In this document: one piece after another, positions 1 through 64,000 of the stretch | How the letters are laid out: every line of letters begins with the position of its first letter | Position numbering within the stretch: position 1 is the first letter of the stretch | IMG/VR virus record: IMGVR_UViG_3300027771_001853 | Location: 233,624 to 297,623 of that record | Strand: one strand, 5' to 3' | Length of the DNA: 64,000 nt | Notes under the pieces: generated by a model | Told to the model about the DNA's origin: nothing | The model's database searches: none | What the model saw: only the letters and a program-made list of their open reading frames with translations | Made by a program: the position numbers and the translations under genes

Positions 1-106
1 TTTCATAAATGATAATTTCTATGTCCTTTAAACCTGATGTGGACTTTAGATGTTTGACGTATTCCTCGTCTCTTTGTTTTGTACTTACTACTACTGATAA
101 TCCCAT
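1..106 (-). CDS. 5' fragment of a CDS running off the window, possible glycosyltransferase family 2-like protein
   Basis: ATG at 106; reads MGLSVVVSTKQRDEEYVKHLKSTSGLKDIEIIIYE open to window edge; SVVVST...EIIIYE resembles GT2-like N-termini; co-directional and 4 nt downstream of dut. Confidence 0.4.
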   Translation of the reverse strand, partial: MGLSVVVSTKQRDEEYVKHLKSTSGLKDIEIIIYE

Positions 107-110
107 AATT

Positions 111-725
111 TTATTTTATTCCTGTACTACCAAAACCACCTTCGTCTCTGTTAGTACTTTCTAGTTTAGATACTTTTATATATTTTGCCCAATTGGTGTT
201 AAGAATGTTATTTAAAACTGCTTGAGCTACCCTATCTCCATCATTAATAGTAAAAGGGTCTTCACCTAAATTTATTAGGATAATTTTTATTTCACCTCTA
301 TAACTTCTATCAACAGTACCAGGTGTATTAAGAACTGTTATACCGTGTTTTAAAGCTAAACCACTTCTGGGTCTTACTTGTAATTCATAATTCTCTGGTA
401 ATTCAAAGTAAAGGCCGGTAGGAATTAATTTCCTTTTACCTGGATGAATAACCATAGTATCGTTTGGTATTGATGCTCTTAAATCAAAACCACTATCGTC
501 TTTATGTGCGTATTCTGGGTCTGGATTATTAGATGTGTTGACATACTTTACCTCCATCCTTGGAATGTCTTCATCAGTTATAAAAGAAGTGTTTTCTAGT
601 TCTTCTAGGTCTATTCCTAGAATTTTTGGTAATTCCAATGGGGTTTCGTCTATTGAGTTACTGTTTGCGTACCTTTCTATTTGTGATAAAGTACTTTTCA
701 TTTTTTTATTAGTGTTATTATTCAT
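111..725 (-). CDS. dut: trimeric dUTPase
   Basis: All five motifs: SGFDL, RPRSGLA, GTVDRSYRGEI, GDRVAQ, RDEGGFGSTG. Confidence 0.97.
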   Translation of the reverse strand: MNNNTNKKMKSTLSQIERYANSNSIDETPLELPKILGIDLEELENTSFITDEDIPRMEVKYVNTSNNPDPEYAHKDDSGFDLRASIPNDTMVIHPGKRKLIPTGLYFELPENYELQVRPRSGLALKHGITVLNTPGTVDRSYRGEIKIILINLGEDPFTINDGDRVAQAVLNNILNTNWAKYIKVSKLESTNRDEGGFGSTGIK

Positions 726-731
726 AGTACC

Positions 732-1463
732 TTATTTCAATAAATTTATTTTTAACATTAACCTCATGACCTCTAAAAGATTTTTTTCACACCTTTCTTT
801 AATTTCTTTTTTTCTAAATAAATCCCCTTTTCCCCAATATAGTTTGTGTGCATCACTTCGTTCCCACTGAGAATCGTGATGGTCATCTGTTTTTATTCCC
901 ATAGCTGAACTTATAACACCTAAAGAGTACAACCCCCTACCGGAAGCAAAACCCCAAACATCTTTTGTGTCTATAGCTCTAATCTCCCAAGGTTTAGTTT
1001 CGTGATTAGGGAATATTTTTGGTGGTTTTAGACCATTGATAAGCATTCTTTTTGCTATACATGGAATAGTGAATGATTTTATCTCATGTCCACATAATTT
1101 AAAACCTAAATTATCAACTTTTTCAACTATTCCTCTGAATTTAGTAATAATTTCTTTTTCGTCTAACGGATTTTCACCTAAATCACACCAGGTCTCAACT
1201 TTTGGTGTGTTGTCAGTTTGTAGGAATGCTGCACTTACACATATAATTTTAGCAAATTCAGGTATTCCTGCAGCTCTTTTTACGAAAACTTCTTCTGACG
1301 ATAATTTGTCATCCTCCGTAAACCATTTTCTAATGTAATGTATCACATTATTTTCCCAACTATCGTGTAATAGTGGGTATTTGTTTTCAAGTTCACTTAA
1401 ACTAGAAGTTATTCCAGCTGTTTCAATGTGAAAAAATAGTAGTTTGTTTAAATTCTCTGACAT
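732..1463 (-). CDS. PolB-related 3'-5' exonuclease-family protein, catalytic residues substituted (probable pseudonuclease)
   Basis: Family scaffold recognisable (EFAKIICVS, LCGH..K.F.IP.IAKRMLING, KPWEI..IDT) but ExoI FFHIET, ExoII GHEIKSFT, ExoIII RCEKN replace FDIET, GHNxxxFD, YCxxD. Confidence 0.8.
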   Translation of the reverse strand: MSENLNKLLFFHIETAGITSSLSELENKYPLLHDSWENNVIHYIRKWFTEDDKLSSEEVFVKRAAGIPEFAKIICVSAAFLQTDNTPKVETWCDLGENPLDEKEIITKFRGIVEKVDNLGFKLCGHEIKSFTIPCIAKRMLINGLKPPKIFPNHETKPWEIRAIDTKDVWGFASGRGLYSLGVISSAMGIKTDDHHDSQWERSDAHKLYWGKGDLFRKKEIKERCEKNLLEVMRLMLKINLLK

Positions 1464-1526
1464 AGTGTTTTAGGTTTATTGGTTCTTTATAAAACTAACA
1501 AATCTTAACAGTAAAATCAAACAATA

Positions 1527-1769
1527 TTACCCTAATTTTTGATTGTAGTAGTTAGGTGTTAGTTGTGGGTGAAGAATATCTTCATATGGTGCTTTGATGA
1601 CAGATATAACTTCTGAGTCTCTAGTGTCTTCTGAAAGATAATGAGATAACCTTTTATTAGCCTCAAAAACCGATTCTGATTCCACGATATATTTAAATTT
1701 TTTAACTTTGGGTTTTCCTTCACTGTCGATTACCCCTGTCTCGAATGCTACGATTGCTTGATAGTACAT
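1527..1769 (-). CDS. small DUF4494-like protein
   Basis: GKPKVKKFKYIVESESVFEANKR resembles the DUF4494 pattern KKxxExYLVxAxSxTEAExR. Confidence 0.5.
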   Translation of the reverse strand: MYYQAIVAFETGVIDSEGKPKVKKFKYIVESESVFEANKRLSHYLSEDTRDSEVISVIKAPYEDILHPQLTPNYYNQKLG

Positions 1770-1787
1770 ATTTTTAGTTTTTAGTTT

Positions 1788-3020
1788 TTATTGTTTATTT
1801 TTTTTATCTACGAGCATTTTATAATACTCCGCTCTATTTTTAGTAACCACATCTATATGGTACTTTTGTACCGATTCGTATAGTCTTTCCCCCAAATCCT
1901 CCCTTAAAGAAGGGTTAAGTAGTAAAGTTTTTATGTGTTTATCCCACATTTTGTGGTTTTTATGTGTGTCAACTAATAAAGCGTTACCTTCATTATTAAA
2001 TCCTCCACCGTGGTTAGCGGCACTTATTAAATCTATCTGGTATGGACCATAATTCTGAGCAATTAATGCTTTCTTATGGAACCCAGCTTCAATAACTTTT
2101 AATTGGGATTTAACCCTATTAAATGTATGCTCTTTAATCGGAGCAAGACTTATATCGAATTTATTATAGTTAGAAGCGTATGTGGTAATAGGTTTAGTCC
2201 ACACCCTTCTATAAGGCATATCAACCTCATTAGCGTATTCTTCCTCAACAAATTTTAATAAGTGTTTATGGTATTCTGGTGAAACAGTACTGAACTTGTT
2301 AGTGAAAATTTCTTCATATTTGTACCATATAGATTCATGTGGTTCAATTGGTCTTTGTTTTTGTTCACCAGTTGCCTGGTCTATAAAAGTTATACTCCCT
2401 CTAGTGTCAAAACCACACAATACAAATTGTAATTTATCCATATGTGGTTGTAATTTTCCCACAACACCGGATAGTATTCTTAAATCTTCCATATGCGATG
2501 AACCACCTAACCAACCCACCCTTAACCTATCAGAATCTGGTGTGTCAATTTTGAATTGGTTTTCTTTGGGGTCAACAGCATTAGGGAAAACCTCCACTGA
2601 TGGGTTTAGTTTCCTTATTTCGTCAGCGAAGATTGGTGTTGTTGTATTAACATGTTCAGCTAATTTTAAATTTTCTACAATTAATTTATCTAAATTATTT
2701 TGTTTTACCATCATATGAGCTGGATGGTCTATTGTAGGTAACCAATAATCGTCCAAATCCATAATACTGACTATCCCTAACTTTTTTAACCTAGGAGCGA
2801 CTTTTTTAGATAAGTCGTAATTAGGTGATAATGTTCTGTGATAATGAATGATATCGTATTTTTTTAAGTATTCATCATTTTCTAATTGTGGTTCGTAGTC
2901 AATGTCAACCCAAAAATCTTCTGGATATAAATTTTGTAAGGCTAGATGTGGGTCAACACTTCTAAATTTGGAGACTCCCGTTCTATCACTTGGTATTACT
3001 AGTACTTTAATTTGGCTCAT
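1788..3020 (-). CDS. GT-B fold glycosyltransferase
   Basis: Start reassigned to MSQIKVLVIPSDRTG (ATG 3020); MDLDDYW, VFPNAVD, RVGWLGGSSH and DISLAPIKEHTFNRVKSQLKVIEAG motifs typical of phage GT4-like enzymes. Confidence 0.8.
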   Translation of the reverse strand: MSQIKVLVIPSDRTGVSKFRSVDPHLALQNLYPEDFWVDIDYEPQLENDEYLKKYDIIHYHRTLSPNYDLSKKVAPRLKKLGIVSIMDLDDYWLPTIDHPAHMMVKQNNLDKLIVENLKLAEHVNTTTPIFADEIRKLNPSVEVFPNAVDPKENQFKIDTPDSDRLRVGWLGGSSHMEDLRILSGVVGKLQPHMDKLQFVLCGFDTRGSITFIDQATGEQKQRPIEPHESIWYKYEEIFTNKFSTVSPEYHKHLLKFVEEEYANEVDMPYRRVWTKPITTYASNYNKFDISLAPIKEHTFNRVKSQLKVIEAGFHKKALIAQNYGPYQIDLISAANHGGGFNNEGNALLVDTHKNHKMWDKHIKTLLLNPSLREDLGERLYESVQKYHIDVVTKNRAEYYKMLVDKKNKQ

Positions 3021-3079
3021 ATTTCTTTTATTTGAACAAAAAGTAATGAAAATAATTGGTATGTCAAACTTGTGGGCAT

Positions 3080-3108
3080 AAAAAAAAGCCCCAGAAGGGG
3101 CTTTTTTT
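3080..3108. terminator. bidirectional intrinsic terminator downstream of major capsid gene
   Basis: A8-GCCCC-AGAA-GGGGC-T7 hairpin about 20 nt after the capsid stop codon. Confidence 0.85.
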
Positions 3109-3129
3109 ATTAATATATAAAACTTAAGA

Positions 3130-4968
3130 CTATCTAAGTTCTCTAATGTCAAACGTTCTAACACCGTCAATTGTAATAGCTCCATAGAATCTATTGTTAA
3201 CCACCTTTTTAGCGTATCTAGTCATGATACCCTTGATTGGTGCAAAGTTAAATGGATTATACATTGTTGGTGTAAGTTGTAATGGTACATAAGGAGCGTA
3301 AATATATCCTGTGTCTAATAAAGATGTTCCTTTATGTCCAATTAACACTTTGTTAGCTGGGAAGTAAGGGTCTCTATATACAGTATATCTACCTGATAAT
3401 GTTCCAATCTTCTCAATACCCATATTGTACTGGTCTTGGTCTGGAGCTGCGTTTGAAGCGTGGAAGTATTCTAAGTCATCAAATATTGCAGAACATTCAG
3501 ATGAACAAACAATCCAGTTAGCACCACCTCTCAACGTAGATTTGTGAATCTGTGCTGAAATTTGGTTAATAGCAGTAATCAGAGTTTGATTCCAGTCTTT
3601 TTGAGTATAAGGAGCTTGTCCCGCTTGGAAACGTTTCCATCCGTTGTAATCCCATCTTAATGTCCAAGATGCTGCCGCTCTTAAATCTTTAAGAATCTCA
3701 CGGTCTATCTCAGCCGCAACTTCTTCAGATAATAGAGCTGTTAATTCAGCTTCTGCATCAATGTTATGGAACGCACTAACGTCTTGTGCAAGTTCTGGAG
3801 ACCAAGTAGCTCTTAATTTTCTTTCTGTTACCGAAACAGTTACAGAGTCTAAATCAAATGAAACTTCACCTAATTCATCTTCAAATTCAAGGTCTTGGTA
3901 AATTCTGTACTCAGCAGTAAAGTTAGTAGTTGCTAGTGTTGCGTTAACATTAGCTCCAACGTAACCATCTACAGACTCACATGTAATACATGCTGGACAT
4001 GATAAGTCTAATTCAACGTAAAGGTAACCTTCACCATCACAAACGTTGTCATAAGTAGAATCTTTTCCTGGCCAGTAAGAAGTACCTTGTCCTGGAATAT
4101 TATCTACAATACCTTTTCCGTATTTCTGAGTTACTAATCTAAAAGGTACATACCCTTGAGCTGCAACTACCTGAGTAGTACTACCAGTTGGACAACAAGT
4201 TACAGGATTTGTCGCTTTGAATTTCAAAGAAGACAAGAACTCTTCAGTATCCATCTCGTTACCATTAGGTCCAACTAATTTACCTTGTCCTAAGTTATTA
4301 AATCCACCTACTCTAACAAGTAAGCTTCTAAGTCCACCATTAAGACAGTCGTAACTATTATATGTCCCACTAGTAGTTGAACCAGTAAGAGTTTCGTAGA
4401 TAGTGGATGGAGTCATTGTTCCACCAGTAGTGTTCCACGTTACAAATTGAGCTGTACGTGACACACCTGAATATCTACCTTTCGAAATATCGAATAAACC
4501 TCTACCATCTTCATAGTATTGGTCATATAAGTTTACAGTGTCGTAAGTTTGTTGATTTGCGTTAGTTGCACCTGGCATTCCTTTTGGTTCGAAATGATTC
4601 CAAGTGTTATCTGCAGCACCTCCCCAACGTCTGTCGGAGATTTTTGGTACGAAGTAGAACAATTTACCAATTGGTAAGTTCAAAGCTTGTACCGATACAA
4701 TGTCGTTAGCTAGTAATTTAGAAAATACTCTTCTAATTATTGGGAAAACAACTGTTTCAAATGAACCTGAGGCATCAGCTTGTGTTGCCTCGTTGATTAA
4801 ATGCGTCGCTTGGTTTTCATATAACTGAGCGATGTTTTCTCTTGTATGACCTTTAAGTCCATCCAAGAAACCAAGTTTGTTCCATTTTTCAATAGTGTCT
4901 TCTCTAATAACTTTAAGATGTTTCAATCCGATATTACCTACTAATCCTGATTCTAATAAAGCACCCAT
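3130..4968 (-). CDS. gp23: T4 gp23-like major capsid protein with large insertion
   Basis: IIRRVFSKLLANDIVSVQ, RKLRATWSPELAQDV, LSEEVAAEIDREIL, GYIYAPYVPL, GIMTRYA; position in head cluster. Confidence 0.96.
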   Translation of the reverse strand: MGALLESGLVGNIGLKHLKVIREDTIEKWNKLGFLDGLKGHTRENIAQLYENQATHLINEATQADASGSFETVVFPIIRRVFSKLLANDIVSVQALNLPIGKLFYFVPKISDRRWGGAADNTWNHFEPKGMPGATNANQQTYDTVNLYDQYYEDGRGLFDISKGRYSGVSRTAQFVTWNTTGGTMTPSTIYETLTGSTTSGTYNSYDCLNGGLRSLLVRVGGFNNLGQGKLVGPNGNEMDTEEFLSSLKFKATNPVTCCPTGSTTQVVAAQGYVPFRLVTQKYGKGIVDNIPGQGTSYWPGKDSTYDNVCDGEGYLYVELDLSCPACITCESVDGYVGANVNATLATTNFTAEYRIYQDLEFEDELGEVSFDLDSVTVSVTERKLRATWSPELAQDVSAFHNIDAEAELTALLSEEVAAEIDREILKDLRAAASWTLRWDYNGWKRFQAGQAPYTQKDWNQTLITAINQISAQIHKSTLRGGANWIVCSSECSAIFDDLEYFHASNAAPDQDQYNMGIEKIGTLSGRYTVYRDPYFPANKVLIGHKGTSLLDTGYIYAPYVPLQLTPTMYNPFNFAPIKGIMTRYAKKVVNNRFYGAITIDGVRTFDIRELR

Positions 4969-4996
4969 AATTTTTAATTTTTTTTATTTTTGGTTA

Positions 4997-6478
4997 TTAT
5001 TTTATTTTACTCATGATATCTAAACTTCTTGCGATTTGTGGGTCAACATACGTTCTTGATTCTCTCAATTTCGATGCTCCCGTCGCAGGAGATTTATTTA
5101 TCTTTTTTTGTACACTTTCACTAAGTTGTACAGTCTTTTTGCTATTTTTACTCTCGTAAGATTCTGTTACAACACTTTTAGTACTAGAAGAAAGTTGTTT
5201 CTTCACGTTCTTATATAGTGCTTTAGATTCTTTAAGAGATTCAACTGAGTCAAACCTTCTAAGAATGTTAATTTTCTCAGACTTGTTAGTTGTGTGTTCT
5301 GTAAACAATTTCGTAGCGTAAGCTAAGTTAGAATTGAATACAGCGACTTCATTTAACTTGTCTCTAAACATTTTAAGAGCTTTTTTATATTCTCCATTTT
5401 TGTTTTTAAGAATACCAACTTCCCCTTTTAGATTATCGATAGTTTCAGTAAGAATTTTAGTGTCGTCCATTCTTTTTCTTTCGTTTATAAAACGAGTTCT
5501 TATAGAACGTTTAGACTCATTCATATTGATTCCGGCTTTTTCTCTTGCAGCTTTATTGAACTTGTTAGTTCTATTACCTGCATGAACTTTTTGACTTAGG
5601 TTGTTTCCACGATACATTTCTTGAAAATCTGCTTCCCCTTCTTCTTTGGCTGTTTCTCTAGTCTTTCCCCCTCGGCCATAACGACCTTTCTTTTTACGGT
5701 CTCCCGTTGGGATATCACCTTTCTTACCACCATAGTTTTCTTCCATATCAGTTTCCATGTCCACTTCATCCATGTCCATGTCCATATCAACTTCATACGT
5801 TGGTTCTTGCGTTTCTTCCATATCGTCATGACGTTCAGAATCATAATGTGCATCCTTTTCTAACTTCTCAATTTGTGAGTAGTCATCTTCAGCTGCATCA
5901 CCAAAATAATTTCCATCATCTTCTTCCAAGTCTTCCGCTTCAACATCAACGTCGTCCTCGTCTTCATCTTCTTCGTTCATATCGACATCATCTTTTTTAG
6001 ATTCGTCTAACTCTATTCGGTACTCCTCTCCAGTACCCTCATCTTCTATGCTGATTACATCATCGTCCTGTTTTACGATTACGCCATCTTCAGCACCCAT
6101 AGCTTTAAAGACTTTTAGTACATCTTCATCCGATGCTTGTGTTAAGTCTAGTGGTTCAAACTCGTCATCGCCTTCAGGTGATGGGATATCGTCAACATCA
6201 ATTTCGTCCGCCATAGCTAAAACGTCCTCCATTTCTGTGTCTCCTCCCTCATCGTCCATGTCCATGACATCTTCGTCATCATCGACCATAGCTTCGAGTT
6301 CTTGTTCTTTTATTACTTTTTTTGTTTTTAAACCATTGTTGGATAATGATTCTTTTACCAGTTCTTCAATTTCTTCCTTCATGGTAGAAGCAAGTATTTC
6401 TTTTGCATTGGATTTAACAGTTTCTTCAATCTGTTGGGCTTCAATCAGAGCCGATTCAAGTAAGGATTTATTACTCAT
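4997..6478 (-). CDS. prohead core/scaffold protein (gp22-like)
   Basis: Highly acidic, low complexity, many L/I-x-E sites, C-terminal LNEVAVFNSNLAYATKLF; lies between protease and capsid genes. Confidence 0.8.
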   Translation of the reverse strand: MSNKSLLESALIEAQQIEETVKSNAKEILASTMKEEIEELVKESLSNNGLKTKKVIKEQELEAMVDDDEDVMDMDDEGGDTEMEDVLAMADEIDVDDIPSPEGDDEFEPLDLTQASDEDVLKVFKAMGAEDGVIVKQDDDVISIEDEGTGEEYRIELDESKKDDVDMNEEDEDEDDVDVEAEDLEEDDGNYFGDAAEDDYSQIEKLEKDAHYDSERHDDMEETQEPTYEVDMDMDMDEVDMETDMEENYGGKKGDIPTGDRKKKGRYGRGGKTRETAKEEGEADFQEMYRGNNLSQKVHAGNRTNKFNKAAREKAGINMNESKRSIRTRFINERKRMDDTKILTETIDNLKGEVGILKNKNGEYKKALKMFRDKLNEVAVFNSNLAYATKLFTEHTTNKSEKINILRRFDSVESLKESKALYKNVKKQLSSSTKSVVTESYESKNSKKTVQLSESVQKKINKSPATGASKLRESRTYVDPQIARSLDIMSKIK

Positions 6479-6580
6479 AAATTATCTTATATATTTTTAT
6501 TATAGTTTTATTCATACATAAATAGTGAGGGGTACGTAAAAAGTTTGTGTTTTACACCTCAAAACCCGTAAAATTTAACT

Positions 6581-7306
6581 TTATCTATCTAAAAAGTTGT
6601 TTAACTTCTTCATCATAGTTAAAGCATGTGTATTTGGACCATTAAAATCTGCTGGTATTGGTGGTGGTGTTGCCTCTTCTAAAGTCTCTTCATATTTGTC
6701 TTTGTCTTTTATGTCTTTGAATAGGTAAGCTCCTGGAGTTGATGGTGACGACACTAAATCAAAACATATCAATTCAAAATCATCTTGTACTATATTTTTT
6801 CCTCCTTCACTCTTTAGTGACCCTACACCCCTAGAAGAAATACCTAGAGTAACACCATGTCTTAATAGATTAGCTGCTATATCACCAACACATGAGATAA
6901 TACCCTTAGTGTGGTAAGCTGGTGAGGTTAGTATTTGTAGTTTCCCCATTAATGTGTCCCCGTCCCAAAAAGTCTCCACAACTCTATGGGAACTTCTTTC
7001 TAAGTCCACTAATGACGATTCTGGGTGATTTAATTCGGATAAGGCTCTACCTTGTCCTATTAGTTGTTGGTATTTGTCTACCTCTCTCTTTAATATGTCT
7101 GCTGGGTATATCCTACCATTTCTGTTTTGAACCCCACACTTCTGTAGGACAGCATAAATAAAAACACCTTCAGAATCTTTAAATCCTTTGGTTTCTGTTA
7201 TTATTTTTTTATTTAAATCGTAGTGTGGTGATATGTGTCCCGCATCAATTTCTAGTAGGACTCCTTTACCGATTTCGTTAGCTTCAAGTAATTTATATGT
7301 ACGCAT
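6581..7306 (-). CDS. gp21: prohead protease (gp21-like, peptidase S77)
   Basis: QNRNGRIYP, LSELNHP (His), GISSRGVGS (Ser), FDLVSSPSTPGA. Confidence 0.93.
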   Translation of the reverse strand: MRTYKLLEANEIGKGVLLEIDAGHISPHYDLNKKIITETKGFKDSEGVFIYAVLQKCGVQNRNGRIYPADILKREVDKYQQLIGQGRALSELNHPESSLVDLERSSHRVVETFWDGDTLMGKLQILTSPAYHTKGIISCVGDIAANLLRHGVTLGISSRGVGSLKSEGGKNIVQDDFELICFDLVSSPSTPGAYLFKDIKDKDKYEETLEEATPPPIPADFNGPNTHALTMMKKLNNFLDR

Positions 7307-7349
7307 AGATTAATATCTTTACATATAAATACAATAGAGATAATTAAAA

Positions 7350-7781
7350 TTATTTTTTATTTGAGTAGAAGTTAAAGTATTTGTTATTTTTAAAATTCTG
7401 GTTTTGAATATGACCTATTGTTTTGTGTACAGAATCTTTTATTGTTTGTGAACGGATGTTCTCTTTAACTTTAAGAAATAGGGTTATTTCACAAGAAATA
7501 TAACTTCTTTTTAATAGTTCGATACCACTTGTTCGTAAATCCAAATCTACAATATTTTTTTCTGTTTTAAATAAGTTATCGTCCAATACCTCATTTAAAC
7601 TAATTTTAATATCTCTTTTTAATAACCCAACAACCCTAACCCAATTAGGTGCTTCGTTAATTGGTTGGGCCCAAGATGAAAGATTCATATATAGCGATTT
7701 AAAATTCTTGGAGTCTACTGTCCCGTAGTTAGTTTTAAAACTAGGGTGTAGGTTAAATTTGATTTGTTTTCCTGACTTCAT
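7350..7781 (-). CDS. hypothetical protein in head cluster
   Basis: 143-aa ORF co-directional with flanking structural genes. Confidence 0.7.
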   Translation of the reverse strand: MKSGKQIKFNLHPSFKTNYGTVDSKNFKSLYMNLSSWAQPINEAPNWVRVVGLLKRDIKISLNEVLDDNLFKTEKNIVDLDLRTSGIELLKRSYISCEITLFLKVKENIRSQTIKDSVHKTIGHIQNQNFKNNKYFNFYSNKK

Positions 7782-7836
7782 GATATATTCTATTTTAGTA
7801 AAATATACTAACGAATTACTTATAAGTCAAAATAAT

Positions 7837-8568
7837 CTAAGATAGGTCCTCTTCTAATTGTTGTAACCTTAATAAGTCTTTTTTTCTATACCCACAATCA
7901 ACCACCTCATTTTCTACAACTAAAAGTTTATCTTTTAACTCTGTATTTTCAGTTTCTTTGATTAGGTTCGTTAGTAACTTATTTAGATTGTCTTTACTTG
8001 TATCCACTTTTTCTTTGAGTTCTCCCACTTCTATGGATAGGTATTCTTTTAGTTTACCTTTGTCGGATTCACTTAAAGAAGAATATTTTTCATTATATAA
8101 CCTAGTTAAACTAGAAACTAATAATGAATGTCTTACTGTTGTTGTTTCATTAATTTGTTCTGGTTGATTTAACCACGTTACTAATTCTTTTTTTATTTCA
8201 TTATGTTTTCTTGGGTTATATGAAAAGTTTTCAAAAATAAGTTTATCTAGTTTTTGATAAATTTTTTCACTATCACCCTTATAATAAGGACTTTTTTCTA
8301 TTAGTTTATTAATATTTGTGGATTCCGCTATTAGAACTTTAGATTTTGATTTTAGTTCAGTTAGGACGTTTTCTAAGAAAATCCTTGCCTCATTTTTATC
8401 AGTGAACCTTTGTTTATCTATTTCACCATACAGTGTAAAAAATTCTCTTAGTGTTTTGGTCTTTTTTAAAGACCCCATTAATACATTAAAATTTCTTTTA
8501 AATGTGCTTTTGTTAGAATATGATTCTGTTAGAATGTCGTTGATTCCCTTTTTTATTTTACCAAACAT
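7837..8568 (-). CDS. hypothetical helical protein in head cluster
   Basis: 243-aa ORF directly downstream of portal, preceded by TATTTATA motif; several L/I-x-E sites. Confidence 0.7.
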   Translation of the reverse strand: MFGKIKKGINDILTESYSNKSTFKRNFNVLMGSLKKTKTLREFFTLYGEIDKQRFTDKNEARIFLENVLTELKSKSKVLIAESTNINKLIEKSPYYKGDSEKIYQKLDKLIFENFSYNPRKHNEIKKELVTWLNQPEQINETTTVRHSLLVSSLTRLYNEKYSSLSESDKGKLKEYLSIEVGELKEKVDTSKDNLNKLLTNLIKETENTELKDKLLVVENEVVDCGYRKKDLLRLQQLEEDLS

Positions 8569-8592
8569 AGATTTATATTTTACTATAAATAT

Positions 8593-10443
8593 CTAATCTT
8601 TTAGTAAATCTTCTAGGTTCTTACTAACATCCTCTAATTCCTTAACACCCTTATTAAGTTTTATTACTCCGTTGTTTGTTCTATCCTCAAGAATTAGTGG
8701 TAAGTCCGAATCTCTGGCAAACATTTCTATCTCTAAGTCTGCACCCATATCAGCTCCTCCAGCTCCACCTTCTTCAGCTGGTGGTTCTTCTGGGGCATCA
8801 CCTCCTAGGTCACCCCCTGAAGGTGGTGGTACGTCACCAAATCCTCCAGTGTCTTCACCTTCTTCTGTACCTGATTCTGCACCTCCTGCGTCTTCTTTTG
8901 GTGTTCCGTATAAAGCATCAATTTTATCAAAAATACCAGTACTTGTTATAACTTCACCAGTTTTACCCAATTCTTCACCAACAGCTTTCTCTATTCTTTG
9001 TTGTTGTAAATCTAACTTAACTTCTTCATCACTCATACCCAACACATTCTTTTTAGCCCATGTTGATGACGTTGCTTGAATCCCATTTCCTGGGTCGGTA
9101 ACACAGTCTCTATATAACGTAACTTTTTCTTTCCAAAGTTCAATTTTTAGTAAGTCCGATTGTGTGGATGGGTTAGTTAACCCTAATGTAAAATTATCTA
9201 ACTCGTCTTCAAAACCTAATATATACAAATGTATTATTGCTATTTTATTTAGTTCTTGTATAATAGCTTTTTGGACGTGGTTTATCGTTCTTGCAAATCT
9301 AATGTCTTGTAATGATAAATTTTTACCCTCACCTACTACGTCTTCAAAACCTAAAAAAGCTTTAGGTACACGTAATGCAGCTAATAATTTTTTCTGTATG
9401 TACTCAATATCCGCAATCTCACTTAAATTCTGTGCACCGGGTAAAGTTTCTATTGGCATAGGTGCTGCCGGGTCACGAACTGGGATAAAGTAATCTTGGT
9501 CCACAGCTAATTGATTGTACCTTAAATCCACATTACCATTTTGTGGGTCAACAACTTGGTCTCTTTTAAATTTATTAGCGATTCTTTGTACATAAGCCTC
9601 AACATCTTTATCATCCATATTCCCAACATAGACCTTAAATACCCTTCTTTCTGGTGCTCTAGAAGTCCTATAAATCAACATGGCATCTTCAGCTAACAAT
9701 AATTGTTTCCATATTCTTCTAGACTTATCTAGTACCGAGGTGCCATATGGTAATCTTCTATCGTCACCCAATAACCTAAAATGAGCTACTTCCCAATTTT
9801 TAAAAACCATATCCTTATCTTTCCAACCAAACTCTATCTTCCTATCTTCAGTGTCACCGTCAAATGCTCCAGCACCATAAGCGTCTGGTTTATTTTCAAT
9901 TCTTTCAATTTCTATGTTTGGTAGTTGGTTTACACCTAAAACCCCCTTTTTAGGGTCCACTTTAAGATACACAAAATTATCACCGTATTTACAAGTATTT
10001 CTAATCCACATAGGTAAATTAGTTTCCACATCTATCACATTATTGAATAGGTCTGCTAAGATACTTTTTATTCTTTTTGATTCGGAGTATATGTTCAACA
10101 TAAACCCTTGTTCTGACATTGTTGTTGCTTCGTCAGCCATAATATCTAAAGCTGCTGAAATTTCCGGAGTAAACTCCATGGATTCATAGTCATAATAAGA
10201 AGCTAACCTTGTAGGTTCATAGTAGACCGCTTGTTGGTATAGTTGGTTTTCTACCTTACTCCATTGATTATTTATATAAGATGATTGTTGTTGTTGTAGT
10301 TTTTCTTTTTCGTACTCAGCTTTGTCGGTTGTTCTTAAAAGCACTTCCTTATCAAAATCGTATGATGGTTTTGGGGCTCTTGGGCCATTTGGTCCAAACA
10401 GGGAAGCTAGTCTCTGATATAATGTTAAGTTTTTTTCTGCCAT
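8593..10443 (-). CDS. gp20: portal protein (gp20-like)
   Basis: PEISAALDIMADE, EDAMLIYRTSRAPERRVFKVYVGN, DYFIPVR, IETLPGAQNLSEIADIEY, ALRVPKAFL. Confidence 0.95.
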   Translation of the reverse strand: MAEKNLTLYQRLASLFGPNGPRAPKPSYDFDKEVLLRTTDKAEYEKEKLQQQQSSYINNQWSKVENQLYQQAVYYEPTRLASYYDYESMEFTPEISAALDIMADEATTMSEQGFMLNIYSESKRIKSILADLFNNVIDVETNLPMWIRNTCKYGDNFVYLKVDPKKGVLGVNQLPNIEIERIENKPDAYGAGAFDGDTEDRKIEFGWKDKDMVFKNWEVAHFRLLGDDRRLPYGTSVLDKSRRIWKQLLLAEDAMLIYRTSRAPERRVFKVYVGNMDDKDVEAYVQRIANKFKRDQVVDPQNGNVDLRYNQLAVDQDYFIPVRDPAAPMPIETLPGAQNLSEIADIEYIQKKLLAALRVPKAFLGFEDVVGEGKNLSLQDIRFARTINHVQKAIIQELNKIAIIHLYILGFEDELDNFTLGLTNPSTQSDLLKIELWKEKVTLYRDCVTDPGNGIQATSSTWAKKNVLGMSDEEVKLDLQQQRIEKAVGEELGKTGEVITSTGIFDKIDALYGTPKEDAGGAESGTEEGEDTGGFGDVPPPSGGDLGGDAPEEPPAEEGGAGGADMGADLEIEMFARDSDLPLILEDRTNNGVIKLNKGVKELEDVSKNLEDLLKD

Positions 10444-10482
10444 AATTTTAAATTTACGATAATAATATCGGTTGTCAATTAT

Positions 10483-10728
10483 CTAGACCACATAATCACA
10501 AATAACATAGTCTTCTAATACATATGTTACTTCACACTCGACCTCAACGAAGGGTACTTGTGGTATAGATGATTGTACGTTTCTTTTGTTTAAATCGGGT
10601 GGGAAATATATCCATTCATAAACAGCCTGGTCTAGTGCTTGTCTTAAATTCTTTTTAATGCAACGACCAAAACTATTTCTAGTTAAACCTCTACCACATT
10701 TATTACCACCTACTTTTCTTACACCCAT
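10483..10728 (-). CDS. small hypothetical protein between terminase and portal
   Basis: 81-aa ORF, basic N-half and acidic C-half, co-directional. Confidence 0.55.
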   Translation of the reverse strand: MGVRKVGGNKCGRGLTRNSFGRCIKKNLRQALDQAVYEWIYFPPDLNKRNVQSSIPQVPFVEVECEVTYVLEDYVICDYVV

Positions 10729-10735
10729 ATTATTA

Positions 10736-12469
10736 TTATTTTAGTCCTCCGAATAACCATAAATATTCTTTAGGGTTGTTTGGGTCCATATTGACAGGTC
10801 TCCCTGAAACTGTATGTGGACTCCATACCGGTTTATTACCTCTGGTTGGTTCTTCTCTTGCTACATCGGTGGTAACCCAACTATCTAACATTGCTTTAGC
10901 CTGGTTTGTGTTCCTTTCTAGTTCAGCGAAAGAATTTTGGGCTACGTATAATGCCATAGCAATTGCCATAATTAAGTCATCGTGGTGTCCTTTCATATGG
11001 TCTGGACGACCATTTAAATAAACAAATGTTTTAAACTCATTAATTAACCTATGTGACCTAACAATAAAACCTGTCCTTAATTGTTCTTCTAGAGCTTGTA
11101 TTATTTGTGCTCTTTTACTGTTAAAGTTAATCCCGGGACATTTATCCTCTTGGTTTGGGTTGAACTTCCAAATGTCGTTAGATTTTACATTATCATAATA
11201 TAAATTTTTGTATCCTAGTTCTATTAATTTTCTAGACGTTGACACTCCCATACCACCGGTAATGTCTACCACAATAAAACACTTATATTTTATAGCCCAT
11301 TTATTTGCTAATTCAGCCGCTATATCTGGTGGGATTTTCCCTAAGTATTCTAATACTTGTTCCCTATCATCAAAATCTATAATAGTAAAAGATGTAAAAT
11401 CGTCACTATCCCCTCTGGAAACATCAATCCCCATAATGTAACGATGACCTTCTTTTGGTGGTTTCCAAACCCATAGAGTATTACCTACCCATATCTCTAG
11501 TGGGTCACACACGTCTTTCATTAAGTCAGCTATAGTGTCTGAAGGTATAACATTATCACCCGAACCTAAAAATGCACATTCTAGTTCTTGTGATATTTTT
11601 CTTCTGTCAAACTTTAATTTTTTACACATTTTTTCAAACCAATCAGTAAATGGTTTGTAACCTAACTGTAATAATTCATCAGCCCTATCTAACGAGTTTT
11701 CTAATATTTCTTCATCTTTATACTCATCTCTATTTAATAGGAAATGTGTAATATCTTTAGTTTTTACCCACCTTAATCCTTTATTAAATCTAGGGTCACG
11801 AAACCACGTTAAACTACTAATTTTAAATTGGTTTAGTCCTCTAATGGATTGGTCATATATCTCATAATAAATCCTGTCGAATCCGTTCGGTGTGGATATC
11901 ACCACAACCTTACCCCCTGTAGCTAAAGATGCCATACACGCTGCCCATAAATCATCACCGGACTCTATGTAAGCCGCCTCATCAAATATTAACATAGTGG
12001 GCGTGTAACCCCTCAACGCATCCACAGATGTTGCTACAGCTTTTACTTCTGAATCATTATTTAATTTATAATGTTTTTGAGTGTCTTTGTCTTTAGAAAA
12101 CCCAACATTTATCCAATCGGGCCACTGACGTAAAAATCCTTTTATTTTACTAGCCATCTCTACTGCCGTATCTAATTTATTAGCTAATATAAGTATTTTT
12201 TCTGGTTTTTCTTTTGATGCGAATTGTAGTGTTTTAGATATCCAAGCTGATGTAGCGGTAGACACTCCTGCCTGACGATACTTTAAAACTATATTATCAT
12301 TATAGTTTTCATAGTCATGAATCATCTCTACTTGTTCGGGAAATAATTTAAATGGGACGTACTTACTCTGAGTATTATCATAAGTTTCCAAATATGTTCT
12401 TAGAGCATAATCGGTGTCTTTATAACACTTAGCGTATTCTTTTATATATTCTTGTCTATTCATAGCCAT
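10736..12469 (-). CDS. terL: large terminase subunit (gp17-like)
   Basis: LKYRQAGVST Walker A region, LIFDEAAYI Walker B, ISTPNG, MGIDVSRG and HDDLIMA nuclease motifs; no intein evident. Confidence 0.95.
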   Translation of the reverse strand: MAMNRQEYIKEYAKCYKDTDYALRTYLETYDNTQSKYVPFKLFPEQVEMIHDYENYNDNIVLKYRQAGVSTATSAWISKTLQFASKEKPEKILILANKLDTAVEMASKIKGFLRQWPDWINVGFSKDKDTQKHYKLNNDSEVKAVATSVDALRGYTPTMLIFDEAAYIESGDDLWAACMASLATGGKVVVISTPNGFDRIYYEIYDQSIRGLNQFKISSLTWFRDPRFNKGLRWVKTKDITHFLLNRDEYKDEEILENSLDRADELLQLGYKPFTDWFEKMCKKLKFDRRKISQELECAFLGSGDNVIPSDTIADLMKDVCDPLEIWVGNTLWVWKPPKEGHRYIMGIDVSRGDSDDFTSFTIIDFDDREQVLEYLGKIPPDIAAELANKWAIKYKCFIVVDITGGMGVSTSRKLIELGYKNLYYDNVKSNDIWKFNPNQEDKCPGINFNSKRAQIIQALEEQLRTGFIVRSHRLINEFKTFVYLNGRPDHMKGHHDDLIMAIAMALYVAQNSFAELERNTNQAKAMLDSWVTTDVAREEPTRGNKPVWSPHTVSGRPVNMDPNNPKEYLWLFGGLK

Positions 12470-12509
12470 ATATAATAAATATCGACAAAATTATTCTAAG
12501 AGTACAATT

Positions 12510-14816
12510 CTATTGGCTCTGTAAGAAATTTAATTCATCTGGTGATAATGAGCCCATACCTTGATTAAATATTTTATCAAGAATGACATTCATGTCTAGG
12601 TCAGATGGTATATCCCCACTTGGTTTAGTTTGTTTTGGTTTTGCTTGTGGTCTTGGTGTTGGTGGTGTTGGTTCTTCTTGACTTACACTTTCATCATAGT
12701 CATCTTCTTGTAAATCTTTAATTATAGATTTTACAATCTTTTGAAGTTCCATTTTACCTTCATCACTCCCCGATAAAATTTGTTTTGCTAAATCAAAAAA
12801 CTCTTCTGGTTCCATCCTTGTGAATTCACTAAAAAGATAATTTTGTATCTCTGTCTTATCTTCATCCATAAGTTCTTCTGGGTAAGCTGCTCTAAATTTT
12901 GACCAAATTACTGGACCTAATCTTAAGTCCCATATTTCTGCTGGTAGGGTATCAGTTGCCTTCATAACCATTTCGGCCTTTTTAGGGTCACTAGGAAGTC
13001 CTTGTGAAGCTAATAATTCCATCACACCTTTTATTAATTCATGTACTAATACTGGGAATGTTATCCCTACTGCTCTTATTGTCGGTGGGTCTGTTTCTAT
13101 ATCTATCTCTTCTTTTCCAGCTGCAGATTCTTCACCTTGTCCCATCATTTGTGCTGTCTCGTCCGACATAATCCAATATACCAAATCATTAACTGACATC
13201 ATAACACCATATAGGTCTAATAACTCTGGGTTTATAGCGTTTATCTTTTCTGGTATCATGTGGTATAGGTAGTGACCTTTCTTAGCTGAACCTTGTATTA
13301 AAGAATTTATAAATCTTCTCTTTTCTTTTTCAGCGTCAAACATCTCAAATGTACCAAATAATTCTTCTTCACTACTCATCTCTTCTTCTGATGGTTCCTC
13401 CTCTTCTCCTTTTTGCATTCCTGACATATCCACTTCACCCATACCAACAATCTTAGCGTCAAATTGTACAGCGTCATCAGGTAGTGACATATATTCTTTT
13501 ACCAATTCTACAGCTAAAGTCTCCAATTGTTCTTTATTTTGTGATTCTATCTGTAATATTTTCATAGTGGAACTTCGTAACATCATCTGTAGTTGCATAA
13601 ACTCGTTTTGAGTTACTTGACCCAAACCAGTATATTTTTTAACATTATCCACAACCTCTTTAAATCTTTCAGAAGCTACTAACTCTTCAAAATTATCTGG
13701 AATACCATCAGCGTCTACATCTGGAAAAGCTGGATTATCCCCTAAAGGGAAATCTTGTGAACCTATTTTTTGTTCAATATCCGATGCCATCCTTTCTGGG
13801 TTATCACCATAATCAATTGGTGGTGCTTCCAATAACTGGGATTTAGTGTATTCTGGTAAAGCTTTAGGTTTTGGTTTAACCCCTGGATGTGGTTTATATG
13901 GTGTACCCCTTCTTTTAGGTGGGGATTTTGTCCCAGGTTTAGTTGGTGCTATAGTTGGTGATTCTGTCTCACTGGGAGCTTCCTGACCACCCGAGAATAT
14001 AGATTCAAAATCTAACCAATCAGGTAAACCAGTTTCTTTTTCTGTTTGTACGTCCTCTACACCAACAACTTCTGTCTCATTAATTGTTCTTATTAATTCA
14101 GATTTTGTCATAGCAGGTCTAGAATTTTTTTGTACAATTTCTTTTATCCAAGTCTCTACTAACTTAGGGTTAGTATTTTTTATATTTTCATCTTGTTCTA
14201 CTTTTTCAGGTAGAGTCCCAAAATCTTCCGTATCATCAGAAAATTCTTTAGCGTATTTTTTCCATTTTTTACCTTCTTTACCTTTTTCATTCGCTTTAGC
14301 GTAAAAATATCTTGCTTGTGCTTTTGATGCGAATTTTTCTATTAGGTGTTGTTTTGTCACCCCTTCAAACATACCCATACCGTCATCGTCATCTTTTGGG
14401 TTCCCAAACCCATCGTCAGTGTCTGGACCTACCTGGTGTGGGTCTTGTGTTACCTCACCTTTTCCTGGGTGTATAGTGTCTTCATCGTACCCCTCATCTA
14501 AGTCGTTCTCATCTATAACATCTTTTTCACCGTTAACGTCTTTCTTTAATTTTTTACCGTCTACTGAAGCATCTGGAAAATCTTCATTTACCTCTAACTC
14601 TTGTTCTTTTTTTGATATGTCACCGTATGCTTTTGATAGGTCTGCGTAATCTTTCGCTATATCAGCTGAGGTCTTATCCTCTTCTTTAACCACCATACTA
14701 TGTAACATATTCATGCCACTTTCATTAAGTTTACTTAAAAAAGGTATAGACATACCCTTACTAAGTAATTTTTTAATTTTTATTCTATTTTGTTTTGTGT
14801 TCGAGATTTTTGGCAT
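12510..14816 (-). CDS. large acidic hypothetical protein, probable virion/prohead component
   Basis: 768 aa; FASKAQARYFYAKA motif, FPVLVHELIKG, C-terminal ILDKIxxxGxxSLSxDExxFL. Confidence 0.7.
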   Translation of the reverse strand: MPKISNTKQNRIKIKKLLSKGMSIPFLSKLNESGMNMLHSMVVKEEDKTSADIAKDYADLSKAYGDISKKEQELEVNEDFPDASVDGKKLKKDVNGEKDVIDENDLDEGYDEDTIHPGKGEVTQDPHQVGPDTDDGFGNPKDDDDGMGMFEGVTKQHLIEKFASKAQARYFYAKANEKGKEGKKWKKYAKEFSDDTEDFGTLPEKVEQDENIKNTNPKLVETWIKEIVQKNSRPAMTKSELIRTINETEVVGVEDVQTEKETGLPDWLDFESIFSGGQEAPSETESPTIAPTKPGTKSPPKRRGTPYKPHPGVKPKPKALPEYTKSQLLEAPPIDYGDNPERMASDIEQKIGSQDFPLGDNPAFPDVDADGIPDNFEELVASERFKEVVDNVKKYTGLGQVTQNEFMQLQMMLRSSTMKILQIESQNKEQLETLAVELVKEYMSLPDDAVQFDAKIVGMGEVDMSGMQKGEEEEPSEEEMSSEEELFGTFEMFDAEKEKRRFINSLIQGSAKKGHYLYHMIPEKINAINPELLDLYGVMMSVNDLVYWIMSDETAQMMGQGEESAAGKEEIDIETDPPTIRAVGITFPVLVHELIKGVMELLASQGLPSDPKKAEMVMKATDTLPAEIWDLRLGPVIWSKFRAAYPEELMDEDKTEIQNYLFSEFTRMEPEEFFDLAKQILSGSDEGKMELQKIVKSIIKDLQEDDYDESVSQEEPTPPTPRPQAKPKQTKPSGDIPSDLDMNVILDKIFNQGMGSLSPDELNFLQSQ

Positions 14817-15189
14817 AATTTAAAATTAAATCTTTTGTATATAGTTTATCTTCAACCGACTTCAAGTCTTCCCCGAAGGAAAATACAGCTCTTGAGTCTG
14901 TAATATTTTCATCATCGTATATCTCCCAACATAGAGAGATAACGTTATCTACAGCGTCACACATACCAAAATAATCCGAGTTTTGGATTAATTCAAATTG
15001 TATATCACTATCATACAGTGTACCTACTTTTGTAATAACTTCTAATTGTGGGGGTGTCGGACTACCTTGTGCTGGTGTTTTGTCCCAATCTTCTCCCCAA
15101 ATATCAGCTACATCATCTGAGAAGATAAATTCGTACACATTTTGCCCTTTGTAGTTGGGTCCTAGTTCATTTACATAGACAAGGAACAT
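14785..15189 (-). CDS. hypothetical protein
   Basis: 134-aa ORF in the minus-strand late operon. Confidence 0.7.
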   Translation of the reverse strand: MFLVYVNELGPNYKGQNVYEFIFSDDVADIWGEDWDKTPAQGSPTPPQLEVITKVGTLYDSDIQFELIQNSDYFGMCDAVDNVISLCWEIYDDENITDSRAVFSFGEDLKSVEDKLYTKDLILNYAKNLEHKTK

Positions 15190-15203
15190 GATTGATTAAT
15201 TTA

Positions 15204-16553
15204 TTAAGATTTTAAACCTTTTCTACTAATCTCTGTAACCTTACCATTACTGTTAAACACTAAAGAACCTTTAGTATTTTTACCAACTACTTCAATGTTG
15301 TCATTTTCAGTTAAGAATTTTCTACTAGCTGATTCTTGTTCAATAGTTTCGGTATGTTCCAAGATAGAAGTTATCTTTCTTGCTTTGGTTAACTTAGAGT
15401 CTAAAAAGTTGTTTCTTTTTTGTTTATTATTTGCTTTTTCTTCTTTACTAACTTTAAAGTAATTGTTAATCACACTACTTACTTTATCGTAACCTTCAGC
15501 AAGTTCTTCCCCGTCTGTTGGTTGGAATATGTTAGCTAATTCATCATCACTGAAATCCATTTTAGTTCCTGATTTTTTAAAACTTCTTAGTGTTTTTTCT
15601 AAAGCTTTTTCTCCGGCCCAACCACCTATTGCTGCTCCTGCTGCACCCATCATAGCTGGGATGTTTTCGTCTAAATCCAAATCACCACCATCGTCTCCCA
15701 TATCAAAATCCATTTCCATTTCTTCGTCGTCTCCCATATCAAATTCTTCTTCACCACTAGACTCCATATCACCCATGTCATCTAAATCATCATATTCAGA
15801 ATCAGTCTCTTCAAATTTTTCTACAATCTCTTCTCTATCTTCAGAATCTAGATTATCTAAATTAACAGCGGAAATAACCGAATTTAACACATATTTTATC
15901 GTTTCAGAATCTAATGCACCTTGACCATCAGCTTTACGTAATTTTTGACCCAATTTACCAGTTAGTTTTTGGATACTTTTAACAGCGTCTTCTTCTTCAG
16001 CACCATCACCACCTTCAACATCAATGTCCATATCCATTTCCATTTCTTCATCATCACCTTCATCACCACCTTCAACATCCATATCCATATCCATCTCTTC
16101 ACCTTCAATACCCATATCGTCACTACCCATATCCATATCGAAATCCATATCTTCTTCTACTTCAGGTTCTGGTGTTGGTAAGTCTATTTTTAGTACTTTT
16201 TTTTGTTCCTCTATAACCCCGTAATTGTTAGCCTCATTAATCGACTTCATTTTGAAGTTTAGTCTTTTTAATGCTGTAGAATAAGAAGTAAAAGTTTCGT
16301 TTCTATTTGCTGACCCTAATTGCCCATCAATATGTGAAAGGTTATTTTCGTCTTTACCAGATTTTATGAAATACTGTTTATTCTCTTTTATTATAGCATA
16401 AACATTACCATCCTGCCCTTTAACACTATAATGGGTATTAGAATAATTTGTTACGTTACTAGGTTTACTACTAATTCCCGCTATTTGTTTTATTCTTTCT
16501 ATTTTTTCTTGTAATGGTAGTTTTTCACTCCCCACTGGTTTTAATGCACTCAT
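15204..16553 (-). CDS. acidic low-complexity protein, scaffold-like
   Basis: 449 aa with (D/E/M/G)-rich tracts like the 4997..6478 scaffold; LQEKIERIKQIAG N-terminus. Confidence 0.65.
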   Translation of the reverse strand: MSALKPVGSEKLPLQEKIERIKQIAGISSKPSNVTNYSNTHYSVKGQDGNVYAIIKENKQYFIKSGKDENNLSHIDGQLGSANRNETFTSYSTALKRLNFKMKSINEANNYGVIEEQKKVLKIDLPTPEPEVEEDMDFDMDMGSDDMGIEGEEMDMDMDVEGGDEGDDEEMEMDMDIDVEGGDGAEEEDAVKSIQKLTGKLGQKLRKADGQGALDSETIKYVLNSVISAVNLDNLDSEDREEIVEKFEETDSEYDDLDDMGDMESSGEEEFDMGDDEEMEMDFDMGDDGGDLDLDENIPAMMGAAGAAIGGWAGEKALEKTLRSFKKSGTKMDFSDDELANIFQPTDGEELAEGYDKVSSVINNYFKVSKEEKANNKQKRNNFLDSKLTKARKITSILEHTETIEQESASRKFLTENDNIEVVGKNTKGSLVFNSNGKVTEISRKGLKS

Positions 16554-16577
16554 TTTTAATATTTTTATTTTTTTTAT

Positions 16578-17006
16578 TTAACTAAATTGTCCTGGTCCCC
16601 CTAGACTACTACCACCTAACGTATTTGGGTAGAAAGTATATCCACTATAAATACCTGGGCCACCTAACTGTCCAGGTGGGTCTGTTGCTGTACTATTATC
16701 TGGGTTAAAAGGCCACATTTTTTCTCTCATGGTCTGTCTTTCATCCTCATAACAATCATGACAACTACATGTAAAACACGCATCAGTTAAAGTACCACCA
16801 ACATGAGTTACAATCATATCTAGTGTACTCCCTGCCGGTATCGCTACTACAGCACCATTAAGTACTAGATTAGCCACAGCACCTCTAGCGTATACTGAAG
16901 TACATGTTATCCCAGACAAACGCCCGGTAGGCATCTGCATAAACGGTTGTATGTCTGCACCGCAGTATAATTTGTCACTCGAGCTGTTATCGTATCCTAT
17001 TGCCAT
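16578..17006 (-). CDS. Gly/Cys/Thr-rich hypothetical protein
   Basis: 142-aa ORF with upstream TATTTATA motif at 17028-17035. Confidence 0.6.
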   Translation of the reverse strand: MAIGYDNSSSDKLYCGADIQPFMQMPTGRLSGITCTSVYARGAVANLVLNGAVVAIPAGSTLDMIVTHVGGTLTDACFTCSCHDCYEDERQTMREKMWPFNPDNSTATDPPGQLGGPGIYSGYTFYPNTLGGSSLGGPGQFS

Positions 17007-17056
17007 ATTGTAAGTCTATTTGTTTCTTATAAATACTTCGATTAAAAAGAAAAAAT

Positions 17057-17818
17057 TTATATAGTTAATATGTTATCTATAAGTTTATTCTTTAAATCAA
17101 TTAATTTTTTAATATACCCGTTTCTTCTTAGTACTTTGAAGACCAAATTCTCATAAGAATATTCACCACCAGACTCTAATCCACAGCTTCTGTATTTCTT
17201 TAATTTAGCTTTAATGTCTTCAATTTCTTTTAGGGTTTTTTCTGGTTTAAGATTCTTAGACCTTTCCACTAACCTGTCTATAGCGTCTACCCAGTTAGTT
17301 GCTTTCTCATCTAACTTTTTATCATCTATGGTTACGTGTTGGTAGGAGGGTTCAACTATCCATTTATTGTATAGTACCGAGTACACACCACTAGAATGGT
17401 GTACTTCTCTATAGTCTTGTGAGTATATTTCTACCTCATAACCGTCTATAGTAATATCGTGGGTACTATTCCATATGGTTTTTTTACTATTTAAGTAATT
17501 TCTGACAAGTTCACTATTTTCGTCTATTTCATTAAAATCTAAAATTATGTGTAGGTCAATGTCTGAAAATTTACTCCAATTAAAATTAGCTAAACTACCA
17601 GTCATAGTCACATCATACACATCACATTCTTGTGTGTCTATATCACAACTTAACTCTTCCATACCGGTATAGTCAAGAAATCTGTCAGAAACACTTAGTA
17701 GTGTGGACCTAACTTTAGGGTTCAAAGTGTATGTCCCGTCTTCCATTTCGTCCCATATTGATGGTGCTAAATGGTCCTTAGTTTTAAAGCTTTTTAGTAT
17801 CGATGATTTTACTCCCAT
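17057..17818 (-). CDS. Pol-beta superfamily nucleotidyltransferase
   Basis: TMTGSLANFNWSKFSDIDLHII = GS-x8-DxD motif, third acid in EVEIYSQD. Confidence 0.8.
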   Translation of the reverse strand: MGVKSSILKSFKTKDHLAPSIWDEMEDGTYTLNPKVRSTLLSVSDRFLDYTGMEELSCDIDTQECDVYDVTMTGSLANFNWSKFSDIDLHIILDFNEIDENSELVRNYLNSKKTIWNSTHDITIDGYEVEIYSQDYREVHHSSGVYSVLYNKWIVEPSYQHVTIDDKKLDEKATNWVDAIDRLVERSKNLKPEKTLKEIEDIKAKLKKYRSCGLESGGEYSYENLVFKVLRRNGYIKKLIDLKNKLIDNILTI

Positions 17819-17842
17819 AACTTATAAATATTTTATAAATAA

Positions 17843-17868
17843 AAAATGGTTGCAATTGCAACCATTTT
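17843..17868. repeat. perfect 26-bp palindrome
   Basis: AAAATGGTTGCAA-TTGCAACCATTTT, no spacer, flanked by A- and T-rich tracts. Confidence 0.9.
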
Positions 17869-18077
17869 GTTTGTTTTATTTTTAATTTGTTTACACAATA
17901 TCCCCTTCTGGGGGTTATCGATATGTTTTTTAACTATTAGTTTAGTTAATTTTTATACTCTTCCCAGTACTTAAAAGTATCTCTATCTTTTTTAGAACCG
18001 TGTATTACTGGTTTCCAAAATACAAATAAAGCTACAACTATTAATATAAATGCTATCATAATGTTTTTTTAAGTTAG

Positions 18078-18149
18078 AGCGGGTGGGTGGAACGAACCAC
18101 CGTCTACATACTGGAATGTATGTCGCTTTTATCGTTAAGCTACACCCGC
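18078..18149 (-). tRNA. tRNA-Gly-like RNA with atypical loops, no encoded CCA
   Basis: GCGGGTG/CACCCGC acceptor with U73; D stem GCTT/AAGC; anticodon arm ACATA-CATTCCAG-TATGT (8-nt loop containing TCC); T arm GGTGG-TTCGTT-CCACC (6-nt loop); host-type promoter TATATTTG at 18181-18188 (minus). Confidence 0.65.
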
Positions 18150-18216
18150 ATAAATTACTATTTACTGATTAATTCAGATACAAATATACGTAGAAAAAAT
18201 CTAATACACAAGTAAA

Positions 18217-18465
18217 TTACTTCTTAATTTCGTTATATCTATACTTTTTTGATATTTCTCTATTAAAGAACTTACCCTGACTTTCTGACATCCTAAACTT
18301 AGTAAATAAATTATGTGGTACATTATGGTATTGGTATTTTCTACCACCTTTAAATGTAACTAATAGTTCACTAGTCTTAGTATCATACTCTGTAGCGAAT
18401 ATATTACTTGACGCGTACTCATTTAAAATTCTGGTTCCTTTTATTTCTTCTTTCGTTGGTTTCAT
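18217..18465 (-). CDS. KTSC domain protein
   Basis: SSNIFATEYD..TSELLVTFKGGRKYQYHNVP..LF..F..SESQGKFFNREI. Confidence 0.88.
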   Translation of the reverse strand: MKPTKEEIKGTRILNEYASSNIFATEYDTKTSELLVTFKGGRKYQYHNVPHNLFTKFRMSESQGKFFNREISKKYRYNEIKK

Positions 18466-18496
18466 ATTTAATTTTTTAAATTCTTATATTTTATAA

Positions 18497-20374
18497 TTAT
18501 TCCTTAACCTCTTCATATTCCACATCGGTAGTACTTTCTTCTACTGGTGGTTCTTGATTTACGTCCTCTTCCCCTTCTTGGGTAGTTTCGTAAAGTTTAG
18601 TACTTATTTCGTTCCAATCACTAGTTAGTTTTTCCTTTAAGGTTGTTATAGTTTCCATATTTTTACCTTCTACGGCCTCTTTTAGTTCTTTTAAAGCACT
18701 TTCTAATTTAGTTTTATCTGAGTCGTCTAATTTATCACCAAATTCTTCAATTTGTTTTTCTGTTTGGAAGATTAGTCCATCTGCCTCATTTAAAGTATTA
18801 ACATCTTCTTTCTTTTTCTTGTCTTCTTCTGCGTTTGCTTCAGCATCTGATTTCATTTTTTGGATTTCCTCATCAGACAAACTACTACCGGACTCAATCT
18901 TAATATTATGTTCTTTACCGGTACCCTTATCTTTAGCTTTAACAGTTATTATCCCATTAGCGTCAATATCAAATGTTACCTCAACCTGTGGAATCCCTCT
19001 AGGTGCTGGTGGAATGTCTGTTAGTTGGAACCTACCTAGTGTTCTATTATCTGGTGCCATAGACCTTTCTCCTTGTAAGACATGAATGTCTACCGCTGGT
19101 TGGTTATTTACCGCTGTGGAGAAAACTTCACTTTTGGACGTTGGTATTGTTGTGTTTGATTCTATTAACGTTGTCATCACACCACCCATAGTTTCTATAC
19201 CAAGTGATAGTGGGGTCACATCTAACAATAAAACATCCTTAACATCACCAACTAACACACCACCTTGTATAGCAGCTCCCATCGCTACAACCTCATCCGG
19301 ATTAACTCCTTTAGATGGTTTCTTTTTAAATAATTTTTCTACAGCTGATTGTATGATTGGTATCCTAGTTGACCCACCAACTAAAATTATCTCATCAATC
19401 TCAGTAACTTTTAAACCAGCATCTTTAATTGCCTTTCTACAAGGTGTTAAACTTTTCTTAACTAAAAATTCAACCATAGACTCAAACTTCGCTCTAGATA
19501 ATGTACGAACTAGATGTTTTGGTCCAGTAGTGTCGGCAGTTAAATAAGGTAAGTTTAGTTCTGTAGTTGTTGAGTTAGAGAGTTCTACTTTTGCTTTTTC
19601 AGCCGCTTCTCTTAGACGTTGTAAAGCAGAAGGGTCTTCACTTATATTCATACCACTTTCTTCCTTAAACTCTTCAAGTAACCAATCAACAATCACCTCA
19701 TCAAAATTATCACCACCTAAATGTGTGTCACCATTTGTGGATTTTACTTCGAACACACCACCAGATATTTCCAATATAGAAATGTCAAAAGTACCACCAC
19801 CTAAATCATAAACAGCGATAGTTTTATCTTTTGTCTCGTTTATACCGTACGCTAATGCTGCAGCAGTTGGTTCGTTGATGATTCTTAGTACGTTTAGTCC
19901 CGCGATTTCACCAGCTTCTTTTGTAGCTTGTCTTTGTGAATCATTAAAGTATGCTGGTACCGTTATTACCGCGTCTGTTACCGTTTCTCCTAGGTATTCT
20001 TCTGCTGTTTTTTTCAGATTCTGTAATATTACAGCTGATATTTCTTGTGGAACGTATGTTTTACCATCTACAACCACATTAACATTTTCGTCACTACCTT
20101 TTTTTACTGTATAAGCCATTTTTTTAGCTTCTTTACTTACCTCATCAAACTTACTACCTATAAAACGTTTTACAGAGTAAATTGTATTTGTTGGGTTTGT
20201 TACTGCTTGTCTTTTTGCTGGGTCCCCAACAACTCTATCACCATCTTTAAACGATATAACCGAAGGTGTTGTTCTTTTACCCTCCGAATTAACAATTATT
20301 GTGGGTGACCCACCTTCTACTACTGAAACACATGAGTTTGTAGTACCTAAATCTATTCCAATTACTTTTGTCAT
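18497..20374 (-). CDS. dnaK: Hsp70 chaperone DnaK
   Basis: [62 protein letters not shown]. Confidence 0.98.
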
Positions 20375-20375
20375 A

Positions 20376-20837
20376 TTAACTTATTTTTATTTGTTTTTTA
20401 TTATTACTATTTTTTACTAATTTAGGTATAACTATACCTAAAACACCATTTTCTACCTTTGCTTTAATATTGTCGATATCAACATTATCTGGTAACCTAT
20501 AATCCAACTCTAGTTCTGTATTATAGAACTCTCTTCTTAAATAAGTTATTTTCTCCGCTTTACTGTCATATAAGTCATGATGCTCTTCAGCTACTGACGT
20601 TACCACTAAAACCCCATTTTCTACTATTACCGTGATATCGTTTTTTGTTAGTCCTGGGGCTTGCATTTCTAACATATAAGATTTGTTAGTTTCTAACAAA
20701 TTACTCCTATAACTACCTAACCCACCATAACTCGAATCTTTAGTTTTGTTAAAGTTTTCATCTTGTTGTTCATGAAGGTTATCAGTAAAGAAATCATCAA
20801 TGACTCTAGTTAAATCTGCTTTTGTTTTGTAATCCAT
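20376..20837 (-). CDS. small heat-shock protein (Hsp20, alpha-crystallin domain)
   Basis: [19 protein letters not shown] and [25 protein letters not shown]; start reassigned to MDYKTK. Confidence 0.92.
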
Positions 20838-20916
20838 AATTTTATTCTTTTTTATAAATTTATTAATTTTTATTCTTTTATTCAAGTAATTTATATTACT
20901 TTTACATTACCTTTAA

Positions 20917-20933
20917 TACAATTACTGTACCAA
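20917..20933 (-). promoter_or_regulatory. sigma54-like -24/-12 element upstream of hsp20-dnaK
   Basis: Minus strand TTGGTACAGTAATTGTA = GG-N10-GT, one change from TGGCAC-N5-TTGC. Confidence 0.4.
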
Positions 20934-20954
20934 AAGCAAATATATAAAAAAATA

Positions 20955-20969
20955 ATGACATAATGTCAT
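20955..20969. promoter_or_regulatory. operator-like inverted repeat between divergent hsp20/dnaK and clpC
   Basis: ATGACAT-A-ATGTCAT, with an extra ATGTCA half-site about 20 nt downstream. Confidence 0.5.
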
Positions 20970-21025
20970 ATTAGGAAGTAAAAATGTCACTAGGTTAATA
21001 TTTTTACATTTTATAAAACATTTTA

Positions 21026-21033
21026 TATATTTG
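21026..21033 (+). promoter_or_regulatory. Bacteroidota RpoD-type -7 element for clpC
   Basis: TATATTTG matches TAnnTTTG, 24 nt upstream of ATG. Confidence 0.65.
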
Positions 21034-21057
21034 TTTAAACAATTTAAATTATAATAT

Positions 21058-23106
21058 ATGAAAGAAATAATAAAATCGTCATTCTCGGGTATCGAAGAAG
21101 ATGGAGCTCAAAGTAAAAAACCAAAGAAAAGTAAATCAGAGAAAACATCTAGAACACCCATATTAGATAACTTTTCTAGAGATTTAATAAAATTAGCTAG
21201 TGAAGGAAAATTAGACCCTGTGGTCGGTAGACAAGCTGAAATAACTAGAGTAGCACAAATATTATGTAGGAGAAAGAAAAATAATCCTGTTTTGATAGGT
21301 GGTCCTGGTTGTGGTAAAACAGCTTTGGCTGAGGGATTGGCACTTAAAATACATAGTGGTAAATGCCCACGTAACTTATTAGATAAAAAAATAGTTGCAT
21401 TAGAACTAACTAGTTTAGTTGCTGGTACAAAATACAGGGGACAATTCGAAGAAAGAATGAAAGCTGTATTGGAGGAATTAAGGGATAATCCAGATATTAT
21501 AATTTTTATAGACGAATTACATACTGTCGTAGGTACAGGAAATTCATCTGGTTCACTAGATGCAGCTAATATCTTTAAACCAGCTTTAGCTAGAGGTGAA
21601 CTACAATGTATAGGAGCTACCACATTAGATGAGTATAGGGAGAATATAGAAAAGGATGGTGCATTAGAAAGAAGGTTCCAAAAAGTTATGGTAGAACCAA
21701 CCACTGTAGAGGAAACATTAAAGATATTAACCAACCTTAAATCGAAATACGAAGACCACCATAAAGTGGTTATTAGTAACGAAATACTAAAACTTTGTGT
21801 TCAATTAGCTGAAAGATATATAACACATAGAGAATTTCCTGATAAAGCTATCGATATAATGGATGAGGTTGGTGCTAAGGTACAAGTAGATATAGAGTTC
21901 CCAGATGAAATAGAAAATTTACGTAAGAGCATTGGTAAGTTGGGTGATGAGAAAAAATCAGTAGTTAAGTCACAACAATATGAAAAGGCAGCACACCTTA
22001 GAGATAAGGAATTAAAATTAATAACTAAGTTGGATGATTTAAAACTTGCGTGGGAAATAGAAATGGAGGAGCAAAGGACAGTTGTAAGTGTGGACGATTT
22101 ATACACTGTGGTTTCTCAGATGACAAAAATACCATTAGCTAGATTATCTGAAAATGAAATGGCTAGTTTAATAGAATTAGAATCACAGTTAAAAAACTAT
22201 GTAGTTGGTCAAGATGAAGCTATTGAAAAAGTTTGTAAAGCTATAAGAAGAAATAGAGTTGGTATTAGAGATGGTTCTAAACCTATAGGTACGTTTATGT
22301 TTTTAGGTCAAACAGGTATAGGTAAAACACATTTAGCTAAATCACTAGCAAAAGAAATATTTGGTTCTGAAGATTCTCTTATTAGGGTAGATATGTCAGA
22401 ATATCAAGAAAAATTTAACACTTCTAGGTTGATAGGTTCTCCTCCTGGTTACGTTGGGTACAACCAAGGTGGTCAATTAACTGAAGCCGTTAGAAATAAA
22501 CCCTACAGTGTTGTATTATTTGACGAGATAGAGAAAGCACATCCAGATGTTTTTAACGTACTTCTACAGGTGTTCGATGATGGGCATATGACTGATGGTA
22601 TGGGTAGAGTTATTAATTTTAAAAATACGTTAATAATTATGACATCCAATATTGGTGTTAAGAAACTACAGGAGTTTGGTAGTGGTATAGGTTTTGATAC
22701 CTCCGCTAGATTAGAGAAAAAAGAAGAAGCGATGAAAGATATTATAGCATCACAATTAAAAAAATCTTTTAGTCCAGAATTCCTAAACAGGGTAGACGAC
22801 ACTATTGTATTTAACCAGTTAGATGAAAAGAACATAGAAGGTATTGTAGAAATGGAACTTAACAACCTTAAGAAAAGATTATTAGATAAAGATTACAATA
22901 TAACGTTCAATGCTTCGGTTAAGAAATTTATAGCTAAAGAATCGTATGATGAAAAGTTTGGTGCAAGACCATTAAAAAGAATGATTCAAAATAAAATAGA
23001 GGACTTTATTTCAGAAGAAATTTTAAAAGGTAAAATAAAAGAAAAAAGCCGTTATTCTATTAGTATGGATAAAAAGACTGAGAAACCTAAATTAAAGAGT
23101 CTTTAA
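21058..23106 (+). CDS. clpC: ClpC-type AAA+ unfoldase lacking the N-terminal Clp-repeat domain
   Basis: GGPGCGKT, IFIDELH, AGTKYRGQFE, UVR-like QQYEKAAHLRDKE, GQTGIGKT, PPGYVGY, LFDEIEK, ClpP-docking GIGF; only about 30 residues before the first ATPase-proximal helix. Confidence 0.9.
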   Translation: MKEIIKSSFSGIEEDGAQSKKPKKSKSEKTSRTPILDNFSRDLIKLASEGKLDPVVGRQAEITRVAQILCRRKKNNPVLIGGPGCGKTALAEGLALKIHSGKCPRNLLDKKIVALELTSLVAGTKYRGQFEERMKAVLEELRDNPDIIIFIDELHTVVGTGNSSGSLDAANIFKPALARGELQCIGATTLDEYRENIEKDGALERRFQKVMVEPTTVEETLKILTNLKSKYEDHHKVVISNEILKLCVQLAERYITHREFPDKAIDIMDEVGAKVQVDIEFPDEIENLRKSIGKLGDEKKSVVKSQQYEKAAHLRDKELKLITKLDDLKLAWEIEMEEQRTVVSVDDLYTVVSQMTKIPLARLSENEMASLIELESQLKNYVVGQDEAIEKVCKAIRRNRVGIRDGSKPIGTFMFLGQTGIGKTHLAKSLAKEIFGSEDSLIRVDMSEYQEKFNTSRLIGSPPGYVGYNQGGQLTEAVRNKPYSVVLFDEIEKAHPDVFNVLLQVFDDGHMTDGMGRVINFKNTLIIMTSNIGVKKLQEFGSGIGFDTSARLEKKEEAMKDIIASQLKKSFSPEFLNRVDDTIVFNQLDEKNIEGIVEMELNNLKKRLLDKDYNITFNASVKKFIAKESYDEKFGARPLKRMIQNKIEDFISEEILKGKIKEKSRYSISMDKKTEKPKLKSL

Positions 23107-26100
23107 ATTGTCATCACAACAACCCTTAACTTTTCTACAGAAACAACACCAATAATCCTAATTGTGTTATAGTTCATTATAGTAATGGTCACAGACGCGT
23201 CTCCAAGTAGTTTCATATCTCCACTAGCCCCATCGGTACTACCAATTAAGGAAATTAACACATCTCTACTATTAAGGTTGTGTGTCACATAAATCGAAGA
23301 ACCCACACCTAGGATGAAAGTGTTAAAATGGTCGGTAGTATATTTTCTAGCTAGTCCCATCTCGGTACTACCTGATGAAAGTGTACTACTTGGTGATGGG
23401 ATTTTTATTGAACCTGAACCTTGTGTATTTGCTGAGTAGACTGTTGACCCTGTTATCCACCCATTTGATATACTTATCCCTCTATCATCAGGGGTATTAA
23501 GCTCGACGTTACCAATAGTAGCTTTTAATACTAGTTTAGTACCTTTTACTTCTGATATTATCTCACTGTCACCAAATTTAGTTTTACCTTCTTCCGATTC
23601 TATTGTACTTTTACCACCTAGAGTGATATATGAACTTGCGTGTACACTTGTGGCTGAAACAGTATTACCGGTTAAGAATGTAGCCGTTATACCACCAATC
23701 ACATCTAGTTTACCATCTTCACCACCACCTTTCAGTCCAGAATTTAATGTTAATACACCATCTACAGTTGTATCACCACTAATGTTAGTTGTCCCACTAA
23801 ATGTTACCGGAACTCGTCCAAAACCTACAGAGTATGGCCAAATAACAACTATATTATCATCTGCTCTAAATAAGGGAGTACCAGGGTATGTGGTAGCGGT
23901 TATTGTTAAACCACCATTAATTGTAACATTTTTATTAAATTTACTATCCTCAGAGAATGAAGTCACACCAGAAACTCTTAATGCCCCATCTAAAATAGTG
24001 TTTCCTGTTACTTCAAATTGAGTGGGGGTACTAGCGTTTCTAAATCTAGCGATAAGTAGTTCACTTCCTTTTTCATCGCCATCAGGTGACCCTTGTATCC
24101 TTAAACTATCCTTGGTGGTACCATTATTATTTATTGTTAATCTACTACTAAAGTCTTGGTTAGACTCGTACCCACCAAAACCAGACGGTGTTCCAACCAT
24201 AACACTATCACCACTAATTGTTAATGTTTGATTTGTTGAACTACCTGTGAAGATACCAAATGGTGTATAACTACCATGACCAACGGCTATCCCAGAAGGT
24301 GATAGTTTTATCTGAGCTAGATTATACAATGGGTTTATGTTTTCAGATGTGGATTTTACCACTAAACCTGCTCCCACATTACTTCTACCTAAGAAATGAG
24401 CTACCACACTATTTTTACATGCCGCACTTAACGCTGGTTGTAAATCACTAGCTTCGATAGAAAGTGCTGCTGATGGGATGAAAGACAATCGTTGAGGGGT
24501 TACAGCTAAACCACTAGTTATTTGTGTTGTACTGGCTAGAATAATATTAGTACCATCTGGTCCTTCACCGGTTGCACCACAAGCGGTGATGTTTGCTGTG
24601 ACCAAACTACAAGCACTTAACACCCCTAAGACTTGGGTATTACCCGATATCAGACCACCGGAAGTGGTTGAGGACCTGGAGGAACTTGAGGTTTTAAAGT
24701 CTTGGAAATCCTTTACCTTAATAGCTCCGAACCCACCCGGTTTATTAGGGTCTAACTCTCTAACTAGAATTTGTGTTAACGTTGTTGAGGTCATTGCTGA
24801 CTGTACGTTTAATAAATTTGTGTATGACGTATCAGCACTATAAGCGAATATATCTTGTCCCGCAAGTATACTACTGTTGACCGCACTTGGTGCTATATGA
24901 TGGTTATACCCAGCTAATACCGCTGAGTTATTTCCAGTAATATGGTTGTTTCTACCTGCAAGTACGGATGACGAATTACCGTTAATAAGATTTTTTTGCC
25001 CTCCTAATATTGTAGAATATTGTGAAAGGGTACTAGCACTATTTAAAGAACCATTAAGTATTGTGTTGTATTGTTGTATGTTGGATATTGAATTGGCGGT
25101 AATAACTATTAGGTTTTGATTACCGTTAACTATTGTATTGTATGAGTTCTGGGTGGAAGTTCTGACTGGGTCAGCACCAGGTACCATCTGTACAGTATTT
25201 GTCCTACCAATAATGTTGTTGGTATTACCATTAATTATTGAATTACTTTTTGGTTGGTACGATGTTATTGTCTGATTTTGGCCATTGAGTATCTGGTTAT
25301 TTTGACTTTCTTTCAGACCACCCTTAGTATCGATAGTATTATAGTAACCATTTAGTATGGTCCCATATGATGTGGCTCCTGACTTTATGCGGTTATTTAC
25401 TCCAGTTCCTATAAGATTAGCCGTCCATCCACTTATCGCATTACCATATCCACCGGCAATTACATTACCTACACCACCCGCACGTCCACCGGAAGCCGTA
25501 CTAAAACCAAATTGTCCTGATATTTTATTCCAAGCTCCACTAATAATAGTTGATATGGAACCACTAAGAATGTGGTTACCGGTACCACCTACAACTGTAT
25601 TACCAATATAAACTGATGCATTTGAACCTCCAGCCCAGAATTTGTCTTTAGGTCTTATTAGGTTGGTACTCCCTATGGTACCCCCACTAAGCATATCACC
25701 ACCACCAAGAATTTGTGACCACTCAGAGGTTATAACGTTTTCATTAGGTCCTCCTGGTGATGTCGGGTTCCATGAATTTATCGGTCCTGCCCATTTATAT
25801 GGTGAAAGAAAGTTATTACATGTATCTGCTGTAACTGTTGTCCCCGAATTAGTATATAAATAAAGAGTACACCCTATTGTATGTGCAGAAACAACATAAC
25901 TATCTCCACTCATAAATTGTGGCTGTACTGAACCTGGTACTGGTGCCCATCTTGCTCTACCATCTGCATTTACACCAGCTAGGAATACGTTTGGACTTCC
26001 GGAATAGGCTGGACTATTAGGGATTATTATATTATTAGCTGCACCTCCATGATAATGGAATGGTCTGTCACCATCCCCAGTGTCTGTCCACACATTTAAT

Positions 26101-28529
26101 CCGTGTGTGTATGTTGTTTGGGAGGTTCTAGCTGTTATTGCGTTACCCCCTAATATTGCTGATGATGATGCTGTGTTAAATATAGTATTTCCAGTACCAC
26201 CTAGTATGTGACCACCATCAGCTAAAACTGTACTACCTGAACTACTTAATATAGTCGCAAATTTAGCACCACCAACATAATTACGAGTACCAGAAACATG
26301 ACTAAATGTAGTAGCCGAATTTAGATTATTATGATGACCGTGAATATTATTCCAACTAGAATTGTATACAAAATTTGTAATACCAAAAATTGTATTACCA
26401 GAACTACTTATTTCTAAATTACTTAACCCTTTTAAATGTGAATGTTCTCCCGCTCCTACACCACCAATAATGTTATTACTTTGACCTAACAGACTTGAAA
26501 AATTCCCAGAGGATAATCTCAGATTACCTTGTCCCATGAAAAAACCATGTTTACCCCCAAAAGTTATGTTGCCAACTCCGAACATAAGGTTGTACCCACC
26601 ATTAGTAGAGTTAAGTGCAGCATTGGATGAACCCCCTAGTATGTTGGTGTAGGTTTCAAAGTTATTATTCATACTCCCTCCTTGTACGTTACCATACAAA
26701 CCAGTAGTTTGGTTAAGTCCTAAAACTGGCATTATTGAATTGGTTCCAATCCCAAACTTATAAGGTCCTGCATTAGAACAAGTGTCAGCGGTTAAGGTTG
26801 TACCTGAATTAGTTACACCATACCAAGTACACCCACTTGTGTAGGCAGTTAACATATACACGTCAGAACCACTAAAACTAGTTATCCCACTTGGGATTAG
26901 ATTTGCTAAATTTTTCCACTTTGCGTGACCGTCATTATCATGAGAAACTAAAACTCTACCTAATCCTTGGTCTGCGTTTATACCGTGATATTGAAGCCAG
27001 TTACCGTTTGGTGTGTTTCCAGCTACATCAGAATTAACATTTAACCCTCTTAAATATGTTGTTTGAGCCGACATAGCGGTTAATTGTGAGGCCCCTATAA
27101 TCGCGGATGATATTGCTGTTTTTTCAATAGTATTTCCACTACCACCAACAATAACAACATCACTATTTTCATGTACCCTATTAAGAGTACCACCTACTAT
27201 GACTGAACTCTCACTACCATCCAAATCATTATTATTACCACCCACTATTGCACTATAGGTAGAAGCTGAAATTTCATTCTGAGTACCCCCTAGTATAGCA
27301 CTTCTAGTACTACCACTTATAACGTTAACTCCACCACCACCTATAAAACTTGCAGTACTGTATTTAAATTTATTAGCAGTACCTCCGACTATAACCGACT
27401 GTAGGCTCCCCGACATCACACTGTTAATACCACCGACTATAGCTCCGTATGCACTACCGTGTAAAAAATGGTTACTACCACCAACAATAGCACTGTAATA
27501 TGAAGGGACTCTAACAGTAGCTATTATCTTAGAACTAGTGGAACCAAGAATACTACTATATGATTCACCGGATATGGTATTTAATATACCACCAGCTATA
27601 ACATTATGTTGGTCATTTGAACCGGCTACTATTTTATTTTGTTTTCCAGCAAAAATACCTGATGAAGTGAACCCACCTTGTATAATATTACTATTACCAG
27701 CAGCGATTACATTGTCTTCTGAATTTATGCCCGACATAACTATATTATGTCTACCACCACCAATAACACTATATTTAGCGTTGGCTTGGTTTGCTCCTAG
27801 TTTTGGTTCTATAGATTGTAGTGCTTTTCCATAACGATATGGTCCAAAATCTTCACACGTATTAGCACTAAACGTTTGGTGTCCTGTATTAGAGGAATAA
27901 ACTAAGAATGTCGTACATCCTGTCGTATACCCACTTACTAAGAATGTTGCACCAGTTAAATTAACAGGTATAATATCATTCCCTCTTTTTACGCTATTAG
28001 TGGTACTATCCCAAATTAAATTGTAATCACCACCAACAGCAACATCCCTAACCATTAAATCACCAGCAATATCTAAAGTCGCTAATGGAGCTAACTTTCT
28101 AATACCTACAGTACCACCACTAGTTATTACTAATTGATGGTCTTGGGCAAAAGTAGTTCCAGTGGCGATAGTATATGTGTTGTAACTTCCCGTACCATTA
28201 CTAAAATCTACACCTGCTGCCCATATCGCGTTACCGACACCTATATCGCCTTTCCTATGTACTATGTAGGAATCTGTTTCATTTCTTGTTTGGAAGTTAA
28301 GTATAGCGTCACCCCCATCAGATACTATGGCTGCTTCTGAAGAGGCACCATCTCTAAATAATTCTAAATCCCAATCTGGTAAACTAGTACCCATACCAAT
28401 TTTCCCACCACTTCTAACGATAAAGTCAGCTATCCCAGTTCCTGAGTGTACAACACTAAATCCAGTGTATGAATCATTATCACCTTGACCCCAAACCCTT
28501 AAAGAGCCATATAAATCATTAATTCCCAT
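23103..28529 (-). CDS. giant fibre/adhesin-like protein (1808 aa) with Hep/Hag-like SxIxGGxxNxI repeats
   Basis: Dozens of about 14-15 aa repeats (e.g. SAILGGTQNEI, SVIVGGTLNRV), G(I/M)GT..P...L repeats near the N-terminus, C-terminal THNLNSRDVLISL domain. Confidence 0.8.
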   Translation of the reverse strand: MGINDLYGSLRVWGQGDNDSYTGFSVVHSGTGIADFIVRSGGKIGMGTSLPDWDLELFRDGASSEAAIVSDGGDAILNFQTRNETDSYIVHRKGDIGVGNAIWAAGVDFSNGTGSYNTYTIATGTTFAQDHQLVITSGGTVGIRKLAPLATLDIAGDLMVRDVAVGGDYNLIWDSTTNSVKRGNDIIPVNLTGATFLVSGYTTGCTTFLVYSSNTGHQTFSANTCEDFGPYRYGKALQSIEPKLGANQANAKYSVIGGGRHNIVMSGINSEDNVIAAGNSNIIQGGFTSSGIFAGKQNKIVAGSNDQHNVIAGGILNTISGESYSSILGSTSSKIIATVRVPSYYSAIVGGSNHFLHGSAYGAIVGGINSVMSGSLQSVIVGGTANKFKYSTASFIGGGGVNVISGSTRSAILGGTQNEISASTYSAIVGGNNNDLDGSESSVIVGGTLNRVHENSDVVIVGGSGNTIEKTAISSAIIGASQLTAMSAQTTYLRGLNVNSDVAGNTPNGNWLQYHGINADQGLGRVLVSHDNDGHAKWKNLANLIPSGITSFSGSDVYMLTAYTSGCTWYGVTNSGTTLTADTCSNAGPYKFGIGTNSIMPVLGLNQTTGLYGNVQGGSMNNNFETYTNILGGSSNAALNSTNGGYNLMFGVGNITFGGKHGFFMGQGNLRLSSGNFSSLLGQSNNIIGGVGAGEHSHLKGLSNLEISSSGNTIFGITNFVYNSSWNNIHGHHNNLNSATTFSHVSGTRNYVGGAKFATILSSSGSTVLADGGHILGGTGNTIFNTASSSAILGGNAITARTSQTTYTHGLNVWTDTGDGDRPFHYHGGAANNIIIPNSPAYSGSPNVFLAGVNADGRARWAPVPGSVQPQFMSGDSYVVSAHTIGCTLYLYTNSGTTVTADTCNNFLSPYKWAGPINSWNPTSPGGPNENVITSEWSQILGGGDMLSGGTIGSTNLIRPKDKFWAGGSNASVYIGNTVVGGTGNHILSGSISTIISGAWNKISGQFGFSTASGGRAGGVGNVIAGGYGNAISGWTANLIGTGVNNRIKSGATSYGTILNGYYNTIDTKGGLKESQNNQILNGQNQTITSYQPKSNSIINGNTNNIIGRTNTVQMVPGADPVRTSTQNSYNTIVNGNQNLIVITANSISNIQQYNTILNGSLNSASTLSQYSTILGGQKNLINGNSSSVLAGRNNHITGNNSAVLAGYNHHIAPSAVNSSILAGQDIFAYSADTSYTNLLNVQSAMTSTTLTQILVRELDPNKPGGFGAIKVKDFQDFKTSSSSRSSTTSGGLISGNTQVLGVLSACSLVTANITACGATGEGPDGTNIILASTTQITSGLAVTPQRLSFIPSAALSIEASDLQPALSAACKNSVVAHFLGRSNVGAGLVVKSTSENINPLYNLAQIKLSPSGIAVGHGSYTPFGIFTGSSTNQTLTISGDSVMVGTPSGFGGYESNQDFSSRLTINNNGTTKDSLRIQGSPDGDEKGSELLIARFRNASTPTQFEVTGNTILDGALRVSGVTSFSEDSKFNKNVTINGGLTITATTYPGTPLFRADDNIVVIWPYSVGFGRVPVTFSGTTNISGDTTVDGVLTLNSGLKGGGEDGKLDVIGGITATFLTGNTVSATSVHASSYITLGGKSTIESEEGKTKFGDSEIISEVKGTKLVLKATIGNVELNTPDDRGISISNGWITGSTVYSANTQGSGSIKIPSPSSTLSSGSTEMGLARKYTTDHFNTFILGVGSSIYVTHNLNSRDVLISLIGSTDGASGDMKLLGDASVTITIMNYNTIRIIGVVSVEKLRVVVMTI

Positions 28530-28530
28530 A

Positions 28531-31500
28531 TTATCCTATTATTACAGTTTTTATATTATCTTTATTCATAGTAAGCTCTACAGTTATAGTATTTAATGTT
28601 ACATATACAATCGTTGCATCGATTCTCTGACCTGCTTCTTTCCAAAGATTCACTACCACATCTAGTGTATCTAAATTATGTGTTATTGTTTCAGCTACAT
28701 TCGCTGTATAATTTCTTGTGTCCACAAATTTCTGTGGTACATTCCACGCGTATAATGTAGTTGCTGATATTGTTCCAGCTGTTAAACCACACATATATGT
28801 GGTATTAGGTTGTGTAGCTGTTAAATTGTTACACCCTATAATCGCTGACGATACAGCAGTATATTCAATCGTGTTTCCAGTACCACCAACAATATGACCA
28901 AAGTTGCCATCTACTGTATTACCGGAACCACCTAATATTGTCCCATACCCACCGGAAGGTCCAATACTATTACTTCTACCATTAAGGATTGTAGCGTAGT
29001 CTCGCATGATAGAATTATTAGTACCATTACCAATCATACTAAAATATCCTCCGTTCAAATGGCCGATTGTATTACCGGAACCACCTAAAATAACATCATA
29101 CCCTAGACCGGTTGCCCGATTACCAAGTCCACCCAATATGGATTTATGTCCAGAATTAACCACATTTCCCCAAGCTCCTGATGTATAGTCGTCAGTTATA
29201 ACATTACTATCACCACCAACAATACTACTATTAGAGATTCTTCTTATATCGTTTTGTTTACCTGCACCAATAAAATTATAGTGACCACCACCAACTATTA
29301 GATTACTCATTCCACCTACTATAGCACTAACCTTTGTTCTTCCTGTGTAATCTGTTTTTTGTGTTATAAAATTAAGTTCACCACCACCTATAAATGAACT
29401 GGTACTACCTGTAATGGTATTTCTATACCCACCAACTACTACTGAGGTGTCTGCTGATTGGATGATATTGTTATATCCGGCACCTATAAACACACCGGAC
29501 GTAGAATTGTTACTTCTAGAACCAGAGTAAGGACTATTAATTAAATTATGTTGTCCAGCAACAATTACTGAACTATTAGATTCACCACTTATTGAGTTAT
29601 TTCTTCCACCTAAAATAGCAACTGTATTTGCTGATATAATCTGGTGGTGGTGCCCATTTAAAATCGTACTGTAACTTGACCCTGATGTTATCCTATGTAG
29701 TGAACCGTTACCAATTAAATTATAACCACCCTCTTTACCTGGTCTTAATTGTGCTTTATTACCAGTTATTCTATTTTGTTTACCGTTTATAATTGTACTC
29801 CATTGTGCACCATCTTCTAAATAATTGGCGTCACCATTTAAAATAGTACCACCACGAACTGAAGCGTTATACCCACTATAACCATTTAAAATGGTTCTAT
29901 GGTTGTAAGGTTTCATAGAATCAGTATAGGTATTCCAGAAGGTGGTGTTTACAATTTTATTTTCTTGTCCATTACCTATGAAGTCATGTATTCCTTCGAT
30001 ATCATTACTGATACCATTAACAACTGAACCAAACGTACCCGGAGCTCTATTAAATAACCCCCCTTGTACTGTAGAGAAATTCCCCACTGTGGTATTTGTA
30101 CCTAAAACTGGTTTTATTGAGTTTGTGCCCGCTCCATATTGGTAAGGTCCTAGATTAGAACATGTATTTGCGGTTAATACCGCTCCTTGACATAAGGTTC
30201 CACCTGTTAGTGTCATATAAACCGTACACCCACTTGTGTAAGCGGAGGCCATATAACACCCACCAGACACGTTAGTTATGCCACTAGGTATAAATGGTAA
30301 ACTTATCCATTTTGCGTGACCATCATCAGTATTAGACATTAAGAATTTACCATTCCCTGGTGAAGCATAATTACCATGGTACCTAAATGGTCTGTGTTCT
30401 GTATTAGATACCCCACCTAGTGCTTGGGTTATGTCAGTATGAGCATCCAAACCTCTTGTATATGTTGTTTCGGAAGAATAAGCGATTAATCCCACACCGG
30501 CTGAGATGGTTGACGCACTAGCTGTAGATGATATTGTGTTTGCACTCGAGTTTAATATAACACCGTACACAGCATTAACCTTATTAAGTTTACCCGCCAA
30601 AATACTACCGTGTTCTCTAAATACTTTATTTTTAGTACCACCAACAATTGAAGCTGTTGATGCACTTATTTCATTCTGGTAACCACCTAATATAGAAGAG
30701 TAACCCCTACCCCCTTCTTTTACCAAAAAGCCATCTGTTAGACCACTTGTAATAACGTTTTTATAACCACCACCTACAAACCCCCAACCAATATCTCTTA
30801 TTACGTTCGATTGACCACCCGCTATAGTTGATTTAGTAGCTCCACTTATTAAATTTGTTTGTCCACCAGCAATCGTATTCCCAAACCTATCATTAACAGT
30901 AGGGTTACCACTCGACCCAACGTAAGGGTTTAATATTTTATTAGATACCCCACCTAGTATGGCAGATGTAGACGCTGAAGATATTAAGTTATCTTTTCCA
31001 TTTACGATAACACTATTACTACTAGCTACATTGAGTCCTACCCCAAGAATACCACTACCAGCTATAGTATTACCAGAACCACCACCTATAGAAGCGTTTG
31101 TATTATCTGGGCTAATTACATTAAGGTACCCACCAGCGATATTAGAATACTGACCTCTGGCGATATTCTCCCCTAAACGTGGTCTAATTCCGGTGTAGTC
31201 CGGTGCAGTCTCATTAAAGACGTAAGGTGTCTCACCCGATAATTGTAAATTCCATTGTACACCGTCACTTCTATGAATATTAATAATACTTGGATGTCCA
31301 CCTAGGTTGGTACCCCATGATGTGTCGTCCACATATAAATCAGTAAATACTGTAGCTGAAGACGATACTGTACCCCACATTAGTTGGTTACTACATCCAC
31401 CTGTTTGTGATGCTGGTGGAGCTAAAACTAAAGTTTGTCCAGTGGTTGCTGGACCATACATTGGGAATGTATACCCTGAAGTGGCTTTTTCAAATTTTAT

Positions 31501-31866
31501 ACCACAGTCCCCACATGGTGTTATTGTACCCGCAGTTAAAGCTGAATCACAAAATTCAGGAAACACACTAAGAGTTAGAGTACCATCACCAAATGAATCA
31601 GTAATTGTAATACCAGAACCACCAATTAAACTATAAAAATTTAATGTACCGTTATCTGCAGCATAAGTTTTGCTATGGTAAACCCCGAAAGTACCTGCAG
31701 GACCAACATTAAGACCAATGGTGTCGTTAATCTTTTGATTTAACATCAAAAGACTCGTATCTAATTCGGCCCAACTTAGGACAGAACCTTTTGGTATTGC
31801 TTGTCCAGCTATGGGGGACGCATTTGAACGAGTAAAAAATTGACTCGGATATGGGGTTAAAGGCAT
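28531..31866 (-). CDS. fibre/adhesin-like protein (1111 aa), paralog of 23103..28529
   Basis: Same repeats and hinge (IPSGIT..SG...AYTSGCT...TANTCSN.GPY..G.GTNSI.PVLG); N-terminal KGSVLSWAELD; C-terminal THNLDTLDVVVNL. Confidence 0.8.
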   Translation of the reverse strand: MPLTPYPSQFFTRSNASPIAGQAIPKGSVLSWAELDTSLLMLNQKINDTIGLNVGPAGTFGVYHSKTYAADNGTLNFYSLIGGSGITITDSFGDGTLTLSVFPEFCDSALTAGTITPCGDCGIKFEKATSGYTFPMYGPATTGQTLVLAPPASQTGGCSNQLMWGTVSSSATVFTDLYVDDTSWGTNLGGHPSIINIHRSDGVQWNLQLSGETPYVFNETAPDYTGIRPRLGENIARGQYSNIAGGYLNVISPDNTNASIGGGSGNTIAGSGILGVGLNVASSNSVIVNGKDNLISSASTSAILGGVSNKILNPYVGSSGNPTVNDRFGNTIAGGQTNLISGATKSTIAGGQSNVIRDIGWGFVGGGYKNVITSGLTDGFLVKEGGRGYSSILGGYQNEISASTASIVGGTKNKVFREHGSILAGKLNKVNAVYGVILNSSANTISSTASASTISAGVGLIAYSSETTYTRGLDAHTDITQALGGVSNTEHRPFRYHGNYASPGNGKFLMSNTDDGHAKWISLPFIPSGITNVSGGCYMASAYTSGCTVYMTLTGGTLCQGAVLTANTCSNLGPYQYGAGTNSIKPVLGTNTTVGNFSTVQGGLFNRAPGTFGSVVNGISNDIEGIHDFIGNGQENKIVNTTFWNTYTDSMKPYNHRTILNGYSGYNASVRGGTILNGDANYLEDGAQWSTIINGKQNRITGNKAQLRPGKEGGYNLIGNGSLHRITSGSSYSTILNGHHHQIISANTVAILGGRNNSISGESNSSVIVAGQHNLINSPYSGSRSNNSTSGVFIGAGYNNIIQSADTSVVVGGYRNTITGSTSSFIGGGELNFITQKTDYTGRTKVSAIVGGMSNLIVGGGHYNFIGAGKQNDIRRISNSSIVGGDSNVITDDYTSGAWGNVVNSGHKSILGGLGNRATGLGYDVILGGSGNTIGHLNGGYFSMIGNGTNNSIMRDYATILNGRSNSIGPSGGYGTILGGSGNTVDGNFGHIVGGTGNTIEYTAVSSAIIGCNNLTATQPNTTYMCGLTAGTISATTLYAWNVPQKFVDTRNYTANVAETITHNLDTLDVVVNLWKEAGQRIDATIVYVTLNTITVELTMNKDNIKTVIIG

Positions 31867-31899
31867 AATATATCTTTTAATGATAAATATGCACGATGT

Positions 31900-32793
31900 T
31901 TAGAATAAATTAAAGTGGTTTGTGGGTTTTGATTTGTATTTGTATTTGTTTTCCCCTAGTATGTTGGTTACTTTTTTACCTAGAGTAAGAGCGTTAAATA
32001 CGTCCTCTACCACCACATACTCATTTTTGGTATGGTAATTGTAGTATCCAGCCGCAAAATTTAAACAACTAAAATCAAATTTCTTTTTTAACATCATAGT
32101 ATCGGTGTATGGGTGATTTAACCATTCTGTTATACCATGTTCTAAAATTACGTCTTTAGTTTTATTAATAAACTCACTATTTTCTTCAAATAATTTTACA
32201 CCCATTAATGAAATACTCATAGTATCGTTTTCTGTAGAATCAAATTGTAAGGCATAACCAACGTCTTTAAAAAAGTCTTCGTCAGCTTCTTTAGAACCGT
32301 GACACCCAGTTTCTTCAGCAACAGGTAGGAATATTTTACAAACATCCAATTCTTTTAATAGTTCCAAACATATAAAAACACCAGCTTTATCGTCACCACC
32401 TATACCAGTGGGTTCACCACTTATTTTTTCATAAGCTTTTAAAGCTAATTTTAATTCACCCTGTGCGTTAGGTAACATTTCTTCTTCTACTACCATATCT
32501 ACCTTTTCATGTACACTATCTAAATGAGCAACAAAACATGGGTAATATTCAGCTTTACCTTTGGTTATGTAGATGTTACCTAAACTGTCTATGTCCATAT
32601 CATCGAAACCTTTAGTGTTGGTTACTATGTATTCGATTAACTCGTCTTCTTCCCAAGTTTTAGTTGGGACAGATAAAATATTTTTTAACCTTGCCAGTTT
32701 TTCTTTGTGTTCATTAGAGTGATATTCGTCGTCAATATAATCATTTACCATATTAGTTTGATTTTTAAGGATGTGTTCTGTTGTTTTACTCAT
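31900..32793 (-). CDS. zinc peptidase, M28/M42-like
   Basis: VAHLDSVH, GIGGDDKAG, AEETGCHGS, FAAGYYNYHT; TATCTTTG promoter at 32809-32816 (minus). Confidence 0.85.
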   Translation of the reverse strand: MSKTTEHILKNQTNMVNDYIDDEYHSNEHKEKLARLKNILSVPTKTWEEDELIEYIVTNTKGFDDMDIDSLGNIYITKGKAEYYPCFVAHLDSVHEKVDMVVEEEMLPNAQGELKLALKAYEKISGEPTGIGGDDKAGVFICLELLKELDVCKIFLPVAEETGCHGSKEADEDFFKDVGYALQFDSTENDTMSISLMGVKLFEENSEFINKTKDVILEHGITEWLNHPYTDTMMLKKKFDFSCLNFAAGYYNYHTKNEYVVVEDVFNALTLGKKVTNILGENKYKYKSKPTNHFNLF

Positions 32794-32888
32794 AATATAT
32801 ATTTTAAGCAAAGATACACTTTATTTCTTTTAAACACCAATATAATTAAAATAATCCATAATTGTTTTGTCATTTTATAAAGTTTGTA

Positions 32889-32896
32889 TATATTTG
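32889..32896 (+). promoter_or_regulatory. Bacteroidota RpoD-type -7 element for tmRNA
   Basis: TATATTTG 6 nt upstream of the tmRNA 5' end. Confidence 0.75.
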
Positions 32897-32902
32897 TCTT
32901 AT

Positions 32903-33312
32903 GGGGGTGACTGGAATTGATTGGCATTATTTGGTTAATATCAGCACGTCAAGCCTGAATTAAGCTTGTAAAACTGATTCACACTTTCTAAACGGTGACG
33001 TATTAGATACTATGGCTACTCTTGGACTTGTCCGTGAAGAGTCATTAGCGACAGCGTAGTTAGACTACGAGGTTGTTACATCCCATCTAAAGAATTTAAG
33101 ATTTGTGTCTTTAGTTTTTGGGGTGTCGAATAGACAAATCGAACCCGGGAATATTACCCCACCGGTTTATGTTGGGCGGGTAGTTGAGACTGACTTGAAG
33201 GTTGTTTATTCTATAGGGTTAAGTCTGACAACAAATGAATGAACTAAACGTGTAGGATAGATATTTTTTGAAGATGAACAAGACGGGGGTTCGATACCCC
33301 CCACCTCCACCA
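32903..33312 (+). ncRNA. ssrA: transfer-messenger RNA
   Basis: 5' GGGGGTGACTGGAATTGA; 3' GACGGGGGTTCGATACCCCCCACCTCCACCA; acceptor GGGGGTG/CACCTCC with G3:U70 and A73, encoded CCA; internal tag ORF. Confidence 0.95.
32994..33059 (+). other. tmRNA tag reading frame (A)GDVLDTMATLGLVREESLATA-stop
   Basis: Open frame after CTAAAC ending in hydrophobic SLATA then TAG; resume codon inferred from Gly-start tags of Bacteroidota tmRNAs. Confidence 0.7.
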
Positions 33313-33339
33313 AATTAAATTTAAATAAAAACCTAGAAA

Positions 33340-33612
33340 ATGGCAAAAGTAAGAAAGAACGGACCAACCAGTAGAAACGAAAGAAGACGAGAGGCTGAGG
33401 TAAGACAAGAATCCTATAGTGCTTTAACACCACAAGAAAAATTAAATAAACTACCACCTACTGGGTCGAAGAAACAAAGAGCAAAATTAGAACACCTAGT
33501 AAAGTTTGGTAGGAAATTAAATGAATCGGTTACTCCGTCTAAGACTAAAAAAATGAAAGACGCTAAACCATCAAGAAGAGAAAGGTGGGAAGAAAAATCA
33601 AAACAGGAGTAA
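33340..33612 (+). CDS. small basic hypothetical protein
   Basis: 90 aa, K/R-rich, immediately after tmRNA; no SmpB motifs. Confidence 0.65.
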   Translation: MAKVRKNGPTSRNERRREAEVRQESYSALTPQEKLNKLPPTGSKKQRAKLEHLVKFGRKLNESVTPSKTKKMKDAKPSRRERWEEKSKQE

Positions 33613-33614
33613 TG

Positions 33615-34403
33615 TTAGGCTGTTGTGGATGCTTGTTTACCAAATAGATTACTAATAAACCCAGTAAGTCCAGTACCAGCATCTTTCATATTAAAGCCTT
33701 CTGATTCTTTTCCTGGTGTTTCTCCAGCACCTGAAACTTTTTGTGTTGTAGCGTCACCCATTCTTCCTTTTAAGTCTTTTAAATTATCACATAAAACTGG
33801 GATAGCTTTTTTCTTAATATCTTCAAGGAAAGCGTCATCAATTAATTCATTCATACTTTCACCAACCCAACTACTAAACATTCCACCACCAGGTAAAGTA
33901 CCGGTCATTTTCCTGAAATAGTATTCAAGGACACCTTTTAACACTTTATCTAATAAAAATTCACAACTACTAAATAATTTAGGGAATTGTGTAAATGGGA
34001 CATTACCTAAAGAAATCGCGATAGCGTCTCTTAGACCACTTTCTTTTACACCGAACACACTTAAAACCCATGTAATTAAATACGTACGAATCCCTTCTAC
34101 AGCACCTGTTGATGAAGCACCGAATATAAGACTCATAATACCCTCATTAATTATTTTTGGGTTAACACCTTTTTCACCTAAACGTATACTTTTACTAGCA
34201 ACAACACTAAAGATATCACTAGAATTAGATTCATTTATGACTTTATACTTTTTGGATATCTTTTGGAATGTTTTATTAACTAAAACTTTGTGTTCCCTTA
34301 GTAGTTGTTTTTCATTGATTGTAGTTTTTTTATTTCTACTTTCTCTGATAACTTTTCTAACTACGTTTTTTAGGTTTTTTTCGTTTAATTTTATAACTGT
34401 CAT
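33615..34403 (-). CDS. KLxE-leader protein with hydrophobic helical cargo
   Basis: MTVIKLNEKNLKNVVRKVIRES leader; repeated INE sites. Confidence 0.7.
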   Translation of the reverse strand: MTVIKLNEKNLKNVVRKVIRESRNKKTTINEKQLLREHKVLVNKTFQKISKKYKVINESNSSDIFSVVASKSIRLGEKGVNPKIINEGIMSLIFGASSTGAVEGIRTYLITWVLSVFGVKESGLRDAIAISLGNVPFTQFPKLFSSCEFLLDKVLKGVLEYYFRKMTGTLPGGGMFSSWVGESMNELIDDAFLEDIKKKAIPVLCDNLKDLKGRMGDATTQKVSGAGETPGKESEGFNMKDAGTGLTGFISNLFGKQASTTA

Positions 34404-34405
34404 AT

Positions 34406-36724
34406 CTAAAATTTCTCTGTTTTTTTAATGTTTCTACGTGTTTTTAAATCATAAGCTTTTCTTACTTTTCTAGAACCATCACCTAAAGCTGGGAAATTAT
34501 GATTATCGTAACATGTTTTAAGTGGTCTTAAATTAGTTGCCTTTTTCATACCACTTTTTAACATACCAGCTTCAAACCTAATTAAAATCTGACAATACTT
34601 TTTTTGTTGTTTACCAGAAGAATTCATAACATCTTTTTGTAACTTACCTCTTTTACCTGGTACACTTTCACTTTGTGTTTCTTCTTTTTCAGGTTTTACT
34701 GGACTAGGTTTTACTGTTGTTGTGTCTGTGGTAACTGTTTCTTCTTCAGGTTTTACTGTTTCACCAGCAGTCTCATTCTTATATTTTAAAGTTTCCAAAG
34801 CTATTAAATCATCACAATCTATAACCCCTCTTTGTGATTGGTCACTCTTACCTAAAAAGGCATTAACAGCTGTTTTAGTTTCTGCACCGAAGTCACCGTC
34901 TGCTCCATGTTCAGGTAATTTATAACCATTTCTTATCAATTCTTTCTGTAGTTGTTTAACACCACTTCCACTATCACCTAATTTAAACACATTAGTACAT
35001 TCTTTTACTGAGTCATATGATTTTGTTTCTTTTTTCTTTTTTGGTTTGTTTTCTTCACCAGCAGTGTTGTCAACTTTTCCTCTAACTCTACGGATTCTAT
35101 GTTTTCCCTCAATCTCACTTCTACTATATTTTTGTTCACCTAGAAAATGGTTTTCTTTTATTAACCTTTCCAAACCTTTATAAGCTTCTTGTAATACCTC
35201 AAAATCAGCCGCATCCATCACATATGCGATTGCTGCACCTTGTAATACATGATTTTGTCTTTTTGCTGTTCTAGGGTTATCTTGTACCATCTCATCATAA
35301 ATGACATCAGCATAACCACCAGGACCAGCAATAGTACCTAAATCTTCACCTTTTTCATAAAGTTCTCCGGCTACCTCAATATCCCTACCTAATTCGTAAT
35401 CACCACCAGTAGAGTCACCCTTTCCAAATATTTTTAATATAGCTGCTCTATCATCTGCGTCCGCTATTGCTCCTACTTTTTTATTAGGTAACAATAAATA
35501 AACTTTATCTTCAGAATTTTCTATATATTCAAACTGTCCTAAATATTCTTTTCCTGCGGCTACAAATACTGGAGCTACATTACCATCAACAAACACATCA
35601 ACAGTATCACCATCAAATAATAGTTTAAATTTAACTCTTGTGGCTGGTAAACCTTCTGGTCTATTAACCATATCATTCGCTAAATTTTCTATTTTATCGT
35701 TTAAGTCCTCTGGACTATATATTTTTTCACCATCAATAATACAAATAGGTTTATCTCTTAATATATCAGCAATCGGTTGGAAGTCACCCTCATCCAATTC
35801 ATCTAATAATTCTTCTAACAAAGGTGTCCCAAATTTTAATTGGTAGATACCTGATAAGTGTGAACAATCGTAAAGTGAATTTATTTGTCTAAAAGCTGAG
35901 TAGATATCATCTTCTTCTGTACCAGCACCTTTTGTAGCTCCAAAAGACAACACATCAACAACCCCTTTACCAAAATATTTTTCACCACCTTCAGTAGCAT
36001 CATTAATTACATCAGCTAATTGGGATAATGCTCCTTCATCTTGAAAATTAAAAGGTATTTCCTGTATTAGACCTTGTTGTTCTACTTGGTCGTAAACTTC
36101 CGGTGTAAAAGCGATAGATAAGTAATCGTCTTCACTTAACTCACCACCACCAGACCAATCCTCCATAGCTGAGGCTGCGTTTCCTGGTACTTTCGCACCA
36201 CTACTACCTATATTACCTATAAGATACGCTCCCGTACCCCAAGTTAATAACCTGTTTAATCCAGAAGCGGCTTGTTTATTAATAATTGCTTTACTTACAT
36301 TAAGTGGTACAAGTCCTTTGCCTAATTTTTGACCAGTAGCTATTTTTGACGCGATAGACGCTGGTACACCCTTTAACCCAGTTGTACTTACTCTACCAAA
36401 CCCACCTATCCATTTTAAACCATTAGGTAAACTTTTCATTATACCACGACTACCTATCGATGCTCCACCTCTACCTATATTAGCTAAACCTCTAACAGCT
36501 GTAGGAAGAATTCTTGCTAGTCCAGCAATTAATGGTGCCCACTCAGTTAAAAGAGCGTACGGTTTTTCACTATTATTTTTTTTAGTATTTTTTGGTGTTA
36601 ACTTATCTAAGTTATTATATTCTAATAAGTCTTTTTGTTCTGTATGTGGTTGTGCTCTGTCGAACCCAATTAAATACTGTAAAGAGCCTAATTCCTCTTT
36701 AAGATTTTGTTTGTCTTTTTGCAT
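34406..36724 (-). CDS. multidomain protein: Gly-rich amphipathic segment, annexin-like repeat, peptidoglycan-binding domain
   Basis: ATKGAGTEEDDIYSAF...YQLKFGTPLLEELLDELDEGDF; FKLGDSGSGVKQLQKELIRNGY...GADGDFGAETKTAV (PG_binding_1 pattern); start reassigned to MQKDKQ. Confidence 0.75.
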   Translation of the reverse strand: MQKDKQNLKEELGSLQYLIGFDRAQPHTEQKDLLEYNNLDKLTPKNTKKNNSEKPYALLTEWAPLIAGLARILPTAVRGLANIGRGGASIGSRGIMKSLPNGLKWIGGFGRVSTTGLKGVPASIASKIATGQKLGKGLVPLNVSKAIINKQAASGLNRLLTWGTGAYLIGNIGSSGAKVPGNAASAMEDWSGGGELSEDDYLSIAFTPEVYDQVEQQGLIQEIPFNFQDEGALSQLADVINDATEGGEKYFGKGVVDVLSFGATKGAGTEEDDIYSAFRQINSLYDCSHLSGIYQLKFGTPLLEELLDELDEGDFQPIADILRDKPICIIDGEKIYSPEDLNDKIENLANDMVNRPEGLPATRVKFKLLFDGDTVDVFVDGNVAPVFVAAGKEYLGQFEYIENSEDKVYLLLPNKKVGAIADADDRAAILKIFGKGDSTGGDYELGRDIEVAGELYEKGEDLGTIAGPGGYADVIYDEMVQDNPRTAKRQNHVLQGAAIAYVMDAADFEVLQEAYKGLERLIKENHFLGEQKYSRSEIEGKHRIRRVRGKVDNTAGEENKPKKKKETKSYDSVKECTNVFKLGDSGSGVKQLQKELIRNGYKLPEHGADGDFGAETKTAVNAFLGKSDQSQRGVIDCDDLIALETLKYKNETAGETVKPEEETVTTDTTTVKPSPVKPEKEETQSESVPGKRGKLQKDVMNSSGKQQKKYCQILIRFEAGMLKSGMKKATNLRPLKTCYDNHNFPALGDGSRKVRKAYDLKTRRNIKKTEKF

Positions 36725-36770
36725 AATAATTATTTTTCTCCTATAAATATGTTTATAACGGTAAAAAAAG

Positions 36771-37364
36771 TTACATATAAGTAGGATTCCCCTTACCTCT
36801 TGTAACTTTACTTTCCCATGGTGCTCCACTTTGTAGTGGATTAGCGTTTGCTCGTGTTAAACCAGTGTCGTGTGGTCCTCCACTTTGTAGTGGGTTCCCT
36901 TTCCCTCTTGTGACCCCTGTTTCCCATTCTGGTGCTCCTGTCCCACCCCCACCACTTGGTGTTGAGGTGTCACTACTCGTTGTATCTAGTCCTCCGTCTA
37001 GGTCTTGTTCAGATAAATCATCTTCATTACTACCCAACCATTCATCCAATAAATCTCCAGCTATTCCATTAACTCTGCCATTTATTTGAATTAGTGTTGG
37101 TTCTTCCTCTTCTATGGTTATTTCCTCCATAGCTTGACTTATAAGGTCTTCCCTAAACTCTTCAATAACTGTATTAATGTTAATTTCTTCACCTAACTTA
37201 GTTTCTAAATCTAGAAAATTGAAAACATCTACACTTATGTCGTCCCCAACAATAGGTGCTTCATCTTCGTATTCAGTACCATCGTATTCGGTATCGTATT
37301 CTTTTAATACTTTCCTTACTAAATTTTCTATGTCGGATTCTGTTAGTTTTACCACCTTTCTCAT
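36771..37364 (-). CDS. KLTE-leader protein with three C-terminal W(E)xxVTRGxxNP repeats
   Basis: MRKVVKLTESDIENLVRKVLKE; WETGVTRGKGNPLQSG / HDTGLTRANANPLQSG / WESKVTRGKGNP. Confidence 0.75.
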   Translation of the reverse strand: MRKVVKLTESDIENLVRKVLKEYDTEYDGTEYEDEAPIVGDDISVDVFNFLDLETKLGEEININTVIEEFREDLISQAMEEITIEEEEPTLIQINGRVNGIAGDLLDEWLGSNEDDLSEQDLDGGLDTTSSDTSTPSGGGGTGAPEWETGVTRGKGNPLQSGGPHDTGLTRANANPLQSGAPWESKVTRGKGNPTYM

Positions 37365-37379
37365 TGTTCTATGTTTATC

Positions 37380-37459
37380 TATAAATACTTTGTAACATAT
37401 TATAAATATTTTCGTATACCCTATTAGTTAATTAAAAAAAACATTATCTTTGTATTATG
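37380..37459. repeat. copy A of an 80-bp bidirectional promoter cassette
   Basis: First 37 nt identical and 68/80 identical without gaps to 47191..47270. Confidence 0.92.
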
Positions 37460-37627
37460 ATTAAAAAAAGTGGGTATAAATTAGTGAGTGTGGGGTTCAG
37501 TGACCCCAGAGGTATAGAAATTGGTCGATTACTCGTTAAAAAACAAGCTATATTATCACACTTTTCTATGAATAAATTCTACTACTGGATAAAAAACGGA
37601 ATAAAATTGTCTAACCTTAAAAAATAA
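37457..37627 (+). CDS. 56-aa hypothetical protein (not in ORF track)
   Basis: MIKKSGYKLVSVGFSDPRGIEIGRLLVKKQAILSHFSMNKFYYWIKNGIKLSNLKK; ATG 4 nt after TATCTTTG. Confidence 0.55.
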   Translation: MIKKSGYKLVSVGFSDPRGIEIGRLLVKKQAILSHFSMNKFYYWIKNGIKLSNLKK

Positions 37628-37632
37628 AAAAA

Positions 37633-38181
37633 ATGAAATATCCTAAACTTGTACTTTTACTTTCACTATTAATAACTTTTACTTCTTGTGAAAAAAATGA
37701 ATTCGATGATTACCCACAACCACCAACCACAGTAGATGTTGATTCTGACAATACTAGTGTCGTAACGGACGATTACCCAAACCTTAGTGGTAAATGGTTA
37801 TTATATGAGGGTATAAGATATACACACACTGAGGGTATGGCCTCTACTGATACCTACGATGTAACAGAATACGATGTAAACGGATACGAAAATGTTTATA
37901 ACTCACCACAAACACCATTAGATAGCGTGTCTGTTAATAACACTGTTTGGGAACTCACTTATAACGATTTGTTAGTTAATTACCAATATAATTTTGTATA
38001 CGTTATAGGTAACTTTAATAATACCGTAGAAATAAACACTGGAGGCACAAAAAGAATATTCACAATCCTAGAGTACGAAAACTTAGGAACTGAGTTAAGA
38101 ATTAAAACTGCTAACCAAGAATGGTTAGATAATGGTGTACCTAAGTACCAGTTTAGTATCTTGAAATTTTATAAGATTTAG
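37633..38181 (+). CDS. lipoprotein, lipocalin-like
   Basis: Signal MKYPKLVLLLSLLITFTS-C followed by EKNEFDD; LSGKWLL motif. Confidence 0.75.
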   Translation: MKYPKLVLLLSLLITFTSCEKNEFDDYPQPPTTVDVDSDNTSVVTDDYPNLSGKWLLYEGIRYTHTEGMASTDTYDVTEYDVNGYENVYNSPQTPLDSVSVNNTVWELTYNDLLVNYQYNFVYVIGNFNNTVEINTGGTKRIFTILEYENLGTELRIKTANQEWLDNGVPKYQFSILKFYKI

Positions 38182-38327
38182 GTATCGTCTCTTTCGAAGT
38201 AGAAATCTTTTCGGTCTTCATCTTCTTCTAAAGTTTCTAATACCCCTAAACATCTTTCTACTAATGCCCAATCTTCTTCTTGTATGGCTGTTTTAAGGTC
38301 GTCTATTAAGTCTGTAATATAATTCAT
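38178..38327 (-). CDS. 49-aa acidic hypothetical protein (not in ORF track)
   Basis: MNYITDLIDDLKTAIQEEDWALVERCLGVLETLEEDEDRKDFYFERDDT. Confidence 0.5.
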   Translation of the reverse strand: MNYITDLIDDLKTAIQEEDWALVERCLGVLETLEEDEDRKDFYFERDDT

Positions 38328-38374
38328 ATTTATTTTTCTCAATATTAAATATAGATTATATTTAAAAAAGTACT

Positions 38375-39442
38375 TTAAATAAGCATACTATTTTTAAAAA
38401 CGTAATATTCTATGAGTGGTTTGAGTATTTTCTTGTCTTCATTTATTGTGGTTCTAATGAAAGATGATTTTGGAAATATGTAAGATTTACGGTCACTACC
38501 GGATTTAACATCCACGTCGTTTTTAAATACTAGTTTTTCACCGTCATACTGTCCACCGTTACCAACAAACACATAAAAATCTGGTCCGTTAGGTGGTTGG
38601 AGGTATGGTTTAGAGTTACCCACTTGTGTTACCACATAGTCCCCATTAACGGCATTATTTACATCACGAAATGGTTTTACTTGAAATCCTTGTGGTACAC
38701 CATCTAATATTTGTGTAATATCTATTCCCTTCTTAACGTCATCCTTATCTCCGTGACACGCACCTATCCATTCTCCACCTCTTGTAGAAATATCCTGTAA
38801 ATATGTTAAAGCTTCGCCCTCTCTAATGTCCCCGTCTACCGTAGTATGTTGTATCATACATAAAATATCAGAGTAGTATTTTCCATCCTCACTAAAAAAG
38901 TCTTTATATGTTGGTGTCTTTATAGTTTTACTTTCTCTTTCTATTTGTTGACTTACCACCCTATCCCCAGGTCTCATATATTGTCCACTAGCTTCCATTT
39001 CTTCCGGACTTAGATTTGGTATGTCAGAAACCACCTCTTCTTCTGTGGTTACTTGGCCAGTAGTTAATGTTTCTCTTAATAAATCTATATCTACCTTATT
39101 GTTATATACCACATTTAAACCTAATGAGTCTAACACATTAAGAATGTAAGCAAAAACATAGAAATGATTATCCACTCTATTTAATATTGACCATGACCTA
39201 TCTTTATTAACCACCCCAAACCTATAGGCTTTATTACCTTTAGCTTCAAGACAAGGAGTAGTGTTGGTCCATCTATCCAATGGTTTATAAATGTTTTCTG
39301 TGAAACCCAGTAAAAGTTTTCCAAAAGCCCTTAGGTTGCCTAAGTTTTTGGCTTTTGTATAATTCCACTTACTACCAGCATTTCTAACAATAGTTCCAGC
39401 GGGACTACAATTTTCTATTCTTTGTTCGTTAATTATCTTCAT
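38375..39442 (-). CDS. protein with C-terminal PD-(D/E)xK-like nuclease motif
   Basis: DDVKKGIDIT...GFQVKPF; short MKIINEQ leader. Confidence 0.55.
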   Translation of the reverse strand: MKIINEQRIENCSPAGTIVRNAGSKWNYTKAKNLGNLRAFGKLLLGFTENIYKPLDRWTNTTPCLEAKGNKAYRFGVVNKDRSWSILNRVDNHFYVFAYILNVLDSLGLNVVYNNKVDIDLLRETLTTGQVTTEEEVVSDIPNLSPEEMEASGQYMRPGDRVVSQQIERESKTIKTPTYKDFFSEDGKYYSDILCMIQHTTVDGDIREGEALTYLQDISTRGGEWIGACHGDKDDVKKGIDITQILDGVPQGFQVKPFRDVNNAVNGDYVVTQVGNSKPYLQPPNGPDFYVFVGNGGQYDGEKLVFKNDVDVKSGSDRKSYIFPKSSFIRTTINEDKKILKPLIEYYVFKNSMLI

Positions 39443-39446
39443 ACGT

Positions 39447-39716
39447 TTAATTACTCAATTTAATCCAAACATCAGCCTCGTCCATAATATCTAAAGTCCT
39501 ACCATTATCCCATTTCACCACATATTGTTCTCCCCAAGGTGTTTTTTGTATGCCAATAACTTTCCCTTCACTATTAGCTGGGACAGCTGTTGGGTCATCC
39601 ATATACAATAACCTAACTCTATCATTTATACTCAATTTTTGATTAACTTCCATCTTGGCAGTTCTTTCACCAATCTCATTTATTAATGTTTGTGTTAGAC
39701 CAAATTTATTCTTCAT
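39447..39716 (-). CDS. DUF4314-like protein
   Basis: DRVRLLYMDDP.AVPANSEGKV.G.......YVVKWDNGRTL. Confidence 0.7.
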   Translation of the reverse strand: MKNKFGLTQTLINEIGERTAKMEVNQKLSINDRVRLLYMDDPTAVPANSEGKVIGIQKTPWGEQYVVKWDNGRTLDIMDEADVWIKLSN

Positions 39717-39775
39717 AGAGCGTTTTACACATAAATAGTTTGATAAGTTGTTTAATATTATTTATCATTGATAAT

Positions 39776-40120
39776 ATGAATAGATATATCTTAATTTCCA
39801 TACTGCTTTTCTTTTTAGCACAAACTATGGTTTGGTTACAATTAAACGGCCAATTCGTGTGGACTTCTTTTCGTAAATACGAATGGGTTTTAATTCTTTT
39901 TGGGTTACCTATTAGTTGGTTGTTTCTAGAAGCTACTAGACATGGTGTAGCTGCTTTTGATGGGTTACTTTGGCCACAAAGATTTATTGCGTTCGCTTGT
40001 GGTATTGTTATTTTTACTTTTTTTACTTGGGTATTTAAGGGTGAAGGTATTAATACTAAAACCCTAATTTCTTTGTGTTTGGCAAGTTGCTTAGCGTTAA
40101 TTCAGATTTTTTGGAAGTAA
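39776..40120 (+). CDS. small multi-pass membrane protein (SMR/EamA-like size)
   Basis: Four hydrophobic segments; start reassigned to MNRYIL. Confidence 0.7.
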   Translation: MNRYILISILLFFLAQTMVWLQLNGQFVWTSFRKYEWVLILFGLPISWLFLEATRHGVAAFDGLLWPQRFIAFACGIVIFTFFTWVFKGEGINTKTLISLCLASCLALIQIFWK

Positions 40121-40122
40121 TT

Positions 40123-40503
40123 CTATCTTAATCGACCCGAAAATCCTCCAGCTGAACCAGCTGATGTAGCTTCCTTAGTCTCAACCTCATCCTCATCGTC
40201 TCTTGTTATAGAAACTTCACCATTTTCAGATTCAAAGGCTGCTTTACTATTATTAACTTGATGGTTTTTATATTCAGTAACATCTAACTCATTGTTAAGG
40301 GTAATACCTCCACCATCCACAGCAAGACCATGGTTATCTTTATATTGTTTTAACATCTCAGTAACTTTTTCAGCGGAGTTAATTCTTTGGTTTTCGTGAA
40401 TATGCAATTCTCTAATTCTATCTTCTTCAGATTTATTATTAGTAAAATTATTAGAGTTTTCTTTATATGTATTGAACTTAGGTCCTGGTATTATTGCTGT
40501 CAT
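40123..40503 (-). CDS. hypothetical protein
   Basis: 126 aa, ends KEATSAGSAGGFSGRLR; upstream TATTTAT. Confidence 0.65.
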   Translation of the reverse strand: MTAIIPGPKFNTYKENSNNFTNNKSEEDRIRELHIHENQRINSAEKVTEMLKQYKDNHGLAVDGGGITLNNELDVTEYKNHQVNNSKAAFESENGEVSITRDDEDEVETKEATSAGSAGGFSGRLR

Positions 40504-40601
40504 AGTATATTCTTTTTAAATAAATATACGTGAAGTATAATATAGTCTTTATTGTCTTTTCAAATTGTTGACTTAGATTACAATATAGAGTATAACATAT
40601 A

Positions 40602-40760
40602 ATGTATAAACAAGTTGTGGTTAAAGGTTATTTTAGAAAAAACGGTACCTGGGTTGGGGAACATACCCGTAGAATAAAAGCATCATCTAAAATTGTGTTT
40701 GTTACCCTTAAAGACATTAAAACTGAAAATCCAAATCAACTAAGTATTAATTTTGAATAG
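40602..40760 (+). CDS. 52-aa basic protein with VxGYxRKNGTxVxxHxR motif (not in ORF track)
   Basis: MYKQVVVKGYFRKNGTWVGEHTRRIKASSKIVFVTLKDIKTENPNQLSINFE. Confidence 0.6.
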   Translation: MYKQVVVKGYFRKNGTWVGEHTRRIKASSKIVFVTLKDIKTENPNQLSINFE

Positions 40761-40786
40761 TTAAAAAAATTCACTACCCTTACACT

Positions 40787-41110
40787 ATGATACCACACGT
40801 AGACGAAAAATATCTATCGACAGGAAAATTAATATCAACCCCATGGAGGTATGTGGATACTGAATACTCAAAACCGTACAATGTAATGTTTTTGGTACAG
40901 GAAAGAAGGAATGTACACGACATGGGTAAAACAGATGTTAGTTATTGTGAATTATTAGGTTACAAAAATTTTAATAAATTCAAAAAGGTAATACACGAAC
41001 AAATGAAATGGTACGAACCTAAATTGTGTGAATTACATAAGAAACATTACCCGACTATAAATAAAATAAACGACATCATATATAAATTAAGTCCTTGGAG
41101 ATGGCAATAG
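40787..41110 (+). CDS. hypothetical protein
   Basis: 107-aa ORF. Confidence 0.6.
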   Translation: MIPHVDEKYLSTGKLISTPWRYVDTEYSKPYNVMFLVQERRNVHDMGKTDVSYCELLGYKNFNKFKKVIHEQMKWYEPKLCELHKKHYPTINKINDIIYKLSPWRWQ

Positions 41111-41171
41111 TTAAGTTTTTAACAGTCCTATTGTTTTTATATTTTTTGTATATTTGTTTAACTAAAGAAGA

Positions 41172-41426
41172 TTAGTCCCAGAATATTATCTTACCCAATA
41201 TACCTATAAGGACAATCCAAATAGACCATAATGTTTTTTGACTAAACTTTCTAAACGCTGTATTCTTATTGACTCTTGCTATCGCACCATCGTCAGGGTT
41301 AAGTAATTGTTTCTTAATCATAGTTAAATCGTCTTGCATTTTGGACTGTCCGTCCCTTAGATGTTGTACATCTTTTTTTACAAGTTTTATCTCACTAGCT
41401 AGATTTTCGTTTGTTAATCCGGGCAT
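41172..41426 (-). CDS. coiled-coil plus C-terminal TM protein, XhlA/holin-like
   Basis: Heptad N-half and LWSIWIVLIGILGKIIF tail. Confidence 0.5.
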   Translation of the reverse strand: MPGLTNENLASEIKLVKKDVQHLRDGQSKMQDDLTMIKKQLLNPDDGAIARVNKNTAFRKFSQKTLWSIWIVLIGILGKIIFWD

Positions 41427-41450
41427 TAATTTTTTTTTAATAAATACTCC

Positions 41451-42146
41451 TTACCTTGGTCTTTGGTTAGATTTATTACGAGTATTTGTCTTATTTATCC
41501 TATTTGTGTTTGTTTTTTTAACATTAGTACGAGTATTGGTTTTAATAACCTTTGTATTGTTGGACCGATTACTGTTAGTTTTTACTCTAATAGGTATTAT
41601 TTTATTATCAATATTTCTAATCGTTGTTCTATTGGGGGTAAAAGTTACCTTAGTTCTGTTTGTTTTAACTCTAACATTGCCTCTCCATTTGGTAGGTACA
41701 TTTGAGTTACTTATAACTTTTACTCCTGTGGTATGAACATTGTTGTGGTTATATGTTAAGTTTGTTTTATTGTTGTGTCTCCAATTACCTCTTGGTCTGT
41801 AGACATACCCACTATTACCTAAGTGACAATGTACGTGTGTGGTAATGTTGTAATAATAAGAAGGTGTGTGGTTGTAGTAATACCACCAAGGGTAGATATG
41901 TCTATACCCGTAGTAGTAATAGTACCCACTGTGGTATCCCCAATATGGTGAATCGTTATAATAATAAAGTCCAGCTATAGGTGCGTAATTAACGTTAAAA
42001 TAGTCTAGTTCATCCTCACCATGGTAAGAGGTACCACCATAACTTCCTCCATAGACAAGACAACCAGATAATAAAGTCACTAAACATGTTGTTATAAAGA
42101 ATACCACTAATACTCTCGATATTGTTATTTCATCCCAATTTTTCAT
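41451..42146 (-). CDS. putative lipoprotein with Tyr-rich core and N/T/R-rich tail
   Basis: LLSG-C lipobox, YYYYGYRHIYPWWYYY, low-complexity basic C-terminus. Confidence 0.65.
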   Translation of the reverse strand: MKNWDEITISRVLVVFFITTCLVTLLSGCLVYGGSYGGTSYHGEDELDYFNVNYAPIAGLYYYNDSPYWGYHSGYYYYYGYRHIYPWWYYYNHTPSYYYNITTHVHCHLGNSGYVYRPRGNWRHNNKTNLTYNHNNVHTTGVKVISNSNVPTKWRGNVRVKTNRTKVTFTPNRTTIRNIDNKIIPIRVKTNSNRSNNTKVIKTNTRTNVKKTNTNRINKTNTRNKSNQRPR

Positions 42147-42151
42147 TTTAT

Positions 42152-42415
42152 TTATATTTTAATTAATTTTATTAATTGTTCTGGAGTGTCGAAATCCCTG
42201 TCTACCGCTAAGAATTTAAGTTCCTTGGTGTTACGATTTACCTCAACTATGGTTGGGGTGTACTTAATTTTTTCTTGTTCCCTTACGGATTCCCACTCCA
42301 TCCTATTTAAAGATACGTCTTTTACGGTGTAAGGTACATTATTACTGTCTAAAACCTTTTTTAGTTCATCACAGAATTCGCACCCTTCTTGACTATATAA
42401 GAAATATTTAATCAT
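42152..42415 (-). CDS. glutaredoxin-like protein
   Basis: LYSQEGCEFCDELK (CxxC), KYTPTIV. Confidence 0.85.
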   Translation of the reverse strand: MIKYFLYSQEGCEFCDELKKVLDSNNVPYTVKDVSLNRMEWESVREQEKIKYTPTIVEVNRNTKELKFLAVDRDFDTPEQLIKLIKI

Positions 42416-42496
42416 TGTTGGTCTTTCTAGTTTTATTTGTTACATTTAATTAATAAATAGATTCTATTAATATAATATTAATTAAAAAAGTTTAAA

Positions 42497-42703
42497 ATGC
42501 AAAATAAAAACACAAAGAAGGATAAATTTGTTAGGGATTTAACTCACGGTAATATAGGTGGTGTTTGTGCTGGAATAGCTAATTACTTCGGTAGTAATGT
42601 TACCTTAGTAAGGGTATTATTCATTATGTCATTTTTCATACCTTCCATACCAATAATATTAATATACCTAATTTTATGTATTGTAACACCTGAAAAATAC
42701 TAA
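42497..42703 (+). CDS. pspC: PspC domain protein
   Basis: RDLTHGNIGGVCAGIANYFG....LVRVLF......PIILIYLILCIVTP. Confidence 0.88.
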   Translation: MQNKNTKKDKFVRDLTHGNIGGVCAGIANYFGSNVTLVRVLFIMSFFIPSIPIILIYLILCIVTPEKY

Positions 42704-42704
42704 T

Positions 42705-42929
42705 ATGGGGTTCAATAAAAAACACCTACTCAATGAAAGTGTACTAAAGTTATTAAAGACCGGTGGTTTGGATAGTGTTAGGGAGTGGTTAAAAAAAGCT
42801 GACTCTGTAATCGCTGAAAGTGGGGTATCATCTGAAGTGCTAGACTTGTTAGAGGGTGAAAATTTAACACCAGAAAAAATACAAGATAAAGTAAAAAAAA
42901 TTATAGATAAGGGTAGGGACTTAAACTAA
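42705..42929 (+). CDS. hypothetical protein
   Basis: 74-aa ORF 1 nt after pspC-like gene. Confidence 0.65.
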   Translation: MGFNKKHLLNESVLKLLKTGGLDSVREWLKKADSVIAESGVSSEVLDLLEGENLTPEKIQDKVKKIIDKGRDLN

Positions 42930-44036
42930 AACAACCTCCACTTTACAGAATGTAGATGTGAACTCTATCGTCTCGGAATAAAACTCCCACATCATTTCTA
43001 TAACCTCTAACTGTTCCTCACTATAATTTCTAAATGAAGTTAATTTATTTCTTGCACTTTCTGGAAACAATTCTTGTATAAATGGTTTAACCTCATCTAG
43101 GTTGTAGATAACTTCCATGTTAACTGGTAACCCCAAGTCACCATCTTTATCTATAAGAACCCTAATATCCCAACAAGCATAACCATGTTCACCAAAGTTT
43201 TCGGACTCATCATATAGGTAATCATAATCAACTGGTTCTATTTTAAATTTTAATCTTTCAAAACCCATTTCACTAGTGTCTAACCAATTCATATTCGCGA
43301 ACTTAGTATTCTTAATACCACCAATCCATTCAAGATAGAGGAGAGGGTAAACTACATCCCCAATATTACGAAAATCAGTAAATTCTTCATCAACTCCCTC
43401 ATCACTTATATTAAATAATTTTAAAACACCGAAATCGGCTTTACCAAGTTTATCCCACTGTTTAAAAATTTGTTTTTTATATTCTGGTTTAACAAACTCG
43501 TTAAAATACGCGTCGTCCCCTCCTCCTTCAGCAAATTTGTTTGGGTATTCACCACTATCCTGTTGTTCATTAATACCCACCTTATTCACCTCTTGTTCGA
43601 AGTACGGGGAACGCATAATGGTTGTGTAAGCTTTACGAGTTAAATATTCAAAAAAGTGATTTACATTACCGGTGGACATTTCTTCACCGTTTTCTTGCAT
43701 ATACAACATAGTGAATCTAGTCATAATGTCTCTCATTTTTTGTGAATTATCATGAATATATTTCACTTCTGGGTACCTTTCTTCTAAAAACATCTCGTAG
43801 TCAAAATCTTCACCCTCTTCATCCATAGCATTTAAAATTTCCGCCGCTAGTTCTCGTCTAAGGACATTTTTTCCGTCTGTAAAGAAAGGTGTTAAATTTG
43901 TGGTAATTGTATTATATTTCCCCCAAGTTCTAAGTATGTTAAACCATTTAGCTATTTCTTTTTTATCGGAACCAGTTAAATGTTTTAAAATTTCTCGGTT
44001 GGACCACAGTATTTCTATTTCTTGAGGTAATGCCAT
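42921..44036 (-). CDS. acidic hypothetical protein
   Basis: Start reassigned to MALPQEIE; upstream TATTTATA at 44048-44055; internal INEQQ site. Confidence 0.7.
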   Translation of the reverse strand: MALPQEIEILWSNREILKHLTGSDKKEIAKWFNILRTWGKYNTITTNLTPFFTDGKNVLRRELAAEILNAMDEEGEDFDYEMFLEERYPEVKYIHDNSQKMRDIMTRFTMLYMQENGEEMSTGNVNHFFEYLTRKAYTTIMRSPYFEQEVNKVGINEQQDSGEYPNKFAEGGGDDAYFNEFVKPEYKKQIFKQWDKLGKADFGVLKLFNISDEGVDEEFTDFRNIGDVVYPLLYLEWIGGIKNTKFANMNWLDTSEMGFERLKFKIEPVDYDYLYDESENFGEHGYACWDIRVLIDKDGDLGLPVNMEVIYNLDEVKPFIQELFPESARNKLTSFRNYSEEQLEVIEMMWEFYSETIEFTSTFCKVEVVLV

Positions 44037-44058
44037 ATATTTGTTTATATAAATATAC

Positions 44059-44081
44059 AAAAAAAAGGGACAGAAGTCCCT
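44059..44081 (-). terminator. intrinsic terminator
   Basis: Minus strand AGGGAC-TTCT-GTCCCT followed by T7. Confidence 0.75.
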
Positions 44082-44138
44082 AATTTATTTTATGTTTGGG
44101 TATAACCCTGTACTAAGTATTTTAGCTGTTAGAATTAA

Positions 44139-44384
44139 CTAGCTAATTTCTAGTATGTCTGAGTACGGACCTTTTCTTGTGTCTAGTAAAAATTTGTCAC
44201 CGTTTTGTGTCTGACCTGTCAAATAGTAAGTGAATGCAAATTTACTGGCTCTTATGTTATTTTCATTAATTGCCCCTTCTGACATGTTCCAAACTGAACC
44301 TCTTGTGTTGTAGTCATGACCGTCAGTATTTCCAGCTGGTGCCGCTTGTGGTGGAAATTGTCCGTAGTTGTTATTTAATCCCAT
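44139..44384 (-). CDS. hypothetical protein
   Basis: Start reassigned to MGLNNNYG; upstream TATTTAT. Confidence 0.6.
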   Translation of the reverse strand: MGLNNNYGQFPPQAAPAGNTDGHDYNTRGSVWNMSEGAINENNIRASKFAFTYYLTGQTQNGDKFLLDTRKGPYSDILEIS

Positions 44385-44454
44385 AGTATTTGTTTTTTCT
44401 TTTATAATAAATATCTCCAACTATTAAAAAGTTTGTGGTTGTTATTTACTTTTT

Positions 44455-44751
44455 TTATATTTCTTCCTCTTCTTCGTAATCATACTCATGAGTTACTGTG
44501 GTGTGTGTTGGGTTTTGGTCCTCCTCAGTTGGTTCTTCACCACCTTTAGGTGAGAAGTTTTCTGCTGCGGTAAACCCAAGTCCTGCCATTACTATCCACT
44601 GTAACGATTGAAATAGGTCACTTTCAATTGTAAAATCCCAAAATAAATTTGCTGTGTAACCAATTAACATAAATAATAGACATATAAATGTCACAAATCT
44701 CTTACTAGAGACTTTACCCTCACTACTTAACATATTTTTAAAGAAATTCAT
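44455..44751 (-). CDS. two-TM membrane protein, holin-like
   Basis: MNFFKNMLSSEGKVSSKRFVTFICLLFMLIG...LQWIVMAGLGFTAAE, acidic tail. Confidence 0.55.
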   Translation of the reverse strand: MNFFKNMLSSEGKVSSKRFVTFICLLFMLIGYTANLFWDFTIESDLFQSLQWIVMAGLGFTAAENFSPKGGEEPTEEDQNPTHTTVTHEYDYEEEEEI

Positions 44752-44821
44752 AGTATTTGTTTTTATTATAAATAGCCGTATACTTAAGAAAATAACATTA
44801 TTATAACAAAAAATTAAAAAA

Positions 44822-45001
44822 ATGGCAGTAGAAATTAACATTATGGAAAATGGACCAATTTTGGTCAAAGGAGAAACCATTGTAACAAAAGGTGGTGAAA
44901 AAATAACAGTGGGTGAAAATTATGCGTTGTGTAGGTGTGGACAATCTAAGAAACAACCAATGTGCGACGGAGCTCATAAGGCTTGTGGTTTTAAAGGATA
45001 A
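44822..45001 (+). CDS. CDGSH iron-sulfur (2Fe-2S) domain protein (not in ORF track)
   Basis: MAVEINIMENGPILVKGETIVTKGGEKITVGENYALCRCGQSKKQPMCDGAHKACGFKG; C-x-C-x2-S-x3-P-x-C-D-G-A-H motif complete. Confidence 0.92.
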   Translation: MAVEINIMENGPILVKGETIVTKGGEKITVGENYALCRCGQSKKQPMCDGAHKACGFKG

Positions 45002-45006
45002 AACAA

Positions 45007-45369
45007 ATGAAAACGATTATCTGTGATATAGACGGTACTTTAGTTTCATACAAAAAAGACACTAAGGGTATTGTTACAACACCTCACGACATATTACCGG
45101 GGGTTTCAAAACACCTTAATAAGTGGGAAAATCAAGGTTGTAAAATAATTCTTATTACCGGTAGGAGGGAAAACTTAAGAAAAGTAACTGAGGAAGAATT
45201 AACTAATCTAGGTCTTCCTTTTGATTTACTAATCATGGGTTGTGCTGATTCTGGTAGGGTATTAATAAATGATGAAGGTGGTAAAGTAAAAGCTCACGCG
45301 GTATCTTTAAAACGTGATGAAGGATTTAATGACTATGATTGGTCTGAAGTTGGTTTAAGTAAGGTATGA
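45007..45369 (+). CDS. HAD-superfamily phosphatase (PseT phosphatase-like)
   Basis: IICDIDGTL (DxDGT), ILITGRRE, RVLINDE. Confidence 0.85.
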   Translation: MKTIICDIDGTLVSYKKDTKGIVTTPHDILPGVSKHLNKWENQGCKIILITGRRENLRKVTEEELTNLGLPFDLLIMGCADSGRVLINDEGGKVKAHAVSLKRDEGFNDYDWSEVGLSKV

Positions 45370-45635
45370 AAAAAGAAACAGTGAGAAATATAGAGTTGTT
45401 GGTAAAGGATATCGTGGGTGTTGTGACATTCAAAGAAATCAAAACCCGCATAAATGACGGTAGAATATCGTCACATTTAGAATTACGGTTATGGGGGTTA
45501 TCGAGTATATACACCGACCCAACCTACCTAAAGATTATTTACGAGGCCTTTAAAATTAAAAAATATACTTGGTTAAAGTACCTTAACCCCAGATATTGGG
45601 TACTGTTGTTGGGTTGTTTCTTTGTATTGGTCTAG
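45366..45635 (+). CDS. hypothetical protein
   Basis: 89 aa, start overlaps HAD stop. Confidence 0.55.
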   Translation: MKKETVRNIELLVKDIVGVVTFKEIKTRINDGRISSHLELRLWGLSSIYTDPTYLKIIYEAFKIKKYTWLKYLNPRYWVLLLGCFFVLV

Positions 45636-45786
45636 CTGGTTCTACTAAGATGTTAGTCCCTCTTGTCGTATCTTCTTTAACACTACCCATTCTAGATTTT
45701 AATAAATCTAAATCTTGGGGGGACAATCCTCCTTGTTTTGAGTCTATAAAACCTTTTAACCAATTGTAAAAATCTCTGTGATTCAT
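45583..45786 (-). CDS. hypothetical protein
   Basis: 67 aa MNHRDFYNWLKGFID; follows 45793..46095. Confidence 0.6.
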   Translation of the reverse strand: MNHRDFYNWLKGFIDSKQGGLSPQDLDLLKSRMGSVKEDTTRGTNILVEPARPIQRNNPTTVPNIWG

Positions 45787-45792
45787 ATATTA

Positions 45793-46095
45793 TTATTTAG
45801 TAATCTTCTTTCTGTTCCCATTGTTAGATTTTTCGAAAACTTTCCTAGCTTTACGACTTTCTCTAATTCTTTTAAAATCCTCCTTTTTAACCACATTAAC
45901 AGTATTTTCCTTTTTTGACTCTGTAACTTTCGGTTTTTGTGTTTTATTTTCTGCGGTAACTTTATCAACTATTTTATATAAATCATTCTCATTTAATTTA
46001 ATGGTATCGGACTGTCTTTCTTTTTTTATCCGTTTAACTGTTTGTTCTATAAAGTCTATTAATTCTGTTTCTGTAAGTTGTAATTTCTTTTTCAT
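45793..46095 (-). CDS. protein made of two KLxE leader-like motifs
   Basis: KLQLTETELIDFIEQTV and IKLNENDLYKIVDKVTAE. Confidence 0.7.
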   Translation of the reverse strand: MKKKLQLTETELIDFIEQTVKRIKKERQSDTIKLNENDLYKIVDKVTAENKTQKPKVTESKKENTVNVVKKEDFKRIRESRKARKVFEKSNNGNRKKITK

Positions 46096-46138
46096 ATTTA
46101 AGTTTTTTGATTATTTTAGTTGTTAATACCTAATTCCA

Positions 46139-46741
46139 CTAAGCACCAGCATTTTTAATTTTTCTACGTATATCACTATAGTATGGTTTCACACCTACTG
46201 GTCTTAAAGTTCCATCAGCTGATTCACCCAATCCACCTTTTAAACCTTTGGTTACCATTGTATTTAATTTATCCGTACCCGATTCTAATGCCCACGCATA
46301 TGTTGGGGTATGACCCTGACCATTGTGACATTCAATCTCACCACCACAACATTGTAACATACCGTTATCCATATAAGTGTCATTTAATAATGCCCATTGA
46401 CCTGGACCTTGTTCATCTTCACAGAATTGTATTCTTTCCGTTACTGGTGTATTAGCACCCGCCCCGAATAACGCTCCTTCATCCGATTTACGTTCAAAAA
46501 TTGGTTGTCCGTTTAATGTCTGACTTATTTTCATAAATGTTAAACCACTGACCAATAACCCCATTACCTGACTAGGTATGTTTAAAGCTGTGGATGTTGT
46601 TGCTGTAGAGTAGTCTACATTTTTTGCTATTGGTTCTGCCTGTAGTCCACCCGCCATTGATGGTGCTACACCACCTGGTATAACTGGTGATGTAAACATA
46701 CCATATGTGTGTGTTCCTCCCGGATTGTTAATATTTCCCAT
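46139..46741 (-). CDS. hypothetical Gly-rich protein
   Basis: 200 aa; upstream TATTTATA at 46755-46762. Confidence 0.7.
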   Translation of the reverse strand: MGNINNPGGTHTYGMFTSPVIPGGVAPSMAGGLQAEPIAKNVDYSTATTSTALNIPSQVMGLLVSGLTFMKISQTLNGQPIFERKSDEGALFGAGANTPVTERIQFCEDEQGPGQWALLNDTYMDNGMLQCCGGEIECHNGQGHTPTYAWALESGTDKLNTMVTKGLKGGLGESADGTLRPVGVKPYYSDIRRKIKNAGA

Positions 46742-46772
46742 AATTTTGTTTAATTATAAATATCTTTATTTT

Positions 46773-47186
46773 CTATTTATTCCCACCGACCTTAAAGCCT
46801 ATAGGTCCTTCTTCTTTGTCTGGTAAACCATCAAGAATATCAATCAATTCCTGTACTAGTGAATGTAGTTCACCACCTTCAGCTAACAGTTGGTACATTC
46901 TTTGTACTAACACATCGTCCTCGTATAGTGATTTTTTATTTACTTGGTCTTTTATATGTCCAGATACCACATCTATAAAAGAATCTATATCATCTTTTAA
47001 TTCACCACTATAACTTTTGGTGAACCCCATAGCTTCTTCCACGTCTTCTTTTTTTTCTGATTCTGGTTTACATGCCTTACTTTTACCACACCAGTACATC
47101 CCTTTAGGACACTTATTTTTCCCCCCTTCTGAGACAACTTTTTCTATAAGTTTTACTAATTCTGTTTCTGTTAATTTAAATTTCAT
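46773..47186 (-). CDS. KLTE-leader protein with small Cys motif
   Basis: MKFKLTETELVKLIEKVVSEG then KCPKGMYWCGKSKACKP; C-terminal PIGFK. Confidence 0.72.
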   Translation of the reverse strand: MKFKLTETELVKLIEKVVSEGGKNKCPKGMYWCGKSKACKPESEKKEDVEEAMGFTKSYSGELKDDIDSFIDVVSGHIKDQVNKKSLYEDDVLVQRMYQLLAEGGELHSLVQELIDILDGLPDKEEGPIGFKVGGNK

Positions 47187-47190
47187 ACTT

Positions 47191-47270
47191 TATAAATACT
47201 TTGTAACATATTATAAATATTTTCGTACACCATATTAGTAACCAATAAAAATTAATATCTTCGTAATATG
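47191..47270. repeat. copy B of the 80-bp bidirectional promoter cassette
   Basis: See 37380..37459; ends at the ATG of the first CAP gene. Confidence 0.92.
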
Positions 47271-47867
47271 AAAAAAATAACACTAACATTCATCCTAATC
47301 CTACTTTCAGTACTTGGGTTTTCCCAGTATAGTGACTTTGAGTTGGCGGTGGCTGATGGGGTGAACGAATATAGAAACTCACAGGGTTTGTCAGACTTAG
47401 AATTTTTACCTTCATTAAGTGACAAACTGGATTTCTTACTGGAGAGGGTTGTTGATGCTAATTCGTTGTGGGGACCTGATGGGGGACACTCTTCAAATTT
47501 TAAATATTCTGGTAAACTAATTTCTGAACAGATTAAAGAAAATACCGTACCCAATAAAGAAATAGAAACGTTATACAAAAGTATAAAATTTAAATATGAG
47601 TCAGTAAAAATGATACGAGGTGAAGGAGAGACAACGTTTAACTCTATTTCACATTTAGCTGGTGAAAATTTATTTCGTACAAATTATGATATGGACCCAA
47701 AAAGGTTTGTGGTTAACTGGATAAACTCACCAACACACGAACATATAATGACTTTAGATAAACATAGAGAAAACGTAGTCCCTATTGGTGTTGTTAATGT
47801 GATTTACGATGGTCAATGGTGTTACGTTACATTCATAATAATATTATTAGAAAAAGAAGACCTTTAA
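47268..47867 (+). CDS. secreted CAP (SCP) domain protein
   Basis: Signal peptide MKKITLTFILILLSVLGFSQ; VNEYRNSQGL, HS, AGENL, WINSPTH. Confidence 0.8.
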   Translation: MKKITLTFILILLSVLGFSQYSDFELAVADGVNEYRNSQGLSDLEFLPSLSDKLDFLLERVVDANSLWGPDGGHSSNFKYSGKLISEQIKENTVPNKEIETLYKSIKFKYESVKMIRGEGETTFNSISHLAGENLFRTNYDMDPKRFVVNWINSPTHEHIMTLDKHRENVVPIGVVNVIYDGQWCYVTFIIILLEKEDL

Positions 47868-47902
47868 AGAAACAAAACACAACCTACAACGTATACTATA
47901 AT

Positions 47903-48382
47903 ATGAAGAAACTAATCACATTATTATCCCTAATCTTAACACTAAACTCTTACGGTCAAACCGTTTTAGATTCACTTGTTTTTAAAAGACTTAACGAGTA
48001 CCGTATAGAGAACGGTAAAGTAGCCTTAACTTTAGATACCTTAGTATATAAAGCGGCTTACCACCATTCTAAATACTTACACGACAATGGTTGGGATTGG
48101 GGGCACAGAGAAGATTCTTTGGTTAAACCTTGGGATAGATTAAAAGCACAGGGATTATTTTTTTGGTCGGCTGGTGAGAACATAGCTACGTTTACCGTAA
48201 ATTTAGTTTCACAAGATGGGTGGGTGGATATGGAAGCTTTATCAACACAAGTTTTAACTCAGTGGATTGGTTCACCTTCACATCATTGGTTAATGTTAAA
48301 CGAAAAGATTAACCAGGGAGCTATAGCTGTATACATTGGTTCTGGAAAGGTATTTGTAACACTAAACGCGATAAAGCAATAA
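47903..48382 (+). CDS. secreted CAP (SCP) domain protein, second copy
   Basis: Signal MKKLITLLSLILTLNSYGQ; LNEYRIENG, AAYHHSKYL, GHRE, AGENIA, WIGSPSH. Confidence 0.85.
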   Translation: MKKLITLLSLILTLNSYGQTVLDSLVFKRLNEYRIENGKVALTLDTLVYKAAYHHSKYLHDNGWDWGHREDSLVKPWDRLKAQGLFFWSAGENIATFTVNLVSQDGWVDMEALSTQVLTQWIGSPSHHWLMLNEKINQGAIAVYIGSGKVFVTLNAIKQ

Positions 48383-48389
48383 AAAACTC

Positions 48390-49661
48390 CTAAGTGGTAG
48401 CGACTGGTTCACAAGGATTAAACGGTCCAAATAATGCACACTTTTGTTTATAACTTCTACATCCCTTGTAACTTTTTACCTTACTAGCTTCTGCATCTAA
48501 TAAGGTTTCCCCTTTACCGTTTACCATAGTTATAAAAGGTACTTCAGAATGTGGGTCCGAGGATAATCCTTTAATTTGTAATGTTAATTCACCTGGTTCC
48601 CACTTCGACCCTTCACCAGTGTTAGCCACTATTTTTTGTAGTTGTTCTTGTGTTACAGCAAATGTACCCTTTCTACTTAAACCATCTTCAAGATTATTTA
48701 AGTTTACTTTACCTACTGGTACGTCATTTAGGAAAAATGCAAATTTTGCTCTATCACATTTATGATACGCTGTACTCGCACGACCATTATTAAAACTAGA
48801 CACAGCTTGTTTTACGTGATAACCACTTAGTGGTCGTCCTTTTGCTAACGCAGCCGTTACATAATAACCACACGTTATTTGGAGATTATTTGTACATTCT
48901 TCAAAGTCACCAAATTCAGATTTTTCAGATGTATAAGCAAAATCTAACGTAGTATCAACAAACTGTCCTGGGTTTTTGAAGCTCTTACTACAGTTTGGGT
49001 CTCTTTTACATTTTTCATCCGTTAAACCACCGGTACTAACTATACTAGAGGTTACTGTTTCTTTTATTGCTGGGAATATTTTTACACCTTTTGCTATTAA
49101 GGCCGTTTTAAGTGCAGCTAAAAATTTTGTACTTCTTCTTTGAGCTAGAGCTTTATTAGCTTTCCAGTTATCTGTCGTGTTATCACTTAAAGAACCATAA
49201 CCGTCAGGGAATACGTTAGGATTAGTGTAGTAATTTAAATTAGGATTACTCTTGTAGTCATTATCCACTTCAGGTTGTAAAGGTGTTTTATACCAGTTAC
49301 TAGCACCACTTCTAATATTTGCTGTAGCTAGTTGGAGTTCCCCTTTTTCTAGTGCTAATTTCATATCAGCGTCGGAATCAATAGTTGCTACAATACCATC
49401 AACAAACTGTTTTAAGAATTTACTTGGGTCGTCCTTGTTAACCGCGTACATACCTATTTCGTTATAATTTTTTTTAAGGTTCTTAGTTTTCATACCCATA
49501 AAGACCTTTCCATCAACAACATCACCAATCTCTAAACCTTCACTATCTTGTTCCGTAATCAAACTAGGGTTACATAATTTAGTCCCCCAACCAGATATGT
49601 TTTTAGACTGTCTTTTTCTTATATGAGCTTTCTCAGCTTCTGTTAATTTTAATCTTGGCAT
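48390..49661 (-). CDS. KLTE-leader protein with large unknown cargo
   Basis: MPRLKLTEAEKAHIRK...LITEQ; ALAQRRS segment faintly OmpA-C-like; upstream TATTTATA. Confidence 0.72.
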   Translation of the reverse strand: MPRLKLTEAEKAHIRKRQSKNISGWGTKLCNPSLITEQDSEGLEIGDVVDGKVFMGMKTKNLKKNYNEIGMYAVNKDDPSKFLKQFVDGIVATIDSDADMKLALEKGELQLATANIRSGASNWYKTPLQPEVDNDYKSNPNLNYYTNPNVFPDGYGSLSDNTTDNWKANKALAQRRSTKFLAALKTALIAKGVKIFPAIKETVTSSIVSTGGLTDEKCKRDPNCSKSFKNPGQFVDTTLDFAYTSEKSEFGDFEECTNNLQITCGYYVTAALAKGRPLSGYHVKQAVSSFNNGRASTAYHKCDRAKFAFFLNDVPVGKVNLNNLEDGLSRKGTFAVTQEQLQKIVANTGEGSKWEPGELTLQIKGLSSDPHSEVPFITMVNGKGETLLDAEASKVKSYKGCRSYKQKCALFGPFNPCEPVATT

Positions 49662-49754
49662 AATAATTTCTATTTTATTATAAATACCACGAAATAAATT
49701 AAAACCTAGGGTATTGTTATGGTCATTTTTTTTTAATATACTTTAAATAAAGTA

Positions 49755-49979
49755 ATGAGTAAAAAAAGAACATTAAACGAGTTAAGACAGGTAAAAACAT
49801 TCGGATATCGACCACCTAACAGTAATCAGGACAGTAATGAGTGTAAACCACTTACTGAAATAGAAAAAATGGTTAAAAACACACCTAACGACATGGAACT
49901 TGGTGCAAAAATTAGATATTATATGAAATGTAATGAAACTGGGGTAGAATTTATCTGGGACGATTTTTTTTCTGCTTAA
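49755..49979 (+). CDS. hypothetical protein
   Basis: 74 aa; TPNDMELGAKIR. Confidence 0.6.
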   Translation: MSKKRTLNELRQVKTFGYRPPNSNQDSNECKPLTEIEKMVKNTPNDMELGAKIRYYMKCNETGVEFIWDDFFSA

Positions 49980-50054
49980 TATAGCAGCTTAAAGCTCTTA
50001 AAGCTTTAAAGCAAATAAGCAAATAAGCTGCATATAGCATATATGCATTAAAGC
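49972..50054. repeat. dense intergenic array of short direct and inverted repeats
   Basis: TTAAAGC x4, AAATAAGC x2 tandem, inverted repeats CTGCT-N6-AGCAG, GCTTTAAAGC, TGCATATA-N3-TATATGCA. Confidence 0.85.
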
Positions 50055-50112
50055 AGGAAAAATCTCTCTTTTACGGAAGTTTTTTTGAACATTTTAAATA
50101 AAAAATTAAACA

Positions 50113-50820
50113 ATGAAAAAATACATTTATACTGGTGAGTATTTTCACCAAACAAACGAACATTATCCTAGTAATGATGTAAAGATTGGTCTTACTAAGG
50201 ATGTCTTACAGAGAGAACGTGAACTTACTGGGACCAACGGCCCAATTAAGTACGAAATGACCAGTGTGTGGGAAATTTCTATAGAAAATATAGAAAACCC
50301 CGCTTTTATTGTGGAAAGTATATGTCATTCTTTCTTTCACTTATTCAGATACGATGGGAATGAGTGGTTCAATACGGAATTATTGGGTAAATCAGCGTTT
50401 TACACGTGTTTAAGTCGGGGGTTAGCTTCTTTAAATAGAATTCCTGGTGTAAAGATAACTAAGGTTAATGACATAATAGATAGTGAGACGGATGAGACGG
50501 TAGAAAAGCGTAGGAGATTGATTACGAAACTAGGAAATTCCGAAGGTGACCCAAGAATCGTCGAGTTGTGTGAGAAGTTAGGTGAATCTGAGGTGGAATT
50601 AAGAAGATACTATAAGGGTAGTGAGGTTTCGGTAACTGTAACCGCGGATGGGAGGTATAAGTTCATGGGTATAGATTATAACACACATAATAAAATGTAT
50701 AATAATGGTATTGTTCTAGAACATAGGGGTGTTAAGGGTGGTAGTGGTAATAGTTCTCTTAAACCGTACACTATATATAAAACAGGTGATAAAGTTAGTG
50801 ATATAATAGAATTAAAATGA
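50113..50820 (+). CDS. T5orf172/GIY-YIG family protein
   Basis: KYIY...VKIGLTKDVLQRERELTGTNGP...VESICHSFF...GNEWFN. Confidence 0.8.
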   Translation: MKKYIYTGEYFHQTNEHYPSNDVKIGLTKDVLQRERELTGTNGPIKYEMTSVWEISIENIENPAFIVESICHSFFHLFRYDGNEWFNTELLGKSAFYTCLSRGLASLNRIPGVKITKVNDIIDSETDETVEKRRRLITKLGNSEGDPRIVELCEKLGESEVELRRYYKGSEVSVTVTADGRYKFMGIDYNTHNKMYNNGIVLEHRGVKGGSGNSSLKPYTIYKTGDKVSDIIELK

Positions 50821-51020
50821 CATACAACATATTAAAAATAATGACAGATGGTAAGGGTAAAACGTTAAATGTTCTTATGTTAGATGGTTTGGCTAGTATT
50901 CTTGAAATTGAGACTAAAACTAGGGCTGTAAAGTTCGCTAAGATGTTAAACGAGAATTCTGATAGTAATTGGACTTACGAAGTTAGGAGTGGGGGAAAAA
51001 CTATTCCTCTGACTGATTGA
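50817..51020 (+). CDS. hypothetical protein
   Basis: 67 aa, ATGA overlap with upstream gene. Confidence 0.6.
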   Translation: MTYNILKIMTDGKGKTLNVLMLDGLASILEIETKTRAVKFAKMLNENSDSNWTYEVRSGGKTIPLTD

Positions 51021-51369
51021 GTAGTTTAAGTATCCTAGTTATATCATCATCCTCCTCATCCTCTTCATGTTCTTCACCATCCATAATAGTTCCGTCTGGC
51101 ATTACATGGGTAGGTTCTTCCTCATAATCCACTTGTATATCCATTTCAGGTTTTTTAGTGATGTCCACCTCTGGAGGTAGTTCAGTGTGAACTTCCACAC
51201 CCACAAGTTCTCCGGGTTCTCTTTCCATCCCCAATTGGTCAAATTCAGCGTCGGCATTCCACGCTCTTTTCGAAATGTAACTTAACGGGTGGTTGTGTTG
51301 TCCTGACGAAGAGGCTGTAGTAGCTTCTTTAATCATCAAATCTTTTAGTATTTCGGTAATCTTAAACAT
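51001..51369 (-). CDS. acidic hypothetical protein with leader-like N-terminus
   Basis: MFKITEILKDLMIKEATTASSSG; HVMPDGTIMDG; C-terminal ITRILKLL; upstream TATTTAT. Confidence 0.68.
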   Translation of the reverse strand: MFKITEILKDLMIKEATTASSSGQHNHPLSYISKRAWNADAEFDQLGMEREPGELVGVEVHTELPPEVDITKKPEMDIQVDYEEEPTHVMPDGTIMDGEEHEEDEEDDDITRILKLLNQSEE

Positions 51370-51590
51370 ATACTAATAAATATAACCTTTCTTTGGTTTA
51401 TACGTATAAAGAGTTACTTGGCCTCTTATGTTTTTATTCTGATTTTAATTTTTTTGGTTTCAACACTAACTTCAGATACCTCGGCCTTAATAATTGTAGA
51501 TATAAAATGTTTTATTTCTTTTAATCCCATGAACTAATAATAACTAACAATCTACTTTCGTAAATGAAATTAATTCCTTATCTTTGTACT

Positions 51591-51971
51591 ATGAACAACT
51601 ACTCAAAAACAAACCTAAACTATAACAATGGTAACACCATTAAATTAATTAAATCTTTAGTTAAAAAAGGTGATATCCTAAATTGGCATCAACCTATTTC
51701 GGGTAATATATTTAAAGATAATAAGGGTAAATTCAAAATAACTTCAGTGAAGCTTAACTCCTGGGGTTCCATTTATGTTAATGTACGTCTAATAAAAGCT
51801 AGATACTTTAATGAGGATTTAATGACGGTACTGACTCGGTCAACAAGACATGAAAATCAGAAACAAAGAGAAGAGTTTAAATACCTTACTTTAAAAAAAC
51901 TAATACATAAACAATTAAAATTAGTAGGTTACGAACCACACACAATATTCATCAAAAAACTTTATATATAA
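51591..51971 (+). CDS. hypothetical protein
   Basis: Start reassigned to ATG 4 nt after TATCTTTG (51579-51586). Confidence 0.65.
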   Translation: MNNYSKTNLNYNNGNTIKLIKSLVKKGDILNWHQPISGNIFKDNKGKFKITSVKLNSWGSIYVNVRLIKARYFNEDLMTVLTRSTRHENQKQREEFKYLTLKKLIHKQLKLVGYEPHTIFIKKLYI

Positions 51972-51972
51972 T

Positions 51973-52131
51973 ATGAAAGAAATAGACCAAATGTTAGAAC
52001 AATGGATACCAGTAAATACCATTATTAGGAAACAACTAAGAGATTTAATAGTTAAAGAAATAGAAAAAGAAAGAACCAGGGAAAGGATAAAACTATTAAC
52101 CTGGGATAACCAATTAAAAAATAAAAGATGA
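51973..52131 (+). CDS. 52-aa hypothetical protein (not in ORF track)
   Basis: MKEIDQMLEQWIPVNTIIRKQLRDLIVKEIEKERTRERIKLLTWDNQLKNKR; stop overlaps ligase ATG. Confidence 0.55.
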   Translation: MKEIDQMLEQWIPVNTIIRKQLRDLIVKEIEKERTRERIKLLTWDNQLKNKR

Positions 52132-53432
52132 ATGAAAATTTAAAAAAAATACAAGGTATGGTGGACGAACTAAAATCCACCAACGCGACAAATGAAAAAA
52201 TTACAATCCTTAAAAAATATAAAGACGATGAATATCTTTGTGCTATACTAGAAACTGTATATTCCCCATTTAAACAATTCTATGTGACCAGTAAGACCTG
52301 TAAAAAAAATAAGAAATTAGTTAACGAACATTACCTTGGTAGTGTTGATATGTTGTTATATAATCTAAGTGGTAGGGTTTGGACCGGTCATGACGCAATC
52401 TCATACATTAATGGACTAGTCTCCAACTACCCAGAATATGAAGAACTAATATATTCACTTATAGATAAAAACTTAAAGACAAGAACGGGAGCGGACCTAA
52501 TAAACAAAGCAATACCAGGATGTGTCCCAACTTTTAAGGTAGCGTTAGCTAACTCTTATGATAAACAAAAGGGTAAGGTTAATTTTGACACACAAAAATG
52601 GTTTGCCTCACATAAGTTAGATGGGGTTAGATGTTTAGCTATAATAGATGAAAATGGAAATTGTAATTTCTTCTCAAGACAAGGTAAGACATTCGATACT
52701 TTAGATGTACTTAAAAATGAAATAGAGAGTTTAGATTTGTGTAATATGGTACTTGATGGTGAAGTGTGTATTGTCGATGAAAATGGAGCAGAAGACTTTC
52801 AAGGTATTATGAAAGAGATTAAAAGAAAAGACCACACAATCCAAAATCCTAAGTACAAAGTATTTGATTACTTAATGTCAGATGAGTTTGACAGCCAAAA
52901 AAGTAAACGTACATTGAGTGATAGGTTAGGTAAGTTTAACATGATATATAATACATTTGGAAAAGAGTTAAAATGTATTGACGTGTTAGGTCAGTGGGAA
53001 GTAGAGTCAGAAGACCACTTTCAGGAACTCGCAGAACTTGCAACAAAAAATAATTGGGAAGGTTTAATCTTACGTAAAGATTGTGAGTATAAAGGTAAAA
53101 GAAGTAATGACCTACTTAAGGTTAAAAAATTCTTTGACGAAGAATATGTGGTTACTGGTGTCGAGAACTCAATACATAGAATAATTGTAGATGGCTTAGA
53201 GGTGGAAGAAGAAATGCTTAGTAATGTAATTATTGAACATAGGGGTTGTGATGTTGGTGTCGGTTCTGGGTTTAGTCAAGAAGAAAGAAAACTGTACTTT
53301 AAAAGACCGGAACTTATTATTGGTAAAACAATAACTGTTCAATATTTTGAAGAGACTTTAAACCAGGATGGTTGTCATTCTTTACGATTTCCTGTGGTTA
53401 AACATGTGTTTGAAAATGGTAGAAATGTATAA
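52128..53432 (+). CDS. lig: ATP-dependent DNA ligase
   Basis: SHKLDGVRC (KxDG), LDGEVC, KVFDYL, WEGLILRK, LLKVK, VGSGF, SLRFP. Confidence 0.96.
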   Translation: MNENLKKIQGMVDELKSTNATNEKITILKKYKDDEYLCAILETVYSPFKQFYVTSKTCKKNKKLVNEHYLGSVDMLLYNLSGRVWTGHDAISYINGLVSNYPEYEELIYSLIDKNLKTRTGADLINKAIPGCVPTFKVALANSYDKQKGKVNFDTQKWFASHKLDGVRCLAIIDENGNCNFFSRQGKTFDTLDVLKNEIESLDLCNMVLDGEVCIVDENGAEDFQGIMKEIKRKDHTIQNPKYKVFDYLMSDEFDSQKSKRTLSDRLGKFNMIYNTFGKELKCIDVLGQWEVESEDHFQELAELATKNNWEGLILRKDCEYKGKRSNDLLKVKKFFDEEYVVTGVENSIHRIIVDGLEVEEEMLSNVIIEHRGCDVGVGSGFSQEERKLYFKRPELIIGKTITVQYFEETLNQDGCHSLRFPVVKHVFENGRNV

Positions 53433-53555
53433 TAAAATAAATTTAGATAAACAGAATCGTATGTTACGGTTTGGTTTTGGAAAACATAACGGAACCTGGT
53501 TCATAAGAATAGACCTTTGGTACTTCGGAATAAGGATATACAAAATATAATAAAT

Positions 53556-56030
53556 ATGAAATTTACAATAGATTTAAAGGAGGTCTGTCTTGACGACATA
53601 CCATTAGTAGGTGGTAAAAACGCGTCACTAGGTGAGATGATTCAAAATTTAACTAAAGTAGGTATAAAAGTACCAGGTGGTTTTGCTGTCACTTCTGATG
53701 GTTATTGGGAGTTTTTACGTTATAATGGTTTAAAAACTATAATTAGGAAATTAGTGGAATCCATCAAGGAAGACGATGTGGTGTCATTAAGAAAGGTCGG
53801 TAATGAAGTTAGACAAATTATAAGAAATGGAAAATGGCCACAAGAACTAAAAGATGAGATTAGAGAAAAGTATAATCAGATGTGTGAAGAGTACGGACAC
53901 GACATGACTGATGTAGCTGTTCGTTCATCAGCTACAGCTGAAGATTTACCTGACGCGTCTTTTGCCGGTCAACAAGAAACCTATTTAAATGTTAGGGGTC
54001 CAGAAACATTATTAGAGTCCGTTAGGAATTGTTTTGCTTCCCTTTTTACTGATAGAGCAATTTCATACAGGGGTACTTTTGGTTTCGACCACTTCAACGT
54101 AGCTCTTTCGGTATGTGTACAAAAAATGGTTAGAACCGACTTAGGTTCTTCCGGTGTAGCGTTTTCTATAGATACGGATAGTGGTTTTAAAGATACTGTA
54201 TTGATTAACTCGTCTTATGGTTTAGGTGAAATGGTTGTACAAGGTTCTGTATCTCCTGATGAGTTCCTAGTATTTAAACCAACACTAGAAAAGGGGTTTA
54301 GTTCTATTATAGAAAAAAAGATGGGTATAAAAGACAATAAAATGATTTACGGTAGTGACCCAGGTAAATTAACGAAAATAGTACAAATACAAGAATCACA
54401 ACAAAAAGAATTTTCTATAAGTGATAAACAAGTATTAAAAATTGCTGAATGGGTTACTTTTATAGAAAGGTATTATTCGGAACGTAAGGGGTCGTGGTGC
54501 CCTATGGATATAGAATGGGGTATAGATGGTATGACTAACGAATTACACATACTACAGGCTAGACCAGAAACAATACATTCTCGTAAGACTAATGATACTT
54601 TGGTTGAGTATAAACTACAAAAGAATGACGACAATAAAGTAAAATTAAAAGGTATAGCTGTTGGTGACAGGATAGGTTGTGGTGAAGTAAGGATACTCCA
54701 TTCAATAGATGGTAGAGATGGTAGTCTTGATGGTGCTGATTTTAAGGCTGGTGATGTGTTAGTAACTGATATGACCGACCCAGACTGGGAACCTTTAATG
54801 AAAAAAGCTAGTGCTATAGTAACAAATAAGGGTGGTAGAACTTGTCACGCTGCAATTGTAGCTAGGGAATTGGGTGTCCCAGCGTTAGTGGGTTGTGTAA
54901 ATGCTACAGAAAAACTTGTAGATAATGAAGTGGTTACTGTAAGTTGTACAGAAGGTGATGTGGGGTTTGTTTATGAGGGGGAAGTTAAATACGATAAAAT
55001 AGAAACATCACTTAAAGACCTACCAGAAGTTAAAACACCAATAATGTTAAATGTGGCTTCACCAGATTTAGCTTTTAAATTCTCGAGTCTACCACATAGT
55101 GGTGTTGGTTTGGCTAGAGAAGAATTCATAATAAACAATTATATAAAAGCTCACCCACTTGCTTTATTGAGACATAAGGGTTTGGGTGACGAAAAATTAA
55201 GTAAATCTATAGAACAACTAACACAAGGGTATAAGGATGAGGAAACTTTTTTCGTTAAAAGATTGTCTTATGGTGTAGCAAAAATAGCTTCAGCTTTTTA
55301 CCCACAAAAAGTTATTGTTAGGTTATCTGATTTTAAAACTAATGAATATAGAAATTTATTAGGAGGAGAGTACTTCGAACCAGTAGAGGAAAACCCAATG
55401 ATTGGTTGGCGTGGAGCTTCAAGATATTACTCAGAAGAATATAAAGAGGCTTTCGGAATGGAGTGTAAAGCGATTAAAAGAGTTAGGGAAAAAATGGGAT
55501 TAAGTAATGTAACTATTATGATTCCTTTTTGTAGGACAGTAGAAGAATTACATAAGGTTTATGGTGTAATGAAAGAATATGGTTTAGAACGAGGTAAAGA
55601 TGGGTTAGAGGTTTATTTAATGGCCGAGTTACCCTCAAACATTATACTAGCTGAAAGTTTTGCAAAACATATAGACGGGTTTTCAATTGGTTCTAACGAC
55701 CTAACACAATTAACCTTAGGTTTAGATAGAGACTCTTCTTTAGTTGCTCACTTATACGACGAAAGAAACGAATCGGTTAAAGAATCAATTAGGACACTTA
55801 TAAAGGTGGCTAAAAAAACTAAAACAAAGGTGGGTATATGTGGACAAGGACCTTCAGACTTCCCTGATTTTGCTTCGTTTTTAGTTGAGGAAGGGATAGA
55901 TAGTATATCGGTTACCCCCGATTCCCTACTTAAAACTTTAAAGACACTTAGTCGTCTTGAACGGGATTCAGATATTAGGTATTCTGCCTCTATAGATGGA
56001 CCAGGTCAACCAGTTAAAGAAATTTATTAA
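53556..56030 (+). CDS. ppsA: phosphoenolpyruvate synthase (pyruvate, water dikinase)
   Basis: VGGKNASLGEM, VAVRSSATAEDLPDASFAGQQETYLN, GGRTCHAAIVARELG (phospho-His), EENPMIGWRGASRY, FSIGSNDLTQL, GICGQ. Confidence 0.97.
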   Translation: MKFTIDLKEVCLDDIPLVGGKNASLGEMIQNLTKVGIKVPGGFAVTSDGYWEFLRYNGLKTIIRKLVESIKEDDVVSLRKVGNEVRQIIRNGKWPQELKDEIREKYNQMCEEYGHDMTDVAVRSSATAEDLPDASFAGQQETYLNVRGPETLLESVRNCFASLFTDRAISYRGTFGFDHFNVALSVCVQKMVRTDLGSSGVAFSIDTDSGFKDTVLINSSYGLGEMVVQGSVSPDEFLVFKPTLEKGFSSIIEKKMGIKDNKMIYGSDPGKLTKIVQIQESQQKEFSISDKQVLKIAEWVTFIERYYSERKGSWCPMDIEWGIDGMTNELHILQARPETIHSRKTNDTLVEYKLQKNDDNKVKLKGIAVGDRIGCGEVRILHSIDGRDGSLDGADFKAGDVLVTDMTDPDWEPLMKKASAIVTNKGGRTCHAAIVARELGVPALVGCVNATEKLVDNEVVTVSCTEGDVGFVYEGEVKYDKIETSLKDLPEVKTPIMLNVASPDLAFKFSSLPHSGVGLAREEFIINNYIKAHPLALLRHKGLGDEKLSKSIEQLTQGYKDEETFFVKRLSYGVAKIASAFYPQKVIVRLSDFKTNEYRNLLGGEYFEPVEENPMIGWRGASRYYSEEYKEAFGMECKAIKRVREKMGLSNVTIMIPFCRTVEELHKVYGVMKEYGLERGKDGLEVYLMAELPSNIILAESFAKHIDGFSIGSNDLTQLTLGLDRDSSLVAHLYDERNESVKESIRTLIKVAKKTKTKVGICGQGPSDFPDFASFLVEEGIDSISVTPDSLLKTLKTLSRLERDSDIRYSASIDGPGQPVKEIY

Positions 56031-56068
56031 AATTAGTTTATGTCAATTAATTTCATTATCTTTGTATT

Positions 56069-56428
56069 ATGAAGTTAACAAAACAACAATTAAATAAAAA
56101 ACTAAGGTCAAAAATACTAACACTACAAGCACGGAAAAAAAATCTAAAGGATTTACGAATTATGGTGGTTAGGGCAAGAAACGTAGATGTAACAAATGTT
56201 TTGTACCGTCACACTTCTGTAACTGTAAAAATATCAGGAGAGGTTAAATCCAGTAACGACAAATGGCTTCCTTTACAACTTTATAGACCAAACCAAATTA
56301 GAAAATTTTTACGTAGGAAGGATGTCGGTATAGTTGAATCTGTAAGTAAGTGGGTTAGATTGTGGGGTTTTGATAGTGATGTGTCCCTAGAGACGATAGA
56401 CATTGTTAATAAGGTTTTACCTAATTAA
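56069..56428 (+). CDS. basic hypothetical protein
   Basis: ATG 4 nt after TATCTTTG (56057-56064). Confidence 0.65.
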   Translation: MKLTKQQLNKKLRSKILTLQARKKNLKDLRIMVVRARNVDVTNVLYRHTSVTVKISGEVKSSNDKWLPLQLYRPNQIRKFLRRKDVGIVESVSKWVRLWGFDSDVSLETIDIVNKVLPN

Positions 56429-56947
56429 ACTAACTTGTCCTGTATAGTGTTGGTTGTGGGTCCTAATTGAATACCCGTATACACCTATTTGACAACCCTT
56501 ACCATCCCAGGGGCTATTATTTGTAGTCTCATATATTTTCTCACCCCACCTATTAAAAATTATCATCAATTCTATATCACCCTTGTCAGCACCATGCACA
56601 TAAAAAGTCTCATTGGAGTTATCTTCGTTTGGTGTAAAAGAGTTAGGTACGAATATTTGTAGGTAGGGACAGTCCTCTATTATTACTTCGTGGTACGAAG
56701 TATCACCTTCACACCCAAACCTTGTAGTATAAACAGATATTATGTACGTACCTATAGAGTCAGGCCATTGTACTGTAATTGAATTCCCTTGGTCGTATAT
56801 GATTTGACCTTGTGAAATATCCCAGTAATATAATTTATCCACATCATAACTTACTTGGTATTCTTGTGGTACTATGTCACCACAATTCGTATAAGTTTCT
56901 TGTGCGAATAATTGCAGTGGTAGTAATATGTATACTAACCACTTCAT
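56417..56947 (-). CDS. secreted protein: PKD-like domain plus type IX secretion type B C-terminal domain (gliding-motility-associated CTD)
   Basis: Signal MKWLVYILLPLQLFAQ; IFVPNSFTPNEDNSNETF, IFNRWGEKIYET, WDG, GVYGYSI, TGQVSLIR-stop. Confidence 0.88.
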   Translation of the reverse strand: MKWLVYILLPLQLFAQETYTNCGDIVPQEYQVSYDVDKLYYWDISQGQIIYDQGNSITVQWPDSIGTYIISVYTTRFGCEGDTSYHEVIIEDCPYLQIFVPNSFTPNEDNSNETFYVHGADKGDIELMIIFNRWGEKIYETTNNSPWDGKGCQIGVYGYSIRTHNQHYTGQVSLIR

Positions 56948-56948
56948 A

Positions 56949-57491
56949 TTAAAAGTGTTGTATTGGTCCTGTTACCGGTCCGTTATTTACTATAACATTG
57001 ATGGTTGTATTACAACCTGCCATTGAGTAAGTTAGTACGTAGTTTCCTACACCTGCTGTTGATGGTTGGAATGTATTAGCTACTACACCTGTTCCTGTCC
57101 ATGTACCACCTAACGGGGTACCTACTAATGGTGTTGTTGGGTCACCAGGACAAAAAGGTCCTATGACATTCCCAGATAAATCTAACACAAACACGTCTAA
57201 TAGTACCGGCGTTCCAGGACAGTTGGCAGCGTTTGATTCTATTACCTCAATTGCGTTTGGGTAAAGTCCTGAACCAACTCCCGTGTAATCCACGGTAATT
57301 GAATTCGTTCCTTGTCCTGTACTTAATGTTCCACCACCTGTAACTACCCAATTATATGTTGACGTTGGTGTGTTTGTTACAAAGTATTGTTCCCCAGTTG
57401 CGTTTACACACACTGTGTCTGGGTTGATTGTTGTTTGTCCGTATGTTGCTAACCCGAAGCAAACTAATAGAACTGTAAGTAATTTTTTCAT
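56949..57491 (-). CDS. secreted protein with two PKD/Ig-like domains
   Basis: Signal MKKLLTVLLVCFGLATYGQ; TYNWVVTGGG...GQGTNSITVDY; GGTWTGTGV....F.PSTAGVGNYVLTYS; ends GPVTGPIQHF. Confidence 0.8.
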   Translation of the reverse strand: MKKLLTVLLVCFGLATYGQTTINPDTVCVNATGEQYFVTNTPTSTYNWVVTGGGTLSTGQGTNSITVDYTGVGSGLYPNAIEVIESNAANCPGTPVLLDVFVLDLSGNVIGPFCPGDPTTPLVGTPLGGTWTGTGVVANTFQPSTAGVGNYVLTYSMAGCNTTINVIVNNGPVTGPIQHF

Positions 57492-57557
57492 AGTTTTTGT
57501 TTTTTTTTGTTTATGTTTTGTCTTGTTTTCTCGTGAATAAACAAGACAAAGTTATTA

Positions 57558-58121
57558 TTAATAATGATTTATGTTCGACGTAATGGGTGTTACTACTTGA
57601 ACGTTTCCGTTGTATATGTTAAAGGCTGGGTCAGTACAACACGCCCCATTGTTCCAACCACCAGTAAGACAATCTCCTATTACGTTTATACCAATAGACA
57701 AATCATCAGGAGTACATGTTGGTCCTACAGTTACTCTAAATCTCATTGTGAATGGTCCTGTTGAACTACTTCCCCAGTCTGGATTAAAACCTGTGTTAAT
57801 AAATCTCCATCCAGGTCCAAAATTTAATCCACTTGGGTACGTATTTTGTACATCCCACGTCCAGGTTCCAGGTTGTGTTCCTCCACCTACTGGAGTTATT
57901 AATGGTATTAAGTTAGTCCATCCTGTCCCTAAGTTAATTTGAAATGCGATTATCCAATTTATGTTTAGTTGTGTGAATGTCCCTAATGTATAATCCACAG
58001 CGACAACATCTCCTGGTTGATATGGTCCAACTGGTGTCATAGTAAACGACTGATTTGAGACACACTGTGAATGAACGGTTAAGTTAATAAATAAAAATAA
58101 TACAAATAATAGTCTTTTCAT
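57558..58121 (-). CDS. secreted beta-rich protein
   Basis: Signal MKRLLFVLFLFINLTVHSQ; ends TPITSNINHY; upstream TATTTATA 58139-58146. Confidence 0.75.
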   Translation of the reverse strand: MKRLLFVLFLFINLTVHSQCVSNQSFTMTPVGPYQPGDVVAVDYTLGTFTQLNINWIIAFQINLGTGWTNLIPLITPVGGGTQPGTWTWDVQNTYPSGLNFGPGWRFINTGFNPDWGSSSTGPFTMRFRVTVGPTCTPDDLSIGINVIGDCLTGGWNNGACCTDPAFNIYNGNVQVVTPITSNINHY

Positions 58122-58176
58122 TAGATTAGTCCTTTATATATAAATAGTAGTTAAAGGGTGACCATTTGTCAAACCA

Positions 58177-58689
58177 TTATGTAATACCTTGTTCTTTTAA
58201 TATTCTTTTAATTAATTTTTTGCTTTCTGAAAGATTACGTAATTTAATTAAGTCTCTTTTTATTCTAGCTACATTAATCCTTAATAAATCTACATTGTCC
58301 CTATCTCTCCTACTTTTATATCCTTTTTTGGACATTAATTCATCTAAGTATTCCTGACTAACCTCTAACTCTTTAATTTTTTGTAATATCTGTGGGGACT
58401 CTAATTCTTTCTCTGGTTTTACTGGTGGTGGTGGTGGTTCTGGTACCTCATCTATAGTTAATGATTTTATATAGTCTTCTGGTGAGTCTATATATTTTTC
58501 TAGTTCGGAAACCCCTCTTTTCAATACGTTTTCCATAGCTTGTCTAGTTAACCTTAAATTAAGTGAGTCTGTAATATCAGGAATATCCATAGATAGGATT
58601 TCAGATTTGTCAGCTTGTTTAATTACGTCTAACAAACTAATCTCATTAATTATTTTATTATACTGATTCTTATTAACTAGTATTTTCAT
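58177..58689 (-). CDS. leader-bearing hypothetical protein
   Basis: MKILVNKNQYNKIINE; PPPPP linker; C-terminal LSESKKLIKRILKE. Confidence 0.68.
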   Translation of the reverse strand: MKILVNKNQYNKIINEISLLDVIKQADKSEILSMDIPDITDSLNLRLTRQAMENVLKRGVSELEKYIDSPEDYIKSLTIDEVPEPPPPPVKPEKELESPQILQKIKELEVSQEYLDELMSKKGYKSRRDRDNVDLLRINVARIKRDLIKLRNLSESKKLIKRILKEQGIT

Positions 58690-58721
58690 ACCAATAAATA
58701 TTCCTATAGAGTCAATTAAAA

Positions 58722-59273
58722 CTAAACTCTTTTAGACGTACCAATTAACTGATAATAATCTTTTTTACCCTCTAGGTATTCTTTACATAATTTTAACATT
58801 CCTTTAAACATGAAAGCACCTGTGGTTTGTTTTTCACACTTACAAAATAATTCAACAAGTGTGGCTATTAGGTCTATTGGTAAGGCACCAATATCATCTA
58901 ATTCCTGGTAGGTTTTCGACAACCCTTTGGTATATCTTAGTTTATAACCGTCTCTTTCCTCTACAGTTGTAAATGGTTCTATATTATCATAAACAATACT
59001 TAAAGCGTTAACCAAAGATAATGTAGCTCTCTTGTTTAGTTCTCCTTTAATTACCAAATCAACAATCCAGTGTGTATGTGATGGTGTTCGTAATCTTTTA
59101 TTTGGTTCTTTATATTTTACGATAAAATCTAGGTCTGGGTTTTCCCCACGAAATCCTTGGTATATCGCTACTATGGTACCGTCTTTCATTTCCCATTGGT
59201 TTAACGGGTAACTACGTCTATCTTCGTTTTTTATTTTATAGGATAAATCTACTATTTTACTTTGCTGGGTCAT
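58722..59273 (-). CDS. hypothetical protein
   Basis: 183 aa globular ORF; RTPSHTHWIVDL. Confidence 0.7.
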   Translation of the reverse strand: MTQQSKIVDLSYKIKNEDRRSYPLNQWEMKDGTIVAIYQGFRGENPDLDFIVKYKEPNKRLRTPSHTHWIVDLVIKGELNKRATLSLVNALSIVYDNIEPFTTVEERDGYKLRYTKGLSKTYQELDDIGALPIDLIATLVELFCKCEKQTTGAFMFKGMLKLCKEYLEGKKDYYQLIGTSKRV

Positions 59274-59556
59274 ACCATTTATATTTTAAAGTTAGTTCTT
59301 CACCACGTTGTATGGTTTTTTTAGTTTTAATCTGAATTAAACCATCATCCTCAACTCGTTCACAGTTAGGTTTTTCCGAATGGTTTATAAAACCACCTAG
59401 TGGTGTTCTAACGTAACTATCTTCGAATCTAATGTCTTTTACGTGACTTATGCCCATAAATAAATCTTTATCTAAATCATCTATAGCGAATAGACCTAGT
59501 CCTTGTACTTCAGATTCTTTAATTGTTAGGTAGTGTGGTAGAGGTTTGTAATTCAT
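59257..59556 (-). CDS. SET-domain protein-lysine methyltransferase-like
   Basis: GLGLFA, GGFINHSEKPNC, GEELTLKY; start reassigned to MNYKPL. Confidence 0.88.
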   Translation of the reverse strand: MNYKPLPHYLTIKESEVQGLGLFAIDDLDKDLFMGISHVKDIRFEDSYVRTPLGGFINHSEKPNCERVEDDGLIQIKTKKTIQRGEELTLKYKWYDPAK

Positions 59557-59604
59557 ATAATTAAATGTAACGAATAAAAACATAAATTTCCAATATTTAT
59601 TGAT

Positions 59605-59811
59605 ATGAGAGTTACAAAATCAAGAAGTATATTGAAAGCTGTGAGTTGGAGAGTTATAGGAACGTTAGATACTATGGCTCTAGGGTGGTTAGTAACCGGA
59701 AGTCCGTTACTAGGTTTAAAAATAGGGGCACTAGAATTAGTGACTAAATTTGCCCTATATTATATGCACGAAAGAATATGGTTAAAATGTAAGTTTGGTA
59801 CTAAGGATTAA
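59605..59811 (+). CDS. DUF2061 membrane protein
   Basis: SILKAVSWRVIGTLDT...KFALYYMHERIW. Confidence 0.85.
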   Translation: MRVTKSRSILKAVSWRVIGTLDTMALGWLVTGSPLLGLKIGALELVTKFALYYMHERIWLKCKFGTKD

Positions 59812-60266
59812 TTAGAAATACCTGTACCTAAAACCTTGAGTGCGTCTCCTAGTCCACTTGCTAATGCTGATACACTTTTTACACCTAGACAAGTAAGAAC
59901 ACCAGTTAAATTAACAGCTTTCTCAAAACTCATTTGACAATTAGGGTTTTGCATTATGTTCATCATTTCACATTCTGAATTTTCCGTCATCCAAGTTTTA
60001 AGTGAATCATCATCACACTCCTTCAACATTTGTTGAAGTTTTGTTTTGTTCTCATTACCCAACTCAGTCCAAAACATTTTCCAATCCTGAGGTGATGATT
60101 GTGTATTTTCCCCCATATCTTGTTCTGGTTCATCTTGTTTAAATCCGTGACCAAATGCAGCTCCTGTAGGGGTTTCTTTTATTAAAGTTCCGTGTTGATT
60201 TTTGTGAGAATTGTGAAGTCCTCTAATCCTATCTTTTTCTGACTCTGTTAAGTTAATTTTTTTCAT
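59808..60266 (-). CDS. LTESEK-leader protein
   Basis: MKKINLTESEKDRIRGLH...LIKE. Confidence 0.72.
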   Translation of the reverse strand: MKKINLTESEKDRIRGLHNSHKNQHGTLIKETPTGAAFGHGFKQDEPEQDMGENTQSSPQDWKMFWTELGNENKTKLQQMLKECDDDSLKTWMTENSECEMMNIMQNPNCQMSFEKAVNLTGVLTCLGVKSVSALASGLGDALKVLGTGISN

Positions 60267-60284
60267 TGTGTTTTTTTTTTTGAT

Positions 60285-60566
60285 TTAGTTTATGTTACCA
60301 CTTGTGTTTATATAATCATCCGCTTTATTTAAATAATCCGCGGCTAATGTAATTTTATCCATCCACCAAGTAGGTAATTCACCACCAACCTGTTGTAATT
60401 CAGCTAATTTCTCTAATATATCGTCAGCGTTATCTAAAATTAGTTTACATTTTCTAATAGCTGAAGGAATATCTGTATGACCATCCTCATTTAAAGTTAT
60501 TTTTTTACCCTTAATAACTTTTTCTATAAGATTTACTAGTTCTGATTCTTTAATTTCAACTTTCAT
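60285..60566 (-). CDS. KESEL-leader protein
   Basis: MKVEIKESELVNLIEKVIKG..ITLNE; LPTWWMDKITLAADYL. Confidence 0.72.
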   Translation of the reverse strand: MKVEIKESELVNLIEKVIKGKKITLNEDGHTDIPSAIRKCKLILDNADDILEKLAELQQVGGELPTWWMDKITLAADYLNKADDYINTSGNIN

Positions 60567-60576
60567 GGTATATTAC

Positions 60577-60978
60577 TTATATTCTTTGTCCGTCTGTTCC
60601 CTTACCTGATTGACACCAACTATGTAAAGCTTTTAATACTGGTTTATCAGTTCCACAAGCTCTAGGACATCCACCCCTGTGTGAATGTTTACAATATTCC
60701 ATTAAAATTTCTTCAGTAAGGTTATTGGTTAGGTCTCCCATGTTCTTCAACCACTCCAACGGATTCCATTCGGTTTCTGAGTCTGGTGAAGTTTCACTAG
60801 ACGTAGATTTTACTGCATCAGTATTACGTGATTGTTCACCAACGTCTTGTCTACTATTAAACTTATCCAACCTATCCGAACCTTCTTGTTTGGTTACGAA
60901 CCCAGATTGTTCATTGATGTGGTGTAGACCTTTGATTCTGTTCTTTTCTTCCTCACTAACTTTAAACTTATTATTCAT
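60577..60978 (-). CDS. VSEEEK-leader protein with C-terminal Cys motif
   Basis: MNNKFKVSEEEKNRIKGLHHINEQ; YCKH....CPRAC.......HSWC; upstream TATTTATA. Confidence 0.72.
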   Translation of the reverse strand: MNNKFKVSEEEKNRIKGLHHINEQSGFVTKQEGSDRLDKFNSRQDVGEQSRNTDAVKSTSSETSPDSETEWNPLEWLKNMGDLTNNLTEEILMEYCKHSHRGGCPRACGTDKPVLKALHSWCQSGKGTDGQRI

Positions 60979-61016
60979 GATATTATTTTACTATAAATAG
61001 TTTATGTTTTGCAAAT

Positions 61017-61043
61017 AAAAAAAAGGGTCCTAAAAAAGGACCC
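61017..61043 (-). terminator. intrinsic terminator
   Basis: Minus strand GGGTCCT-T5-AGGACCC followed by T8, just after 61052..61351. Confidence 0.75.
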
Positions 61044-61051
61044 CTTAATGA

Positions 61052-61351
61052 TTAAGTTAGTAAATCCTTGTTAGGATTCAAGATTTTCTCCAACTTATGT
61101 ACTTCATTCCATACGTTGTCAAACCTTCTATCTAGATTACTCTCGTGTCTATCCCTATATGATTCAATATTAGAATTAATACCTTCTAATTCATTATACA
61201 AATCTCGTCTAGTACTACCAAGTTCATCTATAAAATCCAACCTGTTAAGCTCCAAGTCATTGACCCTTCGCTTCAACCTTACCACACTCCAAACAGAAGC
61301 TACTAAAGCCACTACCCCAAGTGTAATTAAAACTGTTAAAATTGTTTCCAT
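61052..61351 (-). CDS. N-terminal TM plus coiled-coil protein
   Basis: ILTVLITLGVVALVASVWSVV then heptads. Confidence 0.65.
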   Translation of the reverse strand: METILTVLITLGVVALVASVWSVVRLKRRVNDLELNRLDFIDELGSTRRDLYNELEGINSNIESYRDRHESNLDRRFDNVWNEVHKLEKILNPNKDLLT

Positions 61352-61656
61352 GATATTTTTTTTATATATTTGTTTATGTCTCTAGGACATAGTAAAAATA
61401 AAACATTTAATAACAAAGTCCATTTAATTTAATGGACAATTTAGTAAAATTACAGGATGAGTGGAGCAAAGAAGAAAAAACCAAGTAAAATATCAACACA
61501 TAAAAGAAAGAAACAAAGTAGGAAAAATAGGCATAAAACTAAAAAATAATATGGAAACAATAACAATAGTAGCATTCTTTGGGATGGGTGTAGCAGTAGG
61601 TCTATACATATCAAGTCAAATTGATAACAATATAGATAAAAACATTAAAAAATAAC

Positions 61657-62043
61657 ATGGAAATAATTAAAACACGTAAATTCGATAGAAGACGAGCTTT
61701 AGACTGTAAACTAATTAAAAAGTCTGAAACTTACACTGGTTACTACAAATACGAAGTAACCATAGGGGAGAAAGATGGGACGATACATAAACAACCAGCA
61801 TATGGTAAAGACATGCAAGGTGCTTTAAGTAGACTATTAAAAAAAGAATTGACCGTTAAGGTTGAAAGAAAACTGGAGACCAATACTGGATTCATATTTT
61901 TAGCATGGTTAGTAACTATGGGGACACCAGCTTTATTTGCTGATAGAAGTTCTCCGTGGTTCCTAGCGTACATATTTGGTGTGGTGTTAGTTTTGGTTTG
62001 TATGACTGTTTGGTGGTATAACTACGTAAATAAAGGAGAATAA
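61657..62043 (+). CDS. hypothetical protein with two C-terminal TM segments
   Basis: 128 aa; AYGKDMQGAL. Confidence 0.65.
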   Translation: MEIIKTRKFDRRRALDCKLIKKSETYTGYYKYEVTIGEKDGTIHKQPAYGKDMQGALSRLLKKELTVKVERKLETNTGFIFLAWLVTMGTPALFADRSSPWFLAYIFGVVLVLVCMTVWWYNYVNKGE

Positions 62044-62049
62044 TAGATT

Positions 62050-62301
62050 ATGGTGGAAACAATTTTAGATACAATATCAGAGATAAACCCAAAAGCATTA
62101 AAAGCAGATGGGTTTAATGATGCGATTTTAGGTATAACAAGTAGATGTGGTGACGATTCTCTTATTGCTTATGACTATGACGAATGTGTAAAAATTCTAC
62201 AGAAAGACATGTCCTACGAAGATTCTGTAGAATATATGGAATTTAATGTGGTGGGTTCTTATGTAGGAGAGGGGACACCTATTTTTATAAAAAAATTATA
62301 A
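62050..62301 (+). CDS. hypothetical phage protein
   Basis: ADGFNDAILG...EYMEFNVVGSYVGEGTPIFI. Confidence 0.7.
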   Translation: MVETILDTISEINPKALKADGFNDAILGITSRCGDDSLIAYDYDECVKILQKDMSYEDSVEYMEFNVVGSYVGEGTPIFIKKL

Positions 62302-62480
62302 TGGAAATAATAGAAACGGTATTAGGTATGGTTTGGGTGTTGGTATGTGTAGGTGTTTTAGGTTTCGGTGTATCGTCTTACCTACATTTACTGACTAGAG
62401 GTGACAATAATAAGATAATGGATAATATCGATAAAATGGAAAGAGATGAAAAGAAACGTAAGGAAGGTAAGACTAATTAA
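62301..62480 (+). CDS. 59-aa N-terminal TM protein (not in ORF track)
   Basis: MEIIETVLGMVWVLVCVGVLGFGVSSYL; start overlaps upstream stop. Confidence 0.5.
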   Translation: MEIIETVLGMVWVLVCVGVLGFGVSSYLHLLTRGDNNKIMDNIDKMERDEKKRKEGKTN

Positions 62481-62769
62481 TCTTAGTTCTTAAGAATCTC
62501 TTAACCGGGTTTATATAGTAATGTTTAATGAACGTTCTAATCTCCGGCATCTTTAGTTTCCTTCGTAACCTATTTTCCCATATTGTGGCTGGACAAACAA
62601 GAACTGGTGAAAAGATTAAATGCATGACCCAGACATTCACGGGTACCCATATCCAGAAAGGTTCGTTAATCATAACAAACACGGGGGTTATTATTAGTAA
62701 CACTATAAAGATGTGGTGTATGAGTACTAACAGTAATAATATAAACTTATCATCAATCAATTCTTTCAT
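62473..62769 (-). CDS. DUF2784-like membrane protein
   Basis: Two TM segments followed by CPATIWENRLRRK. Confidence 0.6.
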   Translation of the reverse strand: MKELIDDKFILLLLVLIHHIFIVLLIITPVFVMINEPFWIWVPVNVWVMHLIFSPVLVCPATIWENRLRRKLKMPEIRTFIKHYYINPVKRFLRTKIN

Positions 62770-62846
62770 ACATTATAAATAACACACTATACCCGTTTTA
62801 TACAGGAACCTGAAATAAACCCGAAAGTTTTCGGAAAAATTTTTTT

Positions 62847-63290
62847 TTATTCTCCATAACCCTTATTAGGGGTAATAAGTCCAACTTTAACAATATAATC
62901 GTCACCATATATCTCTTTTAATAAAATAGCCCTATGATTACCGTCAAGTATACGATGGTTATCAAAATCCTCCCAACCTTCATGCTTCTTTATAAAGATA
63001 CCATCAGTATAACCGTTACTTAGTAATGACTCCTTTAAGGTATCCCAATCATAATAATGTCCACAAGGACACCATTTCTCCGTTGGGTCATCTGGATTCT
63101 CCTGAACACATGGACCTTCGTTGAGGATACCAAGTTCAATACACATAGGACAATCGGAACATTCAGGGGTATTACCTTCCAAATAATACTTACGTTGAAT
63201 TATTAGACTCTTACGAGTTATCAGTTTACCCAGGGGTATATTAATAAATTCACTACTTAATTCTTCTTTCACACTTTTCCCACTTACCAT
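62847..63290 (-). CDS. ParB/Srx-like domain protein with Cys-rich insertion
   Basis: RILDGNHRAILL; CSDCPMC and WCPC. Confidence 0.6.
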   Translation of the reverse strand: MVSGKSVKEELSSEFINIPLGKLITRKSLIIQRKYYLEGNTPECSDCPMCIELGILNEGPCVQENPDDPTEKWCPCGHYYDWDTLKESLLSNGYTDGIFIKKHEGWEDFDNHRILDGNHRAILLKEIYGDDYIVKVGLITPNKGYGE

Positions 63291-63777
63291 TTGTTAATAA
63301 TTTAAAAGTTCCTACATATATCTTATCCCATTGAGATGGTTCAATTAAACTTAAGAATAAGTTACCTTTCTCATAATGATGGTATAGGTGGTAAGATTCA
63401 CCTACTATGGGTTGGAAGGAGTATTCAGAACCATACACTAAAGAAGTCCACTCATACTCATCTACCAATTTATCGTATTCACCCTTTAACTCCGTGAACC
63501 TGGTCTCAAAGTATCGATTAACTTTAACAGAGTCACTCTTGTCAACCACTATAGGTTTAAAGTTCTGAGACCCTACTGTAGTAGGAAAAGATTTTATATT
63601 AGAGTCGAATTTTTCAGTATCGTCATTATAGACTACATTGTCAGGTTTCTTCTTCTTCGTCTTCTCCCTACCTATAATATCTTTATATTCATACCATGCT
63701 GGATTAGGTAACTCCGAATAGTGGTCCCACAATCCTTTCTCTACTATCTCTGATTCTTTCTTATCTTTTTTACCCAT
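63253..63777 (-). CDS. DUF2452-like protein
   Basis: YSFQPIVGESYHLY....G.LFLSLIEPSQW. Confidence 0.7.
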   Translation of the reverse strand: MGKKDKKESEIVEKGLWDHYSELPNPAWYEYKDIIGREKTKKKKPDNVVYNDDTEKFDSNIKSFPTTVGSQNFKPIVVDKSDSVKVNRYFETRFTELKGEYDKLVDEYEWTSLVYGSEYSFQPIVGESYHLYHHYEKGNLFLSLIEPSQWDKIYVGTFKLLTNGKWEKCERRIK

Positions 63778-64000
63778 GTATAATAATACCTAACTTTCCC
63801 ATAAAAATCTATAGAAATAATTTTTTACTCTATACGGCTTTCTCTCAGAACTGCTTCGCTTTTAGGGGTACTCTCTCTTTCCAACTTTTATAAAAAAAAA
63901 TAGTATAAATATTTTTTAACCTTACATGCTTTGTTTACGGCACCGTCCCCCTTATATGAGCCGCTAAAAGCTGCTGGTTACAGGGGATACGGCGGGGGGC

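What the first reader, a model, noticed from the sequence alone, without database searches (positions are those of the whole stretch)
732..1463. Exonuclease homolog that has lost three of its four catalytic acids
Seen: FFHIET (His codon at 1428-1430), GHEIKSFT and RCEKN occupy the ExoI/II/III positions. Established: DEDD nucleases of this PolB-exo-like family need FDIET, GHNxxxFD and YCxxD. So D>H, D>T and D>N, plus N>E and Y>R, while non-catalytic family motifs and the full ORF are retained. Inference: a selected pseudonuclease, e.g. a nucleic-acid end-binding shield, a dominant-negative decoy of the host homolog, or a cyclic-oligonucleotide binder.
Basis: partly seen in the sequence, partly recalled or inferred. 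Interest (0 to 1): 0.6.

Follow-up and report, generated by a model that had tools for sequence, protein, structure and literature searches.

The report
Phage exonuclease homolog without its catalytic residues
A marine jumbo phage carries a well-conserved copy of a DNA-polymerase-type proofreading nuclease whose metal-binding residues have been replaced, so selection is probably keeping it as a binding protein rather than as a cutting enzyme.

Summary
Window 732-1463 (-) encodes a 243-aa member of PF10108 (PolB-exonuclease-like). Its ExoI/II/III motifs read FFHIET / GHEIKSFT / RCEKN. The 116 nearest relatives and 73 Bacteroidota chromosomal homologs all read FDIET / GHNxKxFD / YCExD.

The substitutions define a small monophyletic clade: four 90%-identity clusters with 16 full-length variants from many marine metagenomes. 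The clade is nested among catalytically intact orthologs that occupy the same genomic position, just upstream of dUTPase, in related T4-like phages. It sits on the longest internal branch of the family tree.

Within the clade dN/dS is 0.06-0.20, the same as for the neighbouring dUTPase and major capsid genes. The gene is therefore selected, not decaying. The two "broken" copies are errors of low-coverage long-read assembly.

The AlphaFold model is confident (pLDDT 91.7) and matches PolB exonuclease domains (Z 17).

- His12 is unique to this genome; the clade has Asn.
- Position 228 varies (N/S/D).
- N127E adds a new, invariant acid.
- The catalytic Tyr became Arg/Lys.

The phage's own PolB keeps an intact proofreading domain.

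Most likely this is a non-hydrolytic binder of 3' ends or nucleotides. Its biological role is unknown. It is a new variant of a known kind (pseudo-exonuclease) and of moderate interest.

The parts
732..1463 (-). 243-aa PolB-exonuclease-like (PF10108) protein with substituted catalytic residues (pseudo-exonuclease candidate), P0001
   Evidence: ORF and translation. Pfam and PHROG. AF2 model pLDDT 91.7. Z 17.1 to PolB exo domains. dN/dS 0.06-0.20.
1419..1436 (-). ExoI motif FFHIET. The family has FDIET. D12 is replaced by H (N in the rest of the clade); E14 is kept.
1068..1091 (-). ExoII motif GHEIKSFT. The family has GHNxKxFD. N127>E is invariant in the clade; D132>T (T or S in the clade). K129 and F131 are kept.
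   Evidence: The ExoII columns align to Pol delta GYNTTNFDIP and to the phage PolB YNSSNFD.
780..794 (-). ExoIII motif RCEKN. The family has YCExD. Y224>R (R or K in the clade); D228>N (N, S or D in the clade).
1487..1522 (-). 36-nt non-coding block upstream of the gene. It is nearly invariant across the clade and unique in the genome. Probably a promoter or operator; no convincing RNA fold.
1527..1769 (-). 80-aa DUF4494-like protein, the conserved upstream neighbour. It is 81% identical to its counterpart in a phage whose exonuclease is only 41% identical.
111..725 (-). dUTPase, the immediate downstream neighbour (6-nt gap). This adjacency is conserved in both inactive-clade and active-clade phages.
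1788..3020 (-). 410-aa glycosyltransferase-like protein. The start at 3020 follows the orthologs; the 465-aa ORF call that reaches 3185 overlaps the capsid gene.
3130..4968 (-). T4 gp23-type major capsid protein. It serves as context and as the selection control.

Best explanation
The gene encodes a pseudo-exonuclease. It is a stand-alone PolB-exonuclease-fold protein (PF10108) that descends from a catalytically intact phage exonuclease and is now kept by purifying selection for a role that does not need canonical two-metal hydrolysis.

Shown:
- The fold and most non-catalytic family motifs are intact.
- The metal ligands D12, D132 and (mostly) D228, the substrate Asn127 and the catalytic Tyr224 are replaced throughout a small clade of marine T4-like jumbo phages of about 300 kb.
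- Catalytically intact orthologs sit at the same position, upstream of dUTPase, in related phages.
- The clade evolves under constraint as strong as that on its dUTPase and capsid genes.
- The phage's own PolB keeps its own proofreading domain.

Inferred mechanism: the protein still docks a nucleic-acid 3' end, or a nucleotide, in the old active-site cleft. The stacking and hydrophobic residues F10 and F131 and the basic residues K129, K138, R139 and K157 are all kept. The protein holds the ligand instead of cutting it. The two Mg2+ ions that normally bridge the scissile phosphate are replaced by a cationic Arg/Lys at the Tyr position and by hydrogen-bond donors (Asn/His, Thr/Ser, Asn/Ser). 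Glu127 is placed where the ExoII Asn normally contacts the terminal sugar.

What that binding achieves in infection is not known. Possibilities include protecting or marking 3' ends, competing with the Bacteroidota host homolog, or scaffolding.
For: - Family membership: PF10108 27.1 bits, PHROG 25228.
- Catalytic columns: 116 of 121 relatives and 73 of 73 Bacteroidota homologs keep D-E/N-D/Y-D. Only the query clade differs.
- Clade pattern in 16 full-length variants: position 12 N15/H1, 14 E16, 127 E16, 132 S11/T5, 224 R11/K5, 228 N9/D5/S2.
- Altered columns are enriched at catalytic positions, p = 0.004, while 32 of 44 near-invariant family columns are kept unchanged.
- Selection: NG86 dN/dS is 0.06-0.20 at dS 0.3-1.5. 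The controls are dUTPase 0.07-0.18 and gp23 0.11-0.22.
- Synteny: the inactive copies and the intact orthologs P0009 and P0069 all lie directly upstream of dUTPase and a glycosyltransferase cluster.
- Tree: the clade is monophyletic (support 1.0), nested, and on the longest internal branch (0.95 against a median of 0.03).
- Structure: pLDDT 91.7. The best matches are PolB exo domains: Foldseek 4ahc, 2gv9, 5mdn; VIA Z 17.1 over model residues 4-243 against residues 163-353 of 5mdn_A.
- No need for a proofreader in trans: the phage PolB carries FDLET (164), YNSSNFD (223) and YLMDD (377).
- No second PF10108 gene and no RNase_T, Rv2179c-like or PolA-exo gene in the 298-kb genome.
- Abundance: near-identical DNA occurs in runs from about 10 or more independent marine studies.
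- Precedents for DEDD-fold pseudo-exonucleases that bind nucleic acid: PML PXL and Exuperantia (PMC13659232).
- Established knowledge: single Asp/Glu substitutions in ExoI-III of Klenow, T4, phi29 and Pol delta/epsilon lower exonuclease activity by orders of magnitude.
Against: - No activity or binding assay exists.
- E14 is retained, E127 is newly gained and invariant, and the family-wide D165 is kept, so a reduced or alternative metal site is conceivable.
- I could not read the model's coordinates to measure distances in the site.
- No expression evidence: metatranscriptome contigs covered only the capsid gene.
- No partner was identified.
- The substrate of the intact family (DNA or RNA) is itself unknown.
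Confidence: 0.6

Rival explanations
1. It is still a nuclease with a remodelled active site. E14, the new E127 and D165, perhaps with Asn/His12, would hold one metal ion, and Arg/Lys224 would stabilise the transition state in place of metal A and Tyr. Activity would be lower or of a different specificity.
For: E127 is invariant in all 16 clade variants, and E14 and D165 are invariant. Strong purifying selection is compatible with an enzyme. From established knowledge, some DEDD-fold proteins with non-canonical sites keep or gain activity, for example yeast Pop2 (SEDQt) and the Maelstrom domain.
Against: The replaced positions are chemically heterogeneous within a clade that is only 12-28% diverged: H/N, T/S, R/K and N/S/D. 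The same columns are 100% invariant across intact relatives that are 60-70% diverged. A rebuilt catalytic site would be expected to be fixed. The ExoI Asp that bridges both metals is gone in every member.
Confidence: 0.17
2. It is a decoy or dominant-negative of a host factor. It would mimic the Bacteroidota chromosomal homolog, occupying that enzyme's substrate or partner, or titrating a host defence component, without degrading anything.
For: More than 466 genome loci, almost all Bacteroidota chromosomes, encode a same-sized, catalytically intact homolog at 28-34% identity. The nearest cultured capsid relatives infect Flavobacterium, so the probable host carries the homolog.
Against: Nothing shows that the host enzyme has a partner or is oligomeric. 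Its gene neighbourhoods are heterogeneous housekeeping genes. Related phages carry an active version at the same locus, so the ancestral phage role was enzymatic. This rival overlaps with the best explanation, since it is one possible use of a non-cutting binder.
Confidence: 0.12
3. It is a scaffold subunit. It would be kept only for protein-protein contacts made by the ancestral enzyme, for example with the adjacent dUTPase, the DUF4494-like protein or replication proteins. Nucleic-acid binding would be irrelevant.
For: The gene order small protein - exonuclease - dUTPase is conserved, with overlapping or near-abutting genes in the active-clade locus L019. The longest conserved stretch shared by active and inactive proteins (residues 134-170) is non-catalytic.
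Against: No neighbour shows a matching burst of change. The small protein is 81% identical across phages whose exonucleases are 41% identical.
Confidence: 0.08
4. It is a decaying relic: a recently inactivated gene drifting towards loss.
For: Two cluster members are split or frameshifted.
Against: Both of those lie on 5x and 3x long-read contigs where the neighbouring dUTPase and glycosyltransferase genes are fragmented too. dN/dS is 0.06-0.20 at dS up to about 1.5. There are 16 intact full-length variants.
Confidence: 0.03

Closest known systems
[quoted passage not shown] P0009, P0069) and chromosomal homologs across Bacteroidota
   Same: Same family by HMM, same length (about 230-245 aa) and same fold. 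It has the same genomic position next to dUTPase in related phages. 32 of the 44 near-invariant family columns are kept.
   Different: The defining DxE / NxxxFD / YxxxD residues are replaced by [H/N]xE / ExxxF[T/S] / [R/K]xxx[N/S/D]. The family itself has no characterised member that I could find. In the held library PF10108 is mentioned in only one paper, a classification study.
Exonuclease domain of family B DNA polymerases (archaeal Pfu/KOD/Tgo, E. coli Pol II, Pol delta, HSV Pol)
   Same: These are the best structural matches: Z 16-17, 175-181 aligned residues, covering model residues 2-243 (Foldseek). The ExoII columns align with Pol delta GYNTTNFDIP. From established knowledge, naturally inactivated exonuclease domains also exist inside PolB enzymes (Pol alpha, Pol zeta).
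   Different: This protein stands alone with no polymerase domain and is only 12-19% identical to them. The phage's real PolB is a separate 902-aa gene with intact exonuclease motifs.
DEDD-fold pseudo-exonucleases that bind nucleic acid: Drosophila Exuperantia and the PXL module of PML
   Same: The principle is the same: an exonuclease fold is retained, the catalytic residues are lost, and the domain is used for nucleic-acid binding (PMC13659232, which cites Lazzaretti et al. 2016 for Exuperantia).
   Different: Those are eukaryotic, belong to other branches of the DnaQ-like superfamily, and sit inside larger proteins. No specific homology was tested or is expected. For the phage protein, binding is only inferred.
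Pol III epsilon-theta type pair (a small subunit bound to a DnaQ-like exonuclease)
   Same: An 80-aa protein is encoded directly upstream. In an active-clade phage its stop codon overlaps the start of the exonuclease gene.
   Different: The small protein has no similarity to theta, and no clear fold match (best Z 7.4). It is absent from that position in other active-clade loci. There is no evidence of binding.

Membership tests
PF10108 DNA_pol_B_exo2 (sequence family) | Score above Pfam's gathering threshold | tested here: met
   27.1 bits against a cut-off of 24; 31.4 bits in the six-frame genome scan. It is weaker than intact members, which score 64-70 bits.
PF10108 DNA_pol_B_exo2 (sequence family) | PolB-exonuclease / RNase H-like fold | tested here: met
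   AF2 pLDDT 91.7, pTM 0.89. VIA Z 17.1, rmsd 3.5 over 180 residues to 5mdn_A 163-353.
DEDDy 3'-5' exonucleases (functional class) | ExoI Asp-x-Glu | tested here: not met
   H12-I-E14 here and N-x-E in the rest of the clade. D is 100% conserved in 116 relatives and 73 bacterial homologs.
DEDDy 3'-5' exonucleases (functional class) | ExoII Asn-x3-Phe-Asp | tested here: not met
   E127-x3-F131-T132, with S132 in most of the clade. N and D are 100% conserved in intact relatives.
DEDDy 3'-5' exonucleases (functional class) | ExoIII Tyr-x3-Asp | tested here: not met
   R224-x3-N228, and [R/K]-x3-[N/S/D] across the clade. One subclade keeps the Asp but not the Tyr.
DEDDy 3'-5' exonucleases (functional class) | Metal-dependent 3'-5' exonuclease activity | not testable with these tools
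   This needs purified protein and labelled substrates.
Pseudo-exonucleases (Exuperantia / PML-PXL type, a functional analogy) | Exonuclease fold retained, catalytic residues lost, gene under selection | tested here: met
Pseudo-exonucleases (Exuperantia / PML-PXL type, a functional analogy) | Demonstrated nucleic-acid binding without cleavage | not testable with these tools
   Only inferred, from the retained residues F10, F131, K129, K138, R139 and K157.
Trans-acting proofreading subunit of a phage polymerase (PHROG 403 'DNA polymerase exonuclease subunit') | A polymerase that lacks its own exonuclease domain, plus an active exonuclease subunit | tested here: not met
   The PHROG 403 hit is weak (3.5e-05). 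The phage PolB has its own intact exonuclease motifs. The candidate lacks the catalytic residues.
T4 DexA / RNase T / Rv2179c-like stand-alone DEDDh exonucleases | Match to PF00929 or PF16473 | tested here: not met
   No match anywhere in the 298-kb genome.

The most novel reading that the evidence does not exclude
A phage converted its own exonuclease into a non-cutting 'clamp' for 3' ends or short nucleotides and uses it against the host. It might shield phage DNA or RNA 3' ends from host or defence exonucleases, or jam the substrate or partner of the conserved Bacteroidota homolog. That would be a new class of phage counter-measure built from a dead DEDD domain.
Probability: 0.15. Interest if true: 0.75.

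Novelty: new variant of a known kind. Interest (0 to 1): 0.45.

Why it matters
Pseudo-enzymes are well documented in eukaryotes but rarely documented in phages, where a "nuclease" annotation is usually taken at face value. Here the comparison is unusually clean. The same gene, at the same genomic position, is catalytically intact in many related phages and in the host phylum. In one abundant marine clade it is disabled yet strongly conserved.

That offers a natural experiment for two questions: what the uncharacterised PF10108 family does, and how a nuclease fold is repurposed for binding. It is also a warning for automated annotation, because this protein is called a "3'-5' exonuclease" by homology. 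If the binder acts against host nucleases or defences, it would add a new type of phage counter-measure.

Tried and rejected
- Sequence search of the PDB with the single protein or the family profile gave nothing significant. The only relevant hit was the Pol delta ExoII stretch at E = 0.76. hhalign against the phage's own PolB exo domain gave low probability, although it aligned ExoII.
- Expression: four marine metatranscriptome runs (contigs only) cover the capsid gene and a little of the glycosyltransferase-like gene, but not 732-1463. This is no evidence either way.
- Complex prediction of the exonuclease homolog with the upstream DUF4494-like protein returned no answer (score 0.00, controls not run). 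It is not evidence for or against binding.
- The fold of the DUF4494-like protein was modelled at pLDDT 73, with best Z 7.4 to small ribosomal and PurS-like alpha/beta proteins. No assignment is possible.
- The conserved 36-nt upstream block shows no convincing RNA structure (-3.8 kcal/mol, one covarying pair) and no second copy in the genome.
- The sigma-70 and terminator scans were not above shuffled expectation.
- Gene neighbourhoods of 80 Bacteroidota homologs are conserved only within lineages and are heterogeneous: RNase R, tRNA-binding protein, PheS, uridine kinase, GAF, OsmC. They give no firm clue to the substrate.
- Gene decay is rejected. The split copies lie on 3x and 5x long-read contigs whose neighbouring genes are fragmented as well.
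- A role as a trans proofreading subunit is rejected, because PolB has its own intact exonuclease domain.
- The cyclic-oligonucleotide sponge idea has nothing in favour of it. No CBASS or anti-CBASS context was seen, and it was not tested further.
- I could not read the model's coordinates, so no active-site distances were measured.
- The large profile search was not run. The word search already returned more than 150 relatives with a clear gap between 43% and 70% identity.

Full report
**1. What is there**

Window 732-1463 (minus strand) is an intact 243-codon ORF, P0001. It reads FFHIET at 1419-1436, with the His codon at 1428-1430. It reads GHEIKSFT at 1068-1091 and RCEKN at 780-794. It matches Pfam PF10108 (DNA_pol_B_exo2) just above threshold, at 27.1 bits against 24, and 31.4 bits in the genome scan. 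It also matches PHROG 25228 "3'-5' exonuclease" at 1.4e-14.

**2. The genome**

The window is the last 64 kb of a 297,623-bp virus record (GC 34.7%, estimated 93% complete). The virus is a T4-like jumbo myovirus:
- gp23-type capsid protein (3130-4968)
- gp21-type prohead protease (6581-7306)
- gp20-type portal (8593-10443)
- large terminase (10736-12469)
- dUTPase (111-725)

The closest cultured capsid relatives are Flavobacterium phages. The nearest cultured homologs of the exonuclease-like gene, at about 29% identity, are in Cellulophaga and Flavobacterium phages. Chromosomal homologs are almost exclusively in Bacteroidota. A Bacteroidota host is therefore likely; this is an inference.

Near-identical DNA is present in marine metagenome runs from about ten or more independent studies.

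**3. Are these really the catalytic positions?**

A word-based search returned 159 relatives, of which 120 were listed. In alignments of 20 and of 121 sequences, the family consensus is FDIET / CGHNxKxFDIP / YCExD.
- 116 of the 121 sequences carry D12, E14, N127, D132, Y224 and D228 in P0001 numbering.
- All 73 Bacteroidota chromosomal homologs that I extracted also carry them, although they are only 28-34% identical.
- The ExoII columns align with yeast Pol delta GYNTTNFDIP and with the phage's own PolB YNSSNFD.

The AlphaFold2 model is confident (pLDDT 91.7, pTM 0.89). It superposes on the exonuclease domains of family B polymerases over its whole length. Foldseek finds 4ahc, 2gv9 and 5mdn. 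VIA gives Z 17.1 for model residues 4-243 against 5mdn_A residues 163-353, and similar values for Pfu, KOD, Tgo, E. coli Pol II and Pol delta. The register places residues 12/14, 132 and 224/228 where ExoI, ExoII and ExoIII lie in those enzymes.

By established knowledge of DEDD nucleases (Klenow, T4, RB69, phi29, epsilon, Pol delta/epsilon), the ExoI Asp bridges both metal ions. Single substitutions of any of the four acids lower activity by orders of magnitude.

**4. Who shares the substitutions?**

Only the query's own clade shares them. It comprises four 90%-identity clusters represented by P0001/P0002, P0003, P0004 and P0005, which are 70-88% identical to P0001. Among 16 distinct full-length variants:

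| Position | Intact family | Clade variants |
|---|---|---|
| 12 | D | N in 15, H only in this genome |
| 14 | E | E in all |
| 127 | N | E in all |
| 132 | D | S in 11, T in 5 |
| 224 | Y | R in 11, K in 5 |
| 228 | D | N in 9, D in 5, S in 2 |

- The His is private to this genome.
- One subclade still has the ExoIII Asp.
- The N>E change creates a new, strictly conserved acid in the site.

Of the 44 family columns that are at least 97% conserved in intact relatives, the clade keeps 32 unchanged. Five of the six catalytic or substrate columns are altered, against 7 of the 38 others (Fisher p = 0.004). The retained residues include F10, T15, K129, F131, K138, R139, the KPWE and IDTK motifs, and W170. 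From knowledge of PolB and Klenow exonuclease sites, these plausibly form the pocket and the phosphate contacts for the 3'-terminal nucleotides.

**5. Selected or decaying?**

I extracted the gene and its neighbours from 13 independent contigs of the clade. All are syntenic: capsid, a 410-aa glycosyltransferase-like gene, the 80-aa DUF4494-like gene, the exonuclease homolog, dUTPase, then glycosyltransferases.

Nei-Gojobori dN/dS values:

| Gene | dN/dS | Note |
|---|---|---|
| Exonuclease homolog | 0.06-0.20 | dS from 0.3 to about 1.5 |
| dUTPase | 0.07-0.18 | |
| Capsid (gp23) | 0.11-0.22 | |
| DUF4494-like | 0.05-0.35 | |

The exonuclease homolog is thus indistinguishable from neighbours that are certainly functional.

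Two cluster members looked broken. Both lie on long-read contigs labelled 5x and 3x, in which the neighbouring dUTPase and glycosyltransferase genes are fragmented too. I read these as indel errors of assembly, not decay.

**6. Origin**

Catalytically intact relatives P0009 (41% identical; a 149-kb TARA contig) and P0069 (40%; found on more than 100 contig sets) occupy the same position. They lie directly upstream of dUTPase and a glycosyltransferase cluster. In the P0009 locus the gene is preceded by the same DUF4494-like gene. They are therefore positional orthologs in related phages.

In a maximum-likelihood tree of the 121 proteins, the inactive clade is monophyletic (support 1.0). It is nested beside the P0006-P0015/P0022 group (support 0.86). 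It sits on the longest internal branch of the tree, 0.95 substitutions per site against a median of 0.03.

The pattern is a burst of change on the stem followed by tight constraint in the crown. That is what a change of function predicts, rather than a loss.

Neighbouring genes show no matching burst. Between this phage and the P0009 phage the identities are:

| Gene | Identity |
|---|---|
| DUF4494-like protein | 81% |
| Glycosyltransferase-like protein | 64% |
| dUTPase | 54% |
| Exonuclease homolog | 41% |

**7. What it is not**

It is not a proofreading subunit supplied in trans. The phage's 902-aa PolB (genome 167003-169711) has its own exonuclease domain with FDLET, YNSSNFD and YLMDD intact.

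There is no second PF10108 gene in the genome. There is also no RNase_T, Rv2179c-like or PolA-type exonuclease, and no PolA or Pol III alpha.

**8. Most likely mechanism (inference)**

The site changes from four carboxylates plus Tyr, built to hold two Mg2+ ions, to two carboxylates (E14, E127), a cation (R/K224) and hydrogen-bond donors. The substrate pocket is preserved.

The simplest reading is a protein that still docks a 3' end or a nucleotide but holds it without hydrolysis. Arg/Lys would take over the phosphate contact of the lost metal ions. This is the logic of known DEDD-fold pseudo-exonucleases such as Exuperantia and the PXL module of PML, which bind nucleic acids (PMC13659232).

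The main rival is a remodelled, weaker or different nuclease site that uses E14, E127 and D165. Against it, the replaced positions are chemically heterogeneous inside a shallow clade (H/N, T/S, R/K, N/S/D). The original residues, by contrast, are invariant over much deeper divergence.

The downstream biology is open: end protection, competition with the host homolog, or scaffolding. The host phylum does encode an intact homolog among housekeeping genes (RNase R, a tRNA-binding protein, PheS, uridine kinase, GAF and others). A decoy role therefore cannot be dismissed. Those neighbourhoods are too heterogeneous to reveal the family's substrate.

**9. Things that gave nothing**

- Metatranscriptome contigs cover only the capsid gene.
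- The complex prediction with the DUF4494-like protein returned no answer.
- The fold of that small protein could not be assigned.
- The conserved 36-nt block upstream of the gene (1487-1522) is unique in the genome and shows no convincing RNA structure. I read it as a probable promoter or operator.

**10. Novelty and verdict**

PF10108 is an uncharacterised family. In the held library it appears in one classification paper. A search for pseudo-exonucleases in bacteriophages found nothing relevant.

Dead exonuclease folds reused for binding are a known theme. This is therefore a new variant of a known kind. It is the first clear case I can document for this family and in a phage, and it comes with a clean contrast between active and inactive orthologs.

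Confidence is about 0.9 that the canonical catalytic set is lost and that the gene is under purifying selection. It is about 0.6 that the protein acts as a non-hydrolytic binder. It is low for any specific biological role. Interest is moderate (0.45).

Noticed in passing
window 1527-1769 (-); L019:7771-8004; L005, L006, L010, L015: The 80-aa DUF4494-like protein upstream of the gene is extremely conserved. It is 81% identical between this phage and the P0009 phage, whose exonuclease homologs are only 41% identical (dUTPase 54%). 55 of its 80 positions are invariant. Its function is unknown and its fold could not be assigned (pLDDT 73, best Z 7.4).
   Followed up: partly
window 1487-1522 (-): A 36-nt non-coding block (GTTTGATTTTACTG..ATTTGTTAGTTTTATAA) lies between the DUF4494-like gene and the exonuclease homolog. 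It is nearly invariant in the clade even though synonymous sites are saturated, and it is unique in the 298-kb genome. The active-clade locus L019 has no such spacer, because its genes overlap. It contains a TTTG - 20 nt - TAGTTTTA arrangement that resembles Bacteroidota -33/-7 promoter elements; that resemblance is my recollection and was not tested.
   Followed up: partly
window 1788-3185 (-): The longest ORF call (465 aa) overlaps the end of the capsid gene. Orthologs show that the real product is 410 aa and starts at 3020. It matches PHROG 7162 glycosyltransferase and is 90% identical to the copy in L006.
   Followed up: yes
window 4997-6478 (-): A 493-aa protein between the capsid and prohead-protease genes is 26% Asp+Glu, with long acidic low-complexity runs, and has no family match. 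By position it is probably a scaffold or prohead-core protein.
   Followed up: no
window 21058-23106 (+): A 682-aa protein gives a very strong match to PHROG 4871 'ATP-dependent protease' (7e-235). It is the only large gene on the plus strand in this part of the window.
   Followed up: no
window 23103-28529 (-) and 28531-31866 (-): Two giant adjacent ORFs (1808 and 1111 aa) have no PHROG match. The 768-aa and 449-aa ORFs at 12510-16553 have none either.
   Followed up: no
L006, L010, L014, L015, L019, L020 (downstream of dUTPase): In all relatives the dUTPase is followed by a long, variable cluster of glycosyltransferases and sugar-nucleotide enzymes (Glyco_tranf_2_5, Glyco_transf_11, Glyco_transf_7C, epimerases, UDP-glucose dehydrogenase, TOD1_MUCI70). 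This suggests that these phages glycosylate something on a large scale. In this genome the corresponding region lies just outside the window.
   Followed up: no
L018:6085-8702: In a 301-kb contig with an intact homolog (P0079) the gene is not next to dUTPase. It lies two genes downstream of a Thg1-like (tRNA-His guanylyltransferase family) gene. In Bacteroidota chromosomes the homolog is sometimes next to RNase R, a tRNA-binding-domain protein or PheS. This is a weak hint that the family's substrate could be RNA.
   Followed up: partly
window 3216-4966: Contigs from four marine metatranscriptome runs lie on the capsid gene, several at 90-99% identity. Relatives of this phage therefore appear in RNA libraries. 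The contigs cannot show strand or expression level.
   Followed up: partly
L028, L029: Low-coverage long-read metagenome contigs (3x-5x) of this phage group carry many frameshifted genes. Protein clusters built from them contain artefactual fragments that mimic pseudogenes.
   Followed up: yes

What the first reader, a model, noticed from the sequence alone, without database searches (positions are those of the whole stretch)
6518..62781. Candidate late promoter is the reverse complement of the T4 late promoter
Seen: coding-strand TATTTAT(A) lies 4-40 nt upstream of at least 24 minus-strand starts (plus-strand ATAAATA at 6518, 7325, 8585, 12475, 17029, 17824, 31883, 36743, 37381, 39731, 40520, 41440, 42453, 44049, 44407, 44768, 46756, 47192, 49680, 51376, 58140, 58694, 60993, 62775). 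It flips orientation before two plus-strand genes (39759, 59594). Established: T4 gp55 late promoters are TATAAATA on the coding strand. Inference: a gp55-like sigma with different specificity; several sites are only 4-5 nt from ATG, implying near-leaderless mRNAs. Caveat: an AT-only 7-mer is common by chance.
Basis: partly seen in the sequence, partly recalled or inferred. Interest (0 to 1): 0.62.

Follow-up and report, generated by a model that had tools for sequence, protein, structure and literature searches.

The report
Conserved TATTTAT late promoter of flavobacterial phages
A strictly conserved 7-base signal, TATTTAT, sits just upstream of about a quarter of this 298-kb marine phage's genes, including its head and packaging genes, and is most likely a T4-style late promoter read by a divergent phage sigma factor; this is a new variant of a known mechanism, still unproven by RNA mapping.

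Summary
All 26 listed sites exist. In the whole 297,623-bp phage genome, TATTTAT is the most enriched 7-mer upstream of genes (79 in 50-nt upstream regions vs 11.1±3.3 in shuffles; window 29 vs 3.3±1.9). It is oriented with the gene, tolerates no mismatch, has no -35 partner, and is about 2-fold depleted inside genes on both strands. It is kept at orthologous sites in 80 related contigs. It is also the top upstream 7-mer in two distant cultured T4-like phages, Flavobacterium phage immuto and Microcystis phage Mel-JY01; in Mel-JY01 it lies upstream of the Shine-Dalgarno sequence. All three lineages encode one shared sigma-like protein. Its N-terminal half folds like sigma region 2 and like T4 gp55 and keeps gp55's Tyr97. 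The "reverse complement" framing is formally true but misleading: read in the same orientation, the motif is T4's TATAAATA with the two central bases changed (AA to TT). Spacing to the ATG has two modes, 4-5 nt and 13-18 nt, and is conserved at orthologous genes, which fits leaderless and short-leader mRNAs. No start-site data could be obtained, and no gp33 or gp45 homologue was found. Verdict: new variant of a known kind; promoter function and the sigma pairing are inferred.

The parts
6518..6524 (-). TATTTAT site, 39 nt upstream of the ATG at 6478 (493-aa gene followed by the major head protein gene 3130-4968)
7325..7331 (-). TATTTAT site, 18 nt upstream of the ATG at 7306 (head maturation protease, phrog_207)
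8585..8591 (-). TATTTAT site just after the portal stop codon, 16 nt upstream of the ATG at 8568; kept in 16 of 16 relatives
10759..10765 (-).
12475..12481 (-). TATTTAT site 5 nt upstream of the terminase large subunit ATG at 12469 (leaderless class; 4-5 nt spacing kept in the closest relatives)
17029..17035 (-). TATTTAT site, 22 nt upstream of the ATG at 17006
17824..17830 (-). TATTTAT site 5 nt upstream of the ATG at 17818 (253-aa gene, phrog_36119); 4-6 nt spacing kept in relatives down to 37% protein identity
17835..17841 (-). Second, tandem TATTTAT, 16 nt upstream of the same ATG and directly after a hairpin plus T-run
31883..31889 (-). TATTTAT site, 16 nt upstream of the ATG at 31866 (1111-aa protein)
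36743..36749 (-). TATTTAT site, 18 nt upstream of the ATG at 36724 (large protein with a lysin-like domain)
37381..37387 (-). TATTTAT site, 16 nt upstream of the ATG at 37364; part of a duplicated promoter cassette
37402..37408 (-). Tandem upstream TATTTAT of the same cassette (21 nt start to start)
39731..39737 (-). TATTTAT site, 14 nt upstream of the ATG at 39716; in a divergent intergenic region
39759..39765 (+). Flipped TATTTAT, 10 nt upstream of the plus-strand ATG at 39776
40520..40526 (-). TATTTAT site, 16 nt upstream of the ATG at 40503
41440..41446 (-). TATTTAT site, 13 nt upstream of the ATG at 41426
42453..42459 (-). TATTTAT site, 37 nt upstream of the ATG at 42415
44049..44055 (-). 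TATTTAT site, 12 nt upstream of the ATG at 44036, directly downstream of a terminator-like hairpin plus T-run (44081-44066)
44407..44413 (-). TATTTAT site, 22 nt upstream of the ATG at 44384
44768..44774 (-). TATTTAT site, 16 nt upstream of the in-frame ATG at 44751 (the longest ORF starts further upstream)
46756..46762 (-). TATTTAT site, 14 nt upstream of the ATG at 46741
47192..47198 (-). TATTTAT site 5 nt upstream of the ATG at 47186 (leaderless class); second copy of the duplicated cassette
47213..47219 (-). Tandem upstream TATTTAT of the second cassette copy
49680..49686 (-). TATTTAT site, 18 nt upstream of the ATG at 49661
51376..51382 (-). TATTTAT site, 6 nt upstream of the ATG at 51369
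58140..58146 (-). TATTTAT site, 18 nt upstream of the ATG at 58121
58694..58700 (-). TATTTAT site, 4 nt upstream of the ATG at 58689 (leaderless class)
59594..59600 (+). Flipped TATTTAT, 4 nt upstream of the plus-strand ATG at 59605 (leaderless class)
60993..60999 (-). TATTTAT site, 14 nt upstream of the ATG at 60978, downstream of a hairpin plus T-run
62775..62781 (-). TATTTAT site, 5 nt upstream of the ATG at 62769 (leaderless class)

Best explanation
TATTTAT(A/T), preceded by a base other than T, is the single -10-like element of the late or structural-gene promoters of a T4-related jumbo phage of a Bacteroidota host (inferred). It has no -35 partner. It is read on the non-template strand by host RNA polymerase core carrying a phage sigma. 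That sigma is a 232-aa protein encoded outside the window at genome 212380-213078 (minus strand). Its N-terminal half is a sigma region-2 / T4 gp55-like domain. In the T4 register the two adenines that gp55 buries in deep pockets (-12 and -8) are retained, and only -10 and -9 differ (AA to TT). Transcription would start about 5-7 nt downstream of the motif. Genes with 4-5 nt spacing would then give mRNAs that begin at or next to the AUG (leaderless). Genes with 13-18 nt spacing would give A-rich leaders of about 8-12 nt without a Shine-Dalgarno sequence, as expected for a Bacteroidota host.

Shown: existence, enrichment, orientation, strictness, conservation, depletion inside genes, co-occurrence with the sigma family, and the sigma fold. 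Inferred: promoter activity, late timing, which sigma reads the motif, and the position of the start site.
For: Statistics:
- Top 7-mer upstream of genes; 79 vs 11.1+-3.3 genome-wide and 29 vs 3.3+-1.9 in the window.
- 77 oriented intergenic sites.
- Single-mismatch variants are at most 3.8x enriched against about 15x for the exact word.
- No -35 or other upstream element.
- Orientation: TATTTATA facing a gene 40 times, TATAAATA facing a gene 12 times.

DNA-level signal:
- Depleted inside genes in both orientations: sense 39 vs 80.2+-8.7 and antisense 54 vs 83.0+-8.0 in codon shuffles; same-composition words give ratios of 0.75-1.03.
- Several sites sit directly after a hairpin plus T-run.

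Late genes: the motif precedes the terminase, the prohead protease, the gene after the portal gene and the MCP operon.

Conservation:
- 16 of 16 relatives keep it after the portal stop codon although the flanks have diverged.
- 315 of 749 genes in 80 related loci carry it, against 34 with the reverse complement.
- The 4-5 nt spacing is kept at orthologous genes down to 37% protein identity.

Distant phages:
- It is the top upstream 7-mer in the structural region of Flavobacterium phage immuto (17 vs 1.1; TerL only 28% identical) and of Microcystis phage Mel-JY01 (11 vs 1.3), where it lies 13-43 nt from the ATG, in most cases upstream of a GGAG-type Shine-Dalgarno sequence.
- The same pipeline returns ATAAATA/TATAAAT on the T4 late region.

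Sigma:
- phmmer against T4 gp55 E 1.5e-4; phrog_234 E 2e-4 to 5e-4; Sigma70_r2 E 6e-4.
- The AF2 model matches only sigma factors at the top: sigmaE region 2, Z 8.3, rmsd 2.8, 91 of 91 residues; T4 gp55 7d7c_F, Z 8.0, rmsd 6.2, 132 of 137 residues.
- Homologues are present in immuto (profile E 2e-19) and Mel-JY01. Both lack any canonical Sigma70_r2 hit.
- T4 Y97, which forms the pocket for A-12 (PMC7892883), is the one invariant residue of the recognition segment. H95 becomes Y or F and N13 becomes Q in most members; these two form the -9 pocket in T4.
Against: - There is no transcription start-site or time-course data. The only RNA runs found are assembled contigs of relatives over the MCP and its upstream gene, and they cannot show 5' ends.
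- Sequence similarity to gp55 is weak (hhalign probability 4%), and Z values near 8 are modest for helical proteins.
- No gp33 (phrog_254) or gp45 (phrog_223) homologue was found, and the sigma lacks gp55's C-terminal clamp-binding tail. The T4 activation mechanism is therefore not demonstrated.
- A megaphage (LR756508.1) with a homologue of the sigma shows no TATTTAT enrichment in the 50 kb sampled.
- Under strict T4 geometry (+1 is the 7th base after TATAAAT), the start site in the 4-5 nt class would fall inside the ATG. Leaderless starts need a 1-2 nt shorter discriminator.
- The motif precedes about 26% of genes across the whole genome, not only recognisable structural genes, so 'late' is not established for all of them.
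Confidence: 0.65

Rival explanations
1. TATTTAT is a promoter element, but it is read by another factor: the phage's canonical sigma (regions 2 and 4; genome 85993-86787) or the host's primary sigma. The gp55-like protein would then do something else.
For: A canonical sigma with Sigma70_r2 (E 5e-15) and Sigma70_r4 (E 1e-13) is encoded. The motif partly resembles the Bacteroidota -7 box TAnnTTTG, matching 6 of 8 positions (own knowledge of that consensus). The assignment of the gp55-like protein rests on weak similarity.
Against: Immuto and Mel-JY01 use the same motif but have no Sigma70_r2 match other than the gp55-like family. The motif is shared by phages whose hosts are recorded as Flavobacterium and Microcystis, which argues against a host-specific sigma. 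There is no -35 or -33 element, which a region 2 + region 4 sigma or the Bacteroidota primary sigma would need. TATTTAT fits neither TAnnnT nor TAnnTTTG.
Confidence: 0.15
2. The motif acts at the RNA level within longer transcripts, as a U-rich translation enhancer (for example an S1-binding site) or as an endoribonuclease processing site that creates translatable 5' ends. It would not be a promoter.
For: It lies close to start codons, with tight spacing modes at 4-5 and 13-18 nt. The host does not use Shine-Dalgarno sequences (GGAG upstream of 7 of 292 genes), so other initiation signals are expected. Many sites sit between tightly packed co-oriented genes.
Against: Only about 26% of genes carry it. 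It has two distinct spacing classes, and distances of 33-43 nt upstream of the Shine-Dalgarno sequence in Mel-JY01. It is also depleted on the antisense strand of genes, where an RNA signal would be neutral. Some sites follow terminator-like hairpins. Exact 7-of-7 conservation is unlike S1 binding sites.
Confidence: 0.1
3. The motif is the operator of a DNA-binding regulator (activator or repressor) or another DNA signal next to promoters, rather than the -10-like element itself.
For: It is short, exact, orientation-specific and intergenic. It sometimes occurs in tandem 11 or 21 nt apart (17824/17835, 37381/37402, 47192/47213).
Against: No other conserved promoter element accompanies it. Its AT-only composition, its fixed short distance to genes and its TAT-NN-AT skeleton match the T4 late -10-like element. 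It co-occurs with a sigma-like protein.
Confidence: 0.07
4. It is a chance accumulation of an AT-only 7-mer in AT-rich intergenic DNA.
For: The total count in the window equals expectation (47 vs 43.8). Intergenic DNA is AT-rich.
Against: z is about 21 against dinucleotide shuffles of the upstream regions themselves. Same-composition words are 2-15 times rarer. The motif is conserved in 80 related loci and in two distant phages.
Confidence: 0.01

Closest known systems
Phage T4 late promoters (TATAAATA) read by gp55, with gp33 and the gp45 sliding clamp
   Same: A single, short, AT-only, nearly invariant -10-like element with no -35 element. It sits in front of head, packaging and tail genes of a T4-related phage (T4-like terminase, portal, MCP and protease). 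Six of eight bases are identical in the same orientation, including the adenines that gp55 flips into deep pockets (-12 and -8; PMC7892883). A gp55-like sigma with the conserved Tyr97 equivalent is encoded.
   Different: The central dinucleotide is TT, not AA, and the 8th base is A or T. No gp33 or gp45 homologue is detectable. The sigma is 232 aa, carries an extra helical C-terminal domain of about 95 aa, and lacks the clamp-binding tail. Many sites are 4-5 nt from the ATG. The host is a Bacteroidota bacterium that does not use Shine-Dalgarno sequences.
T4-superfamily phages lacking gp33 and carrying an extra canonical sigma (Sinorhizobium phage PhiM9 / P10VF; PMC4621102)
   Same: A T4-like structural module, a gp55 homologue, no gp33, and an additional canonical sigma factor gene in the phage genome.
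   Different: PhiM9's extra sigma is RpoE-like and was proposed as the late sigma. Here comparative data favour the gp55-like protein, because immuto and Mel-JY01 have the motif without a canonical sigma.
Bacteroidota primary-sigma promoters (-33 TTTG / -7 TAnnTTTG)
   Same: An AT-rich element starting with TA close to the start site. The host phylum matches. A TTTG-N19-TAnnTTTG site precedes the operon of the phage's canonical sigma.
   Different: TATTTAT ends in AT(A/T), not TTG, and has no -33 TTTG partner. It is also shared with a phage recorded on a cyanobacterial host.
Leaderless mRNAs and promoters that overlap start codons (for example lambda cI from PRM)
   Same: There is a fixed, very short distance between a promoter element and the ATG, so that the transcript would start at or next to the AUG.
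   Different: Leaderless starts are not demonstrated here. They are inferred only from the conserved 4-5 nt spacing.

Membership tests
T4-type (gp55-dependent) late promoter | Single -10-like element, no -35 element | tested here: met
   Position-specific counts over 79-81 sites show no information upstream apart from a weak T at -15 and not-T at -1.
T4-type (gp55-dependent) late promoter | Consensus TATAAATA on the non-template strand | tested here: not met
   The consensus is TATTTAT(A/T). TATAAAT occurs 18 times in the upstream sense orientation against 79 for TATTTAT. The T4 control gives ATAAATA with the same pipeline.
T4-type (gp55-dependent) late promoter | Precedes late (virion structure and packaging) genes | tested here: met
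   Sites precede the terminase, the protease, the gene after the portal gene and the MCP operon here, and annotated structural genes in immuto and Mel-JY01. Timing itself was not measured.
T4-type (gp55-dependent) late promoter | Phage encodes a gp55 homologue | tested here: inconclusive
   A 232-aa protein: phmmer against gp55 E 1.5e-4, phrog_234 E 2e-4 to 5e-4, structural match to 7d7c_F with Z 8.0 over 132 of 137 residues, Y97 conserved; but hhalign probability is only 4%.
T4-type (gp55-dependent) late promoter | gp33 co-activator present | tested here: not met
   phrog_254 gives no hit at E<=1 in the genome. hhalign of the sigma family against gp33 is insignificant. The record is 93% complete.
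T4-type (gp55-dependent) late promoter | gp45 sliding clamp present, and a clamp-binding tail on the sigma | tested here: not met
   phrog_223 gives no hit. The C-terminus of the sigma family does not resemble gp55's tail. A very divergent clamp is not excluded.
T4-type (gp55-dependent) late promoter | Transcription starts about 6-7 nt downstream of the element, after DNA replication begins | not testable with these tools
   Only assembled RNA contigs were available.
Sigma-70 family protein (the 232-aa candidate) | Region 2 fold that binds the clamp helices and the -10 non-template strand | tested here: met
   All top structural matches are sigma factors: 4lup_A Z 8.3, rmsd 2.8, 91 of 91 residues; 2o7g_A Z 7.5. 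Pfam Sigma70_r2 E 6e-4, below the curated cut-off.
Sigma-70 family protein (the 232-aa candidate) | Region 4 helix-turn-helix | tested here: inconclusive
   The C-terminal domain modelled alone (pLDDT 79.9) gives sigma region 4 matches only at Z 4.4-5.5, within noise. There is no Pfam region 4 hit.
Bacteroidota primary-sigma promoter | -7 TAnnTTTG with -33 TTTG | tested here: not met
   The motif ends in AT(A/T), and there is no TTTG enrichment 17-23 nt upstream.
Leaderless mRNA | Primary 5' end at the A of the AUG | not testable with these tools
   Only indirect evidence: a sharp 4-5 nt spacing class (16 of the 84 measured distances in this genome, 42 sites in the relatives) that is conserved at orthologous genes.

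The most novel reading that the evidence does not exclude
A globally abundant, uncultivated clade of roughly 300-kb marine phages of Bacteroidota shares a late-transcription system with Flavobacterium phage immuto and Microcystis phage Mel-JY01. That system descends from the T4 system but differs from it. A gp55-like sigma carrying its own extra C-terminal domain would work without gp33 or a clamp tail. It would recognise TATTTAT through a remodelled -9/-10 pocket (H95 to Y or F, N13 to Q). It would launch a sizeable class of truly leaderless late mRNAs in a host phylum that lacks Shine-Dalgarno-based initiation.
Probability: 0.4. Interest if true: 0.72.

Novelty: new variant of a known kind. 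Interest (0 to 1): 0.58.

Why it matters
It gives a simple, testable rule for marking late transcription units in a very large group of environmental phages. There are more than 7,900 homologues of the sigma in metagenomes, including Tara Oceans data, and at least 598 related portal loci in IMG/VR; almost all their genes are unannotated. It assigns a function to a conserved 'hypothetical protein', KNV73_gp118 in the cultured phage immuto. It offers a natural specificity variant of the gp55-promoter pair (AA to TT at -10 and -9, with identifiable pocket substitutions) for studying how minimal sigmas read single-stranded -10 DNA. It also points to leaderless late mRNAs in phages of Bacteroidota, a phylum whose translation initiation is poorly understood. 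Because immuto and its Flavobacterium host are in culture, every step can be tested directly.

Tried and rejected
- **Host -7 box mimicry.** I considered that the motif merely copies the Bacteroidota TAnnTTTG box. I set this aside because the same motif occurs in Mel-JY01, whose host is recorded as Microcystis, and because there is no -33 partner.
- **gp33, gp45 and clamp-loader searches** (phrog_254, phrog_223, phrog_168). No gp33 or gp45 was found. The AAA+ hits were the FtsH-like protease and PhoH.
- **phmmer with T4 gp44, gp62, gp45, gp46, gp47 and RpbA** found nothing in the genome.
- **RNA evidence.** One search found two metatranscriptome entries with identical contigs, probably one data set filed twice. 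They cover only the MCP and its upstream gene, from relatives 90-99% identical, and give no 5'-end information. This is no evidence either way.
- **C-terminal domain of the sigma.** Modelled alone, it gave no fold match above noise. hhalign against gp33 was insignificant.
- **Megaphage LR756508.1** has a sigma homologue, but the 50 kb around its terminase show no clear upstream motif with my ATG-only gene calls. Unresolved.
- **Generic sigma-70 promoter scan** of 36-56 kb was not enriched (73 vs 82.3).
- **Literature searches** for the motif with phage, promoter or sigma terms, for immuto and for Mel-JY01 found no prior description. The library is incomplete, so earlier work cannot be excluded.
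- **Gene calls** used for the statistics are my own crude longest-ATG ORFs of at least 50 aa (292 genes). Small genes and non-ATG starts are missed.

Full report
**Context.** The window is bases 233624-297623 of a 297,623-bp IMG/VR virus record (34.7% G+C, 93% complete by CheckV). It carries a T4-like head and packaging module:
- major head protein, 3130-4968;
- prohead protease, 6581-7306;
- portal, 8593-10443;
- large terminase, 10736-12469.

The nearest cultured phage is Flavobacterium phage vB_FspM_immuto, with only 28% terminase identity. Shine-Dalgarno sequences are essentially absent: GGAG occurs upstream of 7 of 292 genes, and leaders are A-rich at -14 to -10. The closest cellular relatives of an FtsH-like phage gene are almost all Bacteroidota, at 56-60% identity. 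The host is therefore very probably a member of the Bacteroidota. This is an inference.

**The observation.** The raw count in the window is not enriched (47 vs 43.8±5.7). Placement and orientation are:
- 38 of the 47 copies are in the minus-gene orientation.
- 30 lie 4-39 nt upstream of an ATG on the same strand.
- With my own crude gene calls (292 longest-ATG ORFs), TATTTAT is the single most enriched 7-mer in upstream regions of the whole genome.
- In 50-nt upstream regions it occurs 79 times against 11.1±3.3 (max 22) in dinucleotide-preserving shuffles of those same regions. In the window the figures are 29 against 3.3±1.9.
- The other twenty 7-mers with five T and two A occur 5-34 times, and the highest of those overlap the motif.
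- 96 of the 189 genomic copies lie in the 4.3% of the genome that is intergenic, and 77 of them point at a start codon within 60 nt.

**Anatomy of the motif.**
- All seven bases are effectively invariant. Single-mismatch variants are at most 3.8-fold enriched, against about 15-fold for the exact word.
- The preceding base is rarely T, and the following base is A (40 sites) or T (27 sites).
- Nothing resembling a -35 or -33 element is present.
- Distances from the motif to the ATG fall into two classes: 4-5 nt (16 of the 84 measured distances in this genome) and a broader mode at 13-18 nt.
- Several sites follow a hairpin plus T-run directly, for example 44081-44066 followed by 44055-44049.
- Inside genes the word is under-represented in both orientations. 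Sense: 39 vs 80.2±8.7. Antisense: 54 vs 83.0±8.0, in codon shuffles. Same-composition control words give ratios of 0.75-1.03.
- Avoidance on the untranscribed antisense strand is what a DNA-level initiation signal predicts. An RNA-level signal would not predict it.

**Conservation in close relatives.** IMG/VR holds at least 598 related portal loci.
- In 16 of 16 relatives where the portal C-terminus could be placed (64-69% protein identity), TATTTAT follows the portal stop codon while the flanks have diverged.
- Across 80 related loci, 315 of 749 genes have the motif within 50 nt upstream, against 34 with its reverse complement. The same two spacing classes appear.
- The 4-5 nt spacing is retained in front of the terminase in the closest relatives. 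It is also retained (4-6 nt) in front of the orthologues of the 253-aa gene at 17057-17818, down to 37% protein identity.

**Conservation in distant phages.** Two cultured T4-like phages show the same signal.
- Flavobacterium phage immuto: TATTTAT is the top upstream 7-mer in the 50 kb holding its structural genes (17 vs 1.1). It precedes the terminase, the portal, the tail sheath, the tail tube and the baseplate hub, but not the primase, the exonuclease or NadR.
- Microcystis phage Mel-JY01: the motif is again the top upstream 7-mer (11 vs 1.3), 13-43 nt from the ATG, and in most cases it lies upstream of a GGAG-type Shine-Dalgarno sequence. That placement is what a promoter predicts, not a ribosome-binding signal.
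- As a positive control, the same script run on the T4 late region returns ATAAATA and TATAAAT.

**The candidate reader.** A 232-aa protein is encoded at genome 212380-213078 (minus strand), outside the window. It closes a run of about 28 genes that have no TATTTAT and are largely glycan-biosynthesis genes.
- It matches T4 gp55 by phmmer (E 1.5e-4), the gp55 PHROG (E 2e-4 to 5e-4) and Pfam Sigma70_r2 (E 6e-4, below the curated cut-off).
- Its AlphaFold model (pLDDT 75.5) matches almost only sigma factors among its best hits. SigmaE region 2 bound to -10 DNA: Z 8.3, rmsd 2.8 Å, 91 of 91 residues. T4 gp55 (7d7c_F): Z 8.0, rmsd 6.2 Å, 132 of 137 residues, and 17% identity, among the highest of the top matches.
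- It has more than 7,900 homologues in metagenomes.
- Homologues occur in immuto (profile E 2e-19; KNV73_gp118, annotated 'hypothetical protein') and in Mel-JY01.
- Neither of those phages has any other Sigma70_r2 match.
- This genome also has a canonical sigma with regions 2 and 4 at 85993-86787. The two-gene operon that carries it is preceded by a Bacteroidota-type TTTG-N19-TAnnTTTG site.
- The motif therefore tracks the gp55-like family, not the canonical sigma and not one host phylum.

**Relation to T4.** The cryo-EM study of the gp55 open complex (PMC7892883) shows gp55 flipping non-template A-12 into a deep pocket (Y97), A-9 into a shallow pocket (N13, H95) and A-8 into a deep pocket (T99).
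- Written in that register, T4 reads T A T A A A T A and this motif reads T A T T T A T (A/T).
- They differ only at -10 and -9. Both deep-pocket adenines are retained.
- The 'reverse complement' relation is thus a by-product of the near-palindromic T4 8-mer. It holds for only about half of the sites.
- phmmer and hhalign give the same gap-free register between gp55 and the new family.
- In a seven-sequence alignment, the segment KA[YF]SYF..I.KN[YW][LC] aligns with gp55's NPHAYITQACFNAF. Y97 is the only invariant residue of that segment.
- H95 is replaced by Y or F. N13 is replaced by Q in most members. F86 is conserved (as F or Y), and C102 is kept only in this phage's own clade.
- That pattern fits a remodelled -9/-10 pocket, but this is a hypothesis.

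**Differences from the T4 system.**
- No gp33 or gp45 homologue was detected.
- The sigma lacks gp55's clamp-binding tail. Instead it has a helical C-terminal domain of about 95 aa. Modelled alone, that domain has no fold match above noise; sigma region 4 matches reach only Z 4.4-5.5.
- How the holoenzyme is activated is therefore open.
- The situation recalls PhiM9-type T4-superfamily phages, which lack gp33 and carry an extra canonical sigma (PMC4621102).

**Leaderless inference.**
- If the A at motif position 2 is taken as the -11 adenine (the σ70 register, from my own knowledge), +1 falls on the 6th base after the motif. That is the A of the ATG in the 5-nt class.
- In strict T4 numbering, +1 would fall one base later.
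- Start-site choice normally tolerates ±1 nt and prefers a purine, so leaderless or one-base-leader mRNAs are plausible. They are not shown.
- The sharpness of the 4-5 nt class and its conservation at orthologous genes are the evidence.

**What could not be done.** The single RNA search returned two metatranscriptome entries with identical contigs. They cover only the MCP and its upstream gene and cannot reveal 5' ends. A megaphage (LR756508.1) with a sigma homologue showed no clear motif in the 50 kb sampled. Literature searches found no earlier description of this motif or of the sigma family, but the library is incomplete.

**Verdict.** The motif is real, highly non-random, conserved, and acts at the DNA level. 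It is best explained as a T4-type single-element late promoter with an altered central dinucleotide, read by a divergent gp55-like sigma. This is a new variant of a known kind. Promoter activity, timing, the sigma assignment and the leaderless starts remain inferences, and all can be tested in the cultured immuto / Flavobacterium system.

Noticed in passing
genome 85993-86787 (minus strand), outside the window; locus L172:1075-1869: A second, canonical phage sigma factor (Sigma70_r2 E 5e-15, Sigma70_r4 E 1e-13). The two-gene operon that carries it is preceded by a Bacteroidota-type TTTG-N19-TAnnTTTG site. This suggests a cascade from host sigma to phage sigma to the gp55-like sigma.
   Followed up: partly
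genome-wide; in the window at about 7802, 10451 and 58144 (minus strand): Twelve intergenic TTGAC-N16-19-TAnnnT sites point at genes. This is a classical sigma-70 architecture that a Bacteroidota primary sigma should not use. They may be the targets of the canonical phage sigma (middle genes?). Enrichment is modest: 16 of 74 genomic matches lie in the 4.3% of sequence that is intergenic.
   Followed up: partly
window 37370-37450 and 47180-47260 (minus strand): A duplicated promoter cassette of roughly 60-90 nt. Its last 45 nt or so are nearly identical between the two copies and contain two TATTTAT copies 21 nt apart. The two downstream genes (36771-37364 and 46773-47186) are barely similar to each other.
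   Followed up: partly
window 21058-23106 (+): A full-length FtsH-like AAA+ protease gene (phrog_4871, E 7e-235) on the opposite strand from its neighbours and without a TATTTAT. Its nearest cellular relatives are Bacteroidota at 56-60% identity. It is probably a host-derived auxiliary gene and gives a clue to the host.
   Followed up: partly
genome about 213-240 kb, reaching into window 111-725 and beyond: A run of about 28 co-oriented genes with no TATTTAT. It encodes GDP-mannose dehydratase, epimerases, several glycosyltransferases, a fucosyltransferase-like protein, a DegT-type aminotransferase, an asparagine-synthase-like protein and PhoH, forming a large glycan-biosynthesis block. It ends with the gp55-like sigma gene.
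   Followed up: partly
window 23103-28529 and 28531-31866 (minus strand): Two giant adjacent genes (1808 and 1111 aa) have no PHROG match. A segment of about 250 nt is shared between them at 67% identity (window about 26719-26971 and 30101-30362), which suggests paralogous domains, perhaps of fibre or tail proteins.
   Followed up: no
window 34406-36829 (minus strand): An 807-aa protein has an endolysin-like domain only at residues about 575-740. It may be a virion-associated lysin or a tail-tip protein.
   Followed up: no
window 3200-6416: Assembled contigs from a marine metatranscriptome library, filed twice, match the MCP and its upstream gene at 90-99% identity. Relatives of this phage are therefore present, and probably expressed, in that sample.
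   Followed up: partly
LR756508.1 100321-101031 (locus L183:1495-2205): A 484-kb uncultured megaphage encodes a homologue of the gp55-like sigma (40% identical to immuto's). The 50 kb around its terminase show no TATTTAT enrichment; a few TATTTAA sites lie 45-55 nt upstream of ORFs.
   Followed up: partly
window 63905-63911 and 41057-41063 (minus orientation): Two intergenic or antisense TATTTAT copies have no called gene within 60 nt downstream. They may point to unannotated small ORFs or to non-coding transcripts.
   Followed up: no

Follow-up and report, generated by a model that had tools for sequence, protein, structure and literature searches.

In phage T4, the prohead protease gp21 cleaves after L/I-x-E, and a 10-residue capsid targeting sequence (CTS) loads IPI-III as well as foreign proteins (PMC9026906, PMC3012670, PMC12373910). 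The Ip proteins have only this packaging leader in common and can be identified by it (PMC9026906, PMC3012670, PMC12373910), so that the idea of a portable leader is not conceptually new. The first-pass annotation of the DNA studied here, which had been made from the sequence alone, gave this precedent accurately. Cleavage of many head proteins behind a Glu, followed by their ejection, is also described for phiKZ, 201phi2-1 and SPN3US, whose protease is gp21-like but diverged (PMC9026906, PMC7411985, PMC10052503).

The tags described here come from a large uncultured T4-like phage of Bacteroidota, of which a stretch of 64,000 nucleotides (hereafter the window) was analyzed. Many small proteins of this phage that are unrelated to one another carry a short, highly conserved tag at the N-terminus, which is either a type A or a type B leader. 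Most likely, these tags load their cargo into the capsid and are subsequently removed by the head protease. A tblastn search of GenBank phages gave no match, and no cultured relative was found.

As with T4 IPI, IPII, IPIII and Alt, whose CTS is removed by gp21, the phage has a T4-type head with a gp21-family protease, the leaders sit at the N-termini of otherwise unrelated small proteins and end in hydrophobic-x-Glu, and the genes lie in variable regions. However, the leaders are 20-37 residues long instead of 10 and much more conserved, form at least two and perhaps three classes, show a strong preference for Gln after the Glu, and occur in tandem or internally. They are found in thousands of protein clusters, compared with about 10 Ip types, their cargo includes peptidoglycan binders and hydrolases instead of restriction inhibitors, and they are known from sequence alone. 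The phiKZ, 201phi2-1 and SPN3US inner-body and ejection proteins likewise belong to large phages with a gp21-like protease and propeptides, but their sites are S/A/G-x-E without a conserved portable leader, whereas here P3 is I, L or V and the entire leader of 20-35 residues is conserved over unrelated cargos. Encapsulin cargo-loading peptides are also short and terminal and suffice to load diverse cargo into an HK97-fold shell; they are, however, usually C-terminal, bind the shell directly and remain uncleaved, and encapsulins contain no DNA, while the shell here is a phage capsid accompanied by portal, terminase, scaffold and protease. Internal core proteins of the T7 gp16 type, which have a lytic transglycosylase domain and belong to the podovirus core stack, provide a precedent for a cell-wall-cutting enzyme that is carried in the head and ejected ahead of the DNA, although this stack has neither a common leader nor proteolytic maturation.

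Results

Eight minus-strand ORFs of the window carry a leader, five of type A (consensus MKKIIKLTESDLxRIVKRVIxE/Q, the slash marking the candidate cut) and three of type B (consensus MKNxFIISEEEKNRILNLHESATKRxYLxE/Q; Table 1). Profiles built only from other contigs recovered seven of the eight (E 7e-11 to 7e-4). Among the window's 1028 six-frame segments, the type A profile matched all five ORFs that the first-pass annotation had assigned to this type and no further segment. Of the two copies that it had placed in 45793..46095, the second is significant, while the first is not significant alone by profile and is 67% identical at the DNA level to the leader of 46773..47186. The latter leader is in turn 81% identical in DNA to that of 60285..60566, which ends in VIKG without a terminal Glu and is flanked on both sides by type B genes. 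Two of the three type B assignments were recovered by profile. The third, 48390..49661, was not matched by the type B profile, but the relatives of its cargo in five other loci (L079, L122, L128, L161, L212) all have canonical type B leaders, and its leader is therefore regarded as a degenerate type B.

Table 1. Features of the window that bear on the leaders and on the head module (nt, nucleotides).
Feature	Position	Strand	Leader or N-terminus	Basis
Major capsid protein, gp23 family, T4-like propeptide	3130..4968	-		Pfam Gp23 7e-72
Scaffold, T4 gp22 position	4997..6478	-		T4-matching gene order
Prohead protease, T4 gp21/S77 family	6581..7306	-	MRTYKLLE/A	Pfam Peptidase_S77 1.4e-25
Small genes at T4 gp67 and gp68 positions	7837-8568, 7350-7781	-		Gene order
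Portal, gp20 family	8593-10443	-		Pfam Portal_T4 7e-78
Type A leader protein, 262 aa	33615..34403	-	Residues 1-21, nt 34341-34403, MTVIKLNEKNLKNVVRKVIRE/S	Profile E 1e-5
Type A leader protein, 197 aa	36771..37364	-	Residues 1-22, nt 37299-37364, MRKVVKLTESDIENLVRKVLKE/Y	Profile E 7e-11; degenerate DNA pattern at 37299-37349
90-nt divergent promoter cassette with TATTTAT	37380..37469	.		Duplicate at 47191-47280, 83% identity
Tandem type A leader protein (two copies), 100 aa	45793..46095	-	Residues 1-26 and 31-49, nt 45949-46095	Second copy E 1e-6
Type A leader protein, 137 aa	46773..47186	-	Residues 1-20, nt 47127-47186, MKFKLTETELVKLIEKVVSE/G	Profile E 7e-7; degenerate DNA pattern at 47127-47177
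Degenerate type B leader protein, 423 aa	48390..49661	-	Residues 1-37, nt 49551-49661, MPRLKLTEAEKAHIRKRQSK...SLITE37/Q	Canonical type B leaders on cargo relatives
Type B leader protein, 152 aa	59808..60266	-	Residues 1-31, nt 60174-60266, MKKINLTESEKDRIRGLHNSHKNQHGTLIKE/T	Profile from other contigs E 2e-8; degenerate DNA pattern at 60213-60248
Type A leader protein, 93 aa	60285..60566	-	Residues 1-19, nt 60510-60566, MKVEIKESELVNLIEKVIK	Profile E 7e-4
Type B leader protein, 133 aa	60577..60978	-	Residues 1-23, nt 60910-60978, MNNKFKVSEEEKNRIKGLHHINE/Q	Profile from other contigs E 1e-6; degenerate DNA pattern at 60922-60957

The regular expressions of the first-pass annotation gave 3-5 matches, compared with 0.00-0.04 in shuffled proteomes, and the degenerate DNA patterns of the two leaders gave 3 and 2 matches, compared with 0 in shuffles. 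The eight leader ORFs are real. The six looser (I/L)xE leaders that had been listed with them (15204, 34406, 38375, 39447, 51001 and 58177) could not be confirmed: neither profile matched any of them, even after iteration, and [LI]xE within the first 30 residues, found in 26 of 53 minus-strand proteins, 6 of 21 plus-strand proteins and 32% of random internal windows, is not above chance. Accordingly, a leader on the PG_binding_1 protein 34406-36724 is not supported; 33615..34403 starts 3 nt past the end of this gene, and the two are therefore probably co-transcribed. Related loci contain a third family of tags, in which the protein at 58177, itself one of the seeds, is a marginal member (E 0.03). 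An internal stretch of 40123-40503 (SEEDRIRELHIHENQ), which had not been listed, looks B-like by eye and is unsupported by any profile.

Behind the leaders, the cargos of the window show no similarity to each other in BLAST (all E > 0.2), as had been noted at first sight. They comprise an acidic protein with WESxVTRGKGNP repeats at its C-terminus (36771..37364), a protein with a Cys motif (46773..47186), a 50-residue basic tail of pI 10.7 after the tandem leaders (45793..46095) and a protein with segments that are hydrophobic and Gly-rich (33615..34403). In the AF2 model of 48390..49661, a helix at residues 8-21 is followed by a disordered stretch (22-56). The top Foldseek matches of this low-confidence model are OmpA-like domains and are weak; the cargo may have an OmpA-like peptidoglycan-binding fold, and the earlier label 'nuclease-like' is unsupported.

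The same leaders are far more widespread than could be seen from the window. On IMG/VR viral contigs, they stand at most 7 residues from the start of about 230 ORFs; for about 107 of 120 type A matches and nearly all 115 type B stretches, the tag begins 3-7 residues past the start codon (ATG). The 218 leader cargos fall into 72 clusters unrelated by BLAST, four of which occur with either leader type, which strongly supports and generalizes the idea of a modular tag. Among 1.84 billion proteins, the type A profile matched 7,771 clusters (50% identity), and in nearly all of the best 150 of these the match begins at residue 1. Tandem or internal copies are present in 47 of the best 149 representatives and fit removable modules. 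In contrast, 596 Gb of cellular genomes yielded 12 pattern matches of which only two are true leaders, one on a contig about 93% identical at the protein level to IMG/VR phage contigs and the other on a 164-kb contig in a Bacteroidota MAG. The leaders are therefore found almost exclusively in viruses.

The leaders also show linkage to a head module of the T4 type that includes an S77/gp21 protease. The window keeps the T4 order 20-67-68-21-22-23, although a gp68 comparison of the small head-module genes gave no sequence similarity. The protease matches the PHROG head maturation protease (1e-44); across the ELNHP and SSRGxGS motifs, it shares 34% identity with T4 gp21. Excluding the window's own contig, this capsid gene lies within 14 kb of the leader in 54 of 231 leader-anchored loci. 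A leader ORF lies within 10 kb in 23 of 77 capsid-anchored loci.

Leader genes and head genes also have an upstream motif in common. TATTTAT occurs 38 times on the minus strand of the window and nine times on the plus strand; 24 of 56 minus-strand genes have it in the 60 nt upstream, compared with 2 of 26 plus-strand genes. In the window, it precedes the protease (at 18 nt), terminase, scaffold and fibre-like genes as well. As stated in the first-pass annotation, each leader gene without the motif directly follows a gene that has it. Two copies precede 36771..37364, at 16 and 37 nt, and 60577..60978 is preceded by a terminator (61046-61022) and, after it, by TATTTAT at 14 nt from the ATG; a similar junction lies at 44081-44066. 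Elsewhere, no 7-mer is more common ahead of leader genes than TATTTAT (47 of 96 type A and 49 of 79 type B), at 5-20 nt from the ATG. Both copies of the 90-nt cassette sit upstream of type A leader genes. PeSL promoter-terminator modules, which carry early promoters, mediate gene shuffling in T4-like phages (PMC4122927). The terminator-plus-TATTTAT junctions and the duplicated cassette resemble them as repeated regulatory cassettes in variable regions; however, the repeat here can run into the leader coding sequence, so that recombination would transfer the tag too.

Both leader types end in hydrophobic-x-E/Q, apparently a T4-like site. Although the search patterns did not demand Gln, it follows the Glu in 57 of 87 type A and 37 of 65 type B unique sequences, and leader conservation ends at this Glu-Gln. 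The scaffold begins with a helix and has KKVIKE/QE at residues 53-60, followed by an acidic Met/Asp-rich region; in 16 of 20 relatives, a hydrophobic-x-E-Q motif within residues 45-62 closes the N-terminal helix despite a variable linker. Hydrophobic-x-E is a low-information motif, phi-x-E-Q occurs 21 times in the window compared with 13.5 expected, and the similarity between leaders and scaffold was no better than in controls (P 0.07). Conservation of the capsid N-terminus extends to 17 relatives. Maturation of the capsid protein is predicted to occur at LINE60/A, homologous to T4 L-T-E65/A (FLTE65/A in gp23, upstream of the homologous VMGMVRRAIPNLIAFD block), and the terminal motif of the leaders resembles this putative propeptide site. 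The LLE-S, LLE-S and LLE-A that had been pointed out at the starts of capsid, scaffold and protease are present, but LLE/S is not supported as the main capsid cleavage site; one relative has LLK, and LINE60/A is likelier.

Discussion

That both leader types are prohead-targeting propeptides like the T4 CTS, removed by the head protease, we consider somewhat better than evenly balanced; this would be a longer, multi-class variant of a known mechanism. Each leader opens with a few hydrophobic residues (MKKIIKL or MKNxFII), to which a T/S-E-x-D/E helix cap and then an amphipathic helix are joined, and would take the attached protein into the scaffold core during assembly of the gp23-type shell. 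The S77/gp21-type protease would then cut past the conserved Glu at the leader end, V-I/L-x-E/Q in type A and L/I-x-E/Q in type B, and the mature cargo would stay inside the head until it exits along with the DNA during infection. Duplication and recombination would place the tag on new genes as a cassette, in many cases with its TATTTAT promoter, and its spread would produce an open-ended cargo set. If this is true, the injected protein sets of thousands of uncultured phages could be read from sequence alone.

Several observations argue against head loading. Besides the low information of the terminal motif and the control-level similarity between leaders and scaffold, the T4 CTS is far less conserved than the tags, which are 2-3 times longer and so may do more or something else; 60285..60566 has no terminal Glu; and the only recurrent cargos that can be recognized are peptidoglycan binders and hydrolases (LysM, PG_binding_1, PG_binding_3, lysozyme and SLT), which in T4-like phages are tail or lysis proteins and not head contents. 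The enrichment of such cargos, YkuD on one match, the possible OmpA-like fold and the missing Glu would also suit a helix that stays on the protein and docks it in the virion, or a tag directing proteins to portal, neck, tail or baseplate, where cell-wall cargos would act at entry. The linkage of the tag to structural genes and their upstream motif fits such a role, and internal copies, which mostly lack the hydrophobic start and occur between domains, could mean that the helix still has a function in the mature protein. However, without cleavage there would be no explanation for a nearly invariant Glu, with Gln behind it, at the very point where conservation ends; the occurrence of this motif in the scaffold suggests the head protease, and we know of no tail assembly pathway with such a tag. 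We therefore judge this alternative fairly unlikely.

The tag might also be a propeptide that regulates or inhibits lysis and cell-wall enzymes, keeping them inactive or targeting them late to the envelope, unrelated to capsid loading. Several lysozyme, transglycosylase and peptidoglycan-binding cargos are endolysin-like according to PHROGs, and the upstream motif is common to structural genes that are presumed late. Such a role is nevertheless improbable, as a cell-wall domain is missing from about 55 of the 70 representatives of cargo clusters, up to four leader genes per 14 kb, and eight in this 64-kb window, far exceed the needs of lysis, and the leader is charged, without a hydrophobic core for membrane export.

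Hsp70, Hsp20 and ClpB are encoded in the window beside structural genes, and ClpB relatives occur in 16 leader-anchored loci. DnaK prefers hydrophobic cores with basic flanking residues, and KIIKL and RIVKRVI are of this type. The tag could accordingly be a recognition element by which phage chaperones keep aggregation-prone small proteins soluble or unfolded. We give this little credence, because among the fetched loci Hsp70 was found in only one and Hsp20 in none, and chaperone sites need no fixed N-terminal position, helix cap or terminal Glu-Gln. A chaperone role could coexist with head loading.

Finally, it is highly improbable that the leaders have no common function and merely reflect inheritance within one paralogous family or an RNA-level translation-start element: although leader DNA is 67-81% identical between some window genes and AT-rich genomes often have MKK-type starts, the leaders keep a mean column identity of 58% across contigs on unrelated cargos, over 20-35 residues with specific polar positions, while third codon positions are unconstrained (1.2-1.8 bits of entropy at invariant leader residues), so that their conservation reflects selection at the protein level.

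Conserved Leaders in the Window

The first-pass annotation had proposed that two short conserved N-terminal leaders, types A and B, occur on unrelated small proteins of the minus strand. Leader profiles were built from other contigs only, to avoid patterns fitted to the window itself, and all 1028 six-frame segments of the window were scanned. The type A profile matched the genes 36771, 46773, 33615 and 60285 (named, like all leader genes here, by their start coordinates) and the second copy in 45793 (E 7e-11 to 7e-4), and the type B profile matched 59808 (E 2e-8) and 60577 (E 1e-6), with no further significant segment among the 1028, iteration included. The original regular expressions gave 3-5 matches in the window versus 0.00-0.04 in shuffled proteomes, and degenerate DNA patterns gave 3 and 2 matches versus 0 in shuffles. 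The type B profile missed 48390. Since relatives of the 48390 cargo in five other contigs have canonical type B leaders, its own leader is, on sequence comparison, a decayed type B ending in SLITE37↓Q (↓, putative cleavage point). The strict leaders are thus real for eight ORFs, far above chance, on the strength of the profiles and, for 48390, of the cargo relatives; past the leader, the window cargos have nothing in common, as had been claimed.

The six looser leaders suggested at the same time (15204, 34406, 38375, 39447, 51001 and 58177) did not hold up, lacking profile support even after iteration; their motif [LI]xE is common by chance and occurs within the first 30 residues of a third to half of all window proteins. 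A further candidate, 40123, was rejected for the same lack of profile support after iteration. The 15204 family has a conserved N-terminus of its own (GSEKLxGxEKInRIxxIa), whose loose resemblance to the type B leader is not significant. The proteins encoded at 15204-16553 and 4997-6478 are both very acidic, with Met/Asp-rich repeats (MDMDMD...).

Distribution and Classes of the Leaders

Scans of other contigs with leader patterns and profiles, in line with a check proposed with the original claim, showed a modular, virus-specific tag that is widespread in viral contigs. The consensus is MKKIIKLTESDLxRIVKRVIxEQ for type A and MKNxFIISEEEKNRILNLHESATKRxYLxEQ for type B. A DNA-pattern scan of IMG/VR found type A in at least 120 stretches and type B in 115, the match lying 3-7 residues past the ATG in almost every stretch, with up to four leader genes per stretch of 14 kb or less. 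The 218 downstream sequences fell into 72 BLAST-unrelated clusters, four of which have both A-led and B-led members. In a scan of 1.84 billion cluster representatives, run with the type A profile only (32 columns), 7,771 proteins matched at E ≤0.001, and almost all of the top 150 match from residue 1 onwards; the ten of the 7,771 that were looked up are all metagenomic and either unnamed or annotated as 'hypothetical protein'. A protein search with leader residues 1-40 returned 18 matches among 31 candidates, every one a 'hypothetical protein'. Across bacterial and archaeal genomes (596 Gb), the type A DNA pattern turned up in 12 stretches, ten of them chance internal matches. The other two are a 3-kb contig binned as Thiobacillus, whose protein is ∼93% identical to IMG/VR phage contigs, and a 164-kb contig of a Bacteroidota MAG.

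Third codon positions at invariant leader residues vary freely, which argues for selection on the peptide; an RNA-level element was rejected on this ground. Pfam and PHROGs have no model over the leader, all matches lying within cargo domains, and a literature search for the leader string found nothing. The absence of a tblastn match for both consensus-like leaders in 50,697 GenBank phage records is a weak negative, given the short query and the active low-complexity filter. The leader system, found in an uncultured clade, has apparently not been described so far.

In a profile-profile comparison, the first 18 columns of types A and B align without offset (P 2.7e-4, a value that none of 22 control comparisons reached), which suggests that they form one superfamily; its plan, as the sequences suggest, would be an amphipathic helix preceded by a hydrophobic start and a T/S-E-x-D/E helix cap. 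There are two, probably three, leader classes. Type C (MKIIITESQ; MKIIITESQYKKL), a third family of N-terminal tags, is present in ∼60 copies among the fetched loci, with as many as six such genes side by side. Its consensus, MK[IY]IITESQ[YL]KKL, starts at residue 1, is followed by unrelated sequences and has no fixed phi-x-E-Q end (phi, hydrophobic residue). Tandem or internal type A copies occur in 47 of the best 149 of the 7,771 representatives; 45793-46095 is an example from the window. Among the profile-matched proteins P0019-P0157, many contain the type A module two or three times, once at the N-terminus and otherwise in interdomain positions, where the MKKII start is usually missing. 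P0042 and P0054 look like polyproteins of Cys-rich or repeated units with leader-like helices in between.

The Leader End and the Head Genes

All 87 type A sequences end in V-I/L-x-E, where Val and Glu were imposed by the search pattern and I/L and the next Gln were not. L/I-x-E is present in 60 of 65 type B sequences, its position there being unconstrained. Although the search patterns did not require it, Gln is the residue next to the leader Glu in 57 of 87 unique sequences of type A and 37 of 65 of type B; no conservation extends beyond this point. The same phi-x-E-Q closes the conserved N-terminal helix of the scaffold in 16 of 20 relatives, at a position that shifts with a variable linker, and KKVIKE↓QE of the window scaffold is identical to a leader end. 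From these two observations, the best internal evidence, we infer that proteins of this clade are processed at phi-x-E↓Q. The terminal motif is the only part that leader and scaffold N-terminus have in common, and the idea that the leader is a homologous copy of this N-terminus was rejected (hhalign P 0.07 for A and 0.09 for B, versus 0.007-0.6 for ten control protein families). The capsid protein begins with a T4-like propeptide containing EKWNKLGFLDG and LYENQ blocks, and I-N-E60↓A precedes a conserved FPIIRRVFSKLLANDIVSVQ block by a short distance; the T4 counterpart is L-T-E65↓A before VMGMVRRAIPNLIAFDICGVQ. T4 gp21 cleaves after L/I-x-E (PMC9026906).

According to Pfam and PHROGs, the minus strand of the window encodes a T4-type head module in the T4 gene order 20-67-68-21-22-23 (see table). 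The protease is 34% identical to T4 gp21 over a region spanning the ELNHP and SSRGxGS motifs; the product of 7350-7781 has no similarity to gp68. The closest capsid protein among GenBank phages, that of Flavobacterium phage immuto, is only 36% identical, and the window has no nucleotide match in GenBank phages. A relative of the window capsid gene lies in the same stretch in 54 of 231 leader-anchored loci, the window's own contig being left out, and many of these capsid-bearing loci also have scaffold, protease, portal or terminase genes. Conversely, a leader ORF was found within 10 kb of the capsid gene in 23 of 77 capsid-anchored loci; the capsid family spans at least 598 IMG/VR contigs.

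Features of the window and of related IMG/VR loci (L-numbers)
Feature	Coordinates	Strand	Remark
Terminase	10736-12469	minus	
Portal, gp20-type	8593-10443	minus	Pfam Portal_T4
Two small genes, positions of T4 67 and 68	7837-8568, 7350-7781	minus	
Protease, S77/gp21-type	6581-7306	minus	Peptidase_S77 1.4e-25
Scaffold, acidic	4997-6478	minus	
Capsid protein, gp23-type	3130-4968	minus	Pfam Gp23
Glycosyltransferase	1788-3185		overlaps capsid gene end
Hsp70/DnaK	18497-20374		Pfam 1.8e-258
Hsp20	20376-20837		
ClpB-type double AAA+ protein	21058-23106	opposite to Hsp70/Hsp20	
ATP-dependent DNA ligase	52128-53432		
PEP synthase / pyruvate phosphate dikinase-like enzyme	53556-56030		
Commonest type A cargo	L038 5818-6276		plus 19 relatives (alignment A1); adjoins capsid gene in relatives
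Type C leader	L040 11934-14506		
Type C leader	L032 1189-2931		
Type C leader, marginal	window 58177-58689		

Comparison With Known Systems and Interpretation

Like the phage T4 system, in which a capsid targeting sequence (CTS) on the internal proteins IPI-III is removed by gp21, the window phage combines a scaffold core and an S77 prohead protease of the gp21 family with an N-terminal leader common to otherwise unrelated proteins, which ends in the protease's L/I-x-E motif, here known from sequence only. Late expression of the leader genes together with the head genes would be expected of such a system; leader, protease, terminase and scaffold genes have the TATTTAT motif in common. On this comparison, we lean towards the leaders being CTS-like head-loading propeptides that are cleaved by the head protease: the leader would bring the attached protein into the scaffold core, and the head protease would then remove it. 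This reading, put forward in the first-pass annotation, is the most economical and well supported by comparative evidence, though unproven. Its principle is already established for T-even phages, and the system described here would be a much expanded variant of a known mechanism.

The T4 CTS has ∼10 residues, as shown for IPIII (PMC9026906), whereas the leaders have 19-22 (type A) or 20-37 residues (type B, mode 30-31). The present system differs further from that of the T-even phages in the stronger conservation of the tag, the number of classes, the frequent tandem and internal copies, the larger scale and the cell-wall theme of the cargo. These differences also feed the main rival reading, which we regard as unlikely, namely that the leader is a docking helix which is never removed, or which targets a different part of the virion. 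Less probable still is an address system in which classes A, B and C would specify different destinations or set the order of release: one set would enter the cytoplasm with the DNA, a second set, enriched in peptidoglycan binders and hydrolases, would leave before the rest and open the cell wall or attach to it, and multi-leader polyproteins would be cut in the head to give several effectors. If true, the myovirus head would be a programmable multi-compartment delivery device, and the full injected protein set could be read from sequence in thousands of uncultured phages. We give small weight to the leader being a lysis propeptide, a chaperone tag or functionless.

Other known systems are more distant. 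The propeptide motif of phiKZ-like phages is S/A/G-x-E, whereas P3 is I/L/V/M in both leader types. Encapsulins form a shell without portal, terminase or protease, and their cargo peptide is usually C-terminal and not removed; the present phage differs in having a gp23-type capsid with portal, terminase, scaffold and protease, and an N-terminal tag. Sec, Tat and lipoprotein signal peptides have a basic start followed by a hydrophobic core of about ten or more residues, or a lipobox Cys, whereas the leader consensus sequences KIIKLTESDLTRIVKRVIKEQ and NKFIISEEEKNRILNLHE, from which this is judged, are charged throughout. True signal peptides in the window, for example at 56417-58121, are unlike the leaders.

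If the leaders are head-loading tags, a profile of 20-35 residues would pick out packaged, and probably injected, proteins of uncultured Bacteroidota phages. Their clade is very large, with no fewer than 598 contigs that have the capsid gene and 7,771 or more tagged protein clusters, every one now labelled 'hypothetical'. These clusters would form a large, ready-sorted pool in which to look for anti-defence, host-takeover and cell-wall-active candidates, and the tags themselves would be natural signals for directing proteins into the capsids of Bacteroidota-infecting phages. The T4 leader strategy would then be old and scaled far beyond the approximately ten T-even Ip types. The tags also offer a direct way to ask whether a myovirus head can carry cell-wall enzymes.

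Upstream Motif and Possible Cassette Mobility

The minus strand of the window contains 38 copies of TATTTAT and the plus strand 9. The motif lies at most 60 nt upstream of 24/56 minus-strand genes versus 2/26 plus-strand genes. Among the genes preceded by it are those for the protease, terminase, scaffold and fibre-like proteins, as well as leader genes 36771, 46773, 60577 and 48390; leader genes without a motif of their own directly follow a gene that has one, in agreement with the original observation. No other 7-mer precedes the leader genes of other contigs as often: 47 of 96 type A and 49 of 79 type B genes have TATTTAT, at a distance of 5-20 nt from the ATG. Sigma-70-type promoters are not enriched in the window (66 found versus 80 expected).

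Two type A genes are each preceded by a copy of a 90-nt divergent promoter cassette (37380-37469 and 47191-47280, 83% identity), and the leader DNA of 46773 and 60285 is 81% identical. At 61046-61022 and 44081-44066, a terminator hairpin is immediately followed by TATTTAT, a junction reminiscent of the PeSL modules that mediate gene shuffling in T4-like phages (PMC4122927). The promoter cassette and these composite junctions could mediate cassette shuffling.

Cargo Proteins

About 55 of 70 cargo cluster representatives have no Pfam match, and the median cargo length is 148 residues. Most of the recognisable cargos bind or cut the cell wall (LysM, PG_binding_1, PG_binding_3, phage lysozyme, SLT), besides an esterase-like fold and a CarboxypepD_reg domain; a YkuD domain was recorded for one protein match. 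The PG_binding_1 protein of the window (34406-36724) lacks a leader, and its gene has a separate TATTTAT promoter. Outside the window, from which it is absent, the type A cargo met most often has ∼150 residues, NYMFFSNLEQ and an invariant Cys-rich C-terminus (TKLCARGKAAAKSKFKVYPSAYANGYAVQVCKG...C) that matches PHROG 27331 (function unknown). AlphaFold2 models of this family (pLDDT 52.6) and of 48390 (pLDDT 56.2) contain only a leader helix and then a low-confidence linker, too poor for fold assignment. Foldseek with the low-confidence 48390 model gave weak OmpA-like matches (E 0.006-0.015), and this cargo may hold an OmpA-like fold; a profile search of PDB sequences gave no match.

Host and Further Genes

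The window has a G+C content of 34% and forms the final 64 kb of the IMG/VR contig IMGVR_UViG_3300027771_001853 (297,623 bp); three fetched loci of this contig are identical to window segments. Three neighbouring small proteins at 56417-58121 have N-terminal signal peptides, and one of them includes a CHU_C type IX secretion signal domain; the three look like host-type secreted proteins carried on the phage genome. The CHU_C protein and the true leader in the Bacteroidota MAG point to a Bacteroidota host. A phage-encoded tmRNA at 32903-33312 (+) matches Rfam RF00023 over the full model length (89.6 bits versus a gathering score of 47); ARAGORN reported nothing over the window, including this locus. 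A chaperone set (18497-23106) adjoins the structural genes, and relatives of its ClpB are also present in 16 leader-anchored loci. The genes 23103-28529 and 28531-31866 encode two giant proteins of 1808 and 1111 aa, which consist of repeats rich in Gly, Asn and Ser, without Pfam match and with almost no relatives in the fetched loci; they have 'TTY..GLNV' and 'HAKW' blocks in common and are probably fibres.
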